Virus record (IMG/VR): IMGVR_UViG_3300021185_002348
Location: 3,918 to 67,917 of that record
Length of the DNA: 64,000 nucleotides
Direction: 5' to 3' (one strand)
Origin: a virus
Position numbers and translations under genes: made by a program. Each line of letters begins with the position of its first letter. Within the stretch, counting starts at the first letter, position 1. The notes beneath the pieces were generated by a model. That model ran no database searches. It saw only the letters and a program-made list of their open reading frames with translations, and had not been told where the DNA came from. This document shows, piece by piece, positions 1 to 64,000 of this stretch.

Positions 1-477
1 GAAATCAAGCAAGAGCTTGCAAACAAAAGAGCTGGTAAGAACTTTGCGTCTAGAAAGACCAATACGAAAAAGTTTGCCAAAAAACACAATCTTTATTTGC
101 CGTCAGGCGAAAAATCAATTTATGATGACAATATAGATTGGACAGCCGCTATCAAACAGAAGTATGACACTACCTTCGAGGTATGGTCGGATATTCATTG
201 GAAGAGTAAGAAAGTAAGTACTCGCAATCTGAAAGATATGACAGACGAAGAGTATAAGTCGTACAAAAATGCGGCCAGTAGAAAATGCAGATTTAATGCA
301 CAATTGAAAATCACGGGTGTAAGTTTAGACGACTTTCTTACTCACATATGTGTTAACGAAGCCAAATTTTTCTCAGACGAATATCAAGACGAACATAAAG
401 TTACAAAAGGTAACAAAGTGAGTGTTTACAATCTTGAATATTGGTTAGATACGATCATGGAAATCATGCCTGAATAA
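1..477 (+). CDS. Hypothetical early protein, 5'-truncated by the window edge
   Basis: Frame 1 is open from base 1 (EIKQELANKR...) into the 97..477 ORF, so the true start lies upstream of the window. Confidence 0.7.
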   Translation, partial: EIKQELANKRAGKNFASRKTNTKKFAKKHNLYLPSGEKSIYDDNIDWTAAIKQKYDTTFEVWSDIHWKSKKVSTRNLKDMTDEEYKSYKNAASRKCRFNAQLKITGVSLDDFLTHICVNEAKFFSDEYQDEHKVTKGNKVSVYNLEYWLDTIMEIMPE

Positions 478-492
478 ACACAGTTTCACTAT

Positions 493-523
493 CACGACTG
501 GGAATAACTCTCAGTCGTGTTTA
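493..523 (+). terminator. Hairpin, possible intrinsic terminator
   Basis: CACGACTGGGA-ATAAC-TCTCAGTCGTG 11-bp stem followed by a short T run. Confidence 0.55.
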
Positions 524-560
524 TAAGTCCAAATTAATCACAAACAGTAATATCAAAAAG

Positions 561-1067
561 ATGGAAAAAACAGTTAAAAATTGCACAATTTGCAATCAAG
601 TCGGCCAAAGCCGATGTCCAGAACACGTAGTTGTAGATCATTTCGACCAAAAATTCCACGAGTGGATGTCTTCAGACAATGTAATTAAGCTTGATTCGGA
701 CCAATATACTACACAGTGTACTCAATACACTTGGAAAATGACACAGAATGAACTCGCAAGTTATTTCTACAAAGAATATTATCGGTTAGACTTCCCAGAC
801 AAAGAAGTTCTATTGACTATTCGTCCAGAAAAAATTACGATTAAAAATATATCAACTGGAGAAACAGAAGAAGTAGAATCAGACGGAGGACTCACATCTA
901 TAACTACAGAGGTAGACGAATTCAACAGAAGAGTGGATGAAGATGCCAGAGAGAGTTTATACAATCAATATATACAGGAATATTCTTACGTAGGGGATTT
1001 ACCTATATCGGATGATATGAAACAGAGAATCATAACAGATATGATCGATTGTACGTTACACAGTTAA
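561..1067 (+). CDS. Hypothetical early protein with N-terminal CxxC...CxxH
   Basis: 168-aa ORF, A-rich leader, co-oriented with neighbours. Confidence 0.7.
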   Translation: MEKTVKNCTICNQVGQSRCPEHVVVDHFDQKFHEWMSSDNVIKLDSDQYTTQCTQYTWKMTQNELASYFYKEYYRLDFPDKEVLLTIRPEKITIKNISTGETEEVESDGGLTSITTEVDEFNRRVDEDARESLYNQYIQEYSYVGDLPISDDMKQRIITDMIDCTLHS

Positions 1068-1100
1068 ATTTTAAACAAACATTTTAAACAAACAGAAATT

Positions 1101-1505
1101 ATGTCAGTAAGTATTACATGCGACAATTGTCACAACTTTCTTGGCTACGGCCGAGAACTACCAATAGATGTTCACTGCAGCGAATGCGGTGAGAATACAT
1201 ACAACGATTACGGTTATACGGATGAAGACGAAGGAATCGATAAAGAGGAAGATACAGTTTCACTATCACAACCTGAACCTGCACCGATACACTACATTCC
1301 GAATATGAAAAAACTGCAGATGATCAAGCAGATTTTAAACATGCGGAAAATTAATCTTGAAGCAGATATATACGTCAGTGGAGCATTTCCCGATCTTGTA
1401 GATGAATTAGAAGTCCGGAAAGAACTGTTAGATTATATAAATGTATTAATCGACATCGAACAAGACTATCCGATATTAGGCATACAGAAACTAAACAATA
1501 ATTAA
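1101..1505 (+). CDS. Zinc-ribbon hypothetical protein
   Basis: CDNC...CSEC near the N-terminus. Confidence 0.7.
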   Translation: MSVSITCDNCHNFLGYGRELPIDVHCSECGENTYNDYGYTDEDEGIDKEEDTVSLSQPEPAPIHYIPNMKKLQMIKQILNMRKINLEADIYVSGAFPDLVDELEVRKELLDYINVLIDIEQDYPILGIQKLNNN

Positions 1506-1519
1506 AAAACGATCGAAAA

Positions 1520-1831
1520 ATGGATTTAAATACAATCGAAAAGCAATTGACGGACAAGTCAATCGGAGACATCAGAAAGTGTGCACAAGAAATAGTTAAC
1601 GTATTGAAAGCTTTCTCCGAAGATAAAACAGGCAAAATCAGAAACGGAATACATTGGCCGGTAAACCGCGATTATAATAGTAGAACTGATAGTTACACAT
1701 ACCAATATAGTCATTTGGATTATCATAGATTAGAAAAAATCATTATTGAATCTATACAAAATGATCTGTTGGATGATATAGTCAAAAAGAAAACTACAGA
1801 TTTATTATCAAAGTTAGAGCTATTAGATTAA
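1520..1831 (+). CDS. Hypothetical protein
   Basis: 103-aa ORF followed by a terminator. Confidence 0.7.
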   Translation: MDLNTIEKQLTDKSIGDIRKCAQEIVNVLKAFSEDKTGKIRNGIHWPVNRDYNSRTDSYTYQYSHLDYHRLEKIIIESIQNDLLDDIVKKKTTDLLSKLELLD

Positions 1832-1835
1832 TATT

Positions 1836-1864
1836 AAAAGGCTGATTAAGTTCAGTCTTTTTTT
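1836..1864 (+). terminator. Intrinsic terminator
   Basis: AAAAGGCTGA-TTAAGT-TCAGTCTTTT followed by a T tract. Confidence 0.75.
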
Positions 1865-1925
1865 ATCACAGTCTCGCTATCACAGTCAAAATTTTAGCTG
1901 AGAATTGATCAATTATGACTTAGCT

Positions 1926-1987
1926 AAGTAACTGTATAAATCGGGGAAATTTTAAAATTTTTTTTATTATTTTTATTTATAATTAAT
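1926..1987 (+). promoter_or_regulatory. Early promoter/regulatory element, copy 1
   Basis: AAGTAACTGTATAAATCGGGGA is 20/22 identical to 3502-3523; TATAATTAAT starts 52 bp after the start of both copies. Confidence 0.6.
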
Positions 1988-1998
1988 TAATCACAGAC

Positions 1999-2262
1999 AT
2001 GAAACAAACAGAAATTACCATCCCGAAGTGTTGCGCATCTTGCAAAAAGCTCATCCATCCTTTACGGTTAAAAGTATTACCGCATGCAAATACATGCGTA
2101 AATTGTAGCACGGCTAAACCAGTCGGTTGTGTTCCAATCAACAGCCACAAGACTGGCAATACAATTCAAATATTACCGCATGATATGGCGGCCAGCATGA
2201 ACAAAAATTGCGCACGTTCAGGCTATGGTATCACCCGATCATTACGTGGTAAAAACGGTTAA
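1999..2262 (+). CDS. TraR/DksA-type C4 zinc-finger protein
   Basis: CxxC-x-I-x-P-x-RL-x-x-LP-x-x-x-x-CVNC pattern. Confidence 0.65.
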   Translation: MKQTEITIPKCCASCKKLIHPLRLKVLPHANTCVNCSTAKPVGCVPINSHKTGNTIQILPHDMAASMNKNCARSGYGITRSLRGKNG

Positions 2263-2281
2263 ACTTAAACAATTAGAAATT

Positions 2282-2584
2282 ATGCCAAAACAAAAAACTT
2301 ACAACACACTCGGAATTTTCCTATTAGAAGATTATATGGGAAGCAAACGCAGTTTAATACTACGACTGAATGAAACAAGCGGTTTTATATCATACGTAAT
2401 GTATCAAGGCCATGGAAGCTCAGGCGTAGGTCATTCACTCAGTGGTCTACAGTGTAAAAGTCTACCGTATGAAAAAATATCAGACGACGAAACTATAGAA
2501 GAATTCAAAGCCCGGGTTGCTATCGCAATCCAAGAAGATTCAGTCTTCAAATTTATCAGAGAACGTAAAACAGTTAAATTTTAA
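2282..2584 (+). CDS. Hypothetical protein
   Basis: Track ORF 2225..2584; ATG at 2282 preferred because it avoids overlap and has an A-rich leader. Confidence 0.6.
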   Translation: MPKQKTYNTLGIFLLEDYMGSKRSLILRLNETSGFISYVMYQGHGSSGVGHSLSGLQCKSLPYEKISDDETIEEFKARVAIAIQEDSVFKFIRERKTVKF

Positions 2585-2588
2585 TCAA

Positions 2589-3245
2589 ATGCAAAAGTCA
2601 GTTAAATTAAATCAAAGAGAAGCTACAAACCAAAAGTACTTCAATTCGCAAAAACGATTAGTAAGTCTACTACGTAAAAATACATATGTATATCGCGAGG
2701 AGCTTGAAACAGTTAAAAACATCGGTCAGATACCATGGATGTTTATGATTAACTGCTTGACAGCCAAGCAAGTAGACAACTCGCCTAGCCAAGGCAGAAA
2801 TAAATTAAAGTATTGTTGGAACGGAACTACACCGTCTGTTAAAATTACAGAAGGAATGATACGGGCAATGAGAGCGAACAAAGAAAACCAAACAGTTAAA
2901 CAACCAGAAATTAAAAAGCCAACGAGCATGAAAGAAGTCGCGATCGAAGAACAACAAGCAGCCAACTATGAGCAGCAATTTGAAGAATTAAAGTCGGAAA
3001 TACATGCATTGCGAAATACAGCAAATGGAAACACACTTAATATTACCGACCTTTGGCAATTCGCATACGAACTTGAAGCAACTATTGAAGACAATGATAA
3101 AACTAAACCGTCGTTGCTATCACGCATAAAGTTCCCAGTCCAACGCTTTTGGAACGAAAAACCTTCATTCAGATACTTTGTATATTATTCACTAGCGTGG
3201 ATTACGATCAGTTCTGCAGTATTAATTTATTTTAACAGATTGTAA
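2589..3245 (+). CDS. Hypothetical coiled-coil protein with C-terminal membrane anchor
   Basis: ATG at 2589 follows the upstream stop; hydrophobic tail YFVYYSLAWITISSAVLIYF. Confidence 0.65.
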   Translation: MQKSVKLNQREATNQKYFNSQKRLVSLLRKNTYVYREELETVKNIGQIPWMFMINCLTAKQVDNSPSQGRNKLKYCWNGTTPSVKITEGMIRAMRANKENQTVKQPEIKKPTSMKEVAIEEQQAANYEQQFEELKSEIHALRNTANGNTLNITDLWQFAYELEATIEDNDKTKPSLLSRIKFPVQRFWNEKPSFRYFVYYSLAWITISSAVLIYFNRL

Positions 3246-3246
3246 G

Positions 3247-3462
3247 ATGAATAAGGACACTCAACTACAACTTACGGAGCTACACATGGCTCAAATCAAA
3301 GCCCTGCAGAATAAATGTACGGAGCTACAGTCGAAAATTGATCAAGTAGCAATTTTAATAGACCGTTCTAAACTATATAAACCACGTACAAGAGAGCAGT
3401 CTAGCGATATTCTTACCGATATATTTTATAGCTGGAAAGAAATATATGAGACTAACGATTGA
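3247..3462 (+). CDS. Hypothetical protein
   Basis: 71-aa ORF closely following the upstream gene. Confidence 0.55.
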   Translation: MNKDTQLQLTELHMAQIKALQNKCTELQSKIDQVAILIDRSKLYKPRTREQSSDILTDIFYSWKEIYETND

Positions 3463-3501
3463 AATAAACATGCGAAATATTGTTAATAAATTGACGCGGC
3501 A

Positions 3502-3563
3502 AAGTAACTGTACTAATCGGGGATTTTTATTAACATTATTTTGTATATTTATATATAATTAAT
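3502..3563 (+). promoter_or_regulatory. Early promoter/regulatory element, copy 2
   Basis: AAGTAACTGTACTAATCGGGGA, then TATATTTA at 3544-3551 and TATAATTAAT at 3554-3563. Confidence 0.6.
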
Positions 3564-3582
3564 AACCACAGAAAACAAACAA

Positions 3583-4422
3583 ATGGAAACACAATCCTAT
3601 TTAAACGTTAGCAACGCTAATTCAATCGAGCAGTTATATACTGTGGGTGGTCGTGCAGACTACCAATCAAAGAAAGAATATCTTATAAAGAAACGTGCGT
3701 CAAAACGCTATCACGACCTGCTTAAAGCAGCCAAAAAAGCGAACATTACGGCCTCGCAATATGCAATTAACAACCACGATTGCACAATTGACGAATACTG
3801 TGGCTCAGAATATATTCAGTCAAAAGTATTTCAAGGCTTTTCACCCAGCTTGACTAACGATCAAATTAAAATACTTAAGAAAGTCAACAGCCAAGTATCA
3901 AACAGTTTGCCGTTTTACATGAAAATGAAGCACATGCATGTAATTATACAAGCAGCTTTATACAATTGTACCGATACGCCTTATTCAAGTATATATTATA
4001 AAACAGCGGATATGTCAAGCCGCAGAGACGTTTACGAATCTAACAAAGTTAAGTCCTTGGTTTGCAATAAAGTAGGCACGGAAAATTACTTCAACAATTT
4101 ATATTACTGCATTAGCAACGATAAATATGTCAACATAGTAGACTACATATCTAAGCATATAGAATTTACCGCAGCTACTATCACAGAAATGATCAACAAT
4201 GAGAATGTGGTAATTGACTTTAACGAGCCAAACTACAAAAAGCTTACTGACCGTAAATTTACATACGCTGAAATATTTAACAACGTATTTACTGTTGACG
4301 ACAACACAAGCGAAAGCTTATTCCAAAATAACTACCTGTATAACACGGCAGTTGATAAAACATATGAATACTTTAATGGCTTGGAAGTGCCAGCAAACTT
4401 CTACAATTCAATTAATTATTAA
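3583..4422 (+). CDS. Divergent amidoligase-like protein
   Basis: HDCTI..GSEY, KHMHV and KYVN..HIEF align in order with DGSI.GAEY, GVHVHI and RY..LN..TIEFR of ORF 5614. Confidence 0.5.
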   Translation: METQSYLNVSNANSIEQLYTVGGRADYQSKKEYLIKKRASKRYHDLLKAAKKANITASQYAINNHDCTIDEYCGSEYIQSKVFQGFSPSLTNDQIKILKKVNSQVSNSLPFYMKMKHMHVIIQAALYNCTDTPYSSIYYKTADMSSRRDVYESNKVKSLVCNKVGTENYFNNLYYCISNDKYVNIVDYISKHIEFTAATITEMINNENVVIDFNEPNYKKLTDRKFTYAEIFNNVFTVDDNTSESLFQNNYLYNTAVDKTYEYFNGLEVPANFYNSINY

Positions 4423-4443
4423 CCAACATAAAAAAACAGAACT

Positions 4444-5433
4444 ATGTGTGGATTAATCGGTTACTCGGGCGAACAATCGCCAAACTTATTTTACTTAAAT
4501 TTCATTTTAGCGGATAATGATTCGCGTGGCGGTCACTCGTCGGGTATAATGATCGGCAATCATACTGAGAAATGCATCGGTAAAAGTGCCAATCTTCTTC
4601 CTATAATGAATAAATTTCAAACAAATCAACAGTTTGTCGCTATCGCACATACGCGTTACGCAACCCACGGCAAGCAAACAGCTAATAACAGTCATCCTTT
4701 TAAATACGGAAAGATTATTGGCGCTCACAACGGTGTATTAAGCAATTATGAAGAAGTGTGTGAAACATACAATCTTAAAACGCCTGATGTGGATTCTAAA
4801 GCTATATTCTCTTTGCTTAATTCAAAGAAAGATTATACTATGCTTGATCGCTTTGACGGCACTATGGCTGTATTATTTACCGACGGTGACGACAATCTTT
4901 ATGTCTACCGTAAAAACAATCCTTTATTTATTGCAAAAGTAGATGGCGGTGTGTATTTCTCATCCCTTCGAGCATCATTAGATATTATATCGGATGATGT
5001 ATCTGAAGTTGCTACTGGCGAATTACAATGCTGGCATAAAGGCAAGTGTATATCTACTGTTAAAATTACTCCCAATCCGATCGCTGCAAAAAAAGTTGTC
5101 AATACAGATTGGTCAGCTTACGGTAAAACGACTAAATCAACTAAAAGTTATAACCACTGGGGTTCGTATGGCTGGGATGATTACAGTACAAAACAAACGC
5201 CAACTACTAATACATATGATATAAACCAATATACATCAGAGCCCGGCACTCGCGGTGAAATATTAGATATGGCTGATTGTATTGACGATGTTGTATGGGA
5301 AGACAGAAACATACTGTCTAACGAACAGACTAAGCTACTAGAAAAAGCAGCCGATATATTACGCTATGATGTTACAAGCTTCTATAAAGAAATATTAGAA
5401 GATGAAGTAGACGACCAAACATTACCATTTTAA
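4444..5433 (+). CDS. Class II glutamine amidotransferase (Ntn hydrolase)
   Basis: MCGLIG N-terminal Cys, RGxxSSG, HTRYATHG, NSHPF, HNG, VDS. Confidence 0.93.
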   Translation: MCGLIGYSGEQSPNLFYLNFILADNDSRGGHSSGIMIGNHTEKCIGKSANLLPIMNKFQTNQQFVAIAHTRYATHGKQTANNSHPFKYGKIIGAHNGVLSNYEEVCETYNLKTPDVDSKAIFSLLNSKKDYTMLDRFDGTMAVLFTDGDDNLYVYRKNNPLFIAKVDGGVYFSSLRASLDIISDDVSEVATGELQCWHKGKCISTVKITPNPIAAKKVVNTDWSAYGKTTKSTKSYNHWGSYGWDDYSTKQTPTTNTYDINQYTSEPGTRGEILDMADCIDDVVWEDRNILSNEQTKLLEKAADILRYDVTSFYKEILEDEVDDQTLPF

Positions 5434-5443
5434 TAAACAGACC

Positions 5444-5617
5444 ATGAAAACAAACTATTCAAAACTGCTTAATAATATATTATTGGAAGCAGACAGTCAA
5501 TTTGTAATTGATTTAGAAAAATCATTTGATACTTTACGCGAACGTAAAGATGTTGACGGCAAACTTATATCAGAAATGATCAACTGTATTAACCAACTTA
5601 AAAAATTCATACAATGA
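5444..5617 (+). CDS. Small hypothetical protein (57 aa, not in ORF track)
   Basis: MKTNYSKLL...KKFIQ; stop overlaps the ATG of 5614 (ATGA). Confidence 0.6.
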   Translation: MKTNYSKLLNNILLEADSQFVIDLEKSFDTLRERKDVDGKLISEMINCINQLKKFIQ

Positions 5618-7380
5618 GCAATTTGACCCAACCTATAAGTTTGCAAGCATTTGCAGACAAAATGCGTGACGCAATAAATATCGCTAGCGAGGCTGATGAA
5701 AATATACGGCTAGATCATTACGTTGCTATCGCACAGGATATTACTTCTTTAATAAACAGTCGATTTGAAACACGTAATACAAGCTTCCATGTTGAAGATG
5801 AATCACGGATAATTAACCGCCGTACGTATAATTCGTTGTTATCCGCTATATATAGTATACGTAGATTATTAGACAGAGCATCAACAAATGACGATAATCT
5901 TGCTAATATATACAAGCAGCTTACTATACCGATCGTTTCTGATAAAGAAGAAGACGAGTTTAAATTTGAACAAGTCAAAATATGTGGCGGATTAACTTCT
6001 ACATTTTATACAAATGGCTATATACTTTCAGAAGATGAATTTGAAAAAGTAGGTTCTGATTGCACACGCTTTTTTCACAGAGATTCAGAATACGCCGATT
6101 ACGCATATTGTGAAGACTTAGACGAATATCATCTTGCTGAAGATACAATGTATTTAGAATTATATGACCACTATGTACATTATCAAAATTCTGATATAGT
6201 TGAAACGCACGACGGACAACAAATATACCAGAATGACGCAGTAATGGTACACGACCGCAACTTTGATGAAGTTTACATTCATGAAGACACCGATCATATA
6301 TATACAAACGACTATAGATATTTAAACGAAGAAGCTGCCGAGGCAAACGGCTGTTGGTATGACGACAATTATGATGAATGGCGTGAAGATCACGAAAGAA
6401 CCGACGATCTGTACTTTAGCAATCCTTTTGCTGCGTCAGAAATGCGCAGATATAAACAATCGCTATCACAAATAGAATATACAGCTCTTGAACATACTCT
6501 AGGTATTACCTCTATAACAAACAGGCAATTCAACGGTATGAAATACACGTTTGGCGTTGAAATCGAAACGCATAACATCAGTAATAATTTTGATGCCGCA
6601 AGTCTAAAGTTAAACGTAGCATCTGTAAGCGATGGTTCAATAAGCGGTGCCGAATATGTTACCGGTCCTATGACTGGCGATACCGGCCTGAACAACGTCA
6701 AATCGCTATGCAAAACATTAAACGCAAAAGGCGCCACCATAAATAACAAATGCGGTGTTCATGTACATATTGGCGGTGCGCAATTTAATCGCCGATTTCA
6801 AATACTGTCTATAATGTTAGGTATGCAAATTCAAGATGAAATGTTTGCCATGCAGCCTGAATCACGCCAAAGTAATACTTACTGCAAAGGTATTCCAGAG
6901 AAATATTTAATGCTAAAGAATTGCTTTAAGCTTGACAACAACAATCGTAAACAATCTTTAAAGTATTTGCATGAATATGTAACAAATAGCTCACGCGAGT
7001 TTAATCAAGACCGCAATAAAAAACGATCGCATCCTAACGGTCACTATTGCAGCTCTCGTTATAAATGGCTAAACTTAAACAATTGTGCTTTTTCTAGCGG
7101 CCCTGAAACTATTGAATTTCGCTTACAAAGTGGTACAACAGAATTTGACAAAATTAAATACTTTGTGCAAATTTGTATGGCCTTTGTTAATTTTGTAGAA
7201 AATAAAAGTCGTAGAATACACATCGGCTTACAACACCATTATGACTACAAAAAGCGTAACACAATGGTTTTAGGCAATTCAGTATCACTGCGAGAAGTAA
7301 TTGAATATTCATATTCAACCGATCAAGCAACTGAAATTATTAATTATGTTAAATTGCGTACCGATAAATTCCTAAAATAA
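5614..7380 (+). CDS. Putative amidoligase (COOH-NH2 ligase) with acidic/aromatic N-terminal region
   Basis: FGVEIE, DGS..GAEYV, CGVHVHIG, RYKWLN, TIEFR motifs. Confidence 0.9.
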   Translation: MSNLTQPISLQAFADKMRDAINIASEADENIRLDHYVAIAQDITSLINSRFETRNTSFHVEDESRIINRRTYNSLLSAIYSIRRLLDRASTNDDNLANIYKQLTIPIVSDKEEDEFKFEQVKICGGLTSTFYTNGYILSEDEFEKVGSDCTRFFHRDSEYADYAYCEDLDEYHLAEDTMYLELYDHYVHYQNSDIVETHDGQQIYQNDAVMVHDRNFDEVYIHEDTDHIYTNDYRYLNEEAAEANGCWYDDNYDEWREDHERTDDLYFSNPFAASEMRRYKQSLSQIEYTALEHTLGITSITNRQFNGMKYTFGVEIETHNISNNFDAASLKLNVASVSDGSISGAEYVTGPMTGDTGLNNVKSLCKTLNAKGATINNKCGVHVHIGGAQFNRRFQILSIMLGMQIQDEMFAMQPESRQSNTYCKGIPEKYLMLKNCFKLDNNNRKQSLKYLHEYVTNSSREFNQDRNKKRSHPNGHYCSSRYKWLNLNNCAFSSGPETIEFRLQSGTTEFDKIKYFVQICMAFVNFVENKSRRIHIGLQHHYDYKKRNTMVLGNSVSLREVIEYSYSTDQATEIINYVKLRTDKFLK

Positions 7381-7526
7381 TGAACAGCTGTCTTGCTTGG
7401 CTCATTATACTTATTACATGCATTGGCTTCTTATACGTCTGCGCTATCGCAGGTCGTATAATGCCAGTCATTGCAGGTTATTTTATTATATTAGCAATCA
7501 TTTCTAATCCTCACAAAGAACAATGA
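7380..7526 (+). CDS. Small two-helix membrane protein (48 aa, not in ORF track)
   Basis: MNSCLAWLIILITCIGFLYVCAIAGRIMPVIAGYFIILAIIS...; translationally coupled at both ends. Confidence 0.6.
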   Translation: MNSCLAWLIILITCIGFLYVCAIAGRIMPVIAGYFIILAIISNPHKEQ

Positions 7527-8341
7527 CAAACTACGAAAAAGAATATTCTGAACTATTACGTGATATATTGCGTAAGCCTGAAGTACCTTATAAAGACAAC
7601 CGCACTGAATCACGGACTATGATGTCTTTTGGTAAAAGCATTACTGCCAACTTGGCTGAAGGCTTTCCCGTATTATCAGGCAGAAAAATGTTTCCAAAAA
7701 CTTTCTTCACCGAGCTTAAATGGTTCACTAATGGCGAAACAAACATACAAAGGTTTAAAGACGCTGGTGTTAAGATATGGAACAAATGGGCTGATAAAAA
7801 CGGCGACTTAGGTCCTGTGTATGGTCATCAACTTCGTAATTTTAACGGAAATGATCAATTACTTAATGTTTTAACCTTATTAAGCACAGACCCAACTAGC
7901 AGGCGTATGGTTGTAAACTTATGGAACCCGTCTGATTTGCCTGACATGGCTTTACCGCCTTGCTATCACACATTCACTTTCTCAGTTGTAAATGATCGGC
8001 TGAATATTGATGTAACAATGCGATCATGCGATGTATTTGTAGGTTTGCCTTACGATATGGCTATGTTTTCAGCTATGAACCACTTGATGTGCGAAGGCTT
8101 TAACTTATCTCCGGGTAAAGTTCGAATAAATATGACAGATGCTCATGTCTATTGGGATAACGTTTCGTCTGCTAATGCTTATATAGAATCAATTGACTTA
8201 GCTATACATACAAAACTTAAGTTTGATATACCTAAGCTATATGTTAAAAACCGTAAAAACATTCTAAACTTTGAACCAGAAGATTTAGAACTTAAAAATT
8301 ACTCTCCAAACAGTCATATTAAAGTCGAAGTTGTACTTTAA
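7523..8341 (+). CDS. thyA: Thymidylate synthase-family enzyme with dCMP-type specificity residues
   Basis: DLGPVYG, SRR, ALPPC, RSCD and HVY motifs; Asp at the E. coli Asn177 position (GLPYD). Confidence 0.9.
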   Translation: MTNYEKEYSELLRDILRKPEVPYKDNRTESRTMMSFGKSITANLAEGFPVLSGRKMFPKTFFTELKWFTNGETNIQRFKDAGVKIWNKWADKNGDLGPVYGHQLRNFNGNDQLLNVLTLLSTDPTSRRMVVNLWNPSDLPDMALPPCYHTFTFSVVNDRLNIDVTMRSCDVFVGLPYDMAMFSAMNHLMCEGFNLSPGKVRINMTDAHVYWDNVSSANAYIESIDLAIHTKLKFDIPKLYVKNRKNILNFEPEDLELKNYSPNSHIKVEVVL

Positions 8342-8346
8342 TTTGC

Positions 8347-8354
8347 TATATTTG
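8347..8354 (+). promoter_or_regulatory. Bacteroidota sigma70 -7 element TATATTTG
   Basis: Matches TAnnTTTG; intergenic. Confidence 0.65.
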
Positions 8355-8359
8355 TAAAT

Positions 8360-8425
8360 ATATGTTTTGAAATAGCCGGTAATAGGGTTTCTGTTTGTCC
8401 CGTGGTTAGTTACCGGTTATTTTTT
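8360..8425 (+). ncRNA. Candidate small RNA or terminator-like leader hairpin
   Basis: 13-bp stem 8370-8382/8410-8422, inner GGG/CCC hairpin, T tract; immediately downstream of a promoter motif. Confidence 0.45.
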
Positions 8426-8453
8426 ACTTTAATAAAATTTAATCAACATAACT

Positions 8454-8738
8454 ATGTCAAAAAAATCACTGCTTCAAATTGCGGATGAAATTACTTCAAA
8501 CAAAAGTACAGAAAAGAACAAATACGGCTCTTTTCAACAAAACTTCGAAGACTCCGCCACTATCGCAAGCATACTTACCAACAAAAATATAACGCCAGAT
8601 ATTGCAAATGCAGTATTAATTGGCCTTAAAATTGCTCGATTAAGAAACGGCTACCACGAAGACAGCTTTCTTGATCTACATGCATATATAGCAGCCTTCG
8701 AAATTAATAACCCAAAGTCAAATAAAAACAAAATCTAA
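8454..8738 (+). CDS. DUF6378/Nmad1-like small helical protein
   Basis: YG....NF...A......LK.AR......DS..D...Y pattern. Confidence 0.7.
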   Translation: MSKKSLLQIADEITSNKSTEKNKYGSFQQNFEDSATIASILTNKNITPDIANAVLIGLKIARLRNGYHEDSFLDLHAYIAAFEINNPKSNKNKI

Positions 8739-9007
8739 TGGACGTAAAAATCAAAAAGTTTAAAGACCGAATACCCGGTCAGCAAAAATCAAAGCAAGAC
8801 TATACAAACCGTGTAGTAATATTTGAAGACATAACAGGTAAAGAATGGATTTGTAATCTTGACAGTCGCACAGAGCAGACTAATTACATTGAAAATAATT
8901 TAACCATAGGTGCTTGCTTCGCTGGTTTTAGAAAGCAAAGTGAAACTCACGTAAAGTTAAAGTCGCCTATATCACTTATTTATAACCCTCAATTGAAGCT
9001 ACTATGA
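8738..9007 (+). CDS. Hypothetical protein
   Basis: 89-aa ORF, translationally coupled. Confidence 0.65.
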   Translation: MDVKIKKFKDRIPGQQKSKQDYTNRVVIFEDITGKEWICNLDSRTEQTNYIENNLTIGACFAGFRKQSETHVKLKSPISLIYNPQLKLL

Positions 9008-9357
9008 TAAACGAATTCAAGTACAACGAAAAAGTTAAAACTCCTTACGGTACGTTTTCTAGTTTAGATGTAGATGAAATAGGCGTAGCTCAGGATTATG
9101 ATGCAAGCTATTCTGATTTAGATGTATTTGCAATTATTGATGATACAGTTTATTTCTTTATTATGGCTATACCTACTGATTATAACATGGCCCATGTAGA
9201 CGAATGGGATTATGCACGGGAAAGCCATAGGACTTCAAAAATATTGTACGAAGACTTAACTACAGATCAATGGGTTAGAGAGTCAATTGACAACCTTGAC
9301 GTAATTGATTTACTATTAACTCACAAAAAAATACACACTCAAAAATTAGAACAGTAA
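9004..9357 (+). CDS. Hypothetical acidic protein
   Basis: 117-aa ORF, ATGA overlap. Confidence 0.65.
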   Translation: MINEFKYNEKVKTPYGTFSSLDVDEIGVAQDYDASYSDLDVFAIIDDTVYFFIMAIPTDYNMAHVDEWDYARESHRTSKILYEDLTTDQWVRESIDNLDVIDLLLTHKKIHTQKLEQ

Positions 9358-9482
9358 TGTGGAACTATATACTTAACTACGGCGAATCAGACTGCTGTGG
9401 AGCCCCTGTGTGGGAAAATCAAGACATCTGCCAAAAGTGCAAAGAGCACTGCGGTGTAATATATGAAGAAGACGAAGAATGA
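9357..9482 (+). CDS. Small zinc-ribbon protein (41 aa, not in ORF track)
   Basis: SDCCGAPV...DICQKCKEHC; coupled to both neighbours. Confidence 0.7.
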   Translation: MWNYILNYGESDCCGAPVWENQDICQKCKEHCGVIYEEDEE

Positions 9483-9913
9483 AATTTGCTAAAACAAAAA
9501 ATGTATTGACGCCTACGAGAGCAAACGCTAATGACGCAGGCATAGACTTTTATATACCCTGGGACCGCACGGCTGAATTAGTCTACCCAAATGATCAATG
9601 TATAATTGATACAGGTATTAAAGTAGATGTGCCACCAGGATACGCCTTAGTAGCTTTTAACAAGTCAGGAATAGCAACGAAGAAACGTTTATTAGTCGGT
9701 GCATGCGTAGTTGACGCAGGTTATCAAGGCACGATCAATATCAACCTTCATAATGTTGGCACAGAAAAGCAGTTGCTATCACCGGGAGATAAGATTATAC
9801 AATTTTTACTTTTGCCGCTTGGGCCATCGGAACTTACGGAGGTACCACAAGAAGATTTGTACACAAATGAATCTGACAGAGGCGAAGGCAAGTTTGGTAG
9901 CACAGGAAATTAA
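9479..9913 (+). CDS. dut: Trimeric dUTPase
   Basis: DAGIDF, KSG, VVDAGYQG, RGEGKFGSTG motifs. Confidence 0.95.
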   Translation: MKFAKTKNVLTPTRANANDAGIDFYIPWDRTAELVYPNDQCIIDTGIKVDVPPGYALVAFNKSGIATKKRLLVGACVVDAGYQGTININLHNVGTEKQLLSPGDKIIQFLLLPLGPSELTEVPQEDLYTNESDRGEGKFGSTGN

Positions 9914-9963
9914 AATTACTGTGAAATCAATTTTTTATTAACAACTTATTTAGTAAATTTACA

Positions 9964-10362
9964 ATGATTAAAGAAGACGAAACTTACAAGCACTACCAGA
10001 TAAGGCAATTTGAAAATAAAGTTATTGCTTTACAAACTGAGTTAGACGTTGTCGATGTAATTAAAGAACAAGTAGCCAATTATTTTAGATTAGCACCACA
10101 TAATCTAAGTAAGAAAACCAGATTAAGAACATATTTATGGCCAAGACAAATAGCTATATACTTCACAAGAGAATATACAACATTTACTTTAAAAGAAATA
10201 GCTAAAATGTTCGGGTTAGTAAACCATGCAACTATAATACATTCAGTTAAAGTTGTAGCAAACGACATGGCTCTTGACAAAAGAAAACAAAATCAATTAA
10301 ATCAAATCAAACTTAACCTACTAAAAAATGGAATCGAAGACAACCCAGCCGAAAGAGACTAA
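9964..10362 (+). CDS. Stand-alone DnaA domain IV (DNA-binding HTH) protein
   Basis: RQIAIYF.RE.T..TLKEIA.MFG..NHATIIHS signature. Confidence 0.85.
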   Translation: MIKEDETYKHYQIRQFENKVIALQTELDVVDVIKEQVANYFRLAPHNLSKKTRLRTYLWPRQIAIYFTREYTTFTLKEIAKMFGLVNHATIIHSVKVVANDMALDKRKQNQLNQIKLNLLKNGIEDNPAERD

Positions 10363-10765
10363 AAAAGACGCTTTACGAAGATTATTTTTAGACAATAATT
10401 TATCTGAAGACGACGTATACAAAGACAAACGTGGCTTTGTAATCATTACCAGATCGGGTATTGAGAAAATTCAGTTTAACAACAATATGAACATTGAATT
10501 TAAGTTAGAAATATCTAATGACGATTTAATAGTAGTTAAAGCTTGTGCCGAAATGCGCACGGGCGAAGGTCAAGCATTTAAAGTAGAAACTTATGGCGAA
10601 TGCAGCCCTAAAAACTATCAAAACTATACTTCTAAATTTGGTAGTTATCCTTTTGCTATGGCCGAAAAGCGAGCACTATCACGGGCCGTACTTAAACTTG
10701 CTGGTTTTTACAGACTAGGTGGTGTGTTTGGTGAAGGCGAAATTGATAACAGAAGCGATAAATAA
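10328..10765 (+). CDS. Putative ssDNA-annealing/recombination protein
   Basis: AMAEKRA.SRAVLK motif and position near the SSB-like gene. Confidence 0.5.
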   Translation: MESKTTQPKETKKDALRRLFLDNNLSEDDVYKDKRGFVIITRSGIEKIQFNNNMNIEFKLEISNDDLIVVKACAEMRTGEGQAFKVETYGECSPKNYQNYTSKFGSYPFAMAEKRALSRAVLKLAGFYRLGGVFGEGEIDNRSDK

Positions 10766-10768
10766 GCT

Positions 10769-11017
10769 ATGGAATTTGATTGGATAGACGAATTATTAGA
10801 TAATTCAGAAGCTGAAGCAGAAATGTGGCAATTAGATACTATTGACAATTTAATTAGATCAACATCTATAGGTGAACAATTGAGTCTAGTAATTGAAAGA
10901 GAGTCTATAAACTATACAAAGAAAGAAGCTTTTAAAATTATTTCATATTTGAAACGAAATCAAACTTATCCGGATTGCAGAGACAGATTTAAATTTTATA
11001 ACAACAAAAACAATTAA
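10769..11017 (+). CDS. Hypothetical protein
   Basis: 82-aa ORF in operon. Confidence 0.65.
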   Translation: MEFDWIDELLDNSEAEAEMWQLDTIDNLIRSTSIGEQLSLVIERESINYTKKEAFKIISYLKRNQTYPDCRDRFKFYNNKNN

Positions 11018-11019
11018 AA

Positions 11020-11373
11020 ATGAGCGAAACGCTAAAAACAGACGGTAAATTACTAGGAGTAAATGCTGTTGAACAAATTACAGACAAGTTTAAAAAACGT
11101 AAATTTTGGGTTGAAACAGACTCTGAGTCACAATGGCCACAAGTTATTGAATTTGAATTAGTTCAAGATAAAGTTGATCTAATTGATAAATTTAAGAAAG
11201 GTGACGTAATATCTGTTGGCTTTAATTTACGAGGTAGAAGATACACAAGCAAAAAAACAGGGCAAGAAGGTGTTATAAACTCTTTAAACGCCTGGTTTGT
11301 AGACAAGCCTAAGCCTCAAGCTGCTGGTTCAGTTGCTTCTGATACGTCAGATCCTAATGACTTACCATTTTAA
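11020..11373 (+). CDS. DUF3127 family OB-fold SSB-like protein
   Basis: FKKR, PQ.I.FEL.QDK, FNLRGR, NSL.AW and acidic DLPF tail. Confidence 0.85.
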   Translation: MSETLKTDGKLLGVNAVEQITDKFKKRKFWVETDSESQWPQVIEFELVQDKVDLIDKFKKGDVISVGFNLRGRRYTSKKTGQEGVINSLNAWFVDKPKPQAAGSVASDTSDPNDLPF

Positions 11374-11375
11374 TT

Positions 11376-11726
11376 ATGAGTAAGCCTAATGAAACAACAC
11401 ATATAGATTGGATTCAATCGTGTTACAGAGCCGATGCAGTTTATGAATACCCAAAGCTATCTATTGAAGAATGTGAAACAATGGAAGCATGGGTTATTGA
11501 AATGCTAGGCGTATATGAACCAGGCAATGAACAAGTTGATGTAGCAGAGCTGTTATGCAATATGATTAGCATATTTGCTAGTCGTAATCCTAAAGAACAG
11601 CAAGGCATTTTAATATCAGCTTTAAGAAAGTCTGCTGACATTCATGACGAACTTTGGGACTTTGAGAAAGGTAAATTGAAAAAAATTAATAAATTGCTTA
11701 ACTCAAAGAACAAAAAGAAAGATTAA
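11376..11726 (+). CDS. Hypothetical protein
   Basis: 116-aa ORF in operon. Confidence 0.65.
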   Translation: MSKPNETTHIDWIQSCYRADAVYEYPKLSIEECETMEAWVIEMLGVYEPGNEQVDVAELLCNMISIFASRNPKEQQGILISALRKSADIHDELWDFEKGKLKKINKLLNSKNKKKD

Positions 11727-11729
11727 TTT

Positions 11730-11795
11730 TAAATTGTGTCTGGCGAGAGCCGAAAGGAGGTATAAAAAGTTTATGCCAGTTCCTCCCACAATTTA
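11730..11795 (+). ncRNA. Candidate structured RNA (three-way junction, hammerhead-like)
   Basis: Closing stem TAAATTGTG/CACAATTTA enclosing two hairpins and a GAAA junction. Confidence 0.4.
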
Positions 11796-11811
11796 CTTAT
11801 AACCATTTATT

Positions 11812-12477
11812 ATGAAAACAGAAACGAACCAACCATCGTACTATGCTATTATACCTGCAATTGTACGGTACGATCCAAATCTATCTGCTTCTGAAAAATT
11901 ACTATTTGGAGAAATAACTTCCTTATGCAATGCAACTGGAGAATGTTTTGCTTCTAATAAATATTTTGCAAAGCTATACAAAAAAGACAAAGTTACTATC
12001 TCACGCTGGTTTGCTAAGCTTAAAGACGCTGGCTATATACATATAAACTATAAGTATGTACCTGAATCTCAAGCTATTGAATCAAGAATAGTTCACATAT
12101 CGCACCAAGTACCGGGCATTATTACCCCTGCTAGCAAAAATGCTAATAGGCCTACTAGCAAAAACGCTAAAGATAATATTATAAAAAATAATAATGCTCA
12201 AATGCTATTTGAAGCGTGGTGGAATCTATACAATAAAAAGCAAGGCAAGAAGAAATCTTTAACCGTTTGGATGAAGCTATCTGAAGATCAGATGAACAAA
12301 TGTATGTCCGTGGTTGAAGACTTTGTTAGATATAGAAATGAAGTTAAGTATAGGCCTCATCCTCTGACATATTTAAATGGTGAGATGTGGGAAGACGAAA
12401 TTCCTAATCAATCCATAAGTAAAGAGTGGAAGAAACAAGAAGCTACTGATAACTTTAATAACATGTTTGGAATATGA
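11812..12477 (+). CDS. Phage replication initiator/replisome organiser (N-terminal HTH)
   Basis: YYAIIPA.VRYD..L...EKLL.GEIT.L.N..G.CFASN.YFA.LY; C-terminal FE.WW..Y.KK..KK and P.TYLN...W.DE. Confidence 0.85.
   Translation: MKTETNQPSYYAIIPAIVRYDPNLSASEKLLFGEITSLCNATGECFASNKYFAKLYKKDKVTISRWFAKLKDAGYIHINYKYVPESQAIESRIVHISHQVPGIITPASKNANRPTSKNAKDNIIKNNNAQMLFEAWWNLYNKKQGKKKSLTVWMKLSEDQMNKCMSVVEDFVRYRNEVKYRPHPLTYLNGEMWEDEIPNQSISKEWKKQEATDNFNNMFGI
12127..12170 (+). repeat. Two iteron-like direct repeats inside the initiator gene (candidate origin)
   Basis: CCTRCTAGCAAAAAYGCTAA x2 at 24-bp period, followed by an AT-rich stretch. Confidence 0.6.
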
Positions 12478-14297
12478 AAAAAGTATCAATATACAATAAC
12501 ATCAGAAATATTAATGATGGTCATAACATAACTATAGCTACAGCGCTTGATAGGATCAAATCAGGCTCCTCTAAGAAGACTATAGAAGATATTAGAACTC
12601 ATCTATTAGAAGGTGATCAAGCAGCTGCTAAAAAGCTTAAAACGTTTAGTCTACCTTATGTATGTTTTTCAGGAACATTTAGTAAAAGAGATGACAATTC
12701 TATAATAGAGCACTCAGGGTTTGCAATTTTAGATTTTGATCATTTACCAGACAATATTATGCAGTCTTGTAAAGAAGTGTTAATGGGTTGCAATTTTATA
12801 TATTCATTTTGGGTTTCACCATCGGGTGACGGACTTAAAGTACTTGCAAAAATACCCGCTAGTATAGAAGAGCATAAAGATTATTATGTAGGCTTAGTTA
12901 AATATTTTGAAAGATTTGAAGGATATGTAGACGAAACAAGTATAAACTTAAGTCGTGCATGCTTTGAAAGCTACGATCCTGATATATACATTAATGAAGA
13001 CGCAGAAGAGTTTGTAGATAAGTACGTTGAAGAAAAAGCAACAGTTGCTATCACAAACACAATCATACGTACTGACTATGCAAAAGTAAACATAGCGGCT
13101 AATATTATACGCCATTCAATACCAGGCGAGATGCATGCAAAGCTTTTAGATGCATCTAATCTTATGGGTGGCTATATTGCTACAGGCATCGTTGGAGAGG
13201 AAGAAGCTAAAAGAATTTTGCTTGACGAGATTATAGCTAAAGGTAAGAAAGACGACGATCTAAAAGCAGCTGAAATTGCTATACAGAAGGGTATTGACTA
13301 CGGTAAGACAAGACCTTTGTCTGAATTAATAGCGGCTGTAAGCGAAGAAGAGATACTTGAAGGTATATTAACACTTGACAAAGTTAAAAGTCAAATGAAA
13401 TCTAATTTTGAATTTGGTTCAAAGAAAGGTGAAGATACCGGTATACCGCATGTAGACAAAGTATTTAAGTGGATGAAAGGCTTTACATATGTATTTGCTG
13501 GTTATGCAAACCACGGTAAAAGTGAGTTTCTTAACTACATTATGCTTATGAAGAGTTTAAAGTCTGGTTATAAATGGGCTGTATTTACGCCAGAGGGCCA
13601 TACTGCAGACACTTTTTATGACAATTTAATACATATGTATACAGGTCAGACAACTGATCATAGAAGCGACAATCAAGTATCTAAAGAAAGATATTGGGAA
13701 GCAGCTGAGTTTATTAAAAAGCATTTCTTTTACATATATCCTAAGAAAGAGCACTCTGCTGAAAACATAAATGCAATATTCAAATATTTAGTAGACCACG
13801 AAGGTGTAGATGGCTGTGTCATAGATCCATACAATCAATTGTCGTTTGATTCAACAGGTACTGAATACTTGCAGATAAGAAACTTCTTGCAAGCACAAAG
13901 AAGATTTTATATAGAAAATAATGTAGTAGGTGTAATTGTAGCTCACCCTAAAAATCCTAATCCAAACGATAATGGAAGCATAGATCCACCGCAAGTCTAC
14001 CAAATATCCGGTGGTGCTGAGTGGAATAACAAGTCAGATGTTATTATGACATACCATAGACCTAACTTCTATGTAGACATCGGCGACACTTCTTGCATAT
14101 TCGGCACTAAGAAAATGAAGCGTCAAAAAGATATGGCCTTGCCCGGAGATATAGATATGAAGTTTGATCGGCGAACTAATAGATTCTTATTTTTCGATCC
14201 TTCAGTATCACAATCTTTTATAGATTACATAGAAGTACATCATCAGTCAAACAATAAAGTAAAACCAAACAATAACCTAGAAAATTTATTCGGATGA
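12474..14297 (+). CDS. Primase-helicase: BT4734/VirE-N AEP-type domain fused to SF4 (DnaB/Twinkle-like) helicase
   Basis: LP...FSGTF..R, HSG...LDFD, SPSGDGLK; Walker A GYANHGKS, IDPYNQL, VAHP, ISG. Confidence 0.88.
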   Translation: MKKVSIYNNIRNINDGHNITIATALDRIKSGSSKKTIEDIRTHLLEGDQAAAKKLKTFSLPYVCFSGTFSKRDDNSIIEHSGFAILDFDHLPDNIMQSCKEVLMGCNFIYSFWVSPSGDGLKVLAKIPASIEEHKDYYVGLVKYFERFEGYVDETSINLSRACFESYDPDIYINEDAEEFVDKYVEEKATVAITNTIIRTDYAKVNIAANIIRHSIPGEMHAKLLDASNLMGGYIATGIVGEEEAKRILLDEIIAKGKKDDDLKAAEIAIQKGIDYGKTRPLSELIAAVSEEEILEGILTLDKVKSQMKSNFEFGSKKGEDTGIPHVDKVFKWMKGFTYVFAGYANHGKSEFLNYIMLMKSLKSGYKWAVFTPEGHTADTFYDNLIHMYTGQTTDHRSDNQVSKERYWEAAEFIKKHFFYIYPKKEHSAENINAIFKYLVDHEGVDGCVIDPYNQLSFDSTGTEYLQIRNFLQAQRRFYIENNVVGVIVAHPKNPNPNDNGSIDPPQVYQISGGAEWNNKSDVIMTYHRPNFYVDIGDTSCIFGTKKMKRQKDMALPGDIDMKFDRRTNRFLFFDPSVSQSFIDYIEVHHQSNNKVKPNNNLENLFG

Positions 14298-14701
14298 AAA
14301 AGAAAACAGAAAAAGAATTAGTATTTGTATACGGAACATTAATGGCTGGATACCACAACCATTACTATTTAGAAACATCTAAGTGGGTAGACTATGCAAA
14401 AACAGTTAAAGACTACTCATTATTTGAGTCAGGTATACCTTTTGTATATGAAGATTTAAACATTACCGCTATCACCGGCGAAGTATATGAAGTCAGTAAA
14501 AGTGTTATGTATTATTTAGATATGCTTGAAGGTCACCCGGATGCATACGAAAGAAAGCAAGTAGATGTAAAATTAGGTTTTACAAACGAAGTAGTAAAAG
14601 CATGGATATATTTCTATCCTAGAATAGTAGGTAATTTAATTGAATCAGGAAACTATGAAGAAGCTTATCCGAGACGCAAAAATAAAATATCAAATTTGTA
14701 A
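14294..14701 (+). CDS. Gamma-glutamylcyclotransferase (AIG2-like)
   Basis: VFVYGTL..G..NH, GEVYEV, LD.LEG.P..Y.R, AWIY. Confidence 0.92.
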   Translation: MKKKTEKELVFVYGTLMAGYHNHYYLETSKWVDYAKTVKDYSLFESGIPFVYEDLNITAITGEVYEVSKSVMYYLDMLEGHPDAYERKQVDVKLGFTNEVVKAWIYFYPRIVGNLIESGNYEEAYPRRKNKISNL

Positions 14702-14927
14702 TTTAGTTAGACATAAAGCCAGCGGTATAATGAAGCCTTCTTCTGTCAAAAAAAGTGGTACTATTGAAAAAATAACTACAGCCGCTAATATAGAAGAAGC
14801 TAATAAGAATGGACATATAATAGCTGGCATTGCTAAAAAACACAATAAAAAGAGAGATGAAGTAGAAATTAAAATACTTTCTATTACATTTGGTAATTAT
14901 GAACACTGGAGCCACGACGTGCATTAA
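14655..14927 (+). CDS. Hypothetical basic protein
   Basis: Track ORF 14640..14927; first ATG at 14655; start uncertain. Confidence 0.5.
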   Translation: MKKLIRDAKIKYQICNLVRHKASGIMKPSSVKKSGTIEKITTAANIEEANKNGHIIAGIAKKHNKKRDEVEIKILSITFGNYEHWSHDVH

Positions 14928-14933
14928 ACAGAT

Positions 14934-15200
14934 ATGAACAAACTAGAAGAAGATCAAATAAATTTATTATTATTTTTAGCTACATTTAAAAGCTTTAGCG
15001 AACAAATGTTCAATTTAAAAGGCGTTCACAAAGGTATAGCCAAGAAAAAGTTTAACTTGCTTATAAACACAGTTAACAGCTATGAGCGAACTTTAGACAA
15101 AGGTTGGCTTAAGGATAATAAAAAAGTTATAGATGAACTAAACGACTCTATAACTGACATGGTTTACATGATAAGAGAACAAGTACATAAAACTAATTAA
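14934..15200 (+). CDS. Hypothetical protein
   Basis: 88-aa ORF with AAACAGA leader. Confidence 0.65.
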   Translation: MNKLEEDQINLLLFLATFKSFSEQMFNLKGVHKGIAKKKFNLLINTVNSYERTLDKGWLKDNKKVIDELNDSITDMVYMIREQVHKTN

Positions 15201-15201
15201 C

Positions 15202-15282
15202 ATGGTAGAGAACATACTTATAATTATAGTAGTTATTATTTCAATCGTAATAATAGTACAAGCGTTTGACGTAAAACAATAG
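15202..15282 (+). CDS. Possible 26-aa membrane peptide
   Basis: MVENILIIIVVIISIVIIVQAFDVKQ between the upstream stop and a terminator. Confidence 0.35.
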   Translation: MVENILIIIVVIISIVIIVQAFDVKQ

Positions 15283-15295
15283 CTTTACTGAGATT

Positions 15296-15340
15296 AAGGG
15301 AGCATCATCTTAGAGGGTCTTAGCTCCCTTTTTCTCTTTT
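15296..15340 (+). terminator. Intrinsic terminator
   Basis: AAGGGAGC...GCTCCCTT followed by T-rich tract. Confidence 0.65.
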
Positions 15341-15376
15341 ATTTTTTTTATACGATAAAATATTATATATTCGATC

Positions 15377-15826
15377 ATGCGTCGGAGAAAAAAAGGGCAT
15401 TCTAAAGCCAAAAAACATACGTTTGATGGTATAAAGTTTGCATCAGGATTAGAATTATATTGTTATCAAGCTTTGAAAAAAGCAAAAATACCTAATCAAT
15501 ACGAAGGCAATACATTTGAGCTTGTTCCAGCATTTAAATATCCAGGTACTTTAATGGATAGAGGGACAGTCAAAGGAGCGAAAATGTTCAAATACAAAAC
15601 AGATCACGTAAGAAGTATATCTTATACACCTGACTTTATTAATTTACAATGGGGATTTATTATTGAAACAAAAGGTTTCCGTAATGAATCATTTCCTATG
15701 AGATTTAAATTATTTAAAAGATATTTATTCCAAAATGGCTTAGATTACGATTTGTATATACCTTCTACAAAATCTGAAGTTGATATTACAATTAATAAAA
15801 TATTAGAAAAGCATGGCCAACTTTAA
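15377..15826 (+). CDS. T7 endonuclease I-like PD-(D/E)xK nuclease (Holliday junction resolvase)
   Basis: FASGLE, YE, YTPDF, IIETKG; TATATTCG promoter-like element at 15366-15373. Confidence 0.8.
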   Translation: MRRRKKGHSKAKKHTFDGIKFASGLELYCYQALKKAKIPNQYEGNTFELVPAFKYPGTLMDRGTVKGAKMFKYKTDHVRSISYTPDFINLQWGFIIETKGFRNESFPMRFKLFKRYLFQNGLDYDLYIPSTKSEVDITINKILEKHGQL

Positions 15827-15995
15827 TCAAAAAGTAGACTTTCTAACCGAAAGCATAATAAAATATGTTAAAGAGAACGAGTTAGACATAGATAATGACG
15901 ATCACATAGATATATTAACAGATTATATATATAACAGGTTCAAAATAAAAATAGGAGCCGCCCCAATTAAAAAAAGATTAAAAAAATTGTTATGA
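15813..15995 (+). CDS. Hypothetical protein
   Basis: 60-aa ORF overlapping both neighbours. Confidence 0.55.
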   Translation: MANFNQKVDFLTESIIKYVKENELDIDNDDHIDILTDYIYNRFKIKIGAAPIKKRLKKLL

Positions 15996-16834
15996 AAATA
16001 GACAGAATAAATCCCCATGTGCTTGATATAACCATGAATCATGAGAAAGATTGGGAACAATGGTTTTTACTATCGTCTGATAGACACTGGGATAACCCGC
16101 ACTCAGATTGGGAATTACAAAAAAAGCATTTGGACTTAGCTCGAAAAAGAAATGCTAAAATTTTAGACTTTGGTGACTTGTTCTGCGTAATGCAAGGTAA
16201 GTTTGATAGAAGAGCTTCAAAGTCTAACGTAAGACCTGAGCACCAAGTAGATAACTATTTAGACGCTGTTGTAAACACCGCTGCAGATTGGTTTGAACCG
16301 TATGCAGATATGTTTGCATTAATAAGCGAAGGTAACCACGAGTCTGCTATTAGACGTCACCATGAAACAGATTTAATTGAAAGATTTGTTACAACATTAA
16401 ATTACAAAGCAAAAACTTGCATAACTCGCGGTCTTTATACTGGATGGGTAAGATTTAGATTTTTACAAAAAGGCCACTCAAAAGTTTTTAATTTAAACTA
16501 TACCCACGGTTACGGGGGAGGTGGACCAGTTACTAAAGGTGTTATACAGGCAAACAGAAAAGCTGTATATTTGCCAGACGCACATTTTTGTGTATCAGGA
16601 CATATTCACGAGCATTGGTTAATGACTCAATCAAGAGAGAGACTTAAAAAGAATGGTGAAACAACAATAGACGAGCAAGTACACGTATGTCTACCGACCT
16701 ATAAAGAAGAATATCTTATGGGTGCAGACTTCCACAGAGAAAGAGGCCGTCCACCAAAACCTTTAGGCGCTTATTGGTTAAGATTTTTTAACGATGCCGG
16801 GCATATAAATTATGAATTCATTAGAGCAAAGTAA
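15992..16834 (+). CDS. Calcineurin-like metallophosphoesterase
   Basis: DxH, GD, GNHE, HG, GHxH motifs. Confidence 0.9.
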   Translation: MKIDRINPHVLDITMNHEKDWEQWFLLSSDRHWDNPHSDWELQKKHLDLARKRNAKILDFGDLFCVMQGKFDRRASKSNVRPEHQVDNYLDAVVNTAADWFEPYADMFALISEGNHESAIRRHHETDLIERFVTTLNYKAKTCITRGLYTGWVRFRFLQKGHSKVFNLNYTHGYGGGGPVTKGVIQANRKAVYLPDAHFCVSGHIHEHWLMTQSRERLKKNGETTIDEQVHVCLPTYKEEYLMGADFHRERGRPPKPLGAYWLRFFNDAGHINYEFIRAK

Positions 16835-17013
16835 TGTACAAATTTAATGTAGGAGACAAAGCTATAAAAGTAAAGGGGTATAAGTTCCCCTGCACTATAG
16901 TGTCTGTATTTGAGACGATAGAAGGCAACGTAAGAGTTGTAGGAGAAATGGACGAATATGGTTTACTCCACATATTCAATGAAAAACAATTAGAACATGA
17001 TCCCGAAGAGTAA
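16834..17013 (+). CDS. SH3-like protein resembling type II DHFR (DfrB/R67), 59 aa, not in ORF track
   Basis: MYKFNVGDKAIKVKGYKFPCTIVSVFETIEGNVRVVGEMDEYGLLHIFNEKQLE; TAATG coupling. Confidence 0.65.
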   Translation: MYKFNVGDKAIKVKGYKFPCTIVSVFETIEGNVRVVGEMDEYGLLHIFNEKQLEHDPEE

Positions 17014-17119
17014 AAACGAAGAAGAAACATTTGAGTCTTGGATAGTAGACTTGACTGACCAAGATCAACCTGAGACTTGTGGCATTGACGACGATGACTG
17101 CGAGGCTTGTGGTTCTTGA
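16997..17119 (+). CDS. 40-aa acidic peptide ending in an RNR-alpha-like C-terminal tail
   Basis: ...QPETCGIDDDDCEACGS-stop, just before the terminator. Confidence 0.6.
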   Translation: MIPKSKNEEETFESWIVDLTDQDQPETCGIDDDDCEACGS

Positions 17120-17151
17120 ATCCCCCGACAAGGATGACGCTGTGAGGTGTC

Positions 17152-17191
17152 AAAAAAAAGTCCCCTGTTTTAATTAGCAGGGGACTTTGTT
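17152..17191. terminator. Bidirectional intrinsic terminator where the two arms converge
   Basis: AAAGTCCCCTG/CAGGGGACTTT stem flanked by A and T tracts. Confidence 0.85.
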
Positions 17192-17285
17192 ATTTACAGC
17201 CGCAATCACATTTGCTCTTGCCGCATTCTTTTTGTTTGCGTTTGGACTTAACCTTTTTTTTAGGTTTCATTTTTAAATAAGCCAT
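17190..17285 (-). CDS. 31-aa basic Cys-tailed peptide (not in ORF track)
   Basis: MAYLKMKPKKKVKSKRKQKECGKSKCDCGCK; ends at the terminator. Confidence 0.5.
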   Translation of the reverse strand: MAYLKMKPKKKVKSKRKQKECGKSKCDCGCK

Positions 17286-17290
17286 ATCAT

Positions 17291-17524
17291 TTAATAGGGT
17301 TTTCTTTTATTTCCAATTGATTTAGATTTAGCTCTATTTTCATTCATTTTATTGAACTTTCTATTAGTAGCATTTTCTCGTGTTAAAGAACCAGGGCTCT
17401 TTGTAGTTTTAGGGGTTATGCCTAGCCCTTTTGCCGTCAAGCGAGCAAGATAAATCTTCATAGCTTTTTGGAATTGTTTCATTCCTTCCGGCCCATCTGG
17501 GAAATTCTTTCTTATTGGTTTCAT
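17291..17524 (-). CDS. Small basic protein
   Basis: 77 aa, K/R-rich, in late operon. Confidence 0.65.
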   Translation of the reverse strand: MKPIRKNFPDGPEGMKQFQKAMKIYLARLTAKGLGITPKTTKSPGSLTRENATNRKFNKMNENRAKSKSIGNKRKPY

Positions 17525-17525
17525 A

Positions 17526-17918
17526 TTATGATCTATCAGTGTTTAATTCAAATGTAAATAACTCAAAGTATTTACCTATCGTTCCGTACGCACTTAAAGT
17601 CTGCGTACCAGATATAGTGGTAGAGAACAATTCACCAGGCGCTAAGTTCGCTAAAACTCTAGTTGCGTCATATGCTCCGTTGTGTATCTGCAAATCCACG
17701 GTATCGTCTAAGTTCTTTATTACAACTAAAGTAGCTCCTGTGGTGGCCGCAACACACCCAGGAATTGTTTGAGCCGTATCTGTAGCTACAACTTTTACTT
17801 TGCTGCTGGAATTTTGTAAATCAACCGTATATGTGTGATTCATTTCAGCATTAAGAGCAGAAGTGAAAGCCCCGCCAGCCGAAGAAGTAAGTGTTATTTT
17901 TGCTGTTAAAGTAGCCAT
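17526..17918 (-). CDS. Putative virion structural protein
   Basis: 130 aa, T/A/S-rich beta character, MATLTAKITL start. Confidence 0.6.
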   Translation of the reverse strand: MATLTAKITLTSSAGGAFTSALNAEMNHTYTVDLQNSSSKVKVVATDTAQTIPGCVAATTGATLVVIKNLDDTVDLQIHNGAYDATRVLANLAPGELFSTTISGTQTLSAYGTIGKYFELFTFELNTDRS

Positions 17919-17921
17919 TGT

Positions 17922-18662
17922 TTATCCTTTTTTCGTTCTAACTGTTTGTCCAGTAGTCACTCGACCTGTACGGGGGTTTATATATTTATACGTTTTTTCC
18001 TTATTCTTTAGTGCAATCATTTTAGCTTTAGCATTAGCTTTTGTAGCATCTTGATATTTTTTATCCTTAGATGTTAAAGTCCTAGAGCTAGAGAATGCTG
18101 ATTTAGTTTGACTAGATGGTCTTTTACTAGTAGGAGTACCATAGCCTTTCATACCCGTTTCCATTCGTTGCTGAGGAACCTCTTTTTTTGGGTAATACTT
18201 ACCACCTGGCATGTTTACGTACTTTTTGTAAGGCAGCTGTCTACCTGCTGTTTCAGAATTTTTTCTCTGTTGAGCGTTATTGTTCTTGCGAGCGGCAGCA
18301 TTAGCTTCTTTGGTAAGGTTGGATTGTTTTAACCGTGCTTTACGGGCTGTAGCTTTAGCCCTCATAGTTGACTTATAAGCCTCCTGTTTAGCAAGGCCTC
18401 TAGCTTGTCTTCTTGTGGCTCCTCCTTCTCTAAATGTTTTTTTAAGAGATTTTCGGGTCGATTTAACTTCGTCTTGAAGCTTACTATCGCGTGCTTTTTG
18501 TACTTTTTTATTAGATCTTCTATTCTTGCGATCTTCTATTGCTTGTTTAAATTTGCTTTTAGCACCTTCACGGTTACCGCTTCCAGCTCCAAATAAGCCT
18601 GTACTTTCGTTTAGAGCTCCCCCTGGTTTAAACTTTTTTCTTTTATAAGGATTTTCTGCCAT
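17922..18662 (-). CDS. Highly basic protein (possible DNA-binding core protein)
   Basis: 246 aa, very K/R-rich; TATATTTG at 18682-18689 (-) upstream. Confidence 0.7.
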   Translation of the reverse strand: MAENPYKRKKFKPGGALNESTGLFGAGSGNREGAKSKFKQAIEDRKNRRSNKKVQKARDSKLQDEVKSTRKSLKKTFREGGATRRQARGLAKQEAYKSTMRAKATARKARLKQSNLTKEANAAARKNNNAQQRKNSETAGRQLPYKKYVNMPGGKYYPKKEVPQQRMETGMKGYGTPTSKRPSSQTKSAFSSSRTLTSKDKKYQDATKANAKAKMIALKNKEKTYKYINPRTGRVTTGQTVRTKKG

Positions 18663-18701
18663 GATATTATTTTATTATTTACAAATATACTAATTAATTT
18701 A

Positions 18702-19007
18702 TTAACCGATTCCATTAACATGGTGTACTTCAGGAAGCCTCATTTTGTTCCCTATATTACCTTTGTTAACTTTACGAGTTATTTTCTTTCTGTCTCGTCT
18801 TCTTTTAGCTCTAGCTTTTTTTGCTTTACCGGAAGCATGATATTTTTTATACTCATACTTATAGTCTCGTTTACCGCCTTTGTATTTGCCATTGGCAGTA
18901 GACTTTTTACGTTTACTACCTTTTTTACGGCTTTTTTCCGATTTGCTTCTATTAGCTTTATGAGATATTAAAGATAAAGATTTATTTTTTCTTTTTGTTC
19001 TAGCCAT
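18702..19007 (-). CDS. Highly basic protein, RDYKxEY-type marine phage family
   Basis: RDYKYEYKKYH...RA.R...VHH pattern; appears to end before a full HNH motif. Confidence 0.65.
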   Translation of the reverse strand: MARTKRKNKSLSLISHKANRSKSEKSRKKGSKRKKSTANGKYKGGKRDYKYEYKKYHASGKAKKARAKRRRDRKKITRKVNKGNIGNKMRLPEVHHVNGIG

Positions 19008-19009
19008 TT

Positions 19010-22000
19010 TTAATTGTCGTAAGGTACTATTTTTTCTCCCTGTGAACCGCCGAAAGGCACTATTTTATCTGATGGGTCGTAATAACTTTCTTCGCTATGT
19101 AATAAATTATACAGTCCTTCCGCAAAATTAAACGTTCCTCTATATGGAACGCCCGAAAGAGTCATCGCAGGATCGGCTACTTTATTTATAGCTTCTAATG
19201 CTTCAACATAATCTGACCAATTTATTTCAATACCTTCATCATTCATGTTTTGTAAAAGACTCGCTTCATCATAAAGTTTTTTACCTCCTCTACCAAATGC
19301 TTCAACAGCACTAGCCATAGGCACAGCATCAAATCCATAGTTACTGTCTTCAATAAAGGTGTTTAACAGGTAAGTGAATACATCACCTGCAATTGCAATA
19401 CCGTTTGCTGACCCTAAGTAAGTCGCTCTTTTTTGTGCTTTCCATGCCGCTCCGTATTTATCCGATATTTCATCTGGAGTAAAAGGCATGGCCATACGCA
19501 TCATTTCATAAAAGTCATATGAAAATTTCGTTTGATCATCTAATTCGCCGTCATCCACATTCATAATGTATTTGTCTTTATTGTACTTAAACGTTGTGGT
19601 TACCGCTTGGAATAGATTAGGCAAGATATAGTTGTATATAAGAAGCTTTTTAGCCGCTTCTTTAGAAGATCCTTTAGATGCAGAAAGGGCTCTCATAGCA
19701 GCTCTAGATTGTCTGTAGTAAGACATAGGTGATGTCTTGTACATAGCAAACATTTTCATATAAGGATTTCTTTGCATTATAGATAAATCAGGACTATCCG
19801 ATGCTTGCTGGGCTAGATTAGTTGCGGACTCAAATCTTTTTTCTGCAAATTTAACGGCTTCTTCAGGGGACTTACCTTCTGCTAAAGCTTTTTTTCTATT
19901 GTGCTCATAAACAGCCCATCCTCCAGCTACAATTGCAAATCTATCACCTATAATAACGGGCTTCATCATTGCGTTTATCAGTTGTTTCCTAACGGCTTTA
20001 TTATGACTTGGGATATTTTCAAACTCGGACCCCATTACTTGTCTTACGGCATCGTCAAATTCAAGTCTTGAATAACGTTTTTGCATGGCAGGTAACTCCA
20101 TTAATGTATTATATGCGTTTCTCCAATTAGAAATAGCTCCTTCAGGACCCGGGTCTAATAAGCTTGCTGTAGTCTTTACCCATTCTGCTGTAGGCATATC
20201 ACCTGCATAAGCGAGTATTGAAGTGGCTTGTTTAAACATAAGGGAAGGCTTAGCTCCTAAACTACCTACTACATAGTTAGTTCTAGCTTTAGTCAGAGTT
20301 GTTTGCAATCTGTTATATAACTTATTTTTACCTGCTATATCAAGTATGTTTCTGTTTATAACACTGTGCAAGCCCGGAGCAAAGTCGGTTCTTATTTTTT
20401 CTTTTACTTTTTTATTGTTAAATACTTTGTGTAGACTACTAATAGGTTTTTGATAAGCTTTAAAGAACTCCATGTCTTGAACAAACTTTGTAACCATTAC
20501 ATTAATATCTTGCTTTCTAAGAGGTTGCTTATTAGCAGATTTTTCTTTTAAATGGCTTGATTGCATTTCATTAAATACAATTTCTGGAGTACTTACATTA
20601 ATTTCACCTTCATTCACTCCCATCTCAACGTCTTTAGGCGCCGGAGAATAAAATTTACGGTGATTAAGAGGAGCTCCTGTAATGTCTATATGGAAATCGT
20701 TTAAGTTTAAGTGGCCAGGGAATAACTCACCTGTTGCATAAGTAGGGAAGAATTCATTTACTAAATAGTCCGACCATTGTCTTAGTTGAGGGTCCACTAA
20801 GTTTAAAATAGCTTCACCTTTATTAGTAAGTCCATAATCTGGATTGTCATCAGACTCGTAAGCTTTTTTAACTTCACTATAAATAAATTCTTTTCTTTCT
20901 ATTTCTCTCTCTTTAGATTCCTCAAGCTCCTTCAGCCGACGATCATCAATTATTTGTATTTGTTTTTGAGCTTCTTGCTTGTAAGTTTCTTTCAAAGCTA
21001 ATTGCTCTGCTGGTGAGTATTTATATGGCTTTTCAAGAGCGTAATGCAAAGACTCCCATCTCTTTCTAATACTATGCCACCGAGGCTTAGCCTTAAGTGC
21101 ATTTTTCTTTTTCTTTTCTTCATTCCGCTTCATAATATAGTCAACTTCCTTTTGAGTATACCGTCCTCTTTTAATTAAATTCTCCCAAGTATCTAAAGCG
21201 TTTTTTACTTTCTCCACCTTTTTTCTTTCTTGAGCCAGAATTTCAGCAACTGCTTTGGTTCGTTTATCTATACCCTCTTCTCTTTCTTTTTTTGTTGGTT
21301 TTTTAATAACTTCTAAAGCTTCTTCAACTGTTCTATATGATTCACCGGCAAACATACCGCCTGTCAATTTTATTTGGAAGTTTAAAAAGTCTTGGGATTC
21401 AGTGAACTCCTTAAATGTTTTATATCTTTCTTTAAGGTTATAAGTCCTTTTCATTATCCCCATTTTTTCTAATGTACGATAATTGGTGGCGTCTAAAGTT
21501 TTTATATATAAGTTAGCGGCTTCGTTAGGCGTCCATGTTTCATTAGACCCCGCGGTCCCTGTTTCTTCATCTACCCAATCTACCTCTTGCTCTTTAGTGT
21601 TTTTAAGCTCTATTTGTCTAAGTCTATTCAGTACTCTTCCTTCTTGTCTAGACAAAGGACCTTCAGCTGATAAAGGATTGATACTAGTTCTGCTTACGTC
21701 ACCATCTATAGAATTAATTTCTTTAAGTTTATTAGCTAAAATATTTAATACTGAACGCTTACTTATAAATTCTGTGTTTTGCGCAGACCTCATATTATCT
21801 TGTACGAAATTAACAAGAGGGCTATCAAAAGTACCAGATTCGGCATGGTTTATAGATAAATCTTCTGCTAGCGAATATATATTTGCGGTACCCCATTGAT
21901 TAAGCGTACGTAAATTTAGACCGCTATACCACTTATTTTTACCATACTCTGCATCAATCCCAAATAGTCTTGCTAAAAACGGCTTACGACCTAAAGCTTT

Positions 22001-25000
22001 ACCTGTACCTTCCATAACATCCAAAGCCATTTGTATGTTTGATAAAGTTTCTTGTTCTTTAGCGTTTTGTATTTCTTTAAATGTATCTCTACCACGCTTT
22101 TCAAGATTAAATAAAGCTTTTTTATGTGTTTCCCAATTTGTAGTAAAATACTCTTGCCCTATTTCAACAGGACCTAATGCGGTAATCCAATCTCTTACAT
22201 GTTGTTCGTAAGCGCCTACAGGAGCATCTGGGTTTTCCTGATTAAACTCTTCTTCTTTTCTTGACGGTTCTCTATTAACATCGTTAAGCCTCCAAATCTC
22301 TGCTCTATACTCTAGTAGCTCGGTATACTTTTGCTCTAAATAATTTGCATCATTTTCTTTATGAGCGCGCATTACTCTACCAGTTTCTTCTAGCTTAATT
22401 CTAGTTTTTACATCCCAAACTTTACCTTTTATCATTGAGCCTTTTACTGCTTCAAAAGTGTTTTTGTTCATAAACCTTTCTAGCATAGTAGTATAGTCGT
22501 CTATAGTCTTCACTTTAGAACGGTTTAAAAATAAATCGTTGGCTTTAGTGTTTATGGCTTTATAGTCCTCAGGCTTATTAATATCTAATTCAGATATTAC
22601 TTCACTATCGTATAAACCAGGTGGCTTAAAAAGATCTTTTTGTTTTTCACCTTCAGGCTTAAAATTTAATCTATTTAAAGCTCTTGATAAAAATCCTTCT
22701 TTAGGCGTAACAAACGCATTGTCCATTTGCCTTTGCGCTATTATACCTGCATCCTTCTTCGCATCCTCTCCTATAGCTCTTCCTTGATTTAAAGATTGAA
22801 CGGCTCTTGCTTCAACCTCACCATCGAGTCTTTCATATCTTTCAAAACTTTTAACTAAAGGTATAATTACTTCTAGTCTAGCTTTAGCCTCTTCTAAGTT
22901 TAAATCTTTGTTTCTTGTTTCTAACTGTTCACTTATACCATTAAAAAAGTTCTCTTTTCTTTCTTGTGCTTCATTGTAACCTTCTCTACCTCTTAGTGGC
23001 CCTTTATTCTCAGGCACTGGCGTATTATCTTTAACAAATTTATCGTACTCTAAAAAGTCATTAGTGATTTTTATTAATTCAGAGTCAGATAATCTGTCAC
23101 GCAAGTACGTAGGGTCCACTTCTCTTACTTTATCTAAAAGTTGTAAAGTTTCATTAACAGCTAAATTTAAAAATTCAGGCATAAAAGCCTCGTTACCATA
23201 TGAAATTAATTTATTTGAAACTGATTCAACCATATCTTGGTATTCAACATATAGTTTAAATTGTTCCGCTCCAGACATATCTTCAAACGTATTCCATTCT
23301 TGTCCGCCTTTTTTGTATAAGCTATATTTAAATAGCTTTGTCCTAAGCTCATTCAATCTGCTTGATTGTTCAGCTCCTAAAATTTTTGTAATTACTTCTT
23401 CAGGTGATAAGTTTGATAGCTCATTAAAAGAATCAAAATTTTCTTTTATGTTTTTGCCAAAAGAATCATTTATATATAAGCCTTGCATAACGCGCATTGA
23501 AGATAGACGGTTTCCTCCTTCTACCGTTGTGCTTTCTTTATGCTGCATATAGTGCTGAACCTCATGAGCAATAATATTCGTAATGCTAAGAGCGTCAATA
23601 GTATTACTTTTAAATGTATTGGATTTATCTCCACTTAAATCTAAGTGCTGCAATACTCTATTGTAAGTATTATCTGCAGCTAAAGGCATGCTCCCCTCTT
23701 TTCGTCCTTGATTTAAAGCTTCCCAAAGTGTTTCTACATTTGAGCCATCTTTAAAAGCTTTTTTTAGTAAATCTTTACTAAGGCTTATCTCTACAATTAC
23801 ATTATCTTTACCAGATATTCGATTAAAACCCTCTTCATAAACTTGCGCTTCCTCTAAAAAAACAGGGCTATTCGCATCCTTTGGATCAGTAAAATTTATT
23901 TTAACTTTTACTTCGGATTTAAGCTTGGGATAATATAAAAAAGCGGGGCCATCAAATATTTGAGATAAATCAAACTCCATTGAAAGTTTTGCCTCAGAGT
24001 CTTGTTTATAAGAATCGTATAAAACTTTTGTAGCATTAAAAAGTCCTTTTTTACCTTTTTCTGTTACGTGTAAAGGACCTTCATAGCTAACTATTTGTCC
24101 AGACCTGCTCATAAAAAAGCCTGTTTTCTGGTGAATAGAAAGACCGCTTTCGCCTTGCTGTCTCATTTGCCGAGCAAGAACCAAATTATTTAGTTTATTG
24201 AATTCCGGCTTGCTTAAGTTTTCTTTATTATTTAATTCAGAAAATATTCTAGATTCATCTATTAAATTAAAATGATCTATATTGTCTGACATCTCTTCAG
24301 GCATTTTTATTGAAGGATCAAATTTTAAAGACCTACCGTTTCTTACGGCTCTATTTATTTTATTAGTAAGACTTGATAAGTCAGATATATCATTTAAAGT
24401 TAATATATGAGGGCTTACATTGTTTTCGCTAAGCATAGATGTAACTAGCTCTCCCATAGGGTTACCAAACACTTTTGAATATGCATTATATAAAGGCTTT
24501 GATATTACCTTTAAAGGACTGTATGAAAGACTACTAGCATTCATTGTTTCCCCAAACCACTGAGCCATAGTTTCGTTCAGAACGGTTTTTTTACGGTCTT
24601 GTAAGGCCTCAAAATCAGCTTGCGTAAGACTAAGTCTCATTTTTTGCATTTGAGCGTCACTGAAGCCATATTGTTTTAACGCCCATAAATATTTCTTTTT
24701 ATACTTTTTGTCAGACATCATCTGCTTCTCAAGACTAGCATAAGATTCTGGAGATACTTTTTGTATTAAGCTTAAAAGAGGATGCGCTGATTCATGAGCT
24801 AACACTGTACCTAAATCTTTCTTTAAAATATTAGAGCTGTGTGTAACATCTATATGTATAGTATTTTTTGAACCCGAAATAAAAGGGTTTTTAGAAGCTT
24901 GAAAAGACCAGTCTCTAATTCTACGAGTTTCCTGTGAAAATTCCTCTTTTGTTAATACACCTTGGTTAAATAAAGAAATTGCCTCTGACCGCATTTCAAG

Positions 25001-28000
25001 AGCTCTTGTCTTAATAACTCTATTTAAGGTTCCTGGAGTGCTGTGAAGAACGTATCTTGATTGTGCATTTGCGGGCAAAATGTTATAAAGCTTATTTATT
25101 AAATTTAAAGCTCTTACAGTTTTACCATTTTTAGCGCCATCTTTGCTTGATTGTTTTGCTTTTTTAAGCCTGTCACTAATATTATTAGTAGATACCTCTA
25201 TAACATCTCGAGAGCCCCCTGTTGAAGTACCATCGCCATACATTGTTTTTTCGCTAAGGTCTCTATTCTTTTCGTATTCAAATAAGTTGTTAGCTTCCTT
25301 AACATCGGCTTTCCGCAATTGATTTACTTCAGCATCAGTTAAAGTTCTATCGACTCCATCAGCCCCACGTCTTTTCCAGTATTGCTTATATTGATTTAAT
25401 CTATTATTGTATCTAATTCTATGTCTTAAACCATTTGCAAATATTGTTTCTCTAACTACACCATGTCTCTTTAATGCGGTTGCTTTTCTAAGTTCAGCGT
25501 CGTCCTGAGCTGTATATAGGCTATTTACAAAGTTAAGTACATTACCAGTCTCTAGCTCCTTTAGCAGCTCTTCAGCATTTGCAGGTTCTGCATCATATAG
25601 CTGTTTATTAACAGCATTGTATTCATTCAGCAGTCTATTAAAAGCTTGCTTCCAATTTTTGTTTTTACTAACGACTACATTAATCATACCAGACATTAAG
25701 TCAGAAGCTGCGTTTTCTACTACTCCTAAAGTAGTTTCGCCGTTAGGATTATCAAAAGCTGATTTGTCTACAATTACTTTTTTAAATATATAATTGTCTA
25801 CGGTTAAAGAAAATTTATGTACGTCTTGGAGGTTCTCTTTCAGCTCCTTTATTACATCTGCATATATCTCGCCCCCTTTAGGTGTAGAGTTTTCAAAGTA
25901 GTTTATAGCTTCGATTAGCTTGTCTTTTCTAATAGTAAAGTCTTTTTTATACTGATCTACAATTTGATCAATACCGCTTATACCATACTCTCCGGTGGTT
26001 GGATTATACGTTTTTTTACGTCTTACTATGTTTCCTAGACTGTAAGGATTGTAAGCCGCTGAAGTTGACAATATACCATTCATTGCCAAGTTAAATAATA
26101 ATCTACGGCCCAAACTGTCTTTCCATTCGTTCCCTTCTCCTTCCCCTACAAAACTAGGTATGAGTTCGTCAAACTTTTCTTTAAAAGTATCATCATATGC
26201 TAAAAGCTCCCAAGCCGATTCAGTTATGCCCGCCATCTCCATAGACGCTGTGGCACCTACAGCTTGGTTAAGTTTAGGGTTAGTGAATTTTTTAAATACT
26301 GCAGCAAATTCTTTTTTAGGTCTCCATTTCCCTAATAAGTTAATAGGCAGTCTATGCCCTATACCAAAACCAAAACCTTGACCAGTCTGACCGCCAATAG
26401 TTTTAAATGTAAGTTCTTCTAGTCCACCCTCAATAGTTAAAATACCTATCTTATCAATTAGCTTTGTACCTTCCACAAATTTTCTACCTGCTCCTACTTT
26501 TGAGCTATAATAAGCACCTAATAGACCGTTTTTAGCCATATAAGCCAATCCTCTTTGTATTTTGGGTACTTTTTTTAAAGCCTTGATACTAGCTAAGGCC
26601 GTAGCAAGACGACCACCGCCTAAAAATATAGGGTTAATTAAACCTCTTGAAGCAAAAAGCTTAACGCCTAATGCGGTTACGTCACCTAAAAATTCTCCTA
26701 CTTCTTCACCACCACTAAGTTGGGTGTTGCTAACTTCTTCATTACTCAATGGTATAGAGTATTGATATAATAAGTCTAAAGCAGCTTTTTCTTTATACTC
26801 ATTGTCTTGGAATATAACGGACGTAGTAAAGTTATCAAGCCCCATACCTCTTACAAAACCTTTTCCAAAGTGTTGAAAAGCATGAGTTTCTGAAGCTTCC
26901 TTACTTTCTAAGTATCTATGATTTAGTAAATAGTAATGGTCAAGTGCTTCTTGTTTCGCCTTTACTCTTAATAATTTTAAACCTAGTTTGTTACGCAAAG
27001 GAGCATATTGATCGGGAGCCTGCATAGATGGTACTCCTCCCATTGTAATAGGCTGATTTGCAGCTGACTGTGAATCTTGCTTTGGTATTTTATCAATTTC
27101 AGCTTGTATAGTATTTACAAGGGTTTGATTTTTAAGCCATGCATTTTTTAAAGTATGAACAGTTTCAGGATTCTCTAGGTCGTAGAGGTATTCAAGCTCA
27201 TTTTGAAAATTAGATGCTAAATCTAAATAGCTTTGTATTTGGCCTTCCGGAACTGTATATTCACCATCCTCATCTTTTAAATACCCTCCAAATTGCAATT
27301 CACCTCTTAGTCTTTCGACGTTTTCTACAGCTTCTGCATACGCTTTGCTAGTCTTACCGTTATTATTCTTTTCTAGCTCCTCTAACGCTATCGTAGCTTT
27401 TTCTTGTGCTTCGTATAAGTTATATAATTCAGGACTGTTAGATTGGTAGTTTTCTAATTTTTTATTTAAAGTATTGGCATACAAATTACCGTAAGCTACA
27501 TTTTTAGCGTAATGTTGTCTGGCCGCTTCCGCTTCTTCTTCTTCCATCCCGTAGCCAGGAGCGGTAACGTTGTAATTACCAAACCTCATATTTTCAGTAG
27601 GTATTTCAACATTGTTTTGCTCAAGTTCTAAAGCAGCACTAAAAGCATTCCCCGCTTCATACTCAGAACGTTTATACGCCAAGTCGCTTTTATATTGTTG
27701 TCTGTATGCGTTTCTTAAAGCTAATTTATCGTCGTCGGTGTAAACTATAGAGTTATATTCACCCTTTCGCATACTAGCAACAATTTCCGAATTAATCTGC
27801 TCGTTAACTTTTTTATCGATAAGATTATCTAAATGCTCGTCGCCCATTTTGTATCCACCGTCGAGCCATTCCTCTACGTTGTCGTCGTTTATAGCAACTT
27901 CATCGTCTGGGTTTAAAAAGTCTATACCTAAAAAGGTTTGATTATCATAAGTATAATTATAGTTTATTTGCCCGTTTTCATTAATACCTACTTGGTCATC

Positions 28001-28351
28001 TCCGCCTAGCTCTTCGTCTAAAAAATTATATATAGCAGATGCACTCTCTTTATCTTCTAGCCTTTCAGTAACTTTTGTTTTTTCACTAGTTTCTTCAGCG
28101 GCTTTTGAGTTCTGCTTAACTACGTCTCCTTCTTCTCTTTTTAGTCTTTCTATATAACCTCTAACGTGCTTAGGGTCGGAGCTCATAGTTTGTTTGTACT
28201 TTTCAACTTTATCTTTATACTTTGGATCAATAATTAAATCGGCGTCCTCTGTGTCGGATAATTCAAAATTATCTACGGCGTTACTATCAACAGCCATTGA
28301 ATCTGGTATAAAGCTGTTGTTATTTTGCATTTCTTCTTCGGGAGTGCTCAT
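19010..28351 (-). CDS. Giant polyvalent virion/ejection protein with two HExxH metallopeptidase-like motifs and an LPD23-like region
   Basis: 3113 aa; HESAH (~24790), IHQKTGFF..SG and LYYP.L, HEVQH (~23560), Y.RLDGEVEAR (~22815); follows the tail and ejection genes. Confidence 0.75.
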   Translation of the reverse strand: MSTPEEEMQNNNSFIPDSMAVDSNAVDNFELSDTEDADLIIDPKYKDKVEKYKQTMSSDPKHVRGYIERLKREEGDVVKQNSKAAEETSEKTKVTERLEDKESASAIYNFLDEELGGDDQVGINENGQINYNYTYDNQTFLGIDFLNPDDEVAINDDNVEEWLDGGYKMGDEHLDNLIDKKVNEQINSEIVASMRKGEYNSIVYTDDDKLALRNAYRQQYKSDLAYKRSEYEAGNAFSAALELEQNNVEIPTENMRFGNYNVTAPGYGMEEEEAEAARQHYAKNVAYGNLYANTLNKKLENYQSNSPELYNLYEAQEKATIALEELEKNNNGKTSKAYAEAVENVERLRGELQFGGYLKDEDGEYTVPEGQIQSYLDLASNFQNELEYLYDLENPETVHTLKNAWLKNQTLVNTIQAEIDKIPKQDSQSAANQPITMGGVPSMQAPDQYAPLRNKLGLKLLRVKAKQEALDHYYLLNHRYLESKEASETHAFQHFGKGFVRGMGLDNFTTSVIFQDNEYKEKAALDLLYQYSIPLSNEEVSNTQLSGGEEVGEFLGDVTALGVKLFASRGLINPIFLGGGRLATALASIKALKKVPKIQRGLAYMAKNGLLGAYYSSKVGAGRKFVEGTKLIDKIGILTIEGGLEELTFKTIGGQTGQGFGFGIGHRLPINLLGKWRPKKEFAAVFKKFTNPKLNQAVGATASMEMAGITESAWELLAYDDTFKEKFDELIPSFVGEGEGNEWKDSLGRRLLFNLAMNGILSTSAAYNPYSLGNIVRRKKTYNPTTGEYGISGIDQIVDQYKKDFTIRKDKLIEAINYFENSTPKGGEIYADVIKELKENLQDVHKFSLTVDNYIFKKVIVDKSAFDNPNGETTLGVVENAASDLMSGMINVVVSKNKNWKQAFNRLLNEYNAVNKQLYDAEPANAEELLKELETGNVLNFVNSLYTAQDDAELRKATALKRHGVVRETIFANGLRHRIRYNNRLNQYKQYWKRRGADGVDRTLTDAEVNQLRKADVKEANNLFEYEKNRDLSEKTMYGDGTSTGGSRDVIEVSTNNISDRLKKAKQSSKDGAKNGKTVRALNLINKLYNILPANAQSRYVLHSTPGTLNRVIKTRALEMRSEAISLFNQGVLTKEEFSQETRRIRDWSFQASKNPFISGSKNTIHIDVTHSSNILKKDLGTVLAHESAHPLLSLIQKVSPESYASLEKQMMSDKKYKKKYLWALKQYGFSDAQMQKMRLSLTQADFEALQDRKKTVLNETMAQWFGETMNASSLSYSPLKVISKPLYNAYSKVFGNPMGELVTSMLSENNVSPHILTLNDISDLSSLTNKINRAVRNGRSLKFDPSIKMPEEMSDNIDHFNLIDESRIFSELNNKENLSKPEFNKLNNLVLARQMRQQGESGLSIHQKTGFFMSRSGQIVSYEGPLHVTEKGKKGLFNATKVLYDSYKQDSEAKLSMEFDLSQIFDGPAFLYYPKLKSEVKVKINFTDPKDANSPVFLEEAQVYEEGFNRISGKDNVIVEISLSKDLLKKAFKDGSNVETLWEALNQGRKEGSMPLAADNTYNRVLQHLDLSGDKSNTFKSNTIDALSITNIIAHEVQHYMQHKESTTVEGGNRLSSMRVMQGLYINDSFGKNIKENFDSFNELSNLSPEEVITKILGAEQSSRLNELRTKLFKYSLYKKGGQEWNTFEDMSGAEQFKLYVEYQDMVESVSNKLISYGNEAFMPEFLNLAVNETLQLLDKVREVDPTYLRDRLSDSELIKITNDFLEYDKFVKDNTPVPENKGPLRGREGYNEAQERKENFFNGISEQLETRNKDLNLEEAKARLEVIIPLVKSFERYERLDGEVEARAVQSLNQGRAIGEDAKKDAGIIAQRQMDNAFVTPKEGFLSRALNRLNFKPEGEKQKDLFKPPGLYDSEVISELDINKPEDYKAINTKANDLFLNRSKVKTIDDYTTMLERFMNKNTFEAVKGSMIKGKVWDVKTRIKLEETGRVMRAHKENDANYLEQKYTELLEYRAEIWRLNDVNREPSRKEEEFNQENPDAPVGAYEQHVRDWITALGPVEIGQEYFTTNWETHKKALFNLEKRGRDTFKEIQNAKEQETLSNIQMALDVMEGTGKALGRKPFLARLFGIDAEYGKNKWYSGLNLRTLNQWGTANIYSLAEDLSINHAESGTFDSPLVNFVQDNMRSAQNTEFISKRSVLNILANKLKEINSIDGDVSRTSINPLSAEGPLSRQEGRVLNRLRQIELKNTKEQEVDWVDEETGTAGSNETWTPNEAANLYIKTLDATNYRTLEKMGIMKRTYNLKERYKTFKEFTESQDFLNFQIKLTGGMFAGESYRTVEEALEVIKKPTKKEREEGIDKRTKAVAEILAQERKKVEKVKNALDTWENLIKRGRYTQKEVDYIMKRNEEKKKKNALKAKPRWHSIRKRWESLHYALEKPYKYSPAEQLALKETYKQEAQKQIQIIDDRRLKELEESKEREIERKEFIYSEVKKAYESDDNPDYGLTNKGEAILNLVDPQLRQWSDYLVNEFFPTYATGELFPGHLNLNDFHIDITGAPLNHRKFYSPAPKDVEMGVNEGEINVSTPEIVFNEMQSSHLKEKSANKQPLRKQDINVMVTKFVQDMEFFKAYQKPISSLHKVFNNKKVKEKIRTDFAPGLHSVINRNILDIAGKNKLYNRLQTTLTKARTNYVVGSLGAKPSLMFKQATSILAYAGDMPTAEWVKTTASLLDPGPEGAISNWRNAYNTLMELPAMQKRYSRLEFDDAVRQVMGSEFENIPSHNKAVRKQLINAMMKPVIIGDRFAIVAGGWAVYEHNRKKALAEGKSPEEAVKFAEKRFESATNLAQQASDSPDLSIMQRNPYMKMFAMYKTSPMSYYRQSRAAMRALSASKGSSKEAAKKLLIYNYILPNLFQAVTTTFKYNKDKYIMNVDDGELDDQTKFSYDFYEMMRMAMPFTPDEISDKYGAAWKAQKRATYLGSANGIAIAGDVFTYLLNTFIEDSNYGFDAVPMASAVEAFGRGGKKLYDEASLLQNMNDEGIEINWSDYVEALEAINKVADPAMTLSGVPYRGTFNFAEGLYNLLHSEESYYDPSDKIVPFGGSQGEKIVPYDN

Positions 28352-28364
28352 AAATATTTAAAAA

Positions 28365-30422
28365 TTATTTTGGTTGTTTTCTTGCTGCAACAGCATCCGC
28401 TGCAGCTATTAAAGCAGGTGAAGAGTTTGGATCATAACCTATTTCAAGAAGTTGATCGTGAGTAAACTGCTCTAAATATGTTTCCATGTTTGTCATAGCA
28501 GAAAAATTATGGTTAGTTTTCCCTTCTAAATCTTTTACAATTTTAGGGGTAATAGGTATCATAGCCGTGTATTCGTTACCGCCATCAGCACTATCTGTAA
28601 ACTTAACACTACCTACCATTGCAGGACCATATTTTACATATTGTCGCCAGTCTTTAGGGTATATGGCTTTAAGTTCGTCCAGTAGTTCATTAGATAGTAT
28701 AGCCCCTCTTTTTAGCTTTACATTAAAAGCTTCTTCTTTTTTAGATCCGACCCAATTTGATCTACTAGAACCTATTTTAGACAAATTTGCAAAGTCTACA
28801 GGTGAAGCAAGCATAGGAACATTATTTAAAAGCTTGTCCGGAGCAAATTGACCTTGTCCAGTTAATCCGTGATGTCCTAAAGCGTTTGGTTTATCAGTAT
28901 CCTTAACTTTCCCTATATTACCTAATACAAAAGCCCCTGCGTCTCGAACAAAGTTATATGTAAAATCAGGGAAATCAGATTGGTTTGTACCCTGTAAGGT
29001 ATAAGCCATATATCCAAGACCTGTATCGTCTTTAAATGTTGATTGACGAGCTTGTCGGTTTTTAGGGTCAAATTTTTCTCCTTCGTCCTCTCCCGTATTA
29101 TACCGCATATCTGCTGTATATGTTGTTTGAATCTGAGTAAGGTCGCTAATCTCGCGTTCTTCTATGTATGCGTTTGTGTCTGCTGTAACAACCCCCACTC
29201 CTTTTACTTCCGGATCTACCCATCCGCCATCTGCAGTTATATTTTTATTTACATCTGTATAAGGGGCTACTTCAAGCGTAGAATACTTTACCCATTCATT
29301 TAATAAGTCTTCCTCAGTATAATCTGTTGAACCAAACCTTTCTTGCATAAACGAATCAAAAGCAACTTGATTTGTAGGATTATTTCTGTAATCGGCTGCT
29401 ATTCTTACTCTTAAATGTTCTCTTAAAGCAGCATCGTCTTTAAGCTCACCGTCAGGACCTCTAGAAAGGTCTCCCGTATATCTAGTATCTACTTTTAATA
29501 AATTCCCTATCGGAGCGGGTTTAACTTTATTAAAACTTGTACCTTCTTTATAAGGTCTTGGGTCTTTTTCTTGATTTTGTCTTTCATTAACAACCCATTG
29601 CTTATATTCATCTCTATACCTTTGATCTTTCATCATTAAAGCTATACCTTCGTCCGTAGCGCCAGGACTTGTAGCTTCTATCCAATCTGCCATAGCTCCC
29701 ATATTATCAGGAGAATCCCATCCGCCATTTTTTATAATAGCATCATCAAAGCTTTGGTTAAAATCATCAGCAGATGCACCCATTAAGTCTTCAAAGTTTT
29801 TTAAGTAATCAGGTTCTTTTTGAGCACCTAAAGCATCATCAAATAAAAGAGCATCCCATGAGCTAAGATTAATTTGCTCGTCTTCCCCAGTTTCTTTATT
29901 GTTTATTGCGACTGTAACATTACCTCTTTCATCAAAACCTAAACGATCAGGGTTTTCTACAAATTGATTAATTTGATTCCATTTGTCTTGAATTTTTTCA
30001 TATTCTTCAGGACTGAAGTCAAGCTCACCTTTTTGATAGTTTTCCATTATGGTACTATAATCTGAAAAGGCTTCATTCATTTTAACAATAGCTGTTAAAG
30101 TACTGTTTTTTAAATTATTATAAGTTGCTGCATTATTAGCATTATAATCGTCAGATTTTTGGTCCAAAGTTGAACCATACTGTACGCCAGTGTCTAATAC
30201 ATACTGGTTAAGTTTAGCTTTTTGAGGCGTAAACTTAGAAGCAACTTTTTCTGTTATAGGAGTTGGAATAAAAGTACCTTTGTTTGCTTGTTTTTTAGCA
30301 GCAACTTTTTGCTTGACCGCTTGCCTAGCCTGTATAGCTCTGTCAAAACGAGCAAAATTTTGATTTGTTCTTTGAGTGATGCCAGCGTTAAACTGTTGCC
30401 TTTTATACGGATCTGAAGCCAT
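28365..30422 (-). CDS. Putative internal virion/ejection protein
   Basis: 685 aa, between the tail muzzle gene and the giant protein. Confidence 0.55.
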   Translation of the reverse strand: MASDPYKRQQFNAGITQRTNQNFARFDRAIQARQAVKQKVAAKKQANKGTFIPTPITEKVASKFTPQKAKLNQYVLDTGVQYGSTLDQKSDDYNANNAATYNNLKNSTLTAIVKMNEAFSDYSTIMENYQKGELDFSPEEYEKIQDKWNQINQFVENPDRLGFDERGNVTVAINNKETGEDEQINLSSWDALLFDDALGAQKEPDYLKNFEDLMGASADDFNQSFDDAIIKNGGWDSPDNMGAMADWIEATSPGATDEGIALMMKDQRYRDEYKQWVVNERQNQEKDPRPYKEGTSFNKVKPAPIGNLLKVDTRYTGDLSRGPDGELKDDAALREHLRVRIAADYRNNPTNQVAFDSFMQERFGSTDYTEEDLLNEWVKYSTLEVAPYTDVNKNITADGGWVDPEVKGVGVVTADTNAYIEEREISDLTQIQTTYTADMRYNTGEDEGEKFDPKNRQARQSTFKDDTGLGYMAYTLQGTNQSDFPDFTYNFVRDAGAFVLGNIGKVKDTDKPNALGHHGLTGQGQFAPDKLLNNVPMLASPVDFANLSKIGSSRSNWVGSKKEEAFNVKLKRGAILSNELLDELKAIYPKDWRQYVKYGPAMVGSVKFTDSADGGNEYTAMIPITPKIVKDLEGKTNHNFSAMTNMETYLEQFTHDQLLEIGYDPNSSPALIAAADAVAARKQPK

Positions 30423-30431
30423 TTTATTATT

Positions 30432-31061
30432 TTATTTTATTATTTGTCCTGTTACATCGTCTATACCATCGCCATCAGCGTCTACCGAAGTATTAGTGGA
30501 ACCAAGTTGAGCAGTTATATTTGCTCCAGGAGTTACAGTAGGGTTTGCAACTGCAGCGGTGTTATTGGCTATTCCCATAGTAGCTACAGATGTAATTGCT
30601 GAATCAATGCTACCTAAACCAGAACTTGATCTTTGTTTACCTTGTTGTATTAAATCTTTTGCTTCACCTCTTCTACCTAAGAAGTCTGCCCACTTTTTAT
30701 CCATCACTCCTACTTCTTCTTTACGAAAGTTTTCTCGAGCTCCTGATCTTTTTTGATCCATGAATTTAAGTAAGGCTAAATCAGACTGTAATCCTTCTGC
30801 GCTATTCTTACTAGATACTCTTGCTGCAGCTAACGGATTTCTACCCGCCGCACTCATTTGATTAGCTTGACGCTGCGCTTGGCTGTTTTGCATCATGTTA
30901 ATCATATTTTTATCGTAAGGATTTAATAAGTCTTCTTGAGCTATAGAGGATATTTTAGGCGTAAGAGCGTCTCTTTGGCTTTCAACAGCCTTAAGGTCTC
31001 TAGCACCTTGTCTTTTATCTTTTATACCACCTACAATTTCATTTATACCTTGTAGTATCAT
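30432..31061 (-). CDS. Putative ejection protein
   Basis: 209 aa, Q/A/G-rich helical, weakly hydrophobic segment; TATATTTG at 31077-31084 (-). Confidence 0.55.
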   Translation of the reverse strand: MILQGINEIVGGIKDKRQGARDLKAVESQRDALTPKISSIAQEDLLNPYDKNMINMMQNSQAQRQANQMSAAGRNPLAAARVSSKNSAEGLQSDLALLKFMDQKRSGARENFRKEEVGVMDKKWADFLGRRGEAKDLIQQGKQRSSSGLGSIDSAITSVATMGIANNTAAVANPTVTPGANITAQLGSTNTSVDADGDGIDDVTGQIIK

Positions 31062-31084
31062 ATTTTTTTATTTACACAAATATA

Positions 31085-34000
31085 TCAATTATTTTTATAA
31101 GAAAGAGGACTATAGTCCATATCTACATTAATAGCAAACAACTCAATCGTATCTTGATCGTTATTTTGATTAAACGTAAATGAACTAGGTACTATTGAAA
31201 AACTACAATTTGAAAAAGCCCCTTTCGCTTTTGAACCTTCTAGCCCTGGGCATAAACTAAGCTTGCGAACTAAAAAGTATGTATTACCTGCGACAAATGT
31301 ACCCGATCCCGGTAATCCAGTAACAGTCAATACAGCGCCGTTTATAGCTGTTATAGTGCAATCAATAGGCACTGAGGGATTAGCTCCATCAAAGACAGCG
31401 TAATTAGCTCCTGTGGCAATGTTACTTGATACGTCAGATGAACAAGTCAATGTAGTAGCGTTTGTATAGACTACGTTTGTTAAACCTTCAAACTTTAAGC
31501 TTACTTTTTCATTGTAATCTTTAAACTCCGTCTTATCACCTAAAGGTATAGGCATGTGATATACGCCTTCTTTTCTTACCCAATAGTGAGCCCCGCCCGG
31601 TGCGTTTAACTCGCCTGAATTTGTTTTAAACTCACCTATAAAGTTTTCTGTTTTAAAGCTTGATGGCGTCCACGGATAGGTTCCTTCTATTGAAACGTTA
31701 TTAAATGTTTTAACCATTGAAGGCGCTCCATTAAACACCACATCTATACTTGAAGCGTCTGATACCGAAGCTCCATAAAACTTATTTGAATTACCCTTTG
31801 CAGTATCTTGGTTATGTAAATATATATATCCACCTTTAAAGGTATAAAAGTTTGAACCTAAATGTGTTAATTCTTCGGGTCTATAAGAATAAAAACTTAC
31901 GTATTTATTTAAGTCTTCATAAAATCCTAAAACTTTATTTGAAGTTGAATCAAATGATGTATTTTCGTCAATGTATTCTCCAAAGTAAATGTATTCATTA
32001 CTTTCTGGATTAAACCCTGCACTATGAGAGTACCTATAACCTTTACCTCCTCCTGTTTCCGCTCCTGCTCCAAGGAAGCTTTTGCGGTTCCTAAAGTAGT
32101 CTAAAAAGTATCTATGCATTCCGTTTTGAGAAATAACTGTTATGCCATCTCCACTTAACCTGCACATAACTCCTCTTAAAGGGTCAACAAAATATATCTT
32201 ATTAGCGTGCTTTATAACACTCTCGCCTGCATATGCGGGACCGTATTCACCTGCGTACGGTGATGCCACAGATAATACTTGATCACTTAAAGCTACGTTA
32301 CTATCGCCTGTAGCCCCCATTAGTAAAGCTTTTTTAACCATTACCCTACTTACTTTATTTTTTTGAAAAAGTATAAGGTTAGAATCTTGCTCAACCATTT
32401 TTTCTATAGGGCCGTAGCCAATAGAATATTCTTTTAATGGTATATCTATTATGTTAAACTCACTTAAGCCATTCACATTAGAGGTAGACAAGTATGGCCC
32501 TGAGTAATACACTGTAGATGTGCGGGCTTCTTCCTTTACATATTGATTATATGTATGTTTTCTACCTTTATTATATGTATCAGATTTAATAAAATCGTTT
32601 ACAAAATAGCCTTCCACAGGCAACCCCTTGTGAACTACTACAACATCATCTAGCCTAGCGGCTACCATACGTCTACCTTTAACATAAACATCTCCATTAT
32701 ATAAATAGCCAGATGCTGCTACAGGTGTAGCGCCTACAGATTGATCTACACCGTTTTCACCAGCTGTATGATATTTATCTCCAGTGACATTGTGTTTTTC
32801 AATTGCTAATTTATCTGATAGTCCATAATAATAACTAGGACCATCTTGCAGGTTCTTTTTAGGGTTGTATATTTCAAATAATATTTCTTCGTAAGCGCCT
32901 TCTGATAATATAGTTACATCATCATATGTAAACCCAGCTTCTTCAGGAGCATTGAATGAAATCCAATATCCTTCCATAAACTTTTTACGGTTATTAACCG
33001 CTCCTGATGTATTACCTGAAAACTTTTGCTCATAAAACTCTCTTAAAGGATTTGTAAGCGCAGGGTCTATATCTGACTCCTGAGTGTGATAAGGGTATAC
33101 TTTAGCGTCTTGTATAGGTACGTCTATGTAAGTATTTATATCTCCCGCCTTATTGCTTATAAATCTTATTCTATCACCCTCCCCAAACACATAATCTATC
33201 AAAGGATTGTCGTTTGATTTATAGCTGTAAGGTTTTCCTTTAAACGAATTTAAATTTAGGTATACTTTTTTATCACCTGAGTCCTCTAAGTTTTTAGCAA
33301 CTCTTTCTGATGTGAATTGTAAAAAGTCTTTTACAGTAGTATTACCCGCGTATACCCATTGATACCATTCTGCCCACGCAGGTGGAGCATGGTTTATAGC
33401 CCATTTAATTACAGGCAGCCCTAGCGTATTAGTTTGTGCTGAATCTAACGCCCCAGAATTTGCAGCATCAGAAGCTAATCTTTCAGAAGAAAATTTAACG
33501 TAGGATGTAGTGTCTTTACTTTTATTTACATATGAAGTTTGGTTTCTATTGTTACCATAGATAATACCAAAATCATGATGAGCGCCTGATTTAAAAGTAT
33601 TTACTGTGTCTTTTAAATCTGTAAAACCTGATGAATGGCTAAAATTAAACTTATAAAATTTAGGCTTAACCAAAGCTCCCCAGTCATGTGATTCAGGCCC
33701 TGTAGCCGTAAAATATATATAAATCATTTGGCCTGCCTTGTCTCCAACAGCCGTAGGAGCATAGAAAGTACCGTTGTCAAATACTTTACAATTTCTCCAA
33801 TTAGTTACATTTAAGTAATCACCAGACGAATTATTAACGTTTTTATTAGGTATACTTTTAAAAGCAGTTGCTATTTCATTACAAAAAGCAGTTACTGTTT
33901 TACCTGGTTCACTACAACTAACTGATATATGCTCCCAGTCGTTACCTATACCATATCTATTATCTTTATTATTAAAAGAGCCATATTTGTATGCCCAGTG

Positions 34001-36631
34001 AAAGCTTCCGCTTGAAGAAAACTGTGTACCTATAGGCACAAAACTTTGGTTAGACCCGGATGTTTCTACAGGGCAGTCGCTTACATCTAATTGTATAATG
34101 CATCGAGAACGCTGAAATTCAGCCTCAAAGTTATTGCTACCCCAACCATTACTAAGGTTTACTCCAGGCCAACTTACTAAAGCGTGCCCGTTAGCAAGTC
34201 CAGGGCATGGAGTACTTAAATCATATTGTTGAGCTGCATCAAAAGTACCCGGTAAGTTTGCACCTATTTCAAGTTGTGAGTCATTTGATACAGCACTTGG
34301 CGTTCCAAAAAAGTCGTCTCCAGAATCCCAGTTACCTCCTCCATTGTCTGCAGTTAATTCAGCAATAACGTAAACCTGAAATTGTGGTCCTGTGCTTACG
34401 GCTGCATTTACAGGAACAATGCTATAATTAGCATCGTCATTGCTTCTGTATTCAGTTTCCATGCTTACGTCTAGCTGACACGCTAAATCAAACCCATCGG
34501 TTACGTTACCGTATATAATGCTACTATTGTCTATAATAGACTGAGCTTCTGCCGTATGAGGCACCCAGTCGTATAGCTTATCAGCATTTCTGCTGTCTAA
34601 AACCGTGTATATACCATCGTTATAAAAGGTAACTTTTAAATTTTGGAAAGGTAAAAACAATTCGGGCTTAGGGTTAAATACCAACGGGCTAGGCACTGTG
34701 AAAGCAGCACCAGGCACATCTACTAAATTATCGCCTACCCATACCTGCTCGGTTTCTCGTATGCTAACTTCAGCTTCTTTATACGGTTCAACACATTTAT
34801 TAGTATACCAGTTTACAGTGTCAATAAGCATAAAAGGCGATTCGTTTCCTTCTCTCGCGTAAATTTCAACGCCCATTATATTTGATGGCAACGCGTATAG
34901 TCTTTCAACCAATCCGGTGTTTGGAGTGTGTAACCGACCTACAGTTCCGTCAACATATTCTGTATCTGTGTTTAAAGTTTGTAAAGACTCTATACCATCG
35001 TTTAAAAACGGAATAATTATATCTACTCCATTGTGGTAGGACTGTGTATAAGAAACTCCAGTTGTAGAGTTTAACGCCATAGTCGCCGGTATCTTTATAT
35101 CTGATATAGGACTTAAAGCAGAAACGTCATTATCATCGTAGACATATCTATAGGCAAATTGCCACACGTGCCCAAATAAGTTATTTTTCTTTTTAGCTGT
35201 ATCACTGAAATAACTGTAAGTTGCTTTATCTCTAGGTCCCCGCTTATGCGCGTTAACATATTGTTCTTTTATGTGTTTATATATATTATTATAAGCCTCA
35301 GGATAATAAGCTGTTTGAGGATTTATTACATAAGAAAATGTTTCAGATGCAGAGTCGTATGATATAATTTCCCATATTTTACCCGGGGCAGCAGGACTTG
35401 AGCCGATAAATTCGTGATCGACTACAAGCCTCTTACCGTCCGATGATACATGGGTTACTTTAAAATAGTTATTGTATTCGTTGTATAAAAAACCTTTTTG
35501 TTGCTCTACATATATAATACTTCCTGCAGCAATTCCAAAGTCTTCTTCACTCACAAAAGTTAATTTATCTTGCAAACCGTTTGAGTTACCTTCAAAGTTT
35601 ACATCTACAAACTCTGGAGAAGACCACGTAGCAGAATGATTATCATAAAATGGTTTTGCGTTGTTTTTGTAAATAGTATACCCTGCTAAACACTTAGCAA
35701 TGTTTATTCTTTTTGGGGTTGAGTTGCCATCTGTCCACGCTAAAAACTTACTGTCTATTACATCTGCATTATGAATTTTGGTGTAAGAATTAAACTTTAA
35801 AACTGCAGAAGGCAAGTCTTTATATTCTGAATACACAATACTAATTGAGTTAGATAGTTCACTAAAACGTAGTATCCAGTCTCTTCTATCAAGTCCCTTA
35901 GTCTGTGTAACAAAATAATAAATTATTCTTTTTACTTCATCGGTAGCACTACCCACACACACCGCATCAAACTCTATAGCATTTTCAATGCTTTCTGCTA
36001 CTTGTCTTCTTCCCGCGCTTATAAATACATCGTTTGTGTGGTCATAAGCAGCAACGGGTGTTGTGTAATTGTCTCTATAAAATAAACCTGAAAAATTGTA
36101 ATTAGCTTCAGTAGCTGTTATTGTTATAACAGAATTAACTATTTCAACTGATATTTTGTTTTGTAAAGTCTCGGTGTTTGAAATATCTTCTAACACGCTA
36201 TTATAAACGTGATTTGAAAAAATTAAGTTATCTATTTCAGCGGCACTTAACGAACTTGGTATTGGATATTCATTTAGCAAAGCTATATACCCGCTGTACA
36301 ACAAGTTATGTGTTGCTGTATGCGCTATAACGGTTGTTCCATCGGTTAAGTTATAGTTTAATATGTATTTTAAACTGTTACTACCACCCCAATTAAAAAC
36401 AATTCTATCAATATTTATTGTAAGCTTACCTCCTTGAGCTTCAGAATTTGTAAAAGAAAATCCTGTAGCCTTTTTAATATTGCCGGGTATAGGTGTAATA
36501 ACACCCATAGTACCGTCAGCTCCGTGTAAGTTTTGTACGTTTATAGCATCTCTATATTGATCATTTGGTATTAGCCTTTGATCAACATCTTTATTCATAC
36601 CACCTTTAAATGTTCTTTTATCTATAGCCAT
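31085..36631 (-). CDS. Tail stabilisation/muzzle protein (crAss-like, P22 gp10 analogue)
   Basis: F.GGMNKD.D.RL.P..QYRDA.N N-terminus, LAWTDG..PKRIN, QFAYRY.Y.D..S.LSP, KEG.Y. Confidence 0.8.
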   Translation of the reverse strand: MAIDKRTFKGGMNKDVDQRLIPNDQYRDAINVQNLHGADGTMGVITPIPGNIKKATGFSFTNSEAQGGKLTINIDRIVFNWGGSNSLKYILNYNLTDGTTVIAHTATHNLLYSGYIALLNEYPIPSSLSAAEIDNLIFSNHVYNSVLEDISNTETLQNKISVEIVNSVITITATEANYNFSGLFYRDNYTTPVAAYDHTNDVFISAGRRQVAESIENAIEFDAVCVGSATDEVKRIIYYFVTQTKGLDRRDWILRFSELSNSISIVYSEYKDLPSAVLKFNSYTKIHNADVIDSKFLAWTDGNSTPKRINIAKCLAGYTIYKNNAKPFYDNHSATWSSPEFVDVNFEGNSNGLQDKLTFVSEEDFGIAAGSIIYVEQQKGFLYNEYNNYFKVTHVSSDGKRLVVDHEFIGSSPAAPGKIWEIISYDSASETFSYVINPQTAYYPEAYNNIYKHIKEQYVNAHKRGPRDKATYSYFSDTAKKKNNLFGHVWQFAYRYVYDDNDVSALSPISDIKIPATMALNSTTGVSYTQSYHNGVDIIIPFLNDGIESLQTLNTDTEYVDGTVGRLHTPNTGLVERLYALPSNIMGVEIYAREGNESPFMLIDTVNWYTNKCVEPYKEAEVSIRETEQVWVGDNLVDVPGAAFTVPSPLVFNPKPELFLPFQNLKVTFYNDGIYTVLDSRNADKLYDWVPHTAEAQSIIDNSSIIYGNVTDGFDLACQLDVSMETEYRSNDDANYSIVPVNAAVSTGPQFQVYVIAELTADNGGGNWDSGDDFFGTPSAVSNDSQLEIGANLPGTFDAAQQYDLSTPCPGLANGHALVSWPGVNLSNGWGSNNFEAEFQRSRCIIQLDVSDCPVETSGSNQSFVPIGTQFSSSGSFHWAYKYGSFNNKDNRYGIGNDWEHISVSCSEPGKTVTAFCNEIATAFKSIPNKNVNNSSGDYLNVTNWRNCKVFDNGTFYAPTAVGDKAGQMIYIYFTATGPESHDWGALVKPKFYKFNFSHSSGFTDLKDTVNTFKSGAHHDFGIIYGNNRNQTSYVNKSKDTTSYVKFSSERLASDAANSGALDSAQTNTLGLPVIKWAINHAPPAWAEWYQWVYAGNTTVKDFLQFTSERVAKNLEDSGDKKVYLNLNSFKGKPYSYKSNDNPLIDYVFGEGDRIRFISNKAGDINTYIDVPIQDAKVYPYHTQESDIDPALTNPLREFYEQKFSGNTSGAVNNRKKFMEGYWISFNAPEEAGFTYDDVTILSEGAYEEILFEIYNPKKNLQDGPSYYYGLSDKLAIEKHNVTGDKYHTAGENGVDQSVGATPVAASGYLYNGDVYVKGRRMVAARLDDVVVVHKGLPVEGYFVNDFIKSDTYNKGRKHTYNQYVKEEARTSTVYYSGPYLSTSNVNGLSEFNIIDIPLKEYSIGYGPIEKMVEQDSNLILFQKNKVSRVMVKKALLMGATGDSNVALSDQVLSVASPYAGEYGPAYAGESVIKHANKIYFVDPLRGVMCRLSGDGITVISQNGMHRYFLDYFRNRKSFLGAGAETGGGKGYRYSHSAGFNPESNEYIYFGEYIDENTSFDSTSNKVLGFYEDLNKYVSFYSYRPEELTHLGSNFYTFKGGYIYLHNQDTAKGNSNKFYGASVSDASSIDVVFNGAPSMVKTFNNVSIEGTYPWTPSSFKTENFIGEFKTNSGELNAPGGAHYWVRKEGVYHMPIPLGDKTEFKDYNEKVSLKFEGLTNVVYTNATTLTCSSDVSSNIATGANYAVFDGANPSVPIDCTITAINGAVLTVTGLPGSGTFVAGNTYFLVRKLSLCPGLEGSKAKGAFSNCSFSIVPSSFTFNQNNDQDTIELFAINVDMDYSPLSYKNN

Positions 36632-36633
36632 TA

Positions 36634-37365
36634 CTAATATTTAGGTGCTTGTCTGAAATGTTTTCTTGATTGTACTAAAGCTTCGTCTTTTGTCATGCCT
36701 TGTACTCTAGCTCTAGACAATCTCTTTAAATTGTAAAAGTCTTTTTTAGCCATGTCTTTATCCGTAGCCGTATAGTCTCTTTTGTATTTTATGTGTGCGT
36801 AATATATATAAGCTTTTAAAGCTTCCGCTAAAAATGAATGAACTTGCACATTTGATGAAGAATCAACGTTGTCAATACCGTCTGTAATATATTCTACTAC
36901 TACTTCGCTTACGGTTATACCGCTGTTAAACTCTAATGTTCTAGCTATTTTATTTTCTCTATAATAACCAAACCTGTTTTGCCCGCCACCTTTACCAAAT
37001 TGTTTACCTAAGCTTAGACCATCTTTAAATACTGGAGGGTCATTATCCACGTCGGTAACATCTTCTTGCACAATAGGTGTTGCAGAACCCGTATATAGGT
37101 TATCTAATCTAGCCATGTAATCAATTGTACCGTCTTGATTGTATATACCTATCCTTGTGTAGGAAACATAATCTGCAGGTAAAGGTGCTGAGTAAGTGCT
37201 TTTATTTATAGTCAGCAATGCCGTTTTTACGTGCTTAGCAGTGTCAAAATTAAGTTCTCTTAACCCAGTACGTGCTAATTCAAAAAACCTCATATACTGA
37301 TGCTCGCCGTTTACTTCCAACTGCACAAGCAAAGATTTTATTATTTCATCTAAAGTAGTATACAT
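36634..37365 (-). CDS. Tail ring/tubular protein
   Basis: GLRELNFD, LPADYV.Y, VEYI.DG, EAL.AYI pattern; synteny. Confidence 0.7.
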   Translation of the reverse strand: MYTTLDEIIKSLLVQLEVNGEHQYMRFFELARTGLRELNFDTAKHVKTALLTINKSTYSAPLPADYVSYTRIGIYNQDGTIDYMARLDNLYTGSATPIVQEDVTDVDNDPPVFKDGLSLGKQFGKGGGQNRFGYYRENKIARTLEFNSGITVSEVVVEYITDGIDNVDSSSNVQVHSFLAEALKAYIYYAHIKYKRDYTATDKDMAKKDFYNLKRLSRARVQGMTKDEALVQSRKHFRQAPKY

Positions 37366-38006
37366 TATTCGTCTATATTATCATTTATAAAATCTTTTTT
37401 AGCTGCAGACATTAAATCATAAAGCTCAACTACCGACTTTATTATAACTGACTCATCACCGGGGCTTAAAGGATAAACGTCTAAATCGCCTAACGATGAA
37501 GAAGCTGCTATTAAGCCCATTAAAACCTTGCTCGGCGGATTGTTATCGCTAAAGTATATTCTATTACCTATCATTGTGTAATAAGTCTTTAAAGAGGCTG
37601 TAAAGCTAGGGAGTGAAGAATACATTGATTCAACACCCGATGCTAGTCTCCCGTAAGAAACAGATAAATCATTTGCGTCTTTTATAAATAATACGCCCGC
37701 TCCATCTGGTAAATCAACAGGAAAATGAGTTAATGTTATATATTCTTGCTCTCTGGTAGAATCTCTACTTGTAGAATAAGTAGCTTCAGATACATAGTTA
37801 CCCAGCACTGTATGCGCCGTTTGGCCTTGTATTGCTACTTTTGCTATATTCTTATATGATTGTATTAGTTTATCTTGTATAAGGCTATCTCTTTCACTAT
37901 CAACATGCAACATTATTTCTCTAATGTCAATGTCAGAATCTATTGAAACAGCTCCTCCTTGCAGAACTCGTAATATACGTTCTGCTATTTGTTTACGTGT
38001 AGCCAT
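37365..38006 (-). CDS. Tail ring protein
   Basis: GG....DSDID.REI and C-terminal YPL motifs; synteny. Confidence 0.6.
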   Translation of the reverse strand: MATRKQIAERILRVLQGGAVSIDSDIDIREIMLHVDSERDSLIQDKLIQSYKNIAKVAIQGQTAHTVLGNYVSEATYSTSRDSTREQEYITLTHFPVDLPDGAGVLFIKDANDLSVSYGRLASGVESMYSSLPSFTASLKTYYTMIGNRIYFSDNNPPSKVLMGLIAASSSLGDLDVYPLSPGDESVIIKSVVELYDLMSAAKKDFINDNIDE

Positions 38007-38007
38007 A

Positions 38008-38700
38008 TTATTCTTTTGTTAATTCATTTGTAGCATAATTTAGCACGTCACCGTCTCTTAAGTGAATACCTAAATATTGTAATAGCTTATTTACTAATTT
38101 TGTATGCTCAGACTTAGGTAAGTCTAATGCAGTGCAATCAGATAAATTAACTAAACCGGTCGCAGCATTAACTACATAATGTCCATTAGCAGGTACGCTT
38201 GGCTTACTTAAATATATAATTTTGTATGAGATAGAGTTCGGGCCCTCTGCAGAAGTGTAAAAATTAATTTTTGTAGCAGGATCAGAAGCTGAAGTTGCTG
38301 TAGGCGCTATAGTGTAAATAGGGCTTGAAGCGCTAGGAGCTACTATTGTGCTGCCTAATATTGAGCCAAGTTCTGAGTGCCTAATAAATTTTAGTTGAGT
38401 ACTTCCAGTAAACACACCAATCGTGTGCATGTAAGACGCATCAAGCACATAACCGGTTGAGGTTCCGCTTGCCTGCCTTATATACGGTATTAAAGAATCG
38501 GTTTTTTGAAAGTCTGATTCTAAACCTCGTTGTAGCTGATTAGGCTTTAAACTTCTAAAGTAGTTTTCTTCAAATATCTCTAACTCAGCTTGTTGTAATA
38601 AAGTATTAAATTCAGATGGTTTAACGTATCCTTTTTGTTCTTTATTTGTTATTGCATTTACAGTCTTAAATATATGATTAACATCTGCCGTTGTTGACAT
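38008..38700 (-). CDS. Tail ring/head-tail adaptor protein
   Basis: NKEQ.GY..P.EFN.L...A.LEIFE, YL.KP, LV.K.L.Y.G...RD. Confidence 0.7.
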   Translation of the reverse strand: MSTTADVNHIFKTVNAITNKEQKGYVKPSEFNTLLQQAELEIFEENYFRSLKPNQLQRGLESDFQKTDSLIPYIRQASGTSTGYVLDASYMHTIGVFTGSTQLKFIRHSELGSILGSTIVAPSASSPIYTIAPTATSASDPATKINFYTSAEGPNSISYKIIYLSKPSVPANGHYVVNAATGLVNLSDCTALDLPKSEHTKLVNKLLQYLGIHLRDGDVLNYATNELTKE

Positions 38701-38724
38701 AATTTTATATTATTTTATGATATA

Positions 38725-38732
38725 CAAATATA
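38725..38732 (-). promoter_or_regulatory. Bacteroidota -7 element TATATTTG
   Basis: Directly downstream of a terminator and upstream of the ring genes. Confidence 0.6.
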
Positions 38733-38733
38733 C

Positions 38734-38768
38734 AAAAAAAAGCGGGATCGAATTAACAACCCCGCTTT
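38734..38768 (-). terminator. Intrinsic terminator
   Basis: AAAGCGGG/CCCGCTTT stem with T8 tract on the minus strand. Confidence 0.75.
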
Positions 38769-38792
38769 CAATAATTTATTAACGTATATATA

Positions 38793-39677
38793 TTATGAAT
38801 TTATTATATCATTTAATTTTTTTTCTAATGTAGAATTGAATGATTCGAACTCACCCTTTTCTTTTATATAGTCTATTAAAGCTTGATATGGTTCCGCCCC
38901 TAATGGAACTCCACATATTAAACTTCCGTTATCCCACTGTATTTTTTCAGGTGTTACAGAAATAATTTTATACTCTTCAGCCGTTTTTATTGTACCTTTA
39001 AGTATAGCTTCTTTATTATCAAATAACTCAATAAATGCCTTAGCGTTTTTATTAGCCATGCTTTTTAAGTCTTGTCTTATTTCAACAACAGCTCGTGTTG
39101 TATCAATATTTAAATACTTAGCTATAGGCATTACTTTTTCAAGAGGAGCTCTTAAAGCTAAAGAAACTGCGTCTAAAACTGTTATTTCTTCTTGAATATT
39201 TAGTTTTGCAGCTACAGTAGGTTTTATTTCGTAAAACGCAGCAGGCTTGTCGGCTAATCTATTAGGGTTGCCTTTGCAAAGATTACTTATTCTTAAAAAT
39301 TTTATTAAAGCAGGATTGTTAGGCATAGCTACAACTACTCCGTTTTGAAATCTAATAATCTCTGATTTGGAATAACTAGCTTGGTCCTCCATATATATAG
39401 AAGGTTCATTTTTACAATATCTAATCTCTCTACGCTGCCCAGTTTCGGGATCAAATATTATATCTCTTGCTTCAAAAAAGGCAGATACAGGAAATACTTT
39501 TTCTCCTTTGCGACCTCTCGTGTGCTTTGTTAATTCAAATATTACCGGTTTAGGTAGTTTAGCTTTTTCCTCAAATGAGTTTTTCCAAGCTTTTGAATAT
39601 AATTCTGTTGTTTTTACTTGTGTTGGTTTAGCTACCGCGCTTGGCGTAGCTGGCTTTGCAATTACTTTTTTTGCCAT
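38793..39677 (-). CDS. Conserved capsid-module hypothetical protein
   Basis: 294 aa; R.IRY..NE.SI..EDQ, I.F.NG, L..FL motifs; downstream of MCP. Confidence 0.7.
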   Translation of the reverse strand: MAKKVIAKPATPSAVAKPTQVKTTELYSKAWKNSFEEKAKLPKPVIFELTKHTRGRKGEKVFPVSAFFEARDIIFDPETGQRREIRYCKNEPSIYMEDQASYSKSEIIRFQNGVVVAMPNNPALIKFLRISNLCKGNPNRLADKPAAFYEIKPTVAAKLNIQEEITVLDAVSLALRAPLEKVMPIAKYLNIDTTRAVVEIRQDLKSMANKNAKAFIELFDNKEAILKGTIKTAEEYKIISVTPEKIQWDNGSLICGVPLGAEPYQALIDYIKEKGEFESFNSTLEKKLNDIINS

Positions 39678-39704
39678 TTTATTTAATTTAGATTTAATTT
39701 AAGT

Positions 39705-39736
39705 AAAAAAAGGGGCAGCTTCAAAACCACCCCTTT
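39705..39736 (-). terminator. Intrinsic terminator after the capsid genes
   Basis: GGGGTGGTT-TTGA-AGCTGCCCC followed by T7 on the minus strand. Confidence 0.75.
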
Positions 39737-39745
39737 AATTAATTA

Positions 39746-40051
39746 TTAAGATCCCTCAGTTAAATCAATTACAGCAGAAGTAACTGCTAATACAGATTTT
39801 AGGGCTAATACATCAACTACGGCTGATTGTCCGTAATTAATTTCATCATACAATTCTTCTAACACTTTACCAGCTTCTCCAGCCGCACATGTTACAATTG
39901 CATTTGCTCTAACGTTACCGTTAGCAATAGCAGGTTCACTATTAGGAATATTACACCATATAGTAAATCCTTCGCTTACAAGTTCATAGCCAATTACAGC
40001 GTCGCATGGGAATGCAGCAACTGTAGCGCCAAAATACATAACTTTTTTCAT
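39746..40051 (-). CDS. Putative minor capsid/auxiliary protein
   Basis: 101 aa, co-transcribed right after MCP. Confidence 0.55.
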   Translation of the reverse strand: MKKVMYFGATVAAFPCDAVIGYELVSEGFTIWCNIPNSEPAIANGNVRANAIVTCAAGEAGKVLEELYDEINYGQSAVVDVLALKSVLAVTSAVIDLTEGS

Positions 40052-40079
40052 GTGTTTATAAATTTTTATAGTTATACAA

Positions 40080-41492
40080 TTACGCTACAGAAACGCTCAA
40101 GTAACGGTTAGCACCAAATACTTGAAGACCTCTTTCAGTTCTATAGTGACAGTTTAATGCATCACTTGTAGAAGTAGGATTAGCAAGAACAGCAGAACCT
40201 GTAAACCAGTGCTCCATTTTTCTTGAGTAACCATTAGCTTCTCTGTATCGAATTTGAAGTGCAGGAATGTTTAATCCTGAACGTGGATCTTTTTGAACTC
40301 CAGAAGGAACAAATAAAGCTTTCTTTCTGTATCCTAATGAACCACCCATACCTCTGTCGTTAAACATATCGTATAGTTTTTTGTGGAACGTGTAACCACC
40401 ACGAGTAAATGATTCAAAACCGAAGTTCATCGCCATATCCTTGCTGTTGTTAAATGCTCCCCAGTTTTGCTCGCCAATACCAGTAGTTTGGTTTTTAGAA
40501 GCCATCCAGTCATCAAGAGCTAAAGACACATCTAAACCACACCATGCAGTATATTCAGCTGGTCCTCTTTGACGGTCAATTGCATCAACCCATGCGTCAA
40601 CACGAGCATCAGTTAACATTGTTCCAGATAGATCAGTCATACCCTTAGCTTCAGCTTGAGTAAGTAAACCGTCTTGTCCAGTAATACCTAAACCATCTGC
40701 GCCTAAAGAAGCGAGGTCATTAGTTTTCTTCTTACCAAACATTAAAGAAGCTTCACAGTAGTCTTCAAATCGACGACGAGTGTCACCTTCACCTTTAATG
40801 TACCAAACGTATCCTGATTTACCAGCACCATTGTCTACTTTTACGTGAACAATTTGTGTAGCGTCAGAACCATTTACTAAGAAAGACTCTTTATAAATCG
40901 CAGTACGACCCACTACATCGTCAACTAATGGCTCGATGCTAGTTGGTTGATCAGTTCCTTTTCCAAATTCAAGACCAATTACGATTAACTTGTAACCGTT
41001 CATAGCTGCAGCAGTAGTACCAGCGTTAGTATCGAACTCAGACCACGTAGTAACAGGTGTCGCTTTAAACTGTGTATCTTGACCGGTAACATCATGATCA
41101 GTAACAATAGCTAAATCACCGTTTTGAAACTGAATAACAGCATTTTTACGAATGTATTTACGAGTTGCTGCAGAAGATAATACAAATGTAGCTTCATTTT
41201 TAGCAGCAGCTAATGTGCCTACTATTGAGCTACTTGAAGCTAATACTAATTCTTCGTGAAGCATTCGCTCCTCAAAGTGTTTGAACTCATCAGACCCAAC
41301 AGCAGTAACTGCTCCTAAAGCTTCTAAGTATCCTGATAACCCTTGGTTACCATATTTTTTTACGATGTCGTAATTAACATCTTGTTTTTGCAAGTTTAAT
41401 TGCGCAATATCCGTTGTGTGAACGTAATTTGATGTAAGCGTCACACGTGATGCACTCGGTTGAAACGGAGCGCCAGAGCTATCTACAGCCAT
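40080..41492 (-). CDS. Major capsid protein
   Basis: 470 aa after the acidic scaffold; EF.KGT.QP, I.KE...V.GSD, GY.WY.K, GF..F.RG.Y.FHK, highly biased codons. Confidence 0.88.
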   Translation of the reverse strand: MAVDSSGAPFQPSASRVTLTSNYVHTTDIAQLNLQKQDVNYDIVKKYGNQGLSGYLEALGAVTAVGSDEFKHFEERMLHEELVLASSSSIVGTLAAAKNEATFVLSSAATRKYIRKNAVIQFQNGDLAIVTDHDVTGQDTQFKATPVTTWSEFDTNAGTTAAAMNGYKLIVIGLEFGKGTDQPTSIEPLVDDVVGRTAIYKESFLVNGSDATQIVHVKVDNGAGKSGYVWYIKGEGDTRRRFEDYCEASLMFGKKKTNDLASLGADGLGITGQDGLLTQAEAKGMTDLSGTMLTDARVDAWVDAIDRQRGPAEYTAWCGLDVSLALDDWMASKNQTTGIGEQNWGAFNNSKDMAMNFGFESFTRGGYTFHKKLYDMFNDRGMGGSLGYRKKALFVPSGVQKDPRSGLNIPALQIRYREANGYSRKMEHWFTGSAVLANPTSTSDALNCHYRTERGLQVFGANRYLSVSVA

Positions 41493-41514
41493 ATCTTTGT
41501 GTTTAATTTATTAA

Positions 41515-42585
41515 TTATAAGTCTCCTTGTTGTCTCATTGCGTTAAATATTTGTTGAGCCATTGTAGGCGCCCCATTATCTGCACTCTGAGATTCTTTAC
41601 CTCCATAAGAAGGATTTTTAAGTTCCTGAACAACTTCTTCAGTTCCTTGTGATTTATAGTGGTTAGCTACGGACTTAATAATTGAATCGATATTATTTAA
41701 TATAAACATATCTGTATTCAATTGATCGTAATTCCAGTTACCCTCTCCATCAACGTATTGATCAAAAAAGTTTTCTAACTGGCCTACATACTCTTCAGGA
41801 TCAGGTCTGTTCTCATCATTTATAGCAAAAGTAAATTCGGTTCCTTTATCATCTATATCAAAAGTTAAACCTTCTATCTCCTGCATGTCTTGAACAACAT
41901 CTCCAAAGAAACTTGTACGTGCTTCTAAATCCTCAGCACTTGATTGAGACTCGATAGCTTTATCTGCAACTGGAGTTTGATAATGAGACTTAAACTCATT
42001 AATATCATTCTTAGCCCGGATAGCTTCTTTTTGCAAAGAAATAGCACCAAATCTTTTTTCAGTTGTACCGTCTTCAGCGTTTAGCTTGTACGTTTCTTCC
42101 ATGTAAAATTTTACATCGTCTTTTGAAAGCGTAGGGTTTTCTCTCTGTAACATAAACATTACAGCTTCTTGGTCTGACATTTCGTCAGGATTAAGACTTT
42201 GAGTAACCATAAAATCTTCTACACTTCTACCGGTAGATTTAACGTAATCATTTATTTGCTTAAGCGTTTCGCTAGCAAAAGGATTAGCTTGCTCTTGGTT
42301 AGAAGTAAATTTTGTAGAACTATAGTCTTCAAAGTCGGAAAGATTAGAGAATTCTTGTCCGTACTGTTCTGATAACATATGCGCCAGTAACTCCTCATCG
42401 CTAATATCATTTTCAGAGTCTTCAGCAATTTCTGCGTTTGAATCTTCTTCTATGCTATTATCGACTTCGGGTTGTGATTCATTAGTTGGGTTATCAAAAC
42501 CTTCATTATTTGAAAGAACTTCATCTTGTGTATCCGAAATAGCCCAACTGCTTTCTTGTTGTTCTAAGTTTTCTTCGTTTTCCAT
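41515..42585 (-). CDS. Capsid scaffolding protein
   Basis: Very acidic 356 aa between portal region and MCP; TGR..EDF motif; TATATTCG at 42610-42617 (-). Confidence 0.7.
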   Translation of the reverse strand: MENEENLEQQESSWAISDTQDEVLSNNEGFDNPTNESQPEVDNSIEEDSNAEIAEDSENDISDEELLAHMLSEQYGQEFSNLSDFEDYSSTKFTSNQEQANPFASETLKQINDYVKSTGRSVEDFMVTQSLNPDEMSDQEAVMFMLQRENPTLSKDDVKFYMEETYKLNAEDGTTEKRFGAISLQKEAIRAKNDINEFKSHYQTPVADKAIESQSSAEDLEARTSFFGDVVQDMQEIEGLTFDIDDKGTEFTFAINDENRPDPEEYVGQLENFFDQYVDGEGNWNYDQLNTDMFILNNIDSIIKSVANHYKSQGTEEVVQELKNPSYGGKESQSADNGAPTMAQQIFNAMRQQGDL

Positions 42586-42627
42586 TTAATTTAAATTTAA
42601 TTGTTATTGCGAATATATTAATTTTTA

Positions 42628-43380
42628 TTAACTTGATACTGTTGTTAACGTTATTTTTTTTGTGTCCACATTTAAATCTACAAGCGAATCTCCCTCTGCA
42701 GCCTCTAAAGCTTTTACTATCGTCGCTTCTAATTCATCTAAGTCTTCAGCTGGGTTTGAAAAATAGTTTGCAGTTACCGTGATCTCTTGAAGAGAACTTG
42801 TATTGTCTCCATCAGACGCTTCTATTGCTATTCGATTTATAGCAGTTGTTTTAATTGTGCCTGGAGTAAATGTAATCACTCTTGAAGAACTATGAGTATC
42901 AAAAAAAGTTAATTTTATATTTGCGTCCCCATCTCTTTTAACGCTAAAAATTTTATCTATAGGGATTAAATATGAATCTCCTTGATCATATGTTGTACTT
43001 GTAGGCTCAAAAGTTGCAGCATCGGCATCAACGTCTGCGTCATCAGATAGTTCATCTGTTACATAGCCTGCTCCTACGCTTAAAATAGGCAACACAGGGT
43101 TTGCTAAATCTAAAGATTGTATTTTAAAAAACGTATTTGTGGCTTCAGTATCTAAACGTCCTACTAAGTATCCTTCTTTAATCATATTAGTATATAAACT
43201 TTCTCTAATATAATTAGCCGTTAGCTTCCCTGCTACTAAATTAGCTGTTATTGAAACATCGTCTTGGCCTTGCCGTGGAGTAGAAAAAATTATATTAGTA
43301 CCATTTTCTATTTGATCGGTAACTTTATAAGTTGATACTCCAGCCGTAGCGTTTATATATTTAATACGAAGCATTCCCAT
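42628..43380 (-). CDS. Hypothetical structural protein
   Basis: 250 aa coupled to the portal gene. Confidence 0.6.
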   Translation of the reverse strand: MGMLRIKYINATAGVSTYKVTDQIENGTNIIFSTPRQGQDDVSITANLVAGKLTANYIRESLYTNMIKEGYLVGRLDTEATNTFFKIQSLDLANPVLPILSVGAGYVTDELSDDADVDADAATFEPTSTTYDQGDSYLIPIDKIFSVKRDGDANIKLTFFDTHSSSRVITFTPGTIKTTAINRIAIEASDGDNTSSLQEITVTANYFSNPAEDLDELEATIVKALEAAEGDSLVDLNVDTKKITLTTVSS

Positions 43381-45866
43381 TATATCAAATCTTCTAAAGG
43401 TGGTCCATCTACACTAGGTTGAGGTGGTTGAGGCATAGGAGGCATTGGAGGACCAGTTGGTGGTTCTTCGTTAATCTGCCCTAAAAGACCTTCGGTATTA
43501 GGAGGCATGTTACCTGACATTTTAGGCATAGCATCTGGCATAGCAGGAGCAGACTGTAACTCAGCTTTTCCTTCGTTAGCGGTCATTTGCACTCTATTAC
43601 TACCTTCTCCTTTTATCTTTTCTTTATCTTTTAATCCTGTATTTTCAACTTCTTTAAGCTTTATTTTTAAATCAAACTCTTTTTGAAGGCGTTCCATTTC
43701 ATGTGCATGCTTTAATTTTTCAAGCTCTGAAGAAGAGTTAGCCTCAAATTGTTTTAATGCTTGAGCCTGTTGAGCTTGTGCCTGCTGTTGTGCCTGCGCT
43801 TGCTGAGCTTTAGCTTGCTGCTGCTGTTGAGCCATTTTTTGAGCTTCTTCCTGATACTTCTTTCTTCTAAGTATAAGCATTTGATTAGCCATTTTAATAT
43901 TATTAATGGATCTAATCATTATTGCATCTTCAATACGAAGCTCTTTTTGCTGTATTGACATTTGCACGTTTTGCTCAAACTTTTGTCTTTCTTCTTCGTC
44001 AGGTGCTATTTCAATAGATAAACCAAATTCGTTTAAATGAAATTCTTTGCTCATAGAAATGCTTTCAATAACAGCTTCACCTAGCATTTGCATGTATTTC
44101 TTTTTAAGGGGAGAATATTTAATTATATCCTGCAACCTTAATATTGAATGTTCTGCAACCCTTGTAGTTATACTAAGCTCACCTCTATTTATGTGCTTTG
44201 TAGCATTATTAGAAGCCATTAAAGCTAGTTTTTGTGTACCTATTAAAGCTTTAGCAGAAGGCTGTGTAGCATCTCTTGCTTCGTTTATACCCGTAACATC
44301 TCGTATAATTTGAAGGTTGTGATTATAAATAGCTATTAAGCTTTGCATGTCTTTACCAATACCATTTTCTAATTCCTGTATAGGTAGAGCTTGACTTTGA
44401 ATCCCTTCATCATCTTGGCGTCTATAATATATATTACCAGTTTGATCGTATATATCTTGTAACTCTAATGGCGTAAATGTAGCACCATCTCCTTTACCTA
44501 CATTCTCTAACGAGCCTAATTCAAAAGCAGCACCTTTAGGTCTGGCTTTCGCTATTACCAATTGCATTTTTAAATGGGCTAGTTGAATTTGATCAGCAAA
44601 TGGTATCATTCTTTCAACTAAAGACTTGCTAGTTGAATTATAAATATTAGGTATGTAAACAATATATGGACATGGTGTATCGTCTAAAGTTGATTTTTTA
44701 CGAACCATATTCTGCAAAGGGCCGTAACCAATTAAATGTTCAGTACCTACAATATATAATCCTTTGTAGTATATTGACGCAGGCTGGTTTACCACCTCTC
44801 TTTTATATTTAGATTTTTTAGGTGCTTTATAGCCCTCTTCTTTTCTATATATATTATTATGACCGTGCTTATTTTCTTTTTTCTCGTAAACAATTTTGTA
44901 ATCAGATTTAAATACACCGTCTAAGCACTCTATTGTAAACGAATCATACTCATACTCTTCGTAACCTAGCTCAGCGTTAAAACTATTGCTAGAGTTAAAA
45001 TCATTAGGGTTGTTCTCTCTACCTGCATATTTGCGGGCTATTTCTTTAAACTGATCTTCAGTTATCTCCCCAGGCTTGCACAATCTTTTTAGTTCGCCTA
45101 TGGTCATACGCTTTATTTCCCCTGCGTGATACAAGTCTTTACAATCAGCCATTTTACTATGCGAGTGTATAAAACTTTTTGGATCAACGTATTTAATCTT
45201 TATTCCTCTTACAGGATCCGTTTCGGTTTTGGCTACAGCCATACCACATACAGTTAAATCGCGTAATAAAGCACTTCGTATTTCTTGGTAGTCATTTAGC
45301 TCTTTAATGCCTGAAAGAGCCTGCTCCATAGCTATTTCGTTTTTTTGCTTGTAGTTTAAAGACATATATAAATCTAGCTCTTCTGTAGTCTCAGGGCCAC
45401 CTTTTGGAGCAGCATTTGGCATACCTGATATTTGTTCAAAAGCTTCATTAAAATCTTTATTAATAATATTAACAAACATTTTGTCTTTATCAGCTATTCT
45501 TTTGTTTAATGAAACATTGTCAATTGCTTTGACTTTCATTTCGTACTCTTGCTCAGATAGCCCATTTGTAATTACATCTACAAACTTTGGAATAATACTT
45601 AAATTACTCCAATCTAAATTCATATAGCTTTGGTCTCCTGATGAATTTAATAAAGACCTGTATTTGTCACTTGATTGCGTGCCATTAGCATAGCTTCTAG
45701 CGGTATTAAATCTTCTTTTACGGCCAACAGTAGAATTGTCTCCCTGTCCTGACCATTCTTTGTACATTTTACGAAAATACTTTAAGCCGTATTCTTTTTT
45801 ATCTTTAACTGACTTAGGAGCAAAAGGCGATGGATAGCCACCAATATCTTCTATTTTTTTCTTCAT
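43380..45866 (-). CDS. Portal protein
   Basis: 828 aa after TerL; S..NLDW...IIPKFVD, SLVERMI.FAD.IQL.HLK, DVTG.NEARD; Q-rich crown. Confidence 0.88.
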   Translation of the reverse strand: MKKKIEDIGGYPSPFAPKSVKDKKEYGLKYFRKMYKEWSGQGDNSTVGRKRRFNTARSYANGTQSSDKYRSLLNSSGDQSYMNLDWSNLSIIPKFVDVITNGLSEQEYEMKVKAIDNVSLNKRIADKDKMFVNIINKDFNEAFEQISGMPNAAPKGGPETTEELDLYMSLNYKQKNEIAMEQALSGIKELNDYQEIRSALLRDLTVCGMAVAKTETDPVRGIKIKYVDPKSFIHSHSKMADCKDLYHAGEIKRMTIGELKRLCKPGEITEDQFKEIARKYAGRENNPNDFNSSNSFNAELGYEEYEYDSFTIECLDGVFKSDYKIVYEKKENKHGHNNIYRKEEGYKAPKKSKYKREVVNQPASIYYKGLYIVGTEHLIGYGPLQNMVRKKSTLDDTPCPYIVYIPNIYNSTSKSLVERMIPFADQIQLAHLKMQLVIAKARPKGAAFELGSLENVGKGDGATFTPLELQDIYDQTGNIYYRRQDDEGIQSQALPIQELENGIGKDMQSLIAIYNHNLQIIRDVTGINEARDATQPSAKALIGTQKLALMASNNATKHINRGELSITTRVAEHSILRLQDIIKYSPLKKKYMQMLGEAVIESISMSKEFHLNEFGLSIEIAPDEEERQKFEQNVQMSIQQKELRIEDAIMIRSINNIKMANQMLILRRKKYQEEAQKMAQQQQQAKAQQAQAQQQAQAQQAQALKQFEANSSSELEKLKHAHEMERLQKEFDLKIKLKEVENTGLKDKEKIKGEGSNRVQMTANEGKAELQSAPAMPDAMPKMSGNMPPNTEGLLGQINEEPPTGPPMPPMPQPPQPSVDGPPLEDLI

Positions 45867-47944
45867 CGCTTAATTATTTTATTACTTTTGTTATAAGCTC
45901 TTACGAAAGGCTCAAACTTAATAACTTCTTTTTTCTTTTTAATTCTTTTTGTTGTTGCTATTAATGCTAAAGCTGAAGCAATTGCTGCATCATACTTTGT
46001 TCTATTGTCAATTTCAAACACACTCCAATCTTTTAATAGGGCATTTAAATAGCATTTACCCATTGTTCCGTCTTGTTGGTAGCCAACGTGATCGTGAATA
46101 TAAGCTTCAATTAAATCTCCCATTAAATTAATAACTTCCGCACTAGCTGTTGGTATGCCTGGAGTAACCTTTTTATTGGCTGAAGGCAACTTACTATAAG
46201 TGTATTCCGGGCGAGCCATTAAATAGCCACCAAATCCGTTATCACGAAAGTAGTTAATAATTCCGACTTTATTGTTTTCAATTAATATTTCTGCGCCATA
46301 GAACACACAAGCTTTTAAAACGTCTTCATAAAAAATAGCTGCTTTAGGAGGCCTATTAATGTACTCCAAACAAAAAACCTCATTAATTTCAGCAAATGGA
46401 TTAAATTTTTTATATATATATAAAGCGCCGTCTGATCTACGCCCATCAACTGTGTAATCATGGTCAAAAGGATCGCATCCCCCCACGTAATCAATTCCGT
46501 TACCAGGGTATTTAACACCGCCTTTAACTGTAAAACTATTTCTTTCATCTTCAGTAGGCAGATAGCTGCATTTAAATTTACCATTTTTATTAGGTACCCA
46601 TCTAACTTTGTCTTTATTTTCCGGGTTTTCCCATACAAAGTTACCTGTAACTACTAGCTCAGGTCTGTCCTCATTGTAATCCATTTGTTGAAAGATCTTT
46701 TCAACGTCAAAGGTAGACCTGGAAGCATCTGCTCTAAAAGCTTCTTCTTCTGTAAACGGAAATTGTCTTTTAAATTCATTTAAATCAATGTTGTTTCCTT
46801 CTAAAGCTTTTCTTCTATTTGATAAATACTTTTTAGACCCTACTTCTATTTCAAATTCATCAATACCCATTATAGGCTTCTTTGGGGTTTCTATTACTGA
46901 ATACCCATATTTATCTATAAAGCCTTCTAAATTATCAAAAGCAGGTATAAATAAAGAATACAGCCCTGATACAGTTTGGCCGTTCTGATCTCTTTTAGTT
47001 ATATCGGAGTTCATATAAATGTCTTTGTACTCTTCACCCCCTGAGTCTTGAGCATTAGCCGTAGTACCCATCATGCATTTACCTACAATTTTTCTACCGA
47101 GTAATAAACAAGTTCTAGTTACTCGCCAGTTCTTTTTTATACTATTAGGCTTAGTCCATTTAGCACTTTCATCGTGTACAAGAAGCTTAAGTTTTTGGCC
47201 ATCGTATGAATTTGATGCTGTGTTTCTCCAATTTATTACCGAGTTTAAGGATTCATCAATAGACGCATACTTATATCTTTTAGTAATTTTTTGTGCAGGA
47301 GTTCTAAATGCTAACTCCATTCTCGGGTTTGAGCTACCATCTTGAATAGGCTTAAAAAACCATGGGTAATTTCTAAACATATACACGGCTTTATCTGTAA
47401 ATAAATCTTGTGCATCTTTACCTGTTTTTGAAAGTATACCAAGTACAGCATTTTCAGAGCTAGAAGCTATATTTACTATTTCACTTGCAGAGCAATAGCT
47501 AAACCCGCTACGTCTGTTTTTTAAATAGCAAACTCCATAACATCTGTAATCTACTTTACAAGCTTCCCAAAAAAGAAATAAACGACGATTAGCGTCTCTG
47601 TACTCTGGATAGCCTACATCTATGCGAGACCATTGCACGTACATATACTGAGAGCCAGTTATATAAGTAGGCTTACCGTTGTTTAAAAACCATATGCCTT
47701 CTCTTCTTTTTCTAAACTCTTCTACAATATAGTCTTCAAAGTCTGCAGCGTTATCTCTAGTGCACATTTTATGCAACTCCGCGCGCCTCCAATATTGCTC
47801 TTTTTTCCCTAAGTTGTGGTAAAGCATTTTAGACTTAGGCGGTTGCTTAGGTAATCCTATTTTTAGGCCTTGAATTTCTTCAACTTTGCCTCTTGTTCCA
47901 TTGGGGCAAATCCAAACAACATCTGTTTTTTTGTCGTATGCCAT
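45863..47944 (-). CDS. terL: Terminase large subunit
   Basis: LKNRRSGFS Walker A, LVHDE Walker B, GCDP.D, ENNK, KYDA.I RNase H-like nuclease. Confidence 0.93.
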   Translation of the reverse strand: MAYDKKTDVVWICPNGTRGKVEEIQGLKIGLPKQPPKSKMLYHNLGKKEQYWRRAELHKMCTRDNAADFEDYIVEEFRKRREGIWFLNNGKPTYITGSQYMYVQWSRIDVGYPEYRDANRRLFLFWEACKVDYRCYGVCYLKNRRSGFSYCSASEIVNIASSSENAVLGILSKTGKDAQDLFTDKAVYMFRNYPWFFKPIQDGSSNPRMELAFRTPAQKITKRYKYASIDESLNSVINWRNTASNSYDGQKLKLLVHDESAKWTKPNSIKKNWRVTRTCLLLGRKIVGKCMMGTTANAQDSGGEEYKDIYMNSDITKRDQNGQTVSGLYSLFIPAFDNLEGFIDKYGYSVIETPKKPIMGIDEFEIEVGSKKYLSNRRKALEGNNIDLNEFKRQFPFTEEEAFRADASRSTFDVEKIFQQMDYNEDRPELVVTGNFVWENPENKDKVRWVPNKNGKFKCSYLPTEDERNSFTVKGGVKYPGNGIDYVGGCDPFDHDYTVDGRRSDGALYIYKKFNPFAEINEVFCLEYINRPPKAAIFYEDVLKACVFYGAEILIENNKVGIINYFRDNGFGGYLMARPEYTYSKLPSANKKVTPGIPTASAEVINLMGDLIEAYIHDHVGYQQDGTMGKCYLNALLKDWSVFEIDNRTKYDAAIASALALIATTKRIKKKKEVIKFEPFVRAYNKSNKIIKR

Positions 47945-48252
47945 TATTTTTTAGAACTAGTTTTTGCCATTTTTTCTACAAACCCTTGCTGAAAATCTTT
48001 TTTACTGTTATTCATCTGATCTAAATAACTTTCATCGCTTGACAGCTGCTCTTCTATCTTTACAATGCCTTCTAAGATGTCTTGGGCGTCCATAAAAGCT
48101 TTCTTTTTACTGTCTAAGGCGTTTTTACGCTTTTCGTCTAAAACCTCATCAGATATAGGTTTTTCTACGTCACTGATTAAAGTGTCTATAGCCATTTTAC
48201 CCGCATCTATAAGCTTTTGTAAAGTTTCTGCTATATATAACTTATTATCCAT
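47944..48252 (-). CDS. Putative terminase small subunit
   Basis: 102-aa helical protein coupled directly upstream of terL. Confidence 0.5.
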   Translation of the reverse strand: MDNKLYIAETLQKLIDAGKMAIDTLISDVEKPISDEVLDEKRKNALDSKKKAFMDAQDILEGIVKIEEQLSSDESYLDQMNNSKKDFQQGFVEKMAKTSSKK

Positions 48253-48847
48253 TTACTATCGCGTATATAGATGACGTCCTAACTCTGTAATACATTTTGC
48301 CGTCTGGCATTTGCATATCGTAATCTACTCCCTTATCAAAAACTACAGTATCACCTAAGCTTCCGCCGTGATTAATAAAAGACTCGTCTGCGGCTACTAC
48401 AACTCCTTCGTTATTATCTTTTTCTTCTAGCTCTCCTGTAAATATACCGCTTTCAGTATGAATTTCTTTTTCTTCTTCTTTTTCTAATATACAGAAAGGG
48501 CCTACAGCCTTGCAAGAGTTGTTTTTATCAATAGCCATATACATCATAGAAGCCTCTGTAGCTACATATACCTCTTTGTCGTTGCCTATTTTTATTACTT
48601 TATTTTTAGCTGTGGCAAAATGGTGTAACAACACTGAGTCACCTACGTTTATATTAGGGTCCTGCAGACTTTTTTTCATAGGCAAAGCTACTACCTCCCC
48701 AACGGATTGCGCATTTTGTAGTTCATTATATGAATTATCCATATAAATCTCTTTGCCGTTTAAATATTTTTTTTTGAATAAGCCATCTACTTTTATTAGA
48801 TACTTATTAATCAGCTTGTTTGTGCCCTCAGGCAATTTTGTGCTCAT
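48245..48847 (-). CDS. GroES-like co-chaperonin (two tandem domains)
   Basis: GEVVA....I.VGD.V and GIF...EGVVVA...GD.V.F.......DGK.Y. Confidence 0.7.
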   Translation of the reverse strand: MSTKLPEGTNKLINKYLIKVDGLFKKKYLNGKEIYMDNSYNELQNAQSVGEVVALPMKKSLQDPNINVGDSVLLHHFATAKNKVIKIGNDKEVYVATEASMMYMAIDKNNSCKAVGPFCILEKEEEKEIHTESGIFTGELEEKDNNEGVVVAADESFINHGGSLGDTVVFDKGVDYDMQMPDGKMYYRVRTSSIYAIVNG

Positions 48848-49109
48848 AATTACTGGTTTTATTTAGATTATATTCAAATGCAATTGGCATATCTTGAAAG
48901 CTCTTCCACAGTATTTCAGAATCTTCTTTTGCCATAACTATATACAAATCTACTTTTAAGGTACCGTATTTTATCCAATGCCTTTCGTCGTATATAATGT
49001 TTGATAAAGTAAAATTACCACTTGGAGTTTTATATTTAGTGCCTATTACATAATGCATACCGCCCTTCATATCTGATCCAATAGTGATTTTTCTTATATT
49101 GTTATACAT
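48828..49109 (-). CDS. Conserved hypothetical protein
   Basis: IRKI.IG.D.K..MHY..G and WK.F..MP...EY. Confidence 0.7.
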   Translation of the reverse strand: MYNNIRKITIGSDMKGGMHYVIGTKYKTPSGNFTLSNIIYDERHWIKYGTLKVDLYIVMAKEDSEILWKSFQDMPIAFEYNLNKTSNYEHKIA

Positions 49110-49131
49110 AATTTTTTTTTAAATATACAAA

Positions 49132-49521
49132 TTACTTTTTTGACGATCCGCCAAAGAAAAAGTCAATTATAGTATTAACCTTACTAGACATAGCCCCAAA
49201 GACTGTACTAATAAAACCTATTTCGTAATCAGATAATTCTAAAGTATTCATTACAAAGTACTTAAACATTGTATACGATAAAAAGAAATAAGCTGCTGTA
49301 AAAATAATAGCAAGAATTTTTTGTATAATACTATCGTCGCTAAACATTGTGCGAGCACTTTTGCGGTCTTCTACCTCCAGCTTAAACACTTCTTGTTCAT
49401 GTTGTTGGCCTAACTGTTCTAACTTGTTTTTTAAAACTAGTCTTTCTTCATCAGTTGTAACGACCTCATCTATTATAGTAGAAGCCTGTCCTACTAAACT
49501 TTTTAGTATATTTTTAAACAT
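49132..49521 (-). CDS. Putative holin
   Basis: Two C-terminal transmembrane helices, DR.SAR and FFFGGS; adjacent to the endolysin. Confidence 0.7.
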   Translation of the reverse strand: MFKNILKSLVGQASTIIDEVVTTDEERLVLKNKLEQLGQQHEQEVFKLEVEDRKSARTMFSDDSIIQKILAIIFTAAYFFLSYTMFKYFVMNTLELSDYEIGFISTVFGAMSSKVNTIIDFFFGGSSKK

Positions 49522-49969
49522 CTGCGTATCTGTATTTAGTATCTCCGTCCTCGTTTTTATAGGCTTCGAGTACTTGTTTTCTATTATCTTTATCTTTTAA
49601 AGATATGTGTATCCAAGCAAAGTCAAACTCATTAATCATCTGGTCAAACTCTAGACCTGAATCTAAAACCCATTCATAGATAAGTTCGTTCATCATTTTC
49701 CCCTTCTGCCAAAACTGCAGGTCCAATGCCTGACCTTTGCAATGCTGCGAAGAACTACTGCCCCCAATAGCACGATTGAGCGACGGGTTACGATAACCAC
49801 TACTGATCCTGATAGGACCAATAGAGTCACGAAGAGGCTGTATAAGATTGTCAATAAGATGCTGCATATTCTGTAGGTGCGTTTCAGTCGGCTCATTATC
49901 TATCCCGAGTCTTTTAGCTGTGTTGCTGTGTGTTATTTCAGACAACGCGAAGTTTTTACTTAATTTCAT
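49514..49969 (-). CDS. Peptidase M15 family endolysin
   Basis: LS.NF.L.E, SGYR...LN..IGG...SQH..GQA.D, WIHIS. Confidence 0.9.
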   Translation of the reverse strand: MKLSKNFALSEITHSNTAKRLGIDNEPTETHLQNMQHLIDNLIQPLRDSIGPIRISSGYRNPSLNRAIGGSSSSQHCKGQALDLQFWQKGKMMNELIYEWVLDSGLEFDQMINEFDFAWIHISLKDKDNRKQVLEAYKNEDGDTKYRYADV

Positions 49970-50295
49970 TATTCAGTTTTTGCTTGTTTAATTTCTAAAT
50001 CTTTAACTACCTTTCGTAAATAATCCACCTCTTTTTGTAAGTAGCTTATTTTTAAATCCTGTTTAGCGTCATCAGGCAGAGCACCCATTTCACCTCTAGG
50101 CCATTTAACTCTAAACTCGTGGTTAAGCTCTACGTTGTCCTGCATACGTACTACATCTAACTGTAACTGAGAAATTTCCGCTCGCAATGTAAACCATATA
50201 CCTGCAAGAGACACTATACCAGCTACAATACCTATTAGACTTTTTACATCTAACTGTACTTTAGAGTTTTCGTTTATATCAATACTCTCTTCCAT
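49969..50295 (-). CDS. Single-TM coiled-coil membrane protein
   Basis: Hydrophobic helix ending WFTL.A.I; paralog of 51248..51526. Confidence 0.7.
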   Translation of the reverse strand: MEESIDINENSKVQLDVKSLIGIVAGIVSLAGIWFTLRAEISQLQLDVVRMQDNVELNHEFRVKWPRGEMGALPDDAKQDLKISYLQKEVDYLRKVVKDLEIKQAKTE

Positions 50296-50887
50296 CGAAG
50301 TATATCTTTTTACGAGTTATACCATCACTGGCTATATACACACCTTTAGTTGGCGTTACTACCCTACCTAATATATCATAGTATGTAGTAGGCATAAAAG
50401 GTTTATTATCAAGTTCTTGTACAGACAACCCAAATGCTTCAAGGTTTTGCTCAAAGTATGTAGAGTCTGTGCACCCACAGTCGTGTACTACAACACTAGC
50501 TGTAGGATGTTTATACTCTAAAGTAAGAGCACTATCTAAATCAGGATAATCTATTATATACATAACAGCTCCACCCCAAGCGTCACCATTAAAGTCACGC
50601 ATTAATACTCTGTATTGTTTAGGTAAATAAACAATTTGGTCTACTGTAGTAGTACCGTTAAATATTACTGTATCTAAGGCACAATTACCTACAGACCAAA
50701 ACATACCATCCATCATATCTGACTCTGTAACTACAATCTTTTTATAGTTATCAAAGTTTTGAGCTGTAGAATTAAAAGATAAAAATATAAAACCTACTAT
50801 GTACATAGTTACCATGAGAAACCAAAACATTATATACGCAACGCTTGATCTGTGAAATCTTTTTAGGTTTAATTTTAATTTGTTCAT
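50279..50887 (-). CDS. Secreted protein with T9SS C-terminal-domain-like tail
   Basis: Signal/TM ending STAQ; C-terminal YDILGR....KGVYI...G..KK. Confidence 0.6.
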   Translation of the reverse strand: MNKLKLNLKRFHRSSVAYIMFWFLMVTMYIVGFIFLSFNSTAQNFDNYKKIVVTESDMMDGMFWSVGNCALDTVIFNGTTTVDQIVYLPKQYRVLMRDFNGDAWGGAVMYIIDYPDLDSALTLEYKHPTASVVVHDCGCTDSTYFEQNLEAFGLSVQELDNKPFMPTTYYDILGRVVTPTKGVYIASDGITRKKIYFDGREY

Positions 50888-51255
50888 TACTGAAATTTAC
50901 TTAAGGTTATGTTGTCTATTGATTTCTGTACTTTCTTTTTAGTTGCAACAAGCTGCATCATTATATTAGGATTAAACCTTTCTTGTTCTACACCATTGTC
51001 AAATATTATAACTGTAGGTATAGCTGTTACTTTATACTTTTTTTGAACATCAGCTCCTTTAACTATACATAACCTGTATGACTCGCAATCTTTTAACGAT
51101 GGTAAAAAATCAACTTGATTACCTGCGTTCCACTCAGCCCAGAACTCAATTACTACTGTTCCTTTTGCAGTCTTAGACTCAAATGAGCTAGAATTAACAA
51201 ACTCTTGAGCTACAATAGTTATTGGCAGCAAAGATAAAATTAATAATTTATTCAT
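50887..51255 (-). CDS. Exported thioredoxin-fold protein lacking CxxC
   Basis: Signal peptide; VVIEFWAEWN in place of WCxxC; Y.V.AIPT.IIF.NG.E.ER. Confidence 0.75.
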   Translation of the reverse strand: MNKLLILSLLPITIVAQEFVNSSSFESKTAKGTVVIEFWAEWNAGNQVDFLPSLKDCESYRLCIVKGADVQKKYKVTAIPTVIIFDNGVEQERFNPNIMMQLVATKKKVQKSIDNITLSKFQ

Positions 51256-51526
51256 ATAACTTTTCTTTAATAGCCTTTAAGTCGTCCTTAATCTCTTTTA
51301 CATCTTCCTGTGTAGACATAATAGTTTGACGAATTAACTGATCTTTCATGTCAAACTCCATACGAGTTATCTCTGGGTCTTGTGGTTCAGGCAACAGTTT
51401 AGCTTCTGCTATATCTGCTTGAAGCGTAAACCACATGCCAACTAAGGCAAATATAAGAACTCCTATTCCCCCTAAAGTTTTTAAACTAATCTGTACTGCT
51501 GTGTCTTCACTAAGTTCTTTTGCCAT
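51248..51526 (-). CDS. Single-TM coiled-coil membrane protein
   Basis: Hydrophobic helix ending WFTLQADI..AK.LP; I.R.EFD.KD..IR. Confidence 0.7.
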   Translation of the reverse strand: MAKELSEDTAVQISLKTLGGIGVLIFALVGMWFTLQADIAEAKLLPEPQDPEITRMEFDMKDQLIRQTIMSTQEDVKEIKDDLKAIKEKLYE

Positions 51527-51529
51527 AGC

Positions 51530-52588
51530 TTAGAATATTAAATAATTTATACCGGTCTTTAATTCGTACGAAGGTACGCCCCAAAACTTTAAATGCTTAC
51601 CTTCTACAAATATACTAAAATGTCTGTTAAAATTAACGCCAAATATTAAACCTGTATCCCATTCTGATTGTGCGTTAACTCTTTCATAAGAAAACTCTGT
51701 TAAACCTCTGTGAGCGGGGTATAAAGAACCCCAAGCATGCAGCCAATAAGTATCTCTATACAAATAGTAATCTAATCCTAAAACTGCAGATACTTCTTGC
51801 TGAAGTCCTATATCTTTTAACACGCTTTCATTGTATTCAGTAACTAGCTCTCCAAAATGATACTTGTAAAACTCGTTATCACTAGAAGCTAACCACTCTA
51901 TTTCTCCAGCGTCTTCATCAAATCTTAACCAAACACCATCGTTAAACCTAAAATAGTTTTGGCTTATAGCAAAATCTTCCCACTCCATGTCTACATCTTC
52001 AATAGGATTAAATCCATAAACAGGATGAGAACGATGGGCTACGCCAAAAGTAAAGTCTAATCCACCAAAACTTTTGCGTAACCTAACCTCGCCCAAAGAA
52101 TACTTTAAATCTATTAATTCGTTATTAACATAGTTAGCTTTAGCTGTATACATGTTAGATATGTATCTTACATTGTATTCTTGTTGAGCTATTTCTAATC
52201 CATTGTTTCTTACAAAAGAATATTGGAATAGATACTCAAGTCCAGGTGCGTTAGATATTGTAGCATAGTCAGTTGCCTGATGTTCGTTACCTGTATAAAA
52301 ATTGTTTTGTTTAATTTGATAGTCGAATCTTGCTATCTTACGGATACCTAATGTAAAAATAACGTTAGGCGCGTATTGCGGTGTAAGTTCTATTAACTCC
52401 CCATCTACAAAGTTGGGTACAAAGTCGTAAGGATTGTCAGGCTCTGTACCTTGAACCATAAAACTAGGGGCTCCTATTTGTGGAGTGTTAGTAGTATAAC
52501 TAGCATAGAACGTAGCAAATCTTAAAAGGTTTAATTGAGCTACGCAACTAATCGGTATTAAACTAAAAAATAAAATTAGCCTCCACAT
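51530..52588 (-). CDS. Putative outer-membrane beta-barrel protein
   Basis: Signal MWRLILFFSLIPISCVAQ (ATG 52588 preferred); aromatic alternating strands; C-terminal GINYLIF. Confidence 0.7.
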   Translation of the reverse strand: MWRLILFFSLIPISCVAQLNLLRFATFYASYTTNTPQIGAPSFMVQGTEPDNPYDFVPNFVDGELIELTPQYAPNVIFTLGIRKIARFDYQIKQNNFYTGNEHQATDYATISNAPGLEYLFQYSFVRNNGLEIAQQEYNVRYISNMYTAKANYVNNELIDLKYSLGEVRLRKSFGGLDFTFGVAHRSHPVYGFNPIEDVDMEWEDFAISQNYFRFNDGVWLRFDEDAGEIEWLASSDNEFYKYHFGELVTEYNESVLKDIGLQQEVSAVLGLDYYLYRDTYWLHAWGSLYPAHRGLTEFSYERVNAQSEWDTGLIFGVNFNRHFSIFVEGKHLKFWGVPSYELKTGINYLIF

Positions 52589-52860
52589 CTGCATCTCCAT
52601 CTCTTAAGTGATTGATTAATTCTTGAATTAGGATTACGTTTAGCTTTACCTCCGGTGTTTTTTCTTTTCATCCCGCACATACGCGAACAAAAAGATTTTC
52701 TACGTTTAGCAGACTTACTACCTTTTTTTACACTACCTGTTACAGCCGTTTTAAGTTTACTTCCAGGGTTAGCTTTGCGATAAGCTTTTACACCTTTTGC
52801 AGTCATTCCAGCTCCTTTTTTTGTAGCTCTAAAATTACCTGATTTAATACTTGTTTTCAT
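52576..52860 (-). CDS. DUF6321-like basic phage protein
   Basis: GMTAKGVKAYR..NPGSKLKTAVTG..K.GSK.AKRRKSFC.RM. Confidence 0.75.
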   Translation of the reverse strand: MKTSIKSGNFRATKKGAGMTAKGVKAYRKANPGSKLKTAVTGSVKKGSKSAKRRKSFCSRMCGMKRKNTGGKAKRNPNSRINQSLKRWRCRCGG

Positions 52861-52862
52861 GA

Positions 52863-53126
52863 TTATTTCTTTTTACGCTTTGATCTTACTTTCTTTTTTC
52901 TTCTATATCTTGATACTCTACCTTTAGTATTTTTTTCTTTTTGGGCCTTTCTTTTTTCTGCCGGTGTGAGTTCGCTCCAAGTTAAAGGTGTATTTTTACT
53001 AATCCTTTTAGTGGGCCGAAAAGTATTCTCTCCTTTCTCATATCCTTTTTTACCCCTGGGAGTGCGCCATTTTTCTTTAAACCACCTTTTTAAATTTAAT
53101 CCGGCTTTAGTTTTCCTTACAGCCAT
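52863..53126 (-). CDS. DUF5872-like basic phage protein
   Basis: LKRWFKEKW, RP.KRIS..TP.T.SE. Confidence 0.7.
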   Translation of the reverse strand: MAVRKTKAGLNLKRWFKEKWRTPRGKKGYEKGENTFRPTKRISKNTPLTWSELTPAEKRKAQKEKNTKGRVSRYRRKKKVRSKRKKK

Positions 53127-53129
53127 AAC

Positions 53130-53273
53130 TTATTTTTTATTCTTTCTACATTTAGCAATAGCTCCTGACGCATAAGCGCTTGGGAATACTTTATACCTAG
53201 CTTTTACCGAATGATAACAAGCATCATGTAAAGGCTTAGTTTTTTTTGATTTTTTACGTTTTGTTTTAGCCAT
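53130..53273 (-). CDS. 47-aa basic phage protein (not in ORF track)
   Basis: DACYHSVKARYKVFPSAYASGAIAKCRK motif typical of marine phages. Confidence 0.75.
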   Translation of the reverse strand: MAKTKRKKSKKTKPLHDACYHSVKARYKVFPSAYASGAIAKCRKNKK

Positions 53274-53274
53274 T

Positions 53275-53628
53275 TTAATTTTCGTTTACTTTAAACTTCC
53301 CGTACATCCAAGTTTTTACGCTAGTTCCTTTTTCTAATATTATTCTATACTTATAGCTTCCTGGCAACATAGAAGTTTCCGCACTTGTTAAAAATATAGA
53401 GACTAAACCATTAGCTGGCGTTGAAAAAGAAATAGTAGAGCCCGAGCCTGTACTTGTATGATCAAATAAAGTTTCATTACCGTTATAAACATTTAACTTT
53501 ACAGTATACCCAGTTAGATCAAATGCATTAGAATTGCTGTCTTTTATACTTAAATTTATACTTGCACTGTTATTTTCTCTAATAACAAGGTCTATCTTTT
53601 GTGCTATGTCTGTATTTATTGTTGCCAT
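53275..53628 (-). CDS. BppU-like fibre adaptor domain, paralog 3
   Basis: D.A....I..R.N, DLTGY, G.Y.Y......G.F.V. Confidence 0.65.
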   Translation of the reverse strand: MATINTDIAQKIDLVIRENNSASINLSIKDSNSNAFDLTGYTVKLNVYNGNETLFDHTSTGSGSTISFSTPANGLVSIFLTSAETSMLPGSYKYRIILEKGTSVKTWMYGKFKVNEN

Positions 53629-53632
53629 GTTG

Positions 53633-56215
53633 TTATAATTGATTATTCCAATCTAAAACTAATACTGCTGTTGCTGTAGTGTCGTATGATGAACTTGTAG
53701 GGTCAAAGGCTATCATAATTACATCACCTGCACTAAAGCTATTAGATGTACCGCCTTGAGCAACAAACCCTGTAAATTTATATGAAGTATCATCTGCAGC
53801 CATATTAACTAAAGGTGAGACAAAAGAACTTGGAGATAGCGTTGGCACTTCTGTTCCATTGCTAGCAACAAGAATTGTGACTCTAGAATTTCCACAAGCC
53901 TGCTCTGACCTTATTATTACAGACTCTACATAACCATCACAAGGCATTATAACTGCACCATATTCAGAGTAACCAGAAGTAGAGGTGCTTTCAAAAGTAC
54001 CACCATAATTAAATGGAAGATACATTCTTGATGCGTTACCAGAAAAACCACATCTCATTAAGTGTCTTTGTTTTGAAGTTATCAGTTCTGTTACACCTAA
54101 AGTACCAGTTATATTTTTATTACCAGTTGTCAGGGCTGTAGCAGTTGCTGCGTTACCACTTGTATCTTGGTCTCCTGTTTCATTAACTCCAGGTAAATCA
54201 ATACTAGCTGTACCATCAAAACTTACACCTCCAATATTAATTGAACTCTCTAAAGCAGTTGCAGTAGCTGCATTTCCTGAAGTATCTTCACTACCTGTTA
54301 TGTTTACGCCAGGTAAATTTATACTTGCAGTTCCATTAAAGCTAACACCACCTATATTTCTTGCTGTCTCTAGTGCTGTAGCTGTGGCTGCATTTCCTGT
54401 ACAAGAACCTGAAGAGCCTGTAACATTTGTTTGGTCAGCAGTTGCACCATTTTCAATTCCGTCTAATTTAGTTCCGTCTGCTGCTACATCTCTACCATCT
54501 ACTGTGCCATCTAAAGTTAAGTTACCATTTTCATTTACAAGAAATACAACTCCTGTAGCACTATTTCTAACTTCAAAATACTGATTACTTTCGTCATTAT
54601 CATTATCCAATACAACACTAATACTACCGTCTGTAGAGATAAGAACATCTCCATCAGTAGGGCCTGCTATACCTGTAGCAGTAATTCCTAACGCATTAAT
54701 TTCAGCTTGTGTTTGGTCAGCTGTAGCATTTGCTTCAATGTTATTTAGCTTAGTATGGTCTGCATTTGTAAAGTTGTTTTGAGATAGTTCACCGTCTTGT
54801 ACGCTGTATGTAGTGTTAGTGTCTGTAAACACAGCGTTAGCAGGTACATTAGTAAGAACTTGACTGTCGTCAACCTTACCATCAAGAGCAGCTTGTAAGC
54901 CTGTAATAACTGATATAGCATGGTTTGCAGGGTGTGTGTAAACAGTGTCAGTGAAAACTGCATTTGCTGGCACGTTTGTAAGTACCTGGCTGTCATCTAC
55001 TTTTGCGTCTAACGCATCTTGCAAACCGTCTGTCTGCTGTATTGTTAAGTCTTCGCTCCCTATAGAGTCTTGCTTTGCATTTAAAGCTGTTTGCAAGCCT
55101 GTTATCAAAGATATGGGGTGACTAGTAGGATGAGTGTATACAGTGTCTGTATAGTTGTTAGAATGTACTGTACCTGCACCATCAACTGTTAAGTCTGGCT
55201 TAGCAGTGTTCGCGGTAATTGCGTTAGCTTGACTAGTTGTAATTCCTGTCTTTGCTGTATTGGCTGCAATAGCTGATGCTTGTGATGTAGTTATACCAGT
55301 CTTATTTGTATTAGCAGTTATAGCAGAAGCCTGCTCGGTTGTAATACCTGTTTTAATAGTATTAGCTATAATAGCATTCGCCTGGTCTGGAGTAATTCCG
55401 ACTTTAGCAGTATTCAAAGGTACTGCAACAGCTAAATCAATACCATCTACAGTCCCTGATAATGTTAAATTACCTTGCTGGTCGACTGAAGCTACGATAG
55501 TGTCTGACGTATTTAAAAAGTTTACGACAGTATTAGTCTTTATATGAAGAGCATCTGCATCTGGTCCTTTTATAACTGCGGGGCTACTACCACTTAAGTC
55601 TAAATGATTTAAAGTAACAGTACCGTTTAAAGTTACACTGTTTTGTATTTCGTTTCCTGTAACTGCATCCGTAGCTATTTTAGCTGTTGTAACAGCATTG
55701 TCTACGATTTTAATAGTTTCTATAATTCCATTAGCAAGCTTACCCGCTGTTACAGACTCGTTTTTAATTACATTTGTACCAACAGACTGTATTGCAAAGT
55801 TTTCTTCTAATAAACTGCCCGGTTTTAATTTGCCCGGCTTTATAGCGCCGTCTTCAAATATATCTATTAAAGCTTCGGTTAAAGAACCTAATGCAATTTT
55901 ACCTGCTGTTACCGCATGATCTGCTATTTTTGTAGTGGTTACCGCATTTTCACGTAGCTTACTTGATGAAACTGATGCAGAAGCTAATTTAGAGCTCGAT
56001 ACAGAACTCGAAGCAAGTTTTGCATTAGTTATACTACCATCGGTAATTGAAGCTGAGCCTGTAGCTCCCGTGGCTCCCTTCTCTCCTGTGGCAATAAAAG
56101 ACACGATAGGAGTAGTATCTCCTACTGTTGCTTGAACGTCACCTGAGGCAGTTGTTGAAAGATTAACCGTAGGGGTTTCTTTTGATACTAATGATATATT
56201 GATTTCTTGGCTCAT
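53633..56215 (-). CDS. Tail fibre protein with several internal repeat families
   Basis: VTxxKIA repeats, GITTxQAxAIxANTxK x4, VDDSQVLTNVPANAVFTDT x2, GNAATATAL x3. Confidence 0.8.
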   Translation of the reverse strand: MSQEINISLVSKETPTVNLSTTASGDVQATVGDTTPIVSFIATGEKGATGATGSASITDGSITNAKLASSSVSSSKLASASVSSSKLRENAVTTTKIADHAVTAGKIALGSLTEALIDIFEDGAIKPGKLKPGSLLEENFAIQSVGTNVIKNESVTAGKLANGIIETIKIVDNAVTTAKIATDAVTGNEIQNSVTLNGTVTLNHLDLSGSSPAVIKGPDADALHIKTNTVVNFLNTSDTIVASVDQQGNLTLSGTVDGIDLAVAVPLNTAKVGITPDQANAIIANTIKTGITTEQASAITANTNKTGITTSQASAIAANTAKTGITTSQANAITANTAKPDLTVDGAGTVHSNNYTDTVYTHPTSHPISLITGLQTALNAKQDSIGSEDLTIQQTDGLQDALDAKVDDSQVLTNVPANAVFTDTVYTHPANHAISVITGLQAALDGKVDDSQVLTNVPANAVFTDTNTTYSVQDGELSQNNFTNADHTKLNNIEANATADQTQAEINALGITATGIAGPTDGDVLISTDGSISVVLDNDNDESNQYFEVRNSATGVVFLVNENGNLTLDGTVDGRDVAADGTKLDGIENGATADQTNVTGSSGSCTGNAATATALETARNIGGVSFNGTASINLPGVNITGSEDTSGNAATATALESSINIGGVSFDGTASIDLPGVNETGDQDTSGNAATATALTTGNKNITGTLGVTELITSKQRHLMRCGFSGNASRMYLPFNYGGTFESTSTSGYSEYGAVIMPCDGYVESVIIRSEQACGNSRVTILVASNGTEVPTLSPSSFVSPLVNMAADDTSYKFTGFVAQGGTSNSFSAGDVIMIAFDPTSSSYDTTATAVLVLDWNNQL

Positions 56216-56604
56216 TAAATATCAATAACTTTAATTTTACCAATCATTAATGTATTTACTTCTGTATTGCCTGTAACTACTAATTTGTATTTATAAGAAC
56301 CTTTTTTTATAGTAATGTAACTTGCTGCAGCATCTATAACAATTGTAGCCGTAGAAGGCGTTACCGTTATAGAAGAGTCGACAAAATAAGTAGCGTCTTC
56401 AGTGTCATTTGAAAATCCTAGTATTGGATTGTTATCTGAACTGTAAACTATTAGCTGGCAATCAAAAGGAGTTGAATTATCATCTTTTAATAAATCATAA
56501 ACAGTTCCATCGTCATTTGTAACAACTACTTTTAAATAAAAAGAATCGTTTCTTCGTATAGTAATATCTATTGGTTTAGCTATATCCGCGCTTACTGATG
56601 CCAT
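56215..56604 (-). CDS. BppU-like fibre adaptor domain, paralog 2
   Basis: DIA..IDIT.RRNDSF, G.Y.Y. Confidence 0.65.
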   Translation of the reverse strand: MASVSADIAKPIDITIRRNDSFYLKVVVTNDDGTVYDLLKDDNSTPFDCQLIVYSSDNNPILGFSNDTEDATYFVDSSITVTPSTATIVIDAAASYITIKKGSYKYKLVVTGNTEVNTLMIGKIKVIDI

Positions 56605-56705
56605 TATTTTATTTTTATATTTATTTTGCTGCTAGCATTAACATTAGTAATTTTATTTGTAACAGCTAACTTTATTTTTTTTGAAATTATTTTTATTAAA
56701 CTCAT
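56604..56705 (-). CDS. Possible 33-aa I/K-rich peptide (not in ORF track)
   Basis: MSLIKIISKKIKLAVTNKITNVNASSKINIKIK fills the gap; its stop overlaps the next ATG. Confidence 0.4.
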   Translation of the reverse strand: MSLIKIISKKIKLAVTNKITNVNASSKINIKIK

Positions 56706-56707
56706 TA

Positions 56708-58114
56708 TTAATCTTTTTTGTATTCTACTCCATTTTGTAAAGATAAACTATTTAAAATAAAAATACCATTAACTTCCGAGGTTATAGCGACAGGATCTGT
56801 TTTAAGGGGAAAATGTTGTTGAGCAAATTCATCATATAAAAAGAAGCTACATGTTGTCGCACTTGTAAAACCTACTGGTATTGATACATCAAGGTAGTCT
56901 TGAAATTGAGCCAAAGGTCCTGTTTGTCTTTGTATTACATCGGAGTACCCTATAACATTATTACTCGAATCTCTTACCTCTAATAAAAAAGGCCTTTCTA
57001 TAATAAGAGCATCTTTCTTAAAATCTACAAATTCTGTTCCGTATAAAATATTTTTATACGCCGTGTACATAAGATTAATTGCATCTCTTGCATACCATGG
57101 GTATTGAGAAAATAAAGGTTCATTAGCAATTAAAATTGGTAAATATTCAAATATCCCTCCAGTGCCTTGTTTTTTATAAATTATATAAAGTTCAGGCTCG
57201 TTTAGTATAACTTCTAAATACTCATTTAATATATTTTGTTGTATTTCTTGTATTTGAATATCTATGCCAAAACTGTTAAAAAATGTTCTTAAAACATCAG
57301 GGTTAATATAAATATTAAATGTAGACTCTATTTCTTCAGGTGTATTTATAGGTGGAGCAGAAATTTGTATAGGTCTTGCAGGGGGTGAAATTCTAGTCTC
57401 AGCATTAATACCTCCTTGAGTGGGTCTATCAAAAACAAGAGTGCAAGCCCCATTAGTTTTCACTTGATAACCTCTACCCGGTATCATATCCCCAATACCG
57501 TTGAAGTAATATTCTGGCAAATAAGCAGAACCGTTGTAGTCTTTAACGATTATAATTTTATTTTCATTTACCAGCGTGCTAAATACAACACTTAAATCAA
57601 CAGCGATAGACAAAGGCATTGCAATTGTATTCCAACCACTAGCCAAATCTACTGATACAGATTGTGCTACTCCTAAATCATCATATTCTAGTCTGTCTCC
57701 TGATACTGAAAATTCTATTATACCGGAAAAAGAACTATTGCATACTAATTTCACCTGGTAGCCTTGGCCATCCGTGAAACTGCCTATTCCATCAAATGAG
57801 TATTGAGGTAAAGTTGCAGAACCTGAATTAGATTTAGCAATAACTATATAGGGAGCGTCTGGATTATTATCAGTATAATCAATACCTCCGTTGGGGTTTA
57901 ACATAGTATTTATTGCGCTTATAAATGAAAGCATATTTGGATATGTCTCCACAAAAGAAGATGCTTTTAAAAAAAAAGATAAATACTGCCACCCTTTTTC
58001 TAAATAAAAAGTTTGAGTATCTCCTACAGGCCCTTGATATGTTATATCAGGAAAGCCTATAACAGAGACATTTGTTGCAAAGTTAGAATCTACATCTGAT
58101 ATTTTAAAACTCAT
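56708..58114 (-). CDS. Hypothetical tail-associated protein with tandem beta-domain repeat
   Basis: L..GW...K...GSA.LP.Y.F.GIG....G.GYQVK occurs twice. Confidence 0.65.
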   Translation of the reverse strand: MSFKISDVDSNFATNVSVIGFPDITYQGPVGDTQTFYLEKGWQYLSFFLKASSFVETYPNMLSFISAINTMLNPNGGIDYTDNNPDAPYIVIAKSNSGSATLPQYSFDGIGSFTDGQGYQVKLVCNSSFSGIIEFSVSGDRLEYDDLGVAQSVSVDLASGWNTIAMPLSIAVDLSVVFSTLVNENKIIIVKDYNGSAYLPEYYFNGIGDMIPGRGYQVKTNGACTLVFDRPTQGGINAETRISPPARPIQISAPPINTPEEIESTFNIYINPDVLRTFFNSFGIDIQIQEIQQNILNEYLEVILNEPELYIIYKKQGTGGIFEYLPILIANEPLFSQYPWYARDAINLMYTAYKNILYGTEFVDFKKDALIIERPFLLEVRDSSNNVIGYSDVIQRQTGPLAQFQDYLDVSIPVGFTSATTCSFFLYDEFAQQHFPLKTDPVAITSEVNGIFILNSLSLQNGVEYKKD

Positions 58115-58638
58115 TATCCTAAATTATCAATTTCTAATGTTCCAAGGCCGTCAAGTAATTCTACTTCAACTCCAAAGAATAAATTATCTACTTCTTCAAC
58201 CTCAGGGCCTTTCGATCCCGCTAAATTAATTATAAATAAAGCTCCATTCGTTGTTCTAATTTTAAGCTTACCGGAATAAGTACCGTTTGTTATTGGTACA
58301 AATATAACTTTAAATTCAATATATGCACTAGCTGGTAATACAGCAGTGAAATTAGAACTATATGGGAAAGTTAAATAATTTTCTGGTGGCTTTAAAAAAG
58401 TTTGAGTGTAAGGCACAGTATAATTTTTCCCAGTAAAAACAACCCCAGAAGATAAAAAAGGAGGAGTTGTGCTAAAAAAAAATACAAACTGGTTACGCTC
58501 ATCTGGCCTTTGTAAATAATTTTCTATATAAAGCCTATCTATTTCTACTGAACTACTATTGGAGTTGCTCACCCGCAGAGAAACTTCTCTTCCAGGATAC
58601 GCAACTCCATTATTAGCTATGTAAGATATGTCACGCAA
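58114..58638 (-). CDS. Hypothetical Ig-like tail-associated protein
   Basis: C-terminal V.F.P...G.Y.G.L.I.T......L.G pattern. Confidence 0.55.
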   Translation of the reverse strand: MRDISYIANNGVAYPGREVSLRVSNSNSSSVEIDRLYIENYLQRPDERNQFVFFFSTTPPFLSSGVVFTGKNYTVPYTQTFLKPPENYLTFPYSSNFTAVLPASAYIEFKVIFVPITNGTYSGKLKIRTTNGALFIINLAGSKGPEVEEVDNLFFGVEVELLDGLGTLEIDNLG

Positions 58639-58642
58639 TTAA

Positions 58643-61600
58643 TTATCCTACTGTTATATTACCAAAGTTTATAGTTGAATTAGCTTCTAAATTATCAGAG
58701 GTATCAGAATCTGTTACAACTAAATCAGAATTTGGAGAAACTGTAAATTTAATAATAAATCTATGCACACTAAGTTTAAAATCAGCGTGGTCAATATCAG
58801 CGCTTTTAAAAACACTATCTTCATCATCCCACTGCATATTGTTATCAAAGCTATTGTCAATTGATTCCACTGTAACCATTGCATAATAATTTCCCGCTGC
58901 ACTAGAGTTATTATCTAATTTGAATCTTATTTTTGTAAAGCCTCCGTAAGTAGCCTGGATTTCTGCTGCTGCTGCAGGGTTAGGTCTTTTAAAATGTGCA
59001 GCCGCATAACCGGAAGTTGCTGTTTCACCTACGCCCTTACGCTTAGGAGGTATTATAGCAAATGTTGCATTTAGGGTATCTTGGAGAAAGGTCGAAGTCC
59101 CAATTGTATTTTTATACAAATCAGTTATTCGATTACCATCAGTTATAGTTGAATATAGCCCTGTTGAACTTGCTGCGTAAGAGTTAGGGCCAAGTGATTT
59201 AAGTGTCACAACTTTATAAAGTGGTGTGTTTGCCCCAGAAGGCTTTACGGGGGCACTTTCCGCGTCTACTAAATTAGAAGCTTCAACTGTAGTCTTCCAA
59301 AGTAATGTTTCCTCTTGACCTGAATTATCAAATTTTAAATCAACATCTGCGTACCAATGTTGGTCTGCAGCATGATATTTAGCTGCTTTGACCATAATAG
59401 TATTATCCGGGTCAAACCTACTAGTCTTAGCATTTGTTTGAGAGTCATAAGTTGCTAAAGATGGATTTGTATAATAACTATTAGTTGCAGTTTTAAATTG
59501 ATTTTTAATTACAGCCCCATTAGATCCGCTAAAAAATACCTCATCTAAATTGTTACCCGCATTATAATCTATGCCAGATTGAATCGCATCTGTAGTAGCA
59601 TCTATTGCATGAAACGCTGCTGCCGTATTAGGTACTGCAGTAGCTGAACCTACTTGATACCAATTTGTAACAGCCTCTGCAGTAGCTTGGCCTGTTTCAA
59701 ATAGGGGGTTATCAGCAATGTCTGCAGCGGCTATAGATAGTCTAGTTCTTGGGTCATAAAAATTACTATAATTTTCTTTTTGTAAATTGTATTGCCAGTC
59801 TCTCCACCCATAAACACTGCCCAAATTTATTTGTAAATTATCTTCTGCGTCGCTCGGCCTAGCGTGGCATTTTATTCTGGCTTGAATTGGATAAAACTCT
59901 ACAAAGTAACTTTGACTGTAAGGCCCTAGTTTATCAGTAAAGTACCCTTCCACATTACCGTCTATTGCAACTTCCGCGGAATAACTACCATCGTTTTGTC
60001 TACCTCCAGGGCTATCTGTTGCAGGATTAGTTCTCCACAGACCAGCTGCTATTGACCTACCGGCTAAGAAGACTGCCCCTTGGGTCAAATCAGCGTTTGA
60101 ATCATAAGAATCATTTGAGTAAAGAGCCAAATTAGTTACTCCTTTTGCTTGAACAGGTACTTCTATTACAAAATCTTGTTTTGCATCTACAATACCCGAA
60201 GTATCCCAAGCGGTACTAGCGGGTATATCTATTGAAGCTGTAGAAGTAGTATTTGGTTTGTAATTGATTGGGAATATATAATCTCCTTCTGCATAAGCAT
60301 ACGTTCCTTTAGTTAAGGGAAATTGAGTTGCAAAAGGAACAGAAGCGGTTGCAAAAGCTGCTCCGCTGTAATTTTGGTAGTTACAAATTATTTTTAAATT
60401 AAATTTATCACCTGAAAACATAGTGTCTTGGGCGACAGAGCCTAATATACCTATAGACTGTGTTCTTAAAGCTCTTCTTCTATGATTTGCAGCTACTGTT
60501 GAATTGTTAGTCAGAACGCCGCCAGAAGCGTTTAAAGACAGCTGGTAGTAAAACCCGCCTGTAACTTTAAACAAGTGATTAAGAAAAGAAGGGCTAGTAG
60601 GACCCGCTACAGACCAGCTAAATTTAATTTGAGCAGCCATTGTAGCTTCTGCTTTAGTAAAATTAAAAGGTGCCTCATTCGCACTAGTGCCATGTATCTG
60701 TATAGAAGAATTACTACCGTTAACAGCCCCGGTTGAAGAATACATAAGTGTCATGTACCAATATGCATTATCTATTGCATCTCCATCCGTTATTAATTGA
60801 ATGTCAGAATCAACCCAAGGAGCTCCTACATTATTTAATTCAGTACTTTCTAAAAAATTATGTGGAGTTGCGTCTTGAATTGTAGTCGCAGACATAGAGA
60901 AATTATCCGAGATATTAGTAGCTGAATTTGTAGTTTGAGGGCTCTGATCATCTACTCTTAACAAATGTCTTGCTGATGATGTAGTATTTACGTTAGTACC
61001 TACTGGAAATAGCCCCATTGCAAGAGTTGCCCCGCTAGGTTTACTTACATAATCTGATCCTTCTAAAAGTAAAGTTCCTGCATTAATACTGTATCTCCCA
61101 AATTGATAACCAGGGGTAAATATATTAGATGCTGAGTATGAAAGTCCTATTACGGAAGTACCCGCAGAGGTTGTTATTGTTAATGTGCTTAGTTCTATAC
61201 TAGAAGGCGCTTGGTTTTCTCCCGGTGCATATCTTATTACAAAAGCAGCATATTCATTTTGATTTATCGGATTTGTTTCACCTGAGCCTGCTGCTATATC
61301 AGTCGTTTTGTAAAGTGGCAAAACTCTAAAAGTTCCGGATGCGGCGGATGTAGCTGTAGTGTTTAATTGATCTAGAAGTATTTCAGGCGATGCAACTGCG
61401 TTAGCATTAACTCCTCCGTGTGCCGCTCCTCCGTTTTGAGCTAATGGAGGTAGCAGTAAACAATGTGTTGCTGTATCAAAAGCTATATCGCCCCCATCAG
61501 ACACAGTTCTATCAAAATTTGTTATTGCGCTTACTGCTTTAATACGGTTTATACCGTCTACTGGAGCACCCGCTATACCGTTAAGTGTAACATTTGCACC

Positions 61601-61888
61601 CATTTCTAAATTACCAGAAGTGTCGACTGGGTCTAAACTAAACCCATTAGCAATTGCAGTCTCAGATAGCTCTATGCTGCTTACATTCATAACCGATGGG
61701 GTGGCCTGAGCTTGAGCGTTTTGTATTACAATTACTGAGTATGCTGTTTGTCTTTCTCCTGCATAGTCTAAAGTAAACGTATTAAATATACCATTACCTT
61801 GTGTTGTAGGTAGCTTTATAGCTAAGTGATTAGCATTAGGCGAAGCGTTTGTACTCGCGGGCGTAATGCTTGGATATTTTATTGCCAT
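58643..61888 (-). CDS. Putative tail spike/fibre protein
   Basis: 1081 aa, A/T/S/N/G-rich, within the fibre cluster. Confidence 0.6.
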   Translation of the reverse strand: MAIKYPSITPASTNASPNANHLAIKLPTTQGNGIFNTFTLDYAGERQTAYSVIVIQNAQAQATPSVMNVSSIELSETAIANGFSLDPVDTSGNLEMGANVTLNGIAGAPVDGINRIKAVSAITNFDRTVSDGGDIAFDTATHCLLLPPLAQNGGAAHGGVNANAVASPEILLDQLNTTATSAASGTFRVLPLYKTTDIAAGSGETNPINQNEYAAFVIRYAPGENQAPSSIELSTLTITTSAGTSVIGLSYSASNIFTPGYQFGRYSINAGTLLLEGSDYVSKPSGATLAMGLFPVGTNVNTTSSARHLLRVDDQSPQTTNSATNISDNFSMSATTIQDATPHNFLESTELNNVGAPWVDSDIQLITDGDAIDNAYWYMTLMYSSTGAVNGSNSSIQIHGTSANEAPFNFTKAEATMAAQIKFSWSVAGPTSPSFLNHLFKVTGGFYYQLSLNASGGVLTNNSTVAANHRRRALRTQSIGILGSVAQDTMFSGDKFNLKIICNYQNYSGAAFATASVPFATQFPLTKGTYAYAEGDYIFPINYKPNTTSTASIDIPASTAWDTSGIVDAKQDFVIEVPVQAKGVTNLALYSNDSYDSNADLTQGAVFLAGRSIAAGLWRTNPATDSPGGRQNDGSYSAEVAIDGNVEGYFTDKLGPYSQSYFVEFYPIQARIKCHARPSDAEDNLQINLGSVYGWRDWQYNLQKENYSNFYDPRTRLSIAAADIADNPLFETGQATAEAVTNWYQVGSATAVPNTAAAFHAIDATTDAIQSGIDYNAGNNLDEVFFSGSNGAVIKNQFKTATNSYYTNPSLATYDSQTNAKTSRFDPDNTIMVKAAKYHAADQHWYADVDLKFDNSGQEETLLWKTTVEASNLVDAESAPVKPSGANTPLYKVVTLKSLGPNSYAASSTGLYSTITDGNRITDLYKNTIGTSTFLQDTLNATFAIIPPKRKGVGETATSGYAAAHFKRPNPAAAAEIQATYGGFTKIRFKLDNNSSAAGNYYAMVTVESIDNSFDNNMQWDDEDSVFKSADIDHADFKLSVHRFIIKFTVSPNSDLVVTDSDTSDNLEANSTINFGNITVG

Positions 61889-61898
61889 GTTTTAATTA

Positions 61899-62588
61899 TT
61901 AAGATTTTTTTACAAATGTATTATCTGATTCAAACCAAACCCTATATACCCCATCTGTGTTAGGTACACAAAATCCTACGCTTCTTACATAGGCTCCCGA
62001 TGAGAATGTAGGCGTGGTTGTTAATTTATTATTACTTGCTATATATAATGTACGCCCTGGAACCCATCCGTCTATAAAGGCAGAGTCTACAGGATAATCA
62101 AAGTAACCTTTACGCATTACATAGAGATTTGAATCATTAAAGGCTAAAAATATAAATAGCTGCGATTTACCGTATTCAGCATCAGATATATTAACCGACT
62201 CAAGATTGCAGCCATAAGCTACATTAGCTTCTACTTTAAAATAACACGGTTGTCCGTGTACAAAACCGTTAGGTGAATTATTAAAGCTTTTGTATAAAGA
62301 CTTAAAACCCTGCATTTCATTTTGGAAAGGACTCGAAGGTGCAATACCTACGTTTACCTGCAACCCAGCAGAAACGCCTATATTAGATAAACTCGCTATC
62401 GCAGTAGCCGAAACTACGTCTGTAGGAGAAGCCTGACCCGCGGCGGTGTATTCATATAGATTATTAGGAGATGGCTCCATAAAGTCTGAAGAAGCCGAGA
62501 CTGGTACAATAGCGGGTGCCGACGCGGTGGTCGATATATTTACCTCTTGAATAGGTGTAGTAGGCGCTATTTGTACACTTACGCTCAC
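61899..62588 (-). CDS. Putative tail fibre-related protein
   Basis: GTG start; C-terminal G..LY..........P..SG..VR.VG motif. Confidence 0.6.
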   Translation of the reverse strand: MSVSVQIAPTTPIQEVNISTTASAPAIVPVSASSDFMEPSPNNLYEYTAAGQASPTDVVSATAIASLSNIGVSAGLQVNVGIAPSSPFQNEMQGFKSLYKSFNNSPNGFVHGQPCYFKVEANVAYGCNLESVNISDAEYGKSQLFIFLAFNDSNLYVMRKGYFDYPVDSAFIDGWVPGRTLYIASNNKLTTTPTFSSGAYVRSVGFCVPNTDGVYRVWFESDNTFVKKS

Positions 62589-62589
62589 T

Positions 62590-63126
62590 TTATACTTGTG
62601 TTATATCCGCATTCAATGTAAACGTCCCTGTCAGCCATGTTGTAAAAACAGCTATAGCGCTCGAAGTCGCTTTGTTTCTTATTTGAAAGTCGTATTTATA
62701 TGTACCAGACTGAAATGCCATGTAGTCAAAAGGAGCTTGAACTGTAACCTGTCCTGAATTAGGAGAAGCTTGTATTTGTCCCTTTAAAAAAATAGCGGAT
62801 GTACCTACCGTTTCCCCCGCATTATTTGCAGAAGTTCCAGAGTAATGCCCTACCGTAGATGCCGTAGGGATTGCATTTGGTGTATTTCCAGCCGCACCTA
62901 TAACAACATCGTTCCAAACATTAGAATACAGATTTAACACTTCGTCCCCGGATTCAGTAGCAATAGTCATTTTAGCCTGATATATTGGAATTGTAGAATC
63001 ACGATTTTGATCCATTGCTAATATAGCTCCGGATTCATCTTTTACCGTAAGGAGCATTTTAAAAGTATCGTTTCTACGCGCAGTTATATTTAACTCCGTT
63101 GCAACATCTGTATTTAAACTAGCCAT
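62590..63126 (-). CDS. BppU-like fibre adaptor domain, paralog 1
   Basis: D.A..LNIT.RRNDTF, G.YKYD.Q, TWL.G.F....DIT. Confidence 0.7.
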   Translation of the reverse strand: MASLNTDVATELNITARRNDTFKMLLTVKDESGAILAMDQNRDSTIPIYQAKMTIATESGDEVLNLYSNVWNDVVIGAAGNTPNAIPTASTVGHYSGTSANNAGETVGTSAIFLKGQIQASPNSGQVTVQAPFDYMAFQSGTYKYDFQIRNKATSSAIAVFTTWLTGTFTLNADITQV

Positions 63127-63129
63127 ATC

Positions 63130-63393
63130 TTAGTGGTCTACTTTTGCTTTGTATAAAGTATAAACCCTATTTTCTCCTCCTGTTATAGCCGTAATTTCTC
63201 CATACACAGTAGTTCCCGCATAGTAAGTAGCAGCCGCGGCTTCACCGTCTAAAGTAAAAGTTGTTAACGGGTTTACATGGTGGAAAGTTACGCCTACCCA
63301 AGGTGGATTAGTGCCACTAGTTTTTTCAGTGGTTCCTACTACGGTTTCGGCTTCACCGAATGAGTGTACGCCTTTTGATAAGTATACTGACAT
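63130..63393 (-). CDS. Small virion protein
   Basis: AGTTVYG.ITAI motif; TATATTTG at 63418-63425 (-) upstream. Confidence 0.6.
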   Translation of the reverse strand: MSVYLSKGVHSFGEAETVVGTTEKTSGTNPPWVGVTFHHVNPLTTFTLDGEAAAATYYAGTTVYGEITAITGGENRVYTLYKAKVDH

Positions 63394-63432
63394 ATTATTT
63401 ATTTTTATATTATTCTACAAATATAATAAAAA

Positions 63433-63819
63433 TTATTCGGCAGGCCACTCTTCCTCCCCTGCTAATATTCTGTAAAGTCTTGTAACTAGAAATTTACCCT
63501 TTTGAGATATTCTGTATGTGCCAGGTTTTCCAATGCGCTTCTTAGCTGGCTCGTAAACATTCAATAGATCAGCCTTTTTAAGCCGCTGTACAACCTGCGT
63601 TAAAGTTTGGATAGTAGATACAATCCCGCACCCCAAAAGGTCCTGTAATGAGAAATAACTAATATCGTATATATGAAGCAAAATTTCTATATCAGATGGT
63701 CTGATATTTTTTTGCATTGCGAGGGTCCGCTTTAATCTTCCGAACCACTTTAGGTAATTGTCTCTATCTTGCTTCCAGAGAAACTTATCGCGTTTATGCG
63801 TCTCCGCCCGGTTCGCCAT
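63433..63819 (-). CDS. Winged-helix (MarR-like) DNA-binding protein
   Basis: NYLKW, DIE.LL..Y, RL.K..L..V, Y.IS.KG..LV.R.Y. Confidence 0.65.
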   Translation of the reverse strand: MANRAETHKRDKFLWKQDRDNYLKWFGRLKRTLAMQKNIRPSDIEILLHIYDISYFSLQDLLGCGIVSTIQTLTQVVQRLKKADLLNVYEPAKKRIGKPGTYRISQKGKFLVTRLYRILAGEEEWPAE

Positions 63820-63991
63820 CTAAATCTGTTTTTAAATCTTCGAGCATTTGAGCCAAGTCCATCTCGAACTCAATCCCATCGGGATTTTTTTTACTGTAAG
63901 CTTCTTGCATGAGCACCATTAGGTCGCCGATGTCGGACCCGGTCGCAAATTCGCTGACTGTTGCACCTTGCAGATATGATGCGTCATCCAT
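63794..63991 (-). CDS. Hypothetical acidic protein
   Basis: 65-aa ORF at the window edge. Confidence 0.5.
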   Translation of the reverse strand: MDDASYLQGATVSEFATGSDIGDLMVLMQEAYSKKNPDGIEFEMDLAQMLEDLKTDLDGEPGGDA

Positions 63992-64000
63992 TAGTACTTG

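Follow-up and report, generated by a model that had tools for sequence, protein, structure and literature searches.

The YRCTATCRC word and its layout

The window analysed here is a stretch of 64,000 nucleotides that covers bases 3918–67917 of a 67,917-base virus record (a 67.9-kb genome). The record belongs to an uncultured marine podophage. Its terminase finds its nearest matches in phages of Flavobacterium and Cellulophaga, and a crAss-type muzzle domain is present. The gene map has two convergent arms, the early one directed to the right and the late one to the left, a layout in common with phages of the LUZ24 type. Positions below are those of the window unless they are given as genome coordinates.

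The nine-base word YRCTATCRC recurs along the left arm, always on the + strand of the window. From the left, copies are found at 487–495 (CACTATCAC, intergenic), 1261–1269 (CACTATCAC, in a gene, frame 1), 1875–1883 (CGCTATCAC, intergenic), 2518–2526 (TGCTATCGC), 3115–3123 (TGCTATCAC, in a gene, frame 1), 3706–3714 (CGCTATCAC), and 4176–4184 (TACTATCAC). The glutamine amidotransferase gene holds the copy at 4638–4646 (CGCTATCGC), the amidoligase gene those at 5724–5732 (TGCTATCGC) and 6461–6469 (CGCTATCAC), and the intergene between the amidoligase and ThyA-like genes that at 7442–7450 (CGCTATCGC). Further copies lie at 7961–7969 (TGCTATCAC), 8558–8566 (CACTATCGC), 9774–9782 (TGCTATCAC, dUTPase gene), 10674–10682 (CACTATCAC), 13046–13054 (TGCTATCAC, primase/helicase gene), and 14467–14475 (CGCTATCAC, GGACT gene). 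The late arm has four, all antisense to their genes: 18482–18490, 32299–32307 (in the gene for an 1848-aa muzzle-like protein), and 48254–48262, each TACTATCGC, and 62394–62402 (CGCTATCGC).

An exact count on both strands gives 21 copies on + and 0 on −, and the coordinates that the initial annotation had assigned to its 21 copies are correct. Dinucleotide-preserving shuffles, counted on both strands, have a mean of 2.63 copies and a maximum of 7, with 0 of 100 reaching 21. The 3.9 kb to the left of the window add seven + copies (genome 1028, 1547, 2123, 2643, 3046, 3537, and 3593) and the only two − strand copies of the genome (genome 2609 and 3521), which face + copies at distances of 16 and 34 nt, so that the whole genome has 28 on + and 2 on −. 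In an unbiased word count over the left 21 kb, the YRCTATCRC word family ranks first, with CTATCAC at z = 15.0 (15 on +, 2 on −) and GCTATCAC at z = 18.9 (9 on +, 0 on −).

Enrichment over a codon-shuffled null, a check that the initial annotation had proposed, is equally clear. With every protein and its codon usage preserved in 36 + strand genes (18,287 nt), 15 sense copies were observed against 0.89 ± 0.87 in the shuffles, which had a maximum of 6 and in 0 of 2000 cases reached 15. The late-arm copies are only in mild excess (four against 1.20 expected, with 18 of 1000 shuffles reaching four). The copies were also said to occupy all three reading frames, and the 15 in-gene sites are spread over frames 0, 1, and 2 as 2, 5, and 8 across the 36 genes, a count that omits genome 1028 (frame 1) and 11359 (frame 2) because the ORFs there are doubtful and both are read as intergenic. 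The copy at 7961 does encode C-Y-H, and in alignments with solved thymidylate synthases its Cys falls on the catalytic one. The extended consensus t-YRCTATCRC-r is likewise borne out, with T at −1 in 21 of the 28 copies and T at +10 in none. On the early arm, 24 of the 28 + copies are on the sense strand. Four copies (genome 1028, 1547, and 2123; window 487) come directly after stop codons, and hairpins with compensatory changes lie 3′ of them.

The quasi-periodicity that had been noted is borne out as well. Sites occur about every 540 nt across the first 8.5 kb and become sparser to the right; the first 15 have a mean spacing of 538 nt and a CV of 0.32, an evenness beyond chance that random placement attains in roughly 1 of 100,000 trials.

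In 42 kb from relatives at 70–82% DNA identity, the word occurs 19 times on + and never on −, with some copies at matching places and some replaced nearby, so the strand bias extends to related phages. The 13046 site is retained in four of four relatives. The 14467 site is retained in six, namely in five of the eight rows listed for it in the site table and in the relative L096 (copy at 5048), and one relative's copy is shifted by 2 nt. The 8558 and 9774 sites are kept in the relative L093 and the 10674 site in L093 and L096, whereas L095 has lost all three and has new copies 27 nt (downstream of the 8558 site) and 262 nt away. Two copies in a further relative, L097, keep the + orientation. 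In distant kin (47 loci, 807 kb), the count is 21 on + and 15 on −, which is background. Among the sequences compared, the word is thus specific to one phage clade. Counts, codon shuffle, and relatives agree that a strand-specific signal at the nucleic acid level is laid over unrelated coding sequence and concentrated in the left arm.

Contig ends at the motif in virome DNA

Two viral-metagenome DNA runs, X4 and X6, were surveyed for contig ends over window positions 1–15000, a region with 17 sites. Of the inner piece boundaries listed for these runs, which are assembled contigs, a type of data unable to show starts or ends, 6 of 26 lie exactly between T4 and A5 of the motif (YRCT/ATCRC), where about 0.03 would be expected by chance for 17 sites in 15,000 positions. 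Five are from X6 (end 2521, start 2522, end 7964, start 8562, and end 10677) and one is from X4 (end 3709). Among the pieces listed, DNA contig breaks occur at 6 of the 17 sites. Past 3709 the X4 contig continues as CCTC and then as Illumina adapter letters, and behind 4179 run X4 has the loose end TCCTTCTCTCCT, which consists of C and T only; these are the 2 of the 12 DNA loose ends listed that have tail or adapter letters. Because such letters continue the sequence of the + strand, the free 3′ end is that of the + strand. A pyrimidine tail before the adapter fits the tail that Adaptase adds in single-strand libraries, and short, low-complexity tails of Adaptase libraries are mentioned in the available part of one report (PMC6511391).

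L097, an independent metagenome contig, opens with ATCAC, and the offset from its BLAST alignment puts this start at the counterpart of the 13046 site. The start of one X4 piece, at 10674, falls on base 1 of the motif and not on base 5. Other contigs run unbroken across sites, those of X4 at 1875, 2518, 3115, 6461, 7442, 7961, and 8558 and those of X6 at 3706, 4176, 4638, and 5724; contigs that span sites are expected if the − strand is intact. In two RNA libraries, none of the 31 contig ends listed is at the motif.

We consider it probable that YRCT/ATCRC is the site of a putative nicking activity restricted to the + strand and that the packaged DNA has about 28 interruptions. The putative nickase would recognise 5′-YRCT/ATCRC-3′ and cut the + strand between bases 4 and 5, leaving packaged phage DNA with some 28 + strand interruptions that are densest at the left. 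At eight of the sites, the nick is predicted to follow bases 490, 1264, 1878, 3118, 4641, 5727, 6464, and 7445. By analogy with phage tf, the interruptions would be ligatable nicks with 3′-OH and 5′-P ends, a phage-encoded enzyme would make them late in infection, and they would be sealed after entry. Of the interpretation in the initial annotation, the strand-specific DNA signal stands and the four mechanisms named for it are not supported; the contig breaks point to site-specific single-strand nicks, a reading that was not among its options.

Comparison with known nick systems

The closest likeness is to phages of the LUZ24 type (tf, LUZ24, PaP3, and Rembedalsseter), in which the word is 5′-TACT/RTGMC-3′ or WACTRTGAC. 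According to the available part of the tf report, tf DNA has 14 nicks, all in the top strand at 5′-TACT/RTGMC-3′, that T4 ligase can seal and that are more closely set in the early left half, and the main nick site of LUZ24 and PaP3 is TACTATGAC (PMC3517423). The latter is one base off YRCTATCRC, matching it at eight of nine positions. In LUZ24 we counted TACTRTGMC nine times on the top strand and 0 times on the bottom strand, thinning from the left. Both words are asymmetric, nine bases long, confined to one strand, and cut (here putatively) after base 4. In both cases the copies are left-dense, follow the sense of the early genes, lie mostly within genes, and recur at similar positions from one relative to the next.

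The two systems also differ. Here position 7 is C instead of G, and the consensus is less strict at positions 1, 2, and 8; the copies number 28 compared with 9–14; the left end is evenly spaced at ~540 nt compared with 1–2 kb in LUZ24; and the two − copies here face + copies 16 and 34 nt away. Nicks here are deduced from contigs and not from gels. By tblastn only 3 of 77 ORFs match LUZ24, those for glutamine amidotransferase, amidoligase, and GGACT; none is a nuclease, and beyond these three common genes no kinship with LUZ24 was detected. The likeness of YRCTATCRC to TACTRTGMC could be convergent. The nickase was not found in Pfam scans (53 ORFs) or PHROGs scans (19 ORFs). The nuclease-type matches in these scans were a DUF1064 protein (weak endonuclease I) and a "DNA repair exonuclease," neither of which is common to LUZ24.

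Likenesses to other nick systems are looser. In T5 and BF23, as far as the available text of PMC3517423 describes them, one-strand interruptions also lie at fixed places in virion DNA and have an unexplained function. The T5/BF23 word, 5′-R/GCGCRGG-3′, is unrelated to the present one, and T5 has five major nicks and many minor ones and bears the word on the un-nicked strand too (PMC3517423), whereas here the word alone predicts the strand. The phiKMV-like phages likewise have motif-directed nicks in one strand, which the same portion of that report describes as repaired early in infection and remade late; their word, 5′-CGACxxxxxCCTA/CTCCGG-3′, is longer and unrelated, and the sites are few and on the non-coding strand (PMC3517423).

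Other explanations and possible function

Breakage during extraction or library preparation at a site-specifically modified base, chemically or enzymatically labile, in virion DNA that is itself un-nicked would yield ends identical in contigs to those of an enzymatic nick. Among the left-arm genes are those for glutamine amidotransferase, amidoligase, a ThyA-like enzyme, dUTPase, and a GGACT protein, a gene set that we take to resemble base-hypermodification pathways, and the amidotransferase, amidoligase, and GGACT genes are the only three in common with nick-bearing LUZ24. Nothing in the present data points to a modified base at the motif. Moreover, the tf interruptions can be sealed by T4 DNA ligase and so are clean nicks (PMC3517423, available part), and a modification signal at the motif was not found for Rembedalsseter, according to the available part of its report (PMC11780129). 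We regard this explanation as unlikely.

Binding of the copies by the stand-alone DnaA domain IV protein encoded at 9964–10362, by which the early arm might be coated or regulated, is very unlikely. The gene is real (a full-length Bac_DnaA_C match in Pfam, E = 1.2e-19, positions 1–68 of 69). The DnaA box is TTATCCACA, also a 9-mer with a TATC..CAC core, and TATCAC(A) resembles it, although the core of YRCTATCRC is one base shorter. Across phages, however, the family does not co-occur with related polar words. It is absent from the phage genome G001, where a polar GTATCAC word is found 13 times on one strand and 0 times on the other, and from LUZ24 with its nine-to-0 count. MW202828 has the family twice, yet YRCTATCRC is at background there (6 versus 1 by strand over 60.9 kb), and the enriched word is another one, a palindrome. 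Protein binding would also leave the free 3′ ends inside the word unexplained.

A role in transcription or RNA, whether as promoters for a phage or virion RNA polymerase, boxA-like antitermination signals, or processing sites of early transcripts, seems no less improbable. The sense orientation in the early arm and the four copies between stop codon and hairpin would suit such a role, and T7-type promoters have a CACTATA core that resembles the word by eye. Against it, 15 copies lie in genes in all three frames, and the late-arm copies and the two L097 copies stay on +, those of the window's late arm being antisense to genes. The word was found on neither strand of ~70 Bacteroidota rRNA leaders and spacers, and the RNA-library ends listed are off the motif, so the antitermination option of the initial annotation is not supported. 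A 3113-aa ORF has no DFDxD motif and no Pfam match.

Still harder to sustain are host-type Chi- or KOPS-like polar sites that protect or orient the entering end through AddAB/RecBCD or an FtsK-like translocase. Such sites are likewise short, oriented, over-represented words read as DNA, and the copies here all point the same way and become sparser with distance from one end. Chi and KOPS, however, are host-encoded and enriched on host chromosomes, whereas in five Flavobacteriaceae chromosomes, a family that may not be the host's, YRCTATCRC is at background (63–88 forward and 55–72 reverse per ~4 Mb, compared with 69–84 and 53–80 for the reversed-word control). The word is also absent from phage kin at ~35% primase identity that would face the same host machinery, and early genes would be lost even if resection went no further than a site 1 kb from the end.

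Least probable of all is that these are the sites at which the phage's primase-helicase (a fusion of a BT4734-type primase with an SF4 helicase) begins lagging-strand primers on +: the 0.5–1 kb spacing is of Okazaki-fragment size and the word is on one strand only, but four copies in the 47-kb late arm are too few to prime replication there, known primase sites are ~3 nt long, and priming sites would leave no + strand 3′ ends in virion DNA.

The nicking interpretation is most likely a further example of the nick systems already known from T5 and some Pseudomonas phages. The clade specificity of the word would fit a phage-encoded enzyme that co-evolves with its sites. Given the loss of sites, the new sites 27 and 262 nt away, and the regular spacing, the selected property looks like the distance between nicks. 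Selection on distance and not on exact place favours a mechanical role, and we tentatively suggest that the nicks might relieve bending or torsional stress of the left arm as DNA is packaged or ejected or during early transcription. Use of the 3′ ends for priming or recombination is less likely than such a role, as is evasion of host defence.

Distribution of YRCTATCRC and its gene setting

An exact search for YRCTATCRC recovered all 21 copies that the initial annotation had read in the window, every one of them on the + strand; the − strand has no copy, and chance would give 2.63 on the two strands combined. The virus record behind the window is rated complete at 67,917 bases, and an exact count over the whole of it gives 28 copies on the + strand and 2 on the − strand; the 3.9 kb to the left of the window hold 7 further + copies and both of the − copies. 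The concentration at the left was borne out, with 24 of the 28 + copies lying within the first 18.4 kb, as was the extended consensus t-YRCTATCRC-r. In a word count made blind to the earlier observation, the YRCTATCRC family ranked first in the left 21 kb.

The proposal that the word is a nucleic acid signal laid over coding sequence, and not a protein repeat, is upheld by two results. Copies inside genes occur in all three reading frames, and a codon-preserving shuffle of 36 genes gives 0.89 ± 0.87 copies where 15 are observed, a number reached in none of 2000 shuffles. For the late arm, the codon-preserving shuffle gives 1.20 copies where 4 are observed (reached in 18 of 1000 shuffles). The spacing is as regular as had been suggested. 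Successive sites are separated by 519, 576, 520, 403, 491, 56, 811, 774, 614, 643, 597, 591, 470, and 462 nt, after which the gaps widen to about 1 kb, 1.4–2.4 kb, 4 kb, and finally 14–16 kb. The first 15 sites have a coefficient of variation of 0.32, and about 1 in 100,000 random placements is as even.

Genes run rightward to about 16.8 kb in the window and leftward past that point. The left arm encodes a glutamine amidotransferase, an amidoligase, a ThyA-like enzyme, a dUTPase, a stand-alone DnaA domain IV protein, a replication initiator, a BT4734-type primase fused to a helicase, a GGACT protein, and a DUF1064 protein. The amidotransferase, amidoligase, ThyA-like, dUTPase, and GGACT genes (window 4444–8341 and 14294–14701, + strand) suggest a pathway of nucleotide or base modification. 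The right arm encodes the terminase, the portal, an 1848-aa protein that carries crAss muzzle domains, and a 3113-aa protein without an assigned family (window 19010–28351, − strand), whose locus in relatives holds ORFs of about 3700–3860 aa annotated as structural. By terminase, the nearest named phages are MW202828.1 (46% identity), the Flavobacterium Elemoviruses (40%), and Cellulophaga podophages.

One copy, at window 7961–7969, was confirmed to encode C-Y-H at the catalytic cysteine of the ThyA-like protein (window 7523–8341, + strand) in an ungapped alignment with solved thymidylate synthases. The protein reads PPC-Y-H where the solved enzymes read PPC-H-x, so the residue following the catalytic cysteine is a tyrosine whose codon lies within the core of the word. 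Judging from this alignment, the word may have been imposed on the gene at the expense of a conserved histidine.

The left end has further features. Both − strand copies are CACTATCAC, within a 20-nt direct repeat (GTGATAGTGAT...), and oppose + copies at 34 nt (genome 2601–2651) and 16 nt (genome 3513–3545). These inverted pairs lie in long AT-rich intergenic DNA, directly past terminator-like hairpins. If nicked on both strands, they would be cut about 41 and 23 bp apart and could form staggered double-strand ends, possibly the physical termini of the genome. The leftmost intergenic copies (genome 1028–1071, 1547–1589, and 2123–2165; window 487–530) lie 1–9 nt past stop codons, and directly 3′ of them about 34 nt are conserved as a cassette with two interleaved stems. 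Its pairing is kept by compensatory changes (ACAC/GTGT versus GCAC/GTGC; GCGG/CCGC, GGGAC/GTCCC, and GGGG/CCCC), and in two of three cases a T-run comes next; the cassette looks like a terminator or pseudoknot. A different word, CGTAAGAC, has 5 copies on the + strand and 0 on the − strand in the left 21 kb (genome 1094–4394, mostly left of the window), set within longer direct repeats (AGTCGTAAGAC...) in several small early ORFs that may be paralogues. At window 908–1484, one contig in each virome run swaps 575 bases for 146 others, a strain variant in which most of one small early gene and the motif copy at 1261 are replaced or removed.

Contig ends at the motif and the comparison with nicked phages

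The left arm is present in 24 public runs, in all of them as contigs, and the phage lineage is found in runs of 20 studies. Two viral-metagenome runs (X4 and X6) and two RNA-library runs (X3 and X20) were compared over window 1–15000. Among the pieces listed, with 74 further pieces lying outside that list, 6 of 26 inner boundaries of DNA pieces fall exactly between motif bases 4 and 5 (YRCT|ATCRC). X6 contigs end at window 2521, with a restart at 2522, and at 7964 and 10677, and one starts at 8562. An X4 contig ends at 3709 and then continues with CCTC and Illumina adapter letters, and an X4 loose end reads TCCTTCTCTCCT behind 4179, which is motif base 4. Of the 12 loose ends listed for the DNA runs, only these two have tail- or adapter-like letters. 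A relative's metagenome contig, L097, opens with ATCAC at a position homologous, by alignment offset, to the window 13046 site. None of the 31 listed boundaries of RNA-library contigs falls at a motif site; the contigs of these two runs cover the left arm, and such coverage is no proof of transcription. The coincidence of contig ends with the boundary after base 4 is strong, and it is observed in assembled contigs, not in raw reads or on gels.

Many motif sites are bridged by other contigs, as expected with cuts confined to one strand or to a fraction of the molecules. One X4 piece begins at motif base 1 instead of base 5. Whatever kit was used, the extra letters continue the + strand sequence, which places a + strand 3′ end at base 4. 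The library with the tailed ends was presumably made with an Adaptase single-strand kit, and Adaptase tails are pyrimidine-rich. The short low-complexity tail before the adapter recalls the Adaptase-type tails mentioned in PMC6511391. A 3′-OH at the putative nick would follow if the tail was added to that 3′ end.

These observations recall a known kind of system. In T5, nicks at fixed positions of the phage DNA have been recognized since the 1960s. The 14 nicks of the Pseudomonas putida phage tf are confined to the top strand, each within 5′-TACT/RTGMC-3′; T4 ligase can seal them, and their density is higher in the early left half (PMC3517423). The mapped cut in tf follows base 4, the position that the contigs indicate for the studied phage. 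The phages LUZ24, PaP3, and MR299-2 carry 8–9 words of the TACTATGAC type on one strand and at similar relative places (PMC3517423), and in Rembedalsseter 13 strand-specific drops in coverage lie at WACTRTGAC, a word enriched in sixty related phages with 88% of its copies in coding sequence (PMC11780129). Our count of TACTRTGMC in the LUZ24 record gives 9 copies on the top strand (1918, 3341, 5336, 6451, 8416, 13276, 20773, 25349, and 29861) and 0 on the bottom strand.

The LUZ24-type word TACTATGAC is one base away from TACTATCAC of the studied phage and is compatible with YRCTATCRC at 8 of 9 positions. In LUZ24-type phages as in the studied phage, the genes form two convergent arms, the early-sense strand carries the word, and the sites cluster in the early half at similar places among relatives. 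The words of T5 (5′-R/GCGCRGG-3′) and of phiKMV-like phages (5′-CGACxxxxxCCTA/CTCCGG-3′; both PMC3517423), in contrast, are unrelated to YRCTATCRC. Among the mapped or putative nick-site arrays compared, that of the studied phage is the densest and most regular.

The motif in related phages and other readings

The expectation that related phages would share the motif held for close kin and failed for distant ones. In nine metagenome contigs of close kin (primase 81–96% identical, DNA 70–82% identical), the motif occurs 19 times on the + strand and never on the − strand in 42 kb. The window 13046 site is retained in 4 of 4 relatives. The window 14467 site is retained in 6 relatives, with one copy displaced by 2 nt; this tally comprises 5 of the 8 aligned rows shown, the site being lost in the other 3, and one contig outside those rows (L096), whose copy at 5048 maps there. 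In another close relative (L095), three sites are lost and new copies stand 27 and 262 nt away. Sites are thus retained or replaced nearby, which argues that they are under selection while their exact position can move.

In distant kin (47 loci, 807 kb, about 35% primase identity), YRCTATCRC is at background, with 21 copies on the + strand and 15 on the − strand. These loci came from a profile search that returned only relatives of 31–36% identity; a megablast of the left arm against a phage genome collection and a first scan of viral contigs with one protein as query both gave no matches. When TATCAC was counted in distant loci of at least 8 kb, only the locus of phage G001 stood out, as it did in the motif count. 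In G001 (reverse strand 34752–62607), all 13 copies of GTATCAC are on one strand, the other having 0, where about 3.4 would be expected; 8 of them fall inside 3.3 kb close to where the early arm begins. This word was chosen after the fact and is no more than suggestive of an analogous polar word. It has the T|ATCAC half in common with YRCTATCRC, and the + strand of the studied genome holds three YRGTATCAC near-copies (genome 6143, 11197, and 18120). Other words with strand bias in several distant loci, such as CGACATC and CTACGAC, were dropped, having the look of codon pairs and no extended context. The early arm of MW202828.1 (43746–55155) holds 14 copies of a palindrome, TGTCGTTAACGACA, with asymmetric flanks, spaced 270–640 nt apart where the arm begins and more widely farther on; by the CDS table, several fall in short gaps just upstream of genes.

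The initial annotation had listed other roles for the motif, none of which fared well. As a Chi-like or KOPS-like site it should be a host word, and in 5 Flavobacteriaceae genomes found through 16S loci (two Flagellimonas, Myroides, Wocania, and one uncultured Flavobacteriaceae), of which the true host may be none, its counts match those of a reversed-word control. Binding sites for the DnaA domain IV protein are disfavored since the word and the gene do not occur together: PF08299 is lacking in G001 and LUZ24, and MW202828 has it twice and is not enriched in YRCTATCRC, with 7 copies in 60.9 kb split 6 to 1 between the strands. A boxA/nut-type antitermination role finds no counterpart in Bacteroidota rRNA operons: at about 70 loci, the leaders and spacers hold 0 copies on either strand. 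Promoters for a virion RNA polymerase were rejected because the 3113-aa ORF has no Pfam match and no DFDxD-type motif; in the portion of bioRxiv 10.1101/2020.03.07.982082 that treats the early transcripts of phage phi14:2, these have no upstream motif in common.

Probable nicking and its possible role

We consider it likely that YRCTATCRC is a nick site and that the + strand in the virion is in pieces of about 0.5 kb at the left and longer rightward. By analogy with tf and phikF77 (PMC3517423), a phage enzyme would introduce the nicks late in infection, and they would be resealed after DNA entry. No nuclease family fitting a nickase was found in a Pfam scan of 53 ORFs and a PHROGs scan of 19, and tblastn of 77 ORFs against LUZ24, G001, MW202828, and the Elemovirus record elemoF showed no nuclease in common. 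The DUF1064 protein was rejected as a shared nuclease, being present only in the Elemovirus record among those compared. A 356-aa ORF common only to G001 has no family and led, in an Atlas search, to viral hypothetical clusters only. The nicking enzyme of the LUZ24 group is likewise left without identification in the relevant passages of PMC3517423 and PMC11780129.

The same tblastn search gave only three matches in LUZ24: the amidotransferase (gp19), the amidoligase (gp18), and the GGACT protein (gp22). Phage tf also encodes an amidoligase and a glutamine amidotransferase (PMC3517423). A broader reading, which we regard as rather doubtful, is that Pseudomonas Bruynogheviruses and marine Bacteroidota podophages share one nicking system, with TACT|AT.AC-type words and nicks selected for a mechanical effect. 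That system would travel with the amidotransferase-amidoligase-GGACT trio, the only genes detectably common to both groups. The studied phage would be its extreme case, with an early arm whose sense strand is perforated at an even pitch of about 540 nt; by rough geometry, that length would be about one turn of DNA in the outermost spool of a capsid of such dimensions. Lost sites have substitutes close by, and on this reading the nicks would be a mechanical feature favored by selection and not a by-product: they would act as hinges or swivels while a rotationally clamped arm is packaged, ejected, or transcribed. If such a system is indeed shared, the comparison across phyla would be the first handle on the identity of the nickase.

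The sections of PMC3517423 and PMC11780129 that discuss fixed phage nicks call their purpose unknown. The even spacing together with the replacement of lost sites argues that the distance from nick to nick is the selected property, which would favor a mechanical role rather than one tied to particular genes. The word is almost that of the LUZ24 group despite otherwise unrelated genomes, so that the enzyme can be sought among the features common to both groups. A literature search for nicks and Cellulophaga returned no papers, and a wider search was unselective, hence we make no claim on Flavobacterium phages; within that scope, this would be the first case found of motif-directed nicks outside Proteobacteria phages. 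Because nick motifs appear to break virome assemblies and to leave adapter-tailed contig ends, nicked phages should be findable in public data. The feature would extend beyond the phages of Proteobacteria and into an abundant, uncultured marine lineage.

Follow-up and report, generated by a model that had tools for sequence, protein, structure and literature searches.

In this study, we examined a ThyA-family gene (hereafter the query) and its neighbours in a complete phage genome of 67,917 bp (65% A+T), which belongs to a podophage lineage of marine flavobacterial phages. The window, the 64,000-nucleotide stretch of this genome that was analysed, holds the query, a DUF6378 gene and, 1.1 kb downstream of the query and within the same gene block, a dUTPase gene (Table 1); that the two neighbours lie near the query had already been stated in the preliminary description of the locus. 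The genome contains no second thymidylate synthase. No near-identical DNA exists among GenBank phages, and a pattern scan of IMG/VR returned just three loci, all distant. By terminase, the closest isolates are an Elemovirus and a spring-water podovirus; neither offers a comparison, because both lack a PF00303 gene.

Table 1. Genes at the locus (positions in the window).
Feature	Position	Strand	Details
ThyA-family enzyme, predicted dCMP C5-methyltransferase (5-methyl-dCMP synthase)	7523..8341	+	272 aa; PF00303 E 1.2e-73
DUF6378 protein, predicted four-helix	8454..8738	+	94 aa; PF19905 E 7.6e-11
dUTPase, trimeric type, predicted ordinary	9479..9913	+	144 aa; PF00692 E 7e-16; nucleotide-pool neighbour

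The query product has the architecture of a thymidylate synthase (TS). Residues 6-271 align with PF00303 over its full length (profile positions 1-265 of 266), phrog_160 is matched at E 9e-83, and the closest PDB structures to its AF2 model (pLDDT 84.3) are canonical thymidylate synthases, at a TM of about 0.8. It shares fold, catalytic residues and C-terminal tail with E. coli ThyA, to which it is 35% identical over the full length. In the PDB alignment of the two proteins, 'malppcyh' stands opposite 'malapcha' and 'MRSCDVFVGLPYD' opposite 'QRSCDVFLGLPFN'. Together with the ORF translation, this alignment confirms the motifs noted earlier, namely ALPPCYH (residues 143-149), in which a Tyr follows the catalytic Cys (Cys147-Tyr148), and MRSCDVFVGLPYD (residues 166-178), which includes Met166 and Asp178. 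At several sites (Leu144, Cys147, Tyr148, Asp170, Asp178) the query numbering is that of E. coli plus one, and Trp83 corresponds to query Trp89. In E. coli numbering, the query signature is W83 V93 L143 C146 Y147 M165 D169 Y176 D177 plus a full C-terminal tail, whose residues IKVEVVL stand opposite IKAPVAI, the end of E. coli ThyA. Four of its substitutions, His147 to Tyr, Gln165 to Met, Phe176 to Tyr and Asn177 to Asp, are natural and conserved in the query clade; the Asn177 and His147 of canonical dUMP-specific enzymes are accordingly replaced by Asp178 and Tyr148. Retained are C146, R166, S167, D169, E58, W80, W83 and Y94, as well as R21, R126/127, H207 and Y209. Of these, we take Cys146 to be catalytic, Arg166/Ser167 and Arg126/127 to bind phosphate, and Glu58 and Tyr94 to be further family residues. 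The query passes TIGR03284 (205.3 against a cut-off of 108.35) and misses seven of the eight NCBIfam thymidylate-synthase cut-offs (for example NF002497, 232.6 against 327).

These substitutions are not chance events, since Asp177 is present in 120 of the 120 best homologues, Tyr147 and Asp177 occur together in all 76 complete homologue ORFs drawn from 80 metagenome loci, and a dN/dS of 0.13 against a 79%-identical relative indicates purifying selection. In a survey of 149 representatives at 50% identity, Tyr147 was found in 14; Asp177 accompanies it in 13, the remaining one is gapped at 177, and Asn177 occurs in none. Met165, which had been proposed as part of a dCMP signature, loses that standing because 31 of the 117 Asn177 representatives have it too. 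In a tree of 171 rows, the query falls within a clade of 11 tips (support 0.999), a well-supported group of Bacteroidota-phage homologues that all have Tyr147 and Asp177. This clade is sister to a Gln165 family (0.867), and 32 tips of the enclosing 34-tip clade have Asp177 (0.824). The enzyme of phage Xp12 (29% identical to the query) branches outside a 164-tip group shared by canonical ThyA and the query clade, and T4 gp42 (23%) sits in a part of the tree away from the query. The phylogeny suggested in the preliminary description, with ThyA, gp42 and Xp12, thus puts the query in an Asp177-rich clade and groups it with neither phage enzyme; common descent with the Xp12 enzyme was not recovered.

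Published accounts of these positions point to dCMP as the substrate. In a set of 433 phage homologues, the highest scores for association with cytosine-modified contigs fell to positions 177 and 147, Asp177 lay mostly on modified contigs, and PRA-PH/MazG co-occurred with them, as described in PMC8670742. Mutagenesis of Asn177 to Asp, as cited there and in PMC13326640, shifts preference from dUMP to dCMP. When expressed in E. coli with T4 gp1, five of seven metagenomic Asp177 homologues and the Xp12 enzyme produced 5mdC, whereas by the same account the other two homologues did not (bioRxiv 10.1101/2024.12.05.627091). It is by the published positions 177 and 147 only that we liken the query to these MetaGPA homologues (PMC8670742, bioRxiv 10.1101/2024.12.05.627091); its lineage differs from them in having Met165 and in missing their MazG and deaminase partners. 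The PRA-PH/MazG co-occurrence described for MetaGPA contigs (PMC8670742) recurs in the query's sister family, in which a MazG/PRA-PH-type protein adjoins the homologue in 61 of 76 loci; no such partner accompanies the query lineage.

The closest functional parallel is the TS homologue of Xp12 (MT664984, CDS 45326..46195, minus strand), a 5-methyl-dCMP synthase from a phage whose cytosine is fully 5-methylcytosine (5mC). Both enzymes have Asp177 after Tyr176 (PYD), a residue other than His at 147, Asp169, Phe51 and Lys82, and the same reaction is predicted for both; their tails end in E-V-I-E (Xp12) and E-V-V-L/E (query clade). In contrast to the query's Tyr147, Met165 and Leu143, the Xp12 enzyme, only 29% identical and on a separate branch, has Pro147, Leu165 and Asn143. 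Its gene lies next to one for a dCMP deaminase and one whose product is annotated as dihydrofolate reductase, whereas no deaminase was matched in the query genome. Features separating methyl from other products have also been described. Hydroxymethylases are marked by Asp or Glu three residues before the catalytic Cys, Ser or Thr at the E. coli Val93 position and absence of the C-terminal tail, while hydride transfer in E. coli TS takes place in a site closed off by Leu143, Trp83 and the tail (both as given in PMC6400193). According to PMC13326640, L143D/E goes with hydroxymethyl products and D169N marks 5-hydroxy-dCMP synthases. The query has the combination expected of a dCMP methylase, with Asp177, a non-acidic residue at Cys-3 (Leu144), Asp170 (E. 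coli 169) and the tail. The Leu143 rule is no more than a correlation, because the Xp12 methylase itself has Asn143.

The residues at 177 and 147, the position in the tree, the MazG adjacency in the sister family and the purifying selection give partial support to dCMP methylation. We predict, with a probability of about 0.6, that the query product is a folate-dependent dCMP C5-methyltransferase (5-methyl-dCMP synthase) with a TS fold. Because its active site matches published dCMP-methylating enzymes, the phage DNA probably contains 5mC. From the residues, their conservation and the gene content we infer not only the substrate and product of the enzyme but also the fate of that product and any anti-restriction role. 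The product is more likely to be methyl than hydroxymethyl, given that the hydroxymethylase signature is absent and the features of a reductive synthase are kept. The earlier proposal of 5-methyl- or 5-hydroxymethyl-dCMP instead of dTMP therefore stands in part: dCMP and the methyl product are supported by positions 177 and 147 and by the reported 5mdC from Asp177 homologues, and hydroxymethyl is unlikely.

By analogy with thymidylate synthase, Cys147 would attack C6 of dCMP, and Asp178 (E. coli 177), in place of the uracil-selecting Asn, would bind cytosine at its N3/N4 face. C5 would then receive the one-carbon unit of methylene-tetrahydrofolate, and hydride transfer from the folate would give a methyl group and dihydrofolate, the methyl outcome being expected from a site sealed by Leu144, Trp89 and the full tail. 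Since the phage lacks a dNMP kinase, dCTPase, deaminase and DNA polymerase, entry of 5-methyl-dCMP into phage DNA would depend on the kinases and the replicase of the host, so replacement of cytosine by 5mC may be partial.

The gene content bears on this prediction. Neither a dNMP kinase, a DNA polymerase nor a dCTPase was found in the complete 67,917-bp genome, which extends to the whole genome an absence of kinase and polymerase previously stated for the window. The complete genome also gave no match for MazG/PRA-PH, deaminase (PF00383), DNA polymerase A or B, or C5 DNA methylase, and its sole Walker A motif lies in the primase-helicase. The dUTPase had been considered a possible dCTPase, an idea we reject: its best solved relatives are dUTPases, matched over residues 2-143 (human dUTPase, E 9e-18), and it has no similarity to T4 gp56. 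Its TIGR00576 score is 92.7 bits, below the cut-off of 102.55. The Amidoligase_2, GATase-II and GGACT genes were likewise rejected as a hypermodification module, as no link to nucleotide chemistry was found; relatives of the Amidoligase occur in 24 phage records with unrelated hosts.

For the DUF6378 protein, the label "Nmad1-like" found no confirmation, as hmmscan up to E 10 detected no DUF1599/Nmad family and PF19905 was the sole match. The AF2 model (pLDDT 73.5) has four helices; a Foldseek search of the PDB had no match at E <= 0.001 (best E 1.5), the top VIA-align Z across 48,161 chains was 4.6, in a range that the tool rates as common for helical models, and matches in the ESM Atlas were to DUF6378 clusters only. 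Nor does the family serve as a modification marker: 472 of the 477 phage records with relatives are Mycobacterium phages, and in the single record opened the gene lies away from any thymidylate synthase. DUF6378 adjoins an Asp177 homologue in 13 metagenome loci from two phage lineages (13 of 60 small neighbours of homologues by hmmsearch), and through this adjacency alone it is possibly linked to the enzyme. In 39 sister loci, small ORFs lie upstream of the homologue; by hmmsearch and clustering these form a separate family and were rejected as DUF6378. A single complex prediction of DUF6378 with the query (score 0.00, mark 0.32) counts neither way. We suggest, tentatively, that the lone dCMP methylase of this lineage might represent the most minimal pathway of pre-replicative cytosine methylation seen so far, in which host enzymes would load 5mC, perhaps partly, and the dUTPase, with or without DUF6378, would occupy the place that MazG has in the sister family.

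Several observations count against dCMP methylation. An ordinary dTMP synthase classically has a dUTPase as its partner; the query has a higher identity to E. coli ThyA than to the Xp12 enzyme or gp42; and the genome is missing all the accessory genes that usually go with full replacement. GATATC is absent from the phage genome (0 observed, 13.7 expected), an avoidance which shows that the DNA still encounters at least one restriction specificity that contains cytosine. We rejected the use of restriction-site statistics to test for modification, given that GATATC is the sole outlier and fits all readings alike. EcoRV cuts T4gt 5hmC DNA completely (PMC7653180, Table S1), and Xp12 is uninformative on 5mC and EcoRV because it has no GATATC sites.

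The strongest alternative, though an improbable one, is an ordinary dTMP synthase fed with dUMP by the neighbouring dUTPase, with Asp177 and Tyr147 as tolerated variants of the lineage. It would account for the complete TS architecture with all checked catalytic and folate-binding residues and the tail, the TIGR03284 score (205 versus 108 bits), the likeness of the AF2 model to canonical structures, a dUTPase in the same block of a genome without dCTPase, kinase or deaminase, and the 65% A+T content without any other TS. The two of seven Asp177 homologues that gave no 5mdC, by the account in bioRxiv 10.1101/2024.12.05.627091, count for it and against dCMP methylation. It fits poorly, however, with the switch from dUMP to dCMP caused by Asn177 to Asp (cited in PMC8670742 and PMC13326640), with Tyr147 never accompanying Asn177 among the 149 representatives, with Asp177 in 76 of 76 relatives, and with the seven missed NCBIfam cut-offs.

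Less probable still, 5-methyl-dCMP might be made chiefly as a route to thymidylate, through host deamination of 5-methyl-dC nucleotides, rather than for 5mC DNA. Formation of dTTP from 5mdCTP has been proposed for Xp12-like phages (bioRxiv 10.1101/2024.12.05.627091), the A+T-rich genome has no other TS, and full replacement of cytosine is unlikely because a dCTPase is absent. As described in that source, however, the route relies on a phage-encoded deaminase, and this phage encodes none (no PF00383); a flavobacterial deaminase accepting 5-methyl-dC nucleotides would be needed, and such acceptance is hypothetical.

A dCMP hydroxymethylase like T4 gp42, forming 5-hydroxymethyl-dCMP that might be decorated further, is quite unlikely. 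The T4 record bears out the residues attributed earlier to gp42 (MRSND...RND at matching columns), which shares Asp177 and Met165 (MRS.D ... D) with the query, and, as the Xp12 methylase shows, position 143 is no strict criterion. Yet gp42, which lacks a C-terminal tail, carries Asp at Cys-3, Val in place of Trp83 and Ser ahead of the Tyr, whereas the query has Leu rather than Asp or Glu at Cys-3, Val rather than Ser or Thr before Tyr94, Trp83 and a full tail, and D145N alone is reported to abolish T4 activity (PMC6400193). The two are 23% identical and lie in different parts of the tree, and no glycosyl- or carbamoyltransferase emerged when most ORFs of 90 aa or longer were scanned for protein families. 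A flavin-dependent 5-hydroxy-dCMP synthase like RB69 gp48 is highly improbable: Asp177 and Met165 are shared, but gp48 has the diagnostic D169N (PMC13326640), Glu143 and no tail where the query has Asp, Leu and a tail, and identity is 27% across only about 100 residues.

Enzymes of the predicted kind are already known from other phages and the concept has been published, so dCMP methylation by the query would add breadth and a minimal gene set rather than a new principle. If our prediction is true, 5mC-substituted DNA extends to podophages of marine Flavobacteriia and to a far larger sister family that is common in marine and freshwater metagenomes. With its own dCTPase, kinase and polymerase absent, the lineage could serve to test whether a dCMP methylase alone suffices for genome modification. 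Substitution with 5mC would also affect how metagenomic reads of these phages behave in methylation-sensitive library methods, and would bear on their escape from restriction and on the modification-dependent defences that act on them.

We favour, at a probability of about 0.6, the view that the thymidylate-synthase homologue of this phage is a dCMP C5-methyltransferase that would supply 5-methylcytosine to the phage DNA. The parent virus record, at 67,917 bp, is rated 100% complete by CheckV, and the window spans its bases 3918-67917. The PF00303 thymidylate-synthase profile covers the protein end to end (E 1.2e-73), phrog_160 matches it at E 9e-83, and an AlphaFold2 model built from 11 clade sequences (mean pLDDT 84.3) has canonical thymidylate synthases as its best PDB matches (TM ~0.8). 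Purifying selection acts on the gene (dN/dS 0.13 against one 79%-identical relative, with dS partly saturated at 1.2). In an alignment with E. coli ThyA (sequences from PDB 1an5 and from K-12), whose numbering we use, the protein retains many functional residues: Arg21, Glu58, Trp80, Trp83, Val93, Tyr94, Arg126/127, Leu143, Cys146, Arg166, Ser167, Asp169, His207 and Tyr209. The C-terminal tails are of equal length, IKVEVVL lying on IKAPVAI. The substitutions are His147 to Tyr, Gln165 to Met, Phe176 to Tyr and Asn177 to Asp; translation of the ORF places both motifs at the residues named in the preliminary description, and the T4 record bears out its reading of gp42 as MRSND...RND.

Features of the window discussed in the text
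Feature	Position	Strand	Remarks
Class-II glutamine amidotransferase	4444..5433	+	also in L021
Protein with C-terminal Amidoligase_2 domain	5614..7380	+	588 aa; also in L021, L022
Thymidylate-synthase homologue	7523..8341	+	272 aa; PF00303, phrog_160
DUF6378 protein	8454..8738	+	
dUTPase	9479..9913	+	
Gamma-glutamyl cyclotransferase (GGACT)	14294..14701	+	also in L019
Giant ORF	19010..28351	-	3113 aa; virion module, podovirus-like genome
Giant ORF	31085..36631	-	1848 aa; virion module, podovirus-like genome

According to PMC8670742, which compared 433 phage homologues, conservation differs most at positions 177 and 147 when contigs with modified cytosine are set against those without; Asp177 occurs mainly on cytosine-modified contigs, and the thymidylate-synthase domain co-occurs with PRA-PH and deaminase domains. 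In bioRxiv 10.1101/2024.12.05.627091, the residue at 177 led to a prediction of 5mdCMP synthesis for 7/7 homologues linked to deaminases, and 5/7 bore this out when tested in E. coli together with T4 gp1; the Xp12 enzyme served as positive control. PMC13326640 restates that N177D shifts activity to dCMP and L143D/E to hydroxymethyl products. Asp177 and Tyr147 point to dCMP as the probable substrate of the query, and they make an ordinary dTMP synthase, partnered by the dUTPase, unlikely. That dUTPase can be aligned from end to end with dUTPases of solved structure and shows no relationship to T4 gp56, which speaks against its suggested role as a dCTPase. Less probable still is an enzyme that makes 5-methyl-dCMP chiefly as a route to thymidylate; this would share the dCMP substrate, and no dCMP/cytidine deaminase (PF00383) was detected when all six frames of the complete record were searched with the profile.

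With regard to the chemistry, PMC6400193 states that the E. coli C-terminal tail seals the active site for methylation, that T4 hydroxymethylase lacks this tail and has Val85 and Asp145 in place of Trp83 and Leu143, that Asp145 activates the substrate water (D145N is inactive), and that Asp/Glu at Cys-3 with Ser94 and Tyr96 is a proposed hydroxymethylation signature. D169N is given in PMC13326640 as the mark of flavin-dependent 5-hydroxy-dCMP synthases. The Leu143, Trp83, Val93, Asp169 and tail of the query point to reductive methylation rather than hydroxymethylation or hydroxylation. Of the proposal that the enzyme makes 5-methyl- or 5-hydroxymethyl-dCMP for anti-restriction instead of dTMP, the dCMP part is favoured by Asp177 and Tyr147, and the hydroxymethyl part is disfavoured by these other features. 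The rule at position 143 is correlation only, because Xp12, a methylase, carries Asn there in our alignment where the query has Leu. A dCMP hydroxymethylase, which would also use the substrate indicated by Asp177, is left with a small share of the probability, and a 5-hydroxy-dCMP synthase, given the retained Asp169, with a very small one.

To gauge how specific the substitutions are, 1.84 billion representatives were searched exhaustively with HMMER, which identified 13,899 relatives (E <= 0.001); 149 of the best 150 (P0167-P0315) were surveyed in a fast MAFFT alignment. Position 177 is Asn in 117, Asp in 30 and a gap in 2; Tyr147 occurs in 14/149, 13 with Asp177, one gapped at 177 and none with Asn177. 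Among the 30 rows with Asp177, residue 147 is Tyr in 13, His in 11, Pro in 5 and Asp in 1; the Xp12 enzyme likewise carries Pro. Met165, previously read as part of a dCMP signature, is not diagnostic, since it is seen in 31 of the 117 Asn177 rows. Asp or Glu at 143 was found in 0/149. A word-indexed search gave 6018 matches at E <= 1e-10, and Asp177 is present in all of the best 120 listed (120/120); the closest cluster among them has 98% identity and 11 members, on contigs up to 68.8 kb. No GenBank phage protein is more than 38% identical to the query.

We placed these sequences in a midpoint-rooted FastTree phylogeny (LG+gamma) of 171 rows: the query with 10 members of its clade, another 6 near homologues, six references, and all of the 149 representatives except the fragment P0220 (148 rows). 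The query clade (11 tips, support 0.999) is uniformly Tyr147/Met165/Asp177, and its sister is a Gln165/Tyr147/Asp177 family (19 tips together, support 0.867). The enclosing 34-tip clade (support 0.824) has 32 Asp177, one Asn177 and one gap. Xp12, T4 gp42, RB69 gp48 and SP8 dUMP hydroxymethylase fall outside a 164-tip group that unites the query clade with canonical ThyA. Asp177 is also scattered through the canonical part of the tree and therefore has multiple origins. Identity to the query is 35% for E. coli ThyA, 32% for RB69 td, 29% for Xp12, 25% for SP8, 23% for T4 gp42, and 27% over only ~100 residues for RB69 gp48.

A metagenome scan kept 80 loci of 204 confirmed relatives. In all 76 complete ORFs (76/76), W83, V93, L143, C146, Y147, D169, Y176, D177 and the tail are present, with Gln (70) or Met (6) at 165. 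Synteny with the window is seen in the three Met165 loci whose flanking sequence is long enough. L021 covers the upstream half, with glutamine amidotransferase, amidoligase, the homologue and DUF6378 followed by two small ORFs; L019 and L022 cover the downstream half, which runs from the homologue and DUF6378 through two small ORFs to the dUTPase and the replication genes. In the latter two the primase-helicase is 85-88% identical to that of the window, but the homologue only 53-54%. Compared with L019 and L022 across window 7523..14297, the homologue (54%) and dUTPase (54-64%) are far more diverged than the primase-helicase or ORF 10328..10765 (81-87%). The Gln165 family has a cassette of small ORF, homologue and a protein of 240-300 aa whose C-terminal domain is of the MazG/PRA-PH type, found by Pfam in 5/5 loci scanned (79/191 ORFs, 5/11 loci). 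An HMM built from these five proteins detected the MazG-type protein in 62/76 loci, adjoining the homologue in 61, and not in 14/76; these 14 include all six Met165 loci, and most of the remaining eight are short contigs. This cassette (loci L025-L097; e.g. L026:9748-11567, L072:4154-5954) is very common in marine and freshwater phage, and ribonucleotide reductase, ERF and Toprim-DnaB primase-helicase lie near it in scanned loci. Four contigs of this type were binned into Bacteroidetes MAGs. Two lineages, with 13 loci between them, have DUF6378 adjoining the homologue; in 39 others the small neighbour belongs to an unrelated family. GenBank has 477 phage records with a DUF6378 relative, 472 from Mycobacterium phages; in EagleEye, the one record opened, the surrounding genes include a primase, a thioredoxin-type gene and ribonucleotide-reductase genes. 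Nothing seen here supports the "phosphofructokinase" label it bears in some RefSeq records and PHROGs.

The window's terminase is nearest to that of a spring-water podovirus (46%), followed by Flavobacterium, Cellulophaga and Tenacibaculum phages (~40%), so the host most likely belongs to the Flavobacteriia. In agreement with the preliminary description, the six-frame searches of the record gave no match to DNA polymerase A or B; MazG (PF03819) and C5 DNA methylase were likewise absent. No PRA-PH, kinase, DHFR or glycosyltransferase came up when most window ORFs of 90 aa or more were scanned against Pfam and PHROG; in the remaining 3.9 kb of the record the ORFs were read. The sole Walker A motif is in the primase-helicase, and the earlier impression that a dNMP kinase is missing likewise holds. 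If real, the 5-methylcytosine pathway would need host kinases and the host replicase, because the phage genome has no kinase or DNA polymerase A/B matches, and replacement of C may be incomplete because there is no dCTPase. The replication genes of this 68-kb phage include a BT4734-type primase-helicase, a DnaA-C-like protein, a DUF3127 single-strand-binding protein and a replication initiator; the window has no tRNA genes. The N-terminal 280 aa of the amidoligase protein have no family assignment, and its relatives occur in 24 phage records from unrelated hosts (Porphyromonas, Cellulophaga, crAss-like, Faecalibacterium). The left genome end (genome bases 961..4394) carries three or more paralogous ORFs, each 153-194 aa long, with similar layout and common motifs such as ASRKTNYKK, the last copy ending in window 1..477; those tested had no family match.

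GATATC is absent from the whole genome (0 seen, 13.7 expected under a maximal-order Markov model) and, of the 2293 hexamers expected 10 or more times, no other is missing. It is also missing from L019, L021 and L022 (24.8 kb together); sister-family loci have 1-7 copies. This suggests that the host has a GATATC-specific restriction system and argues for a restriction pressure on phage DNA that is not escaped by modification. It leaves the cytosine-modification question undecided. According to Tables S1-S3 of PMC7653180, EcoRV-HF cuts T4gt 5hmC DNA completely but T4 DNA with glucosylation very partially, and GATATC sites are lacking in Xp12.

Altogether, this kind of enzyme and its diagnostic residues are already published. 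The lineage of the query, a flavobacterial podophage with Met165, no MazG partner and no polymerase, is, as far as open-access papers and bioRxiv show, uncharacterised.
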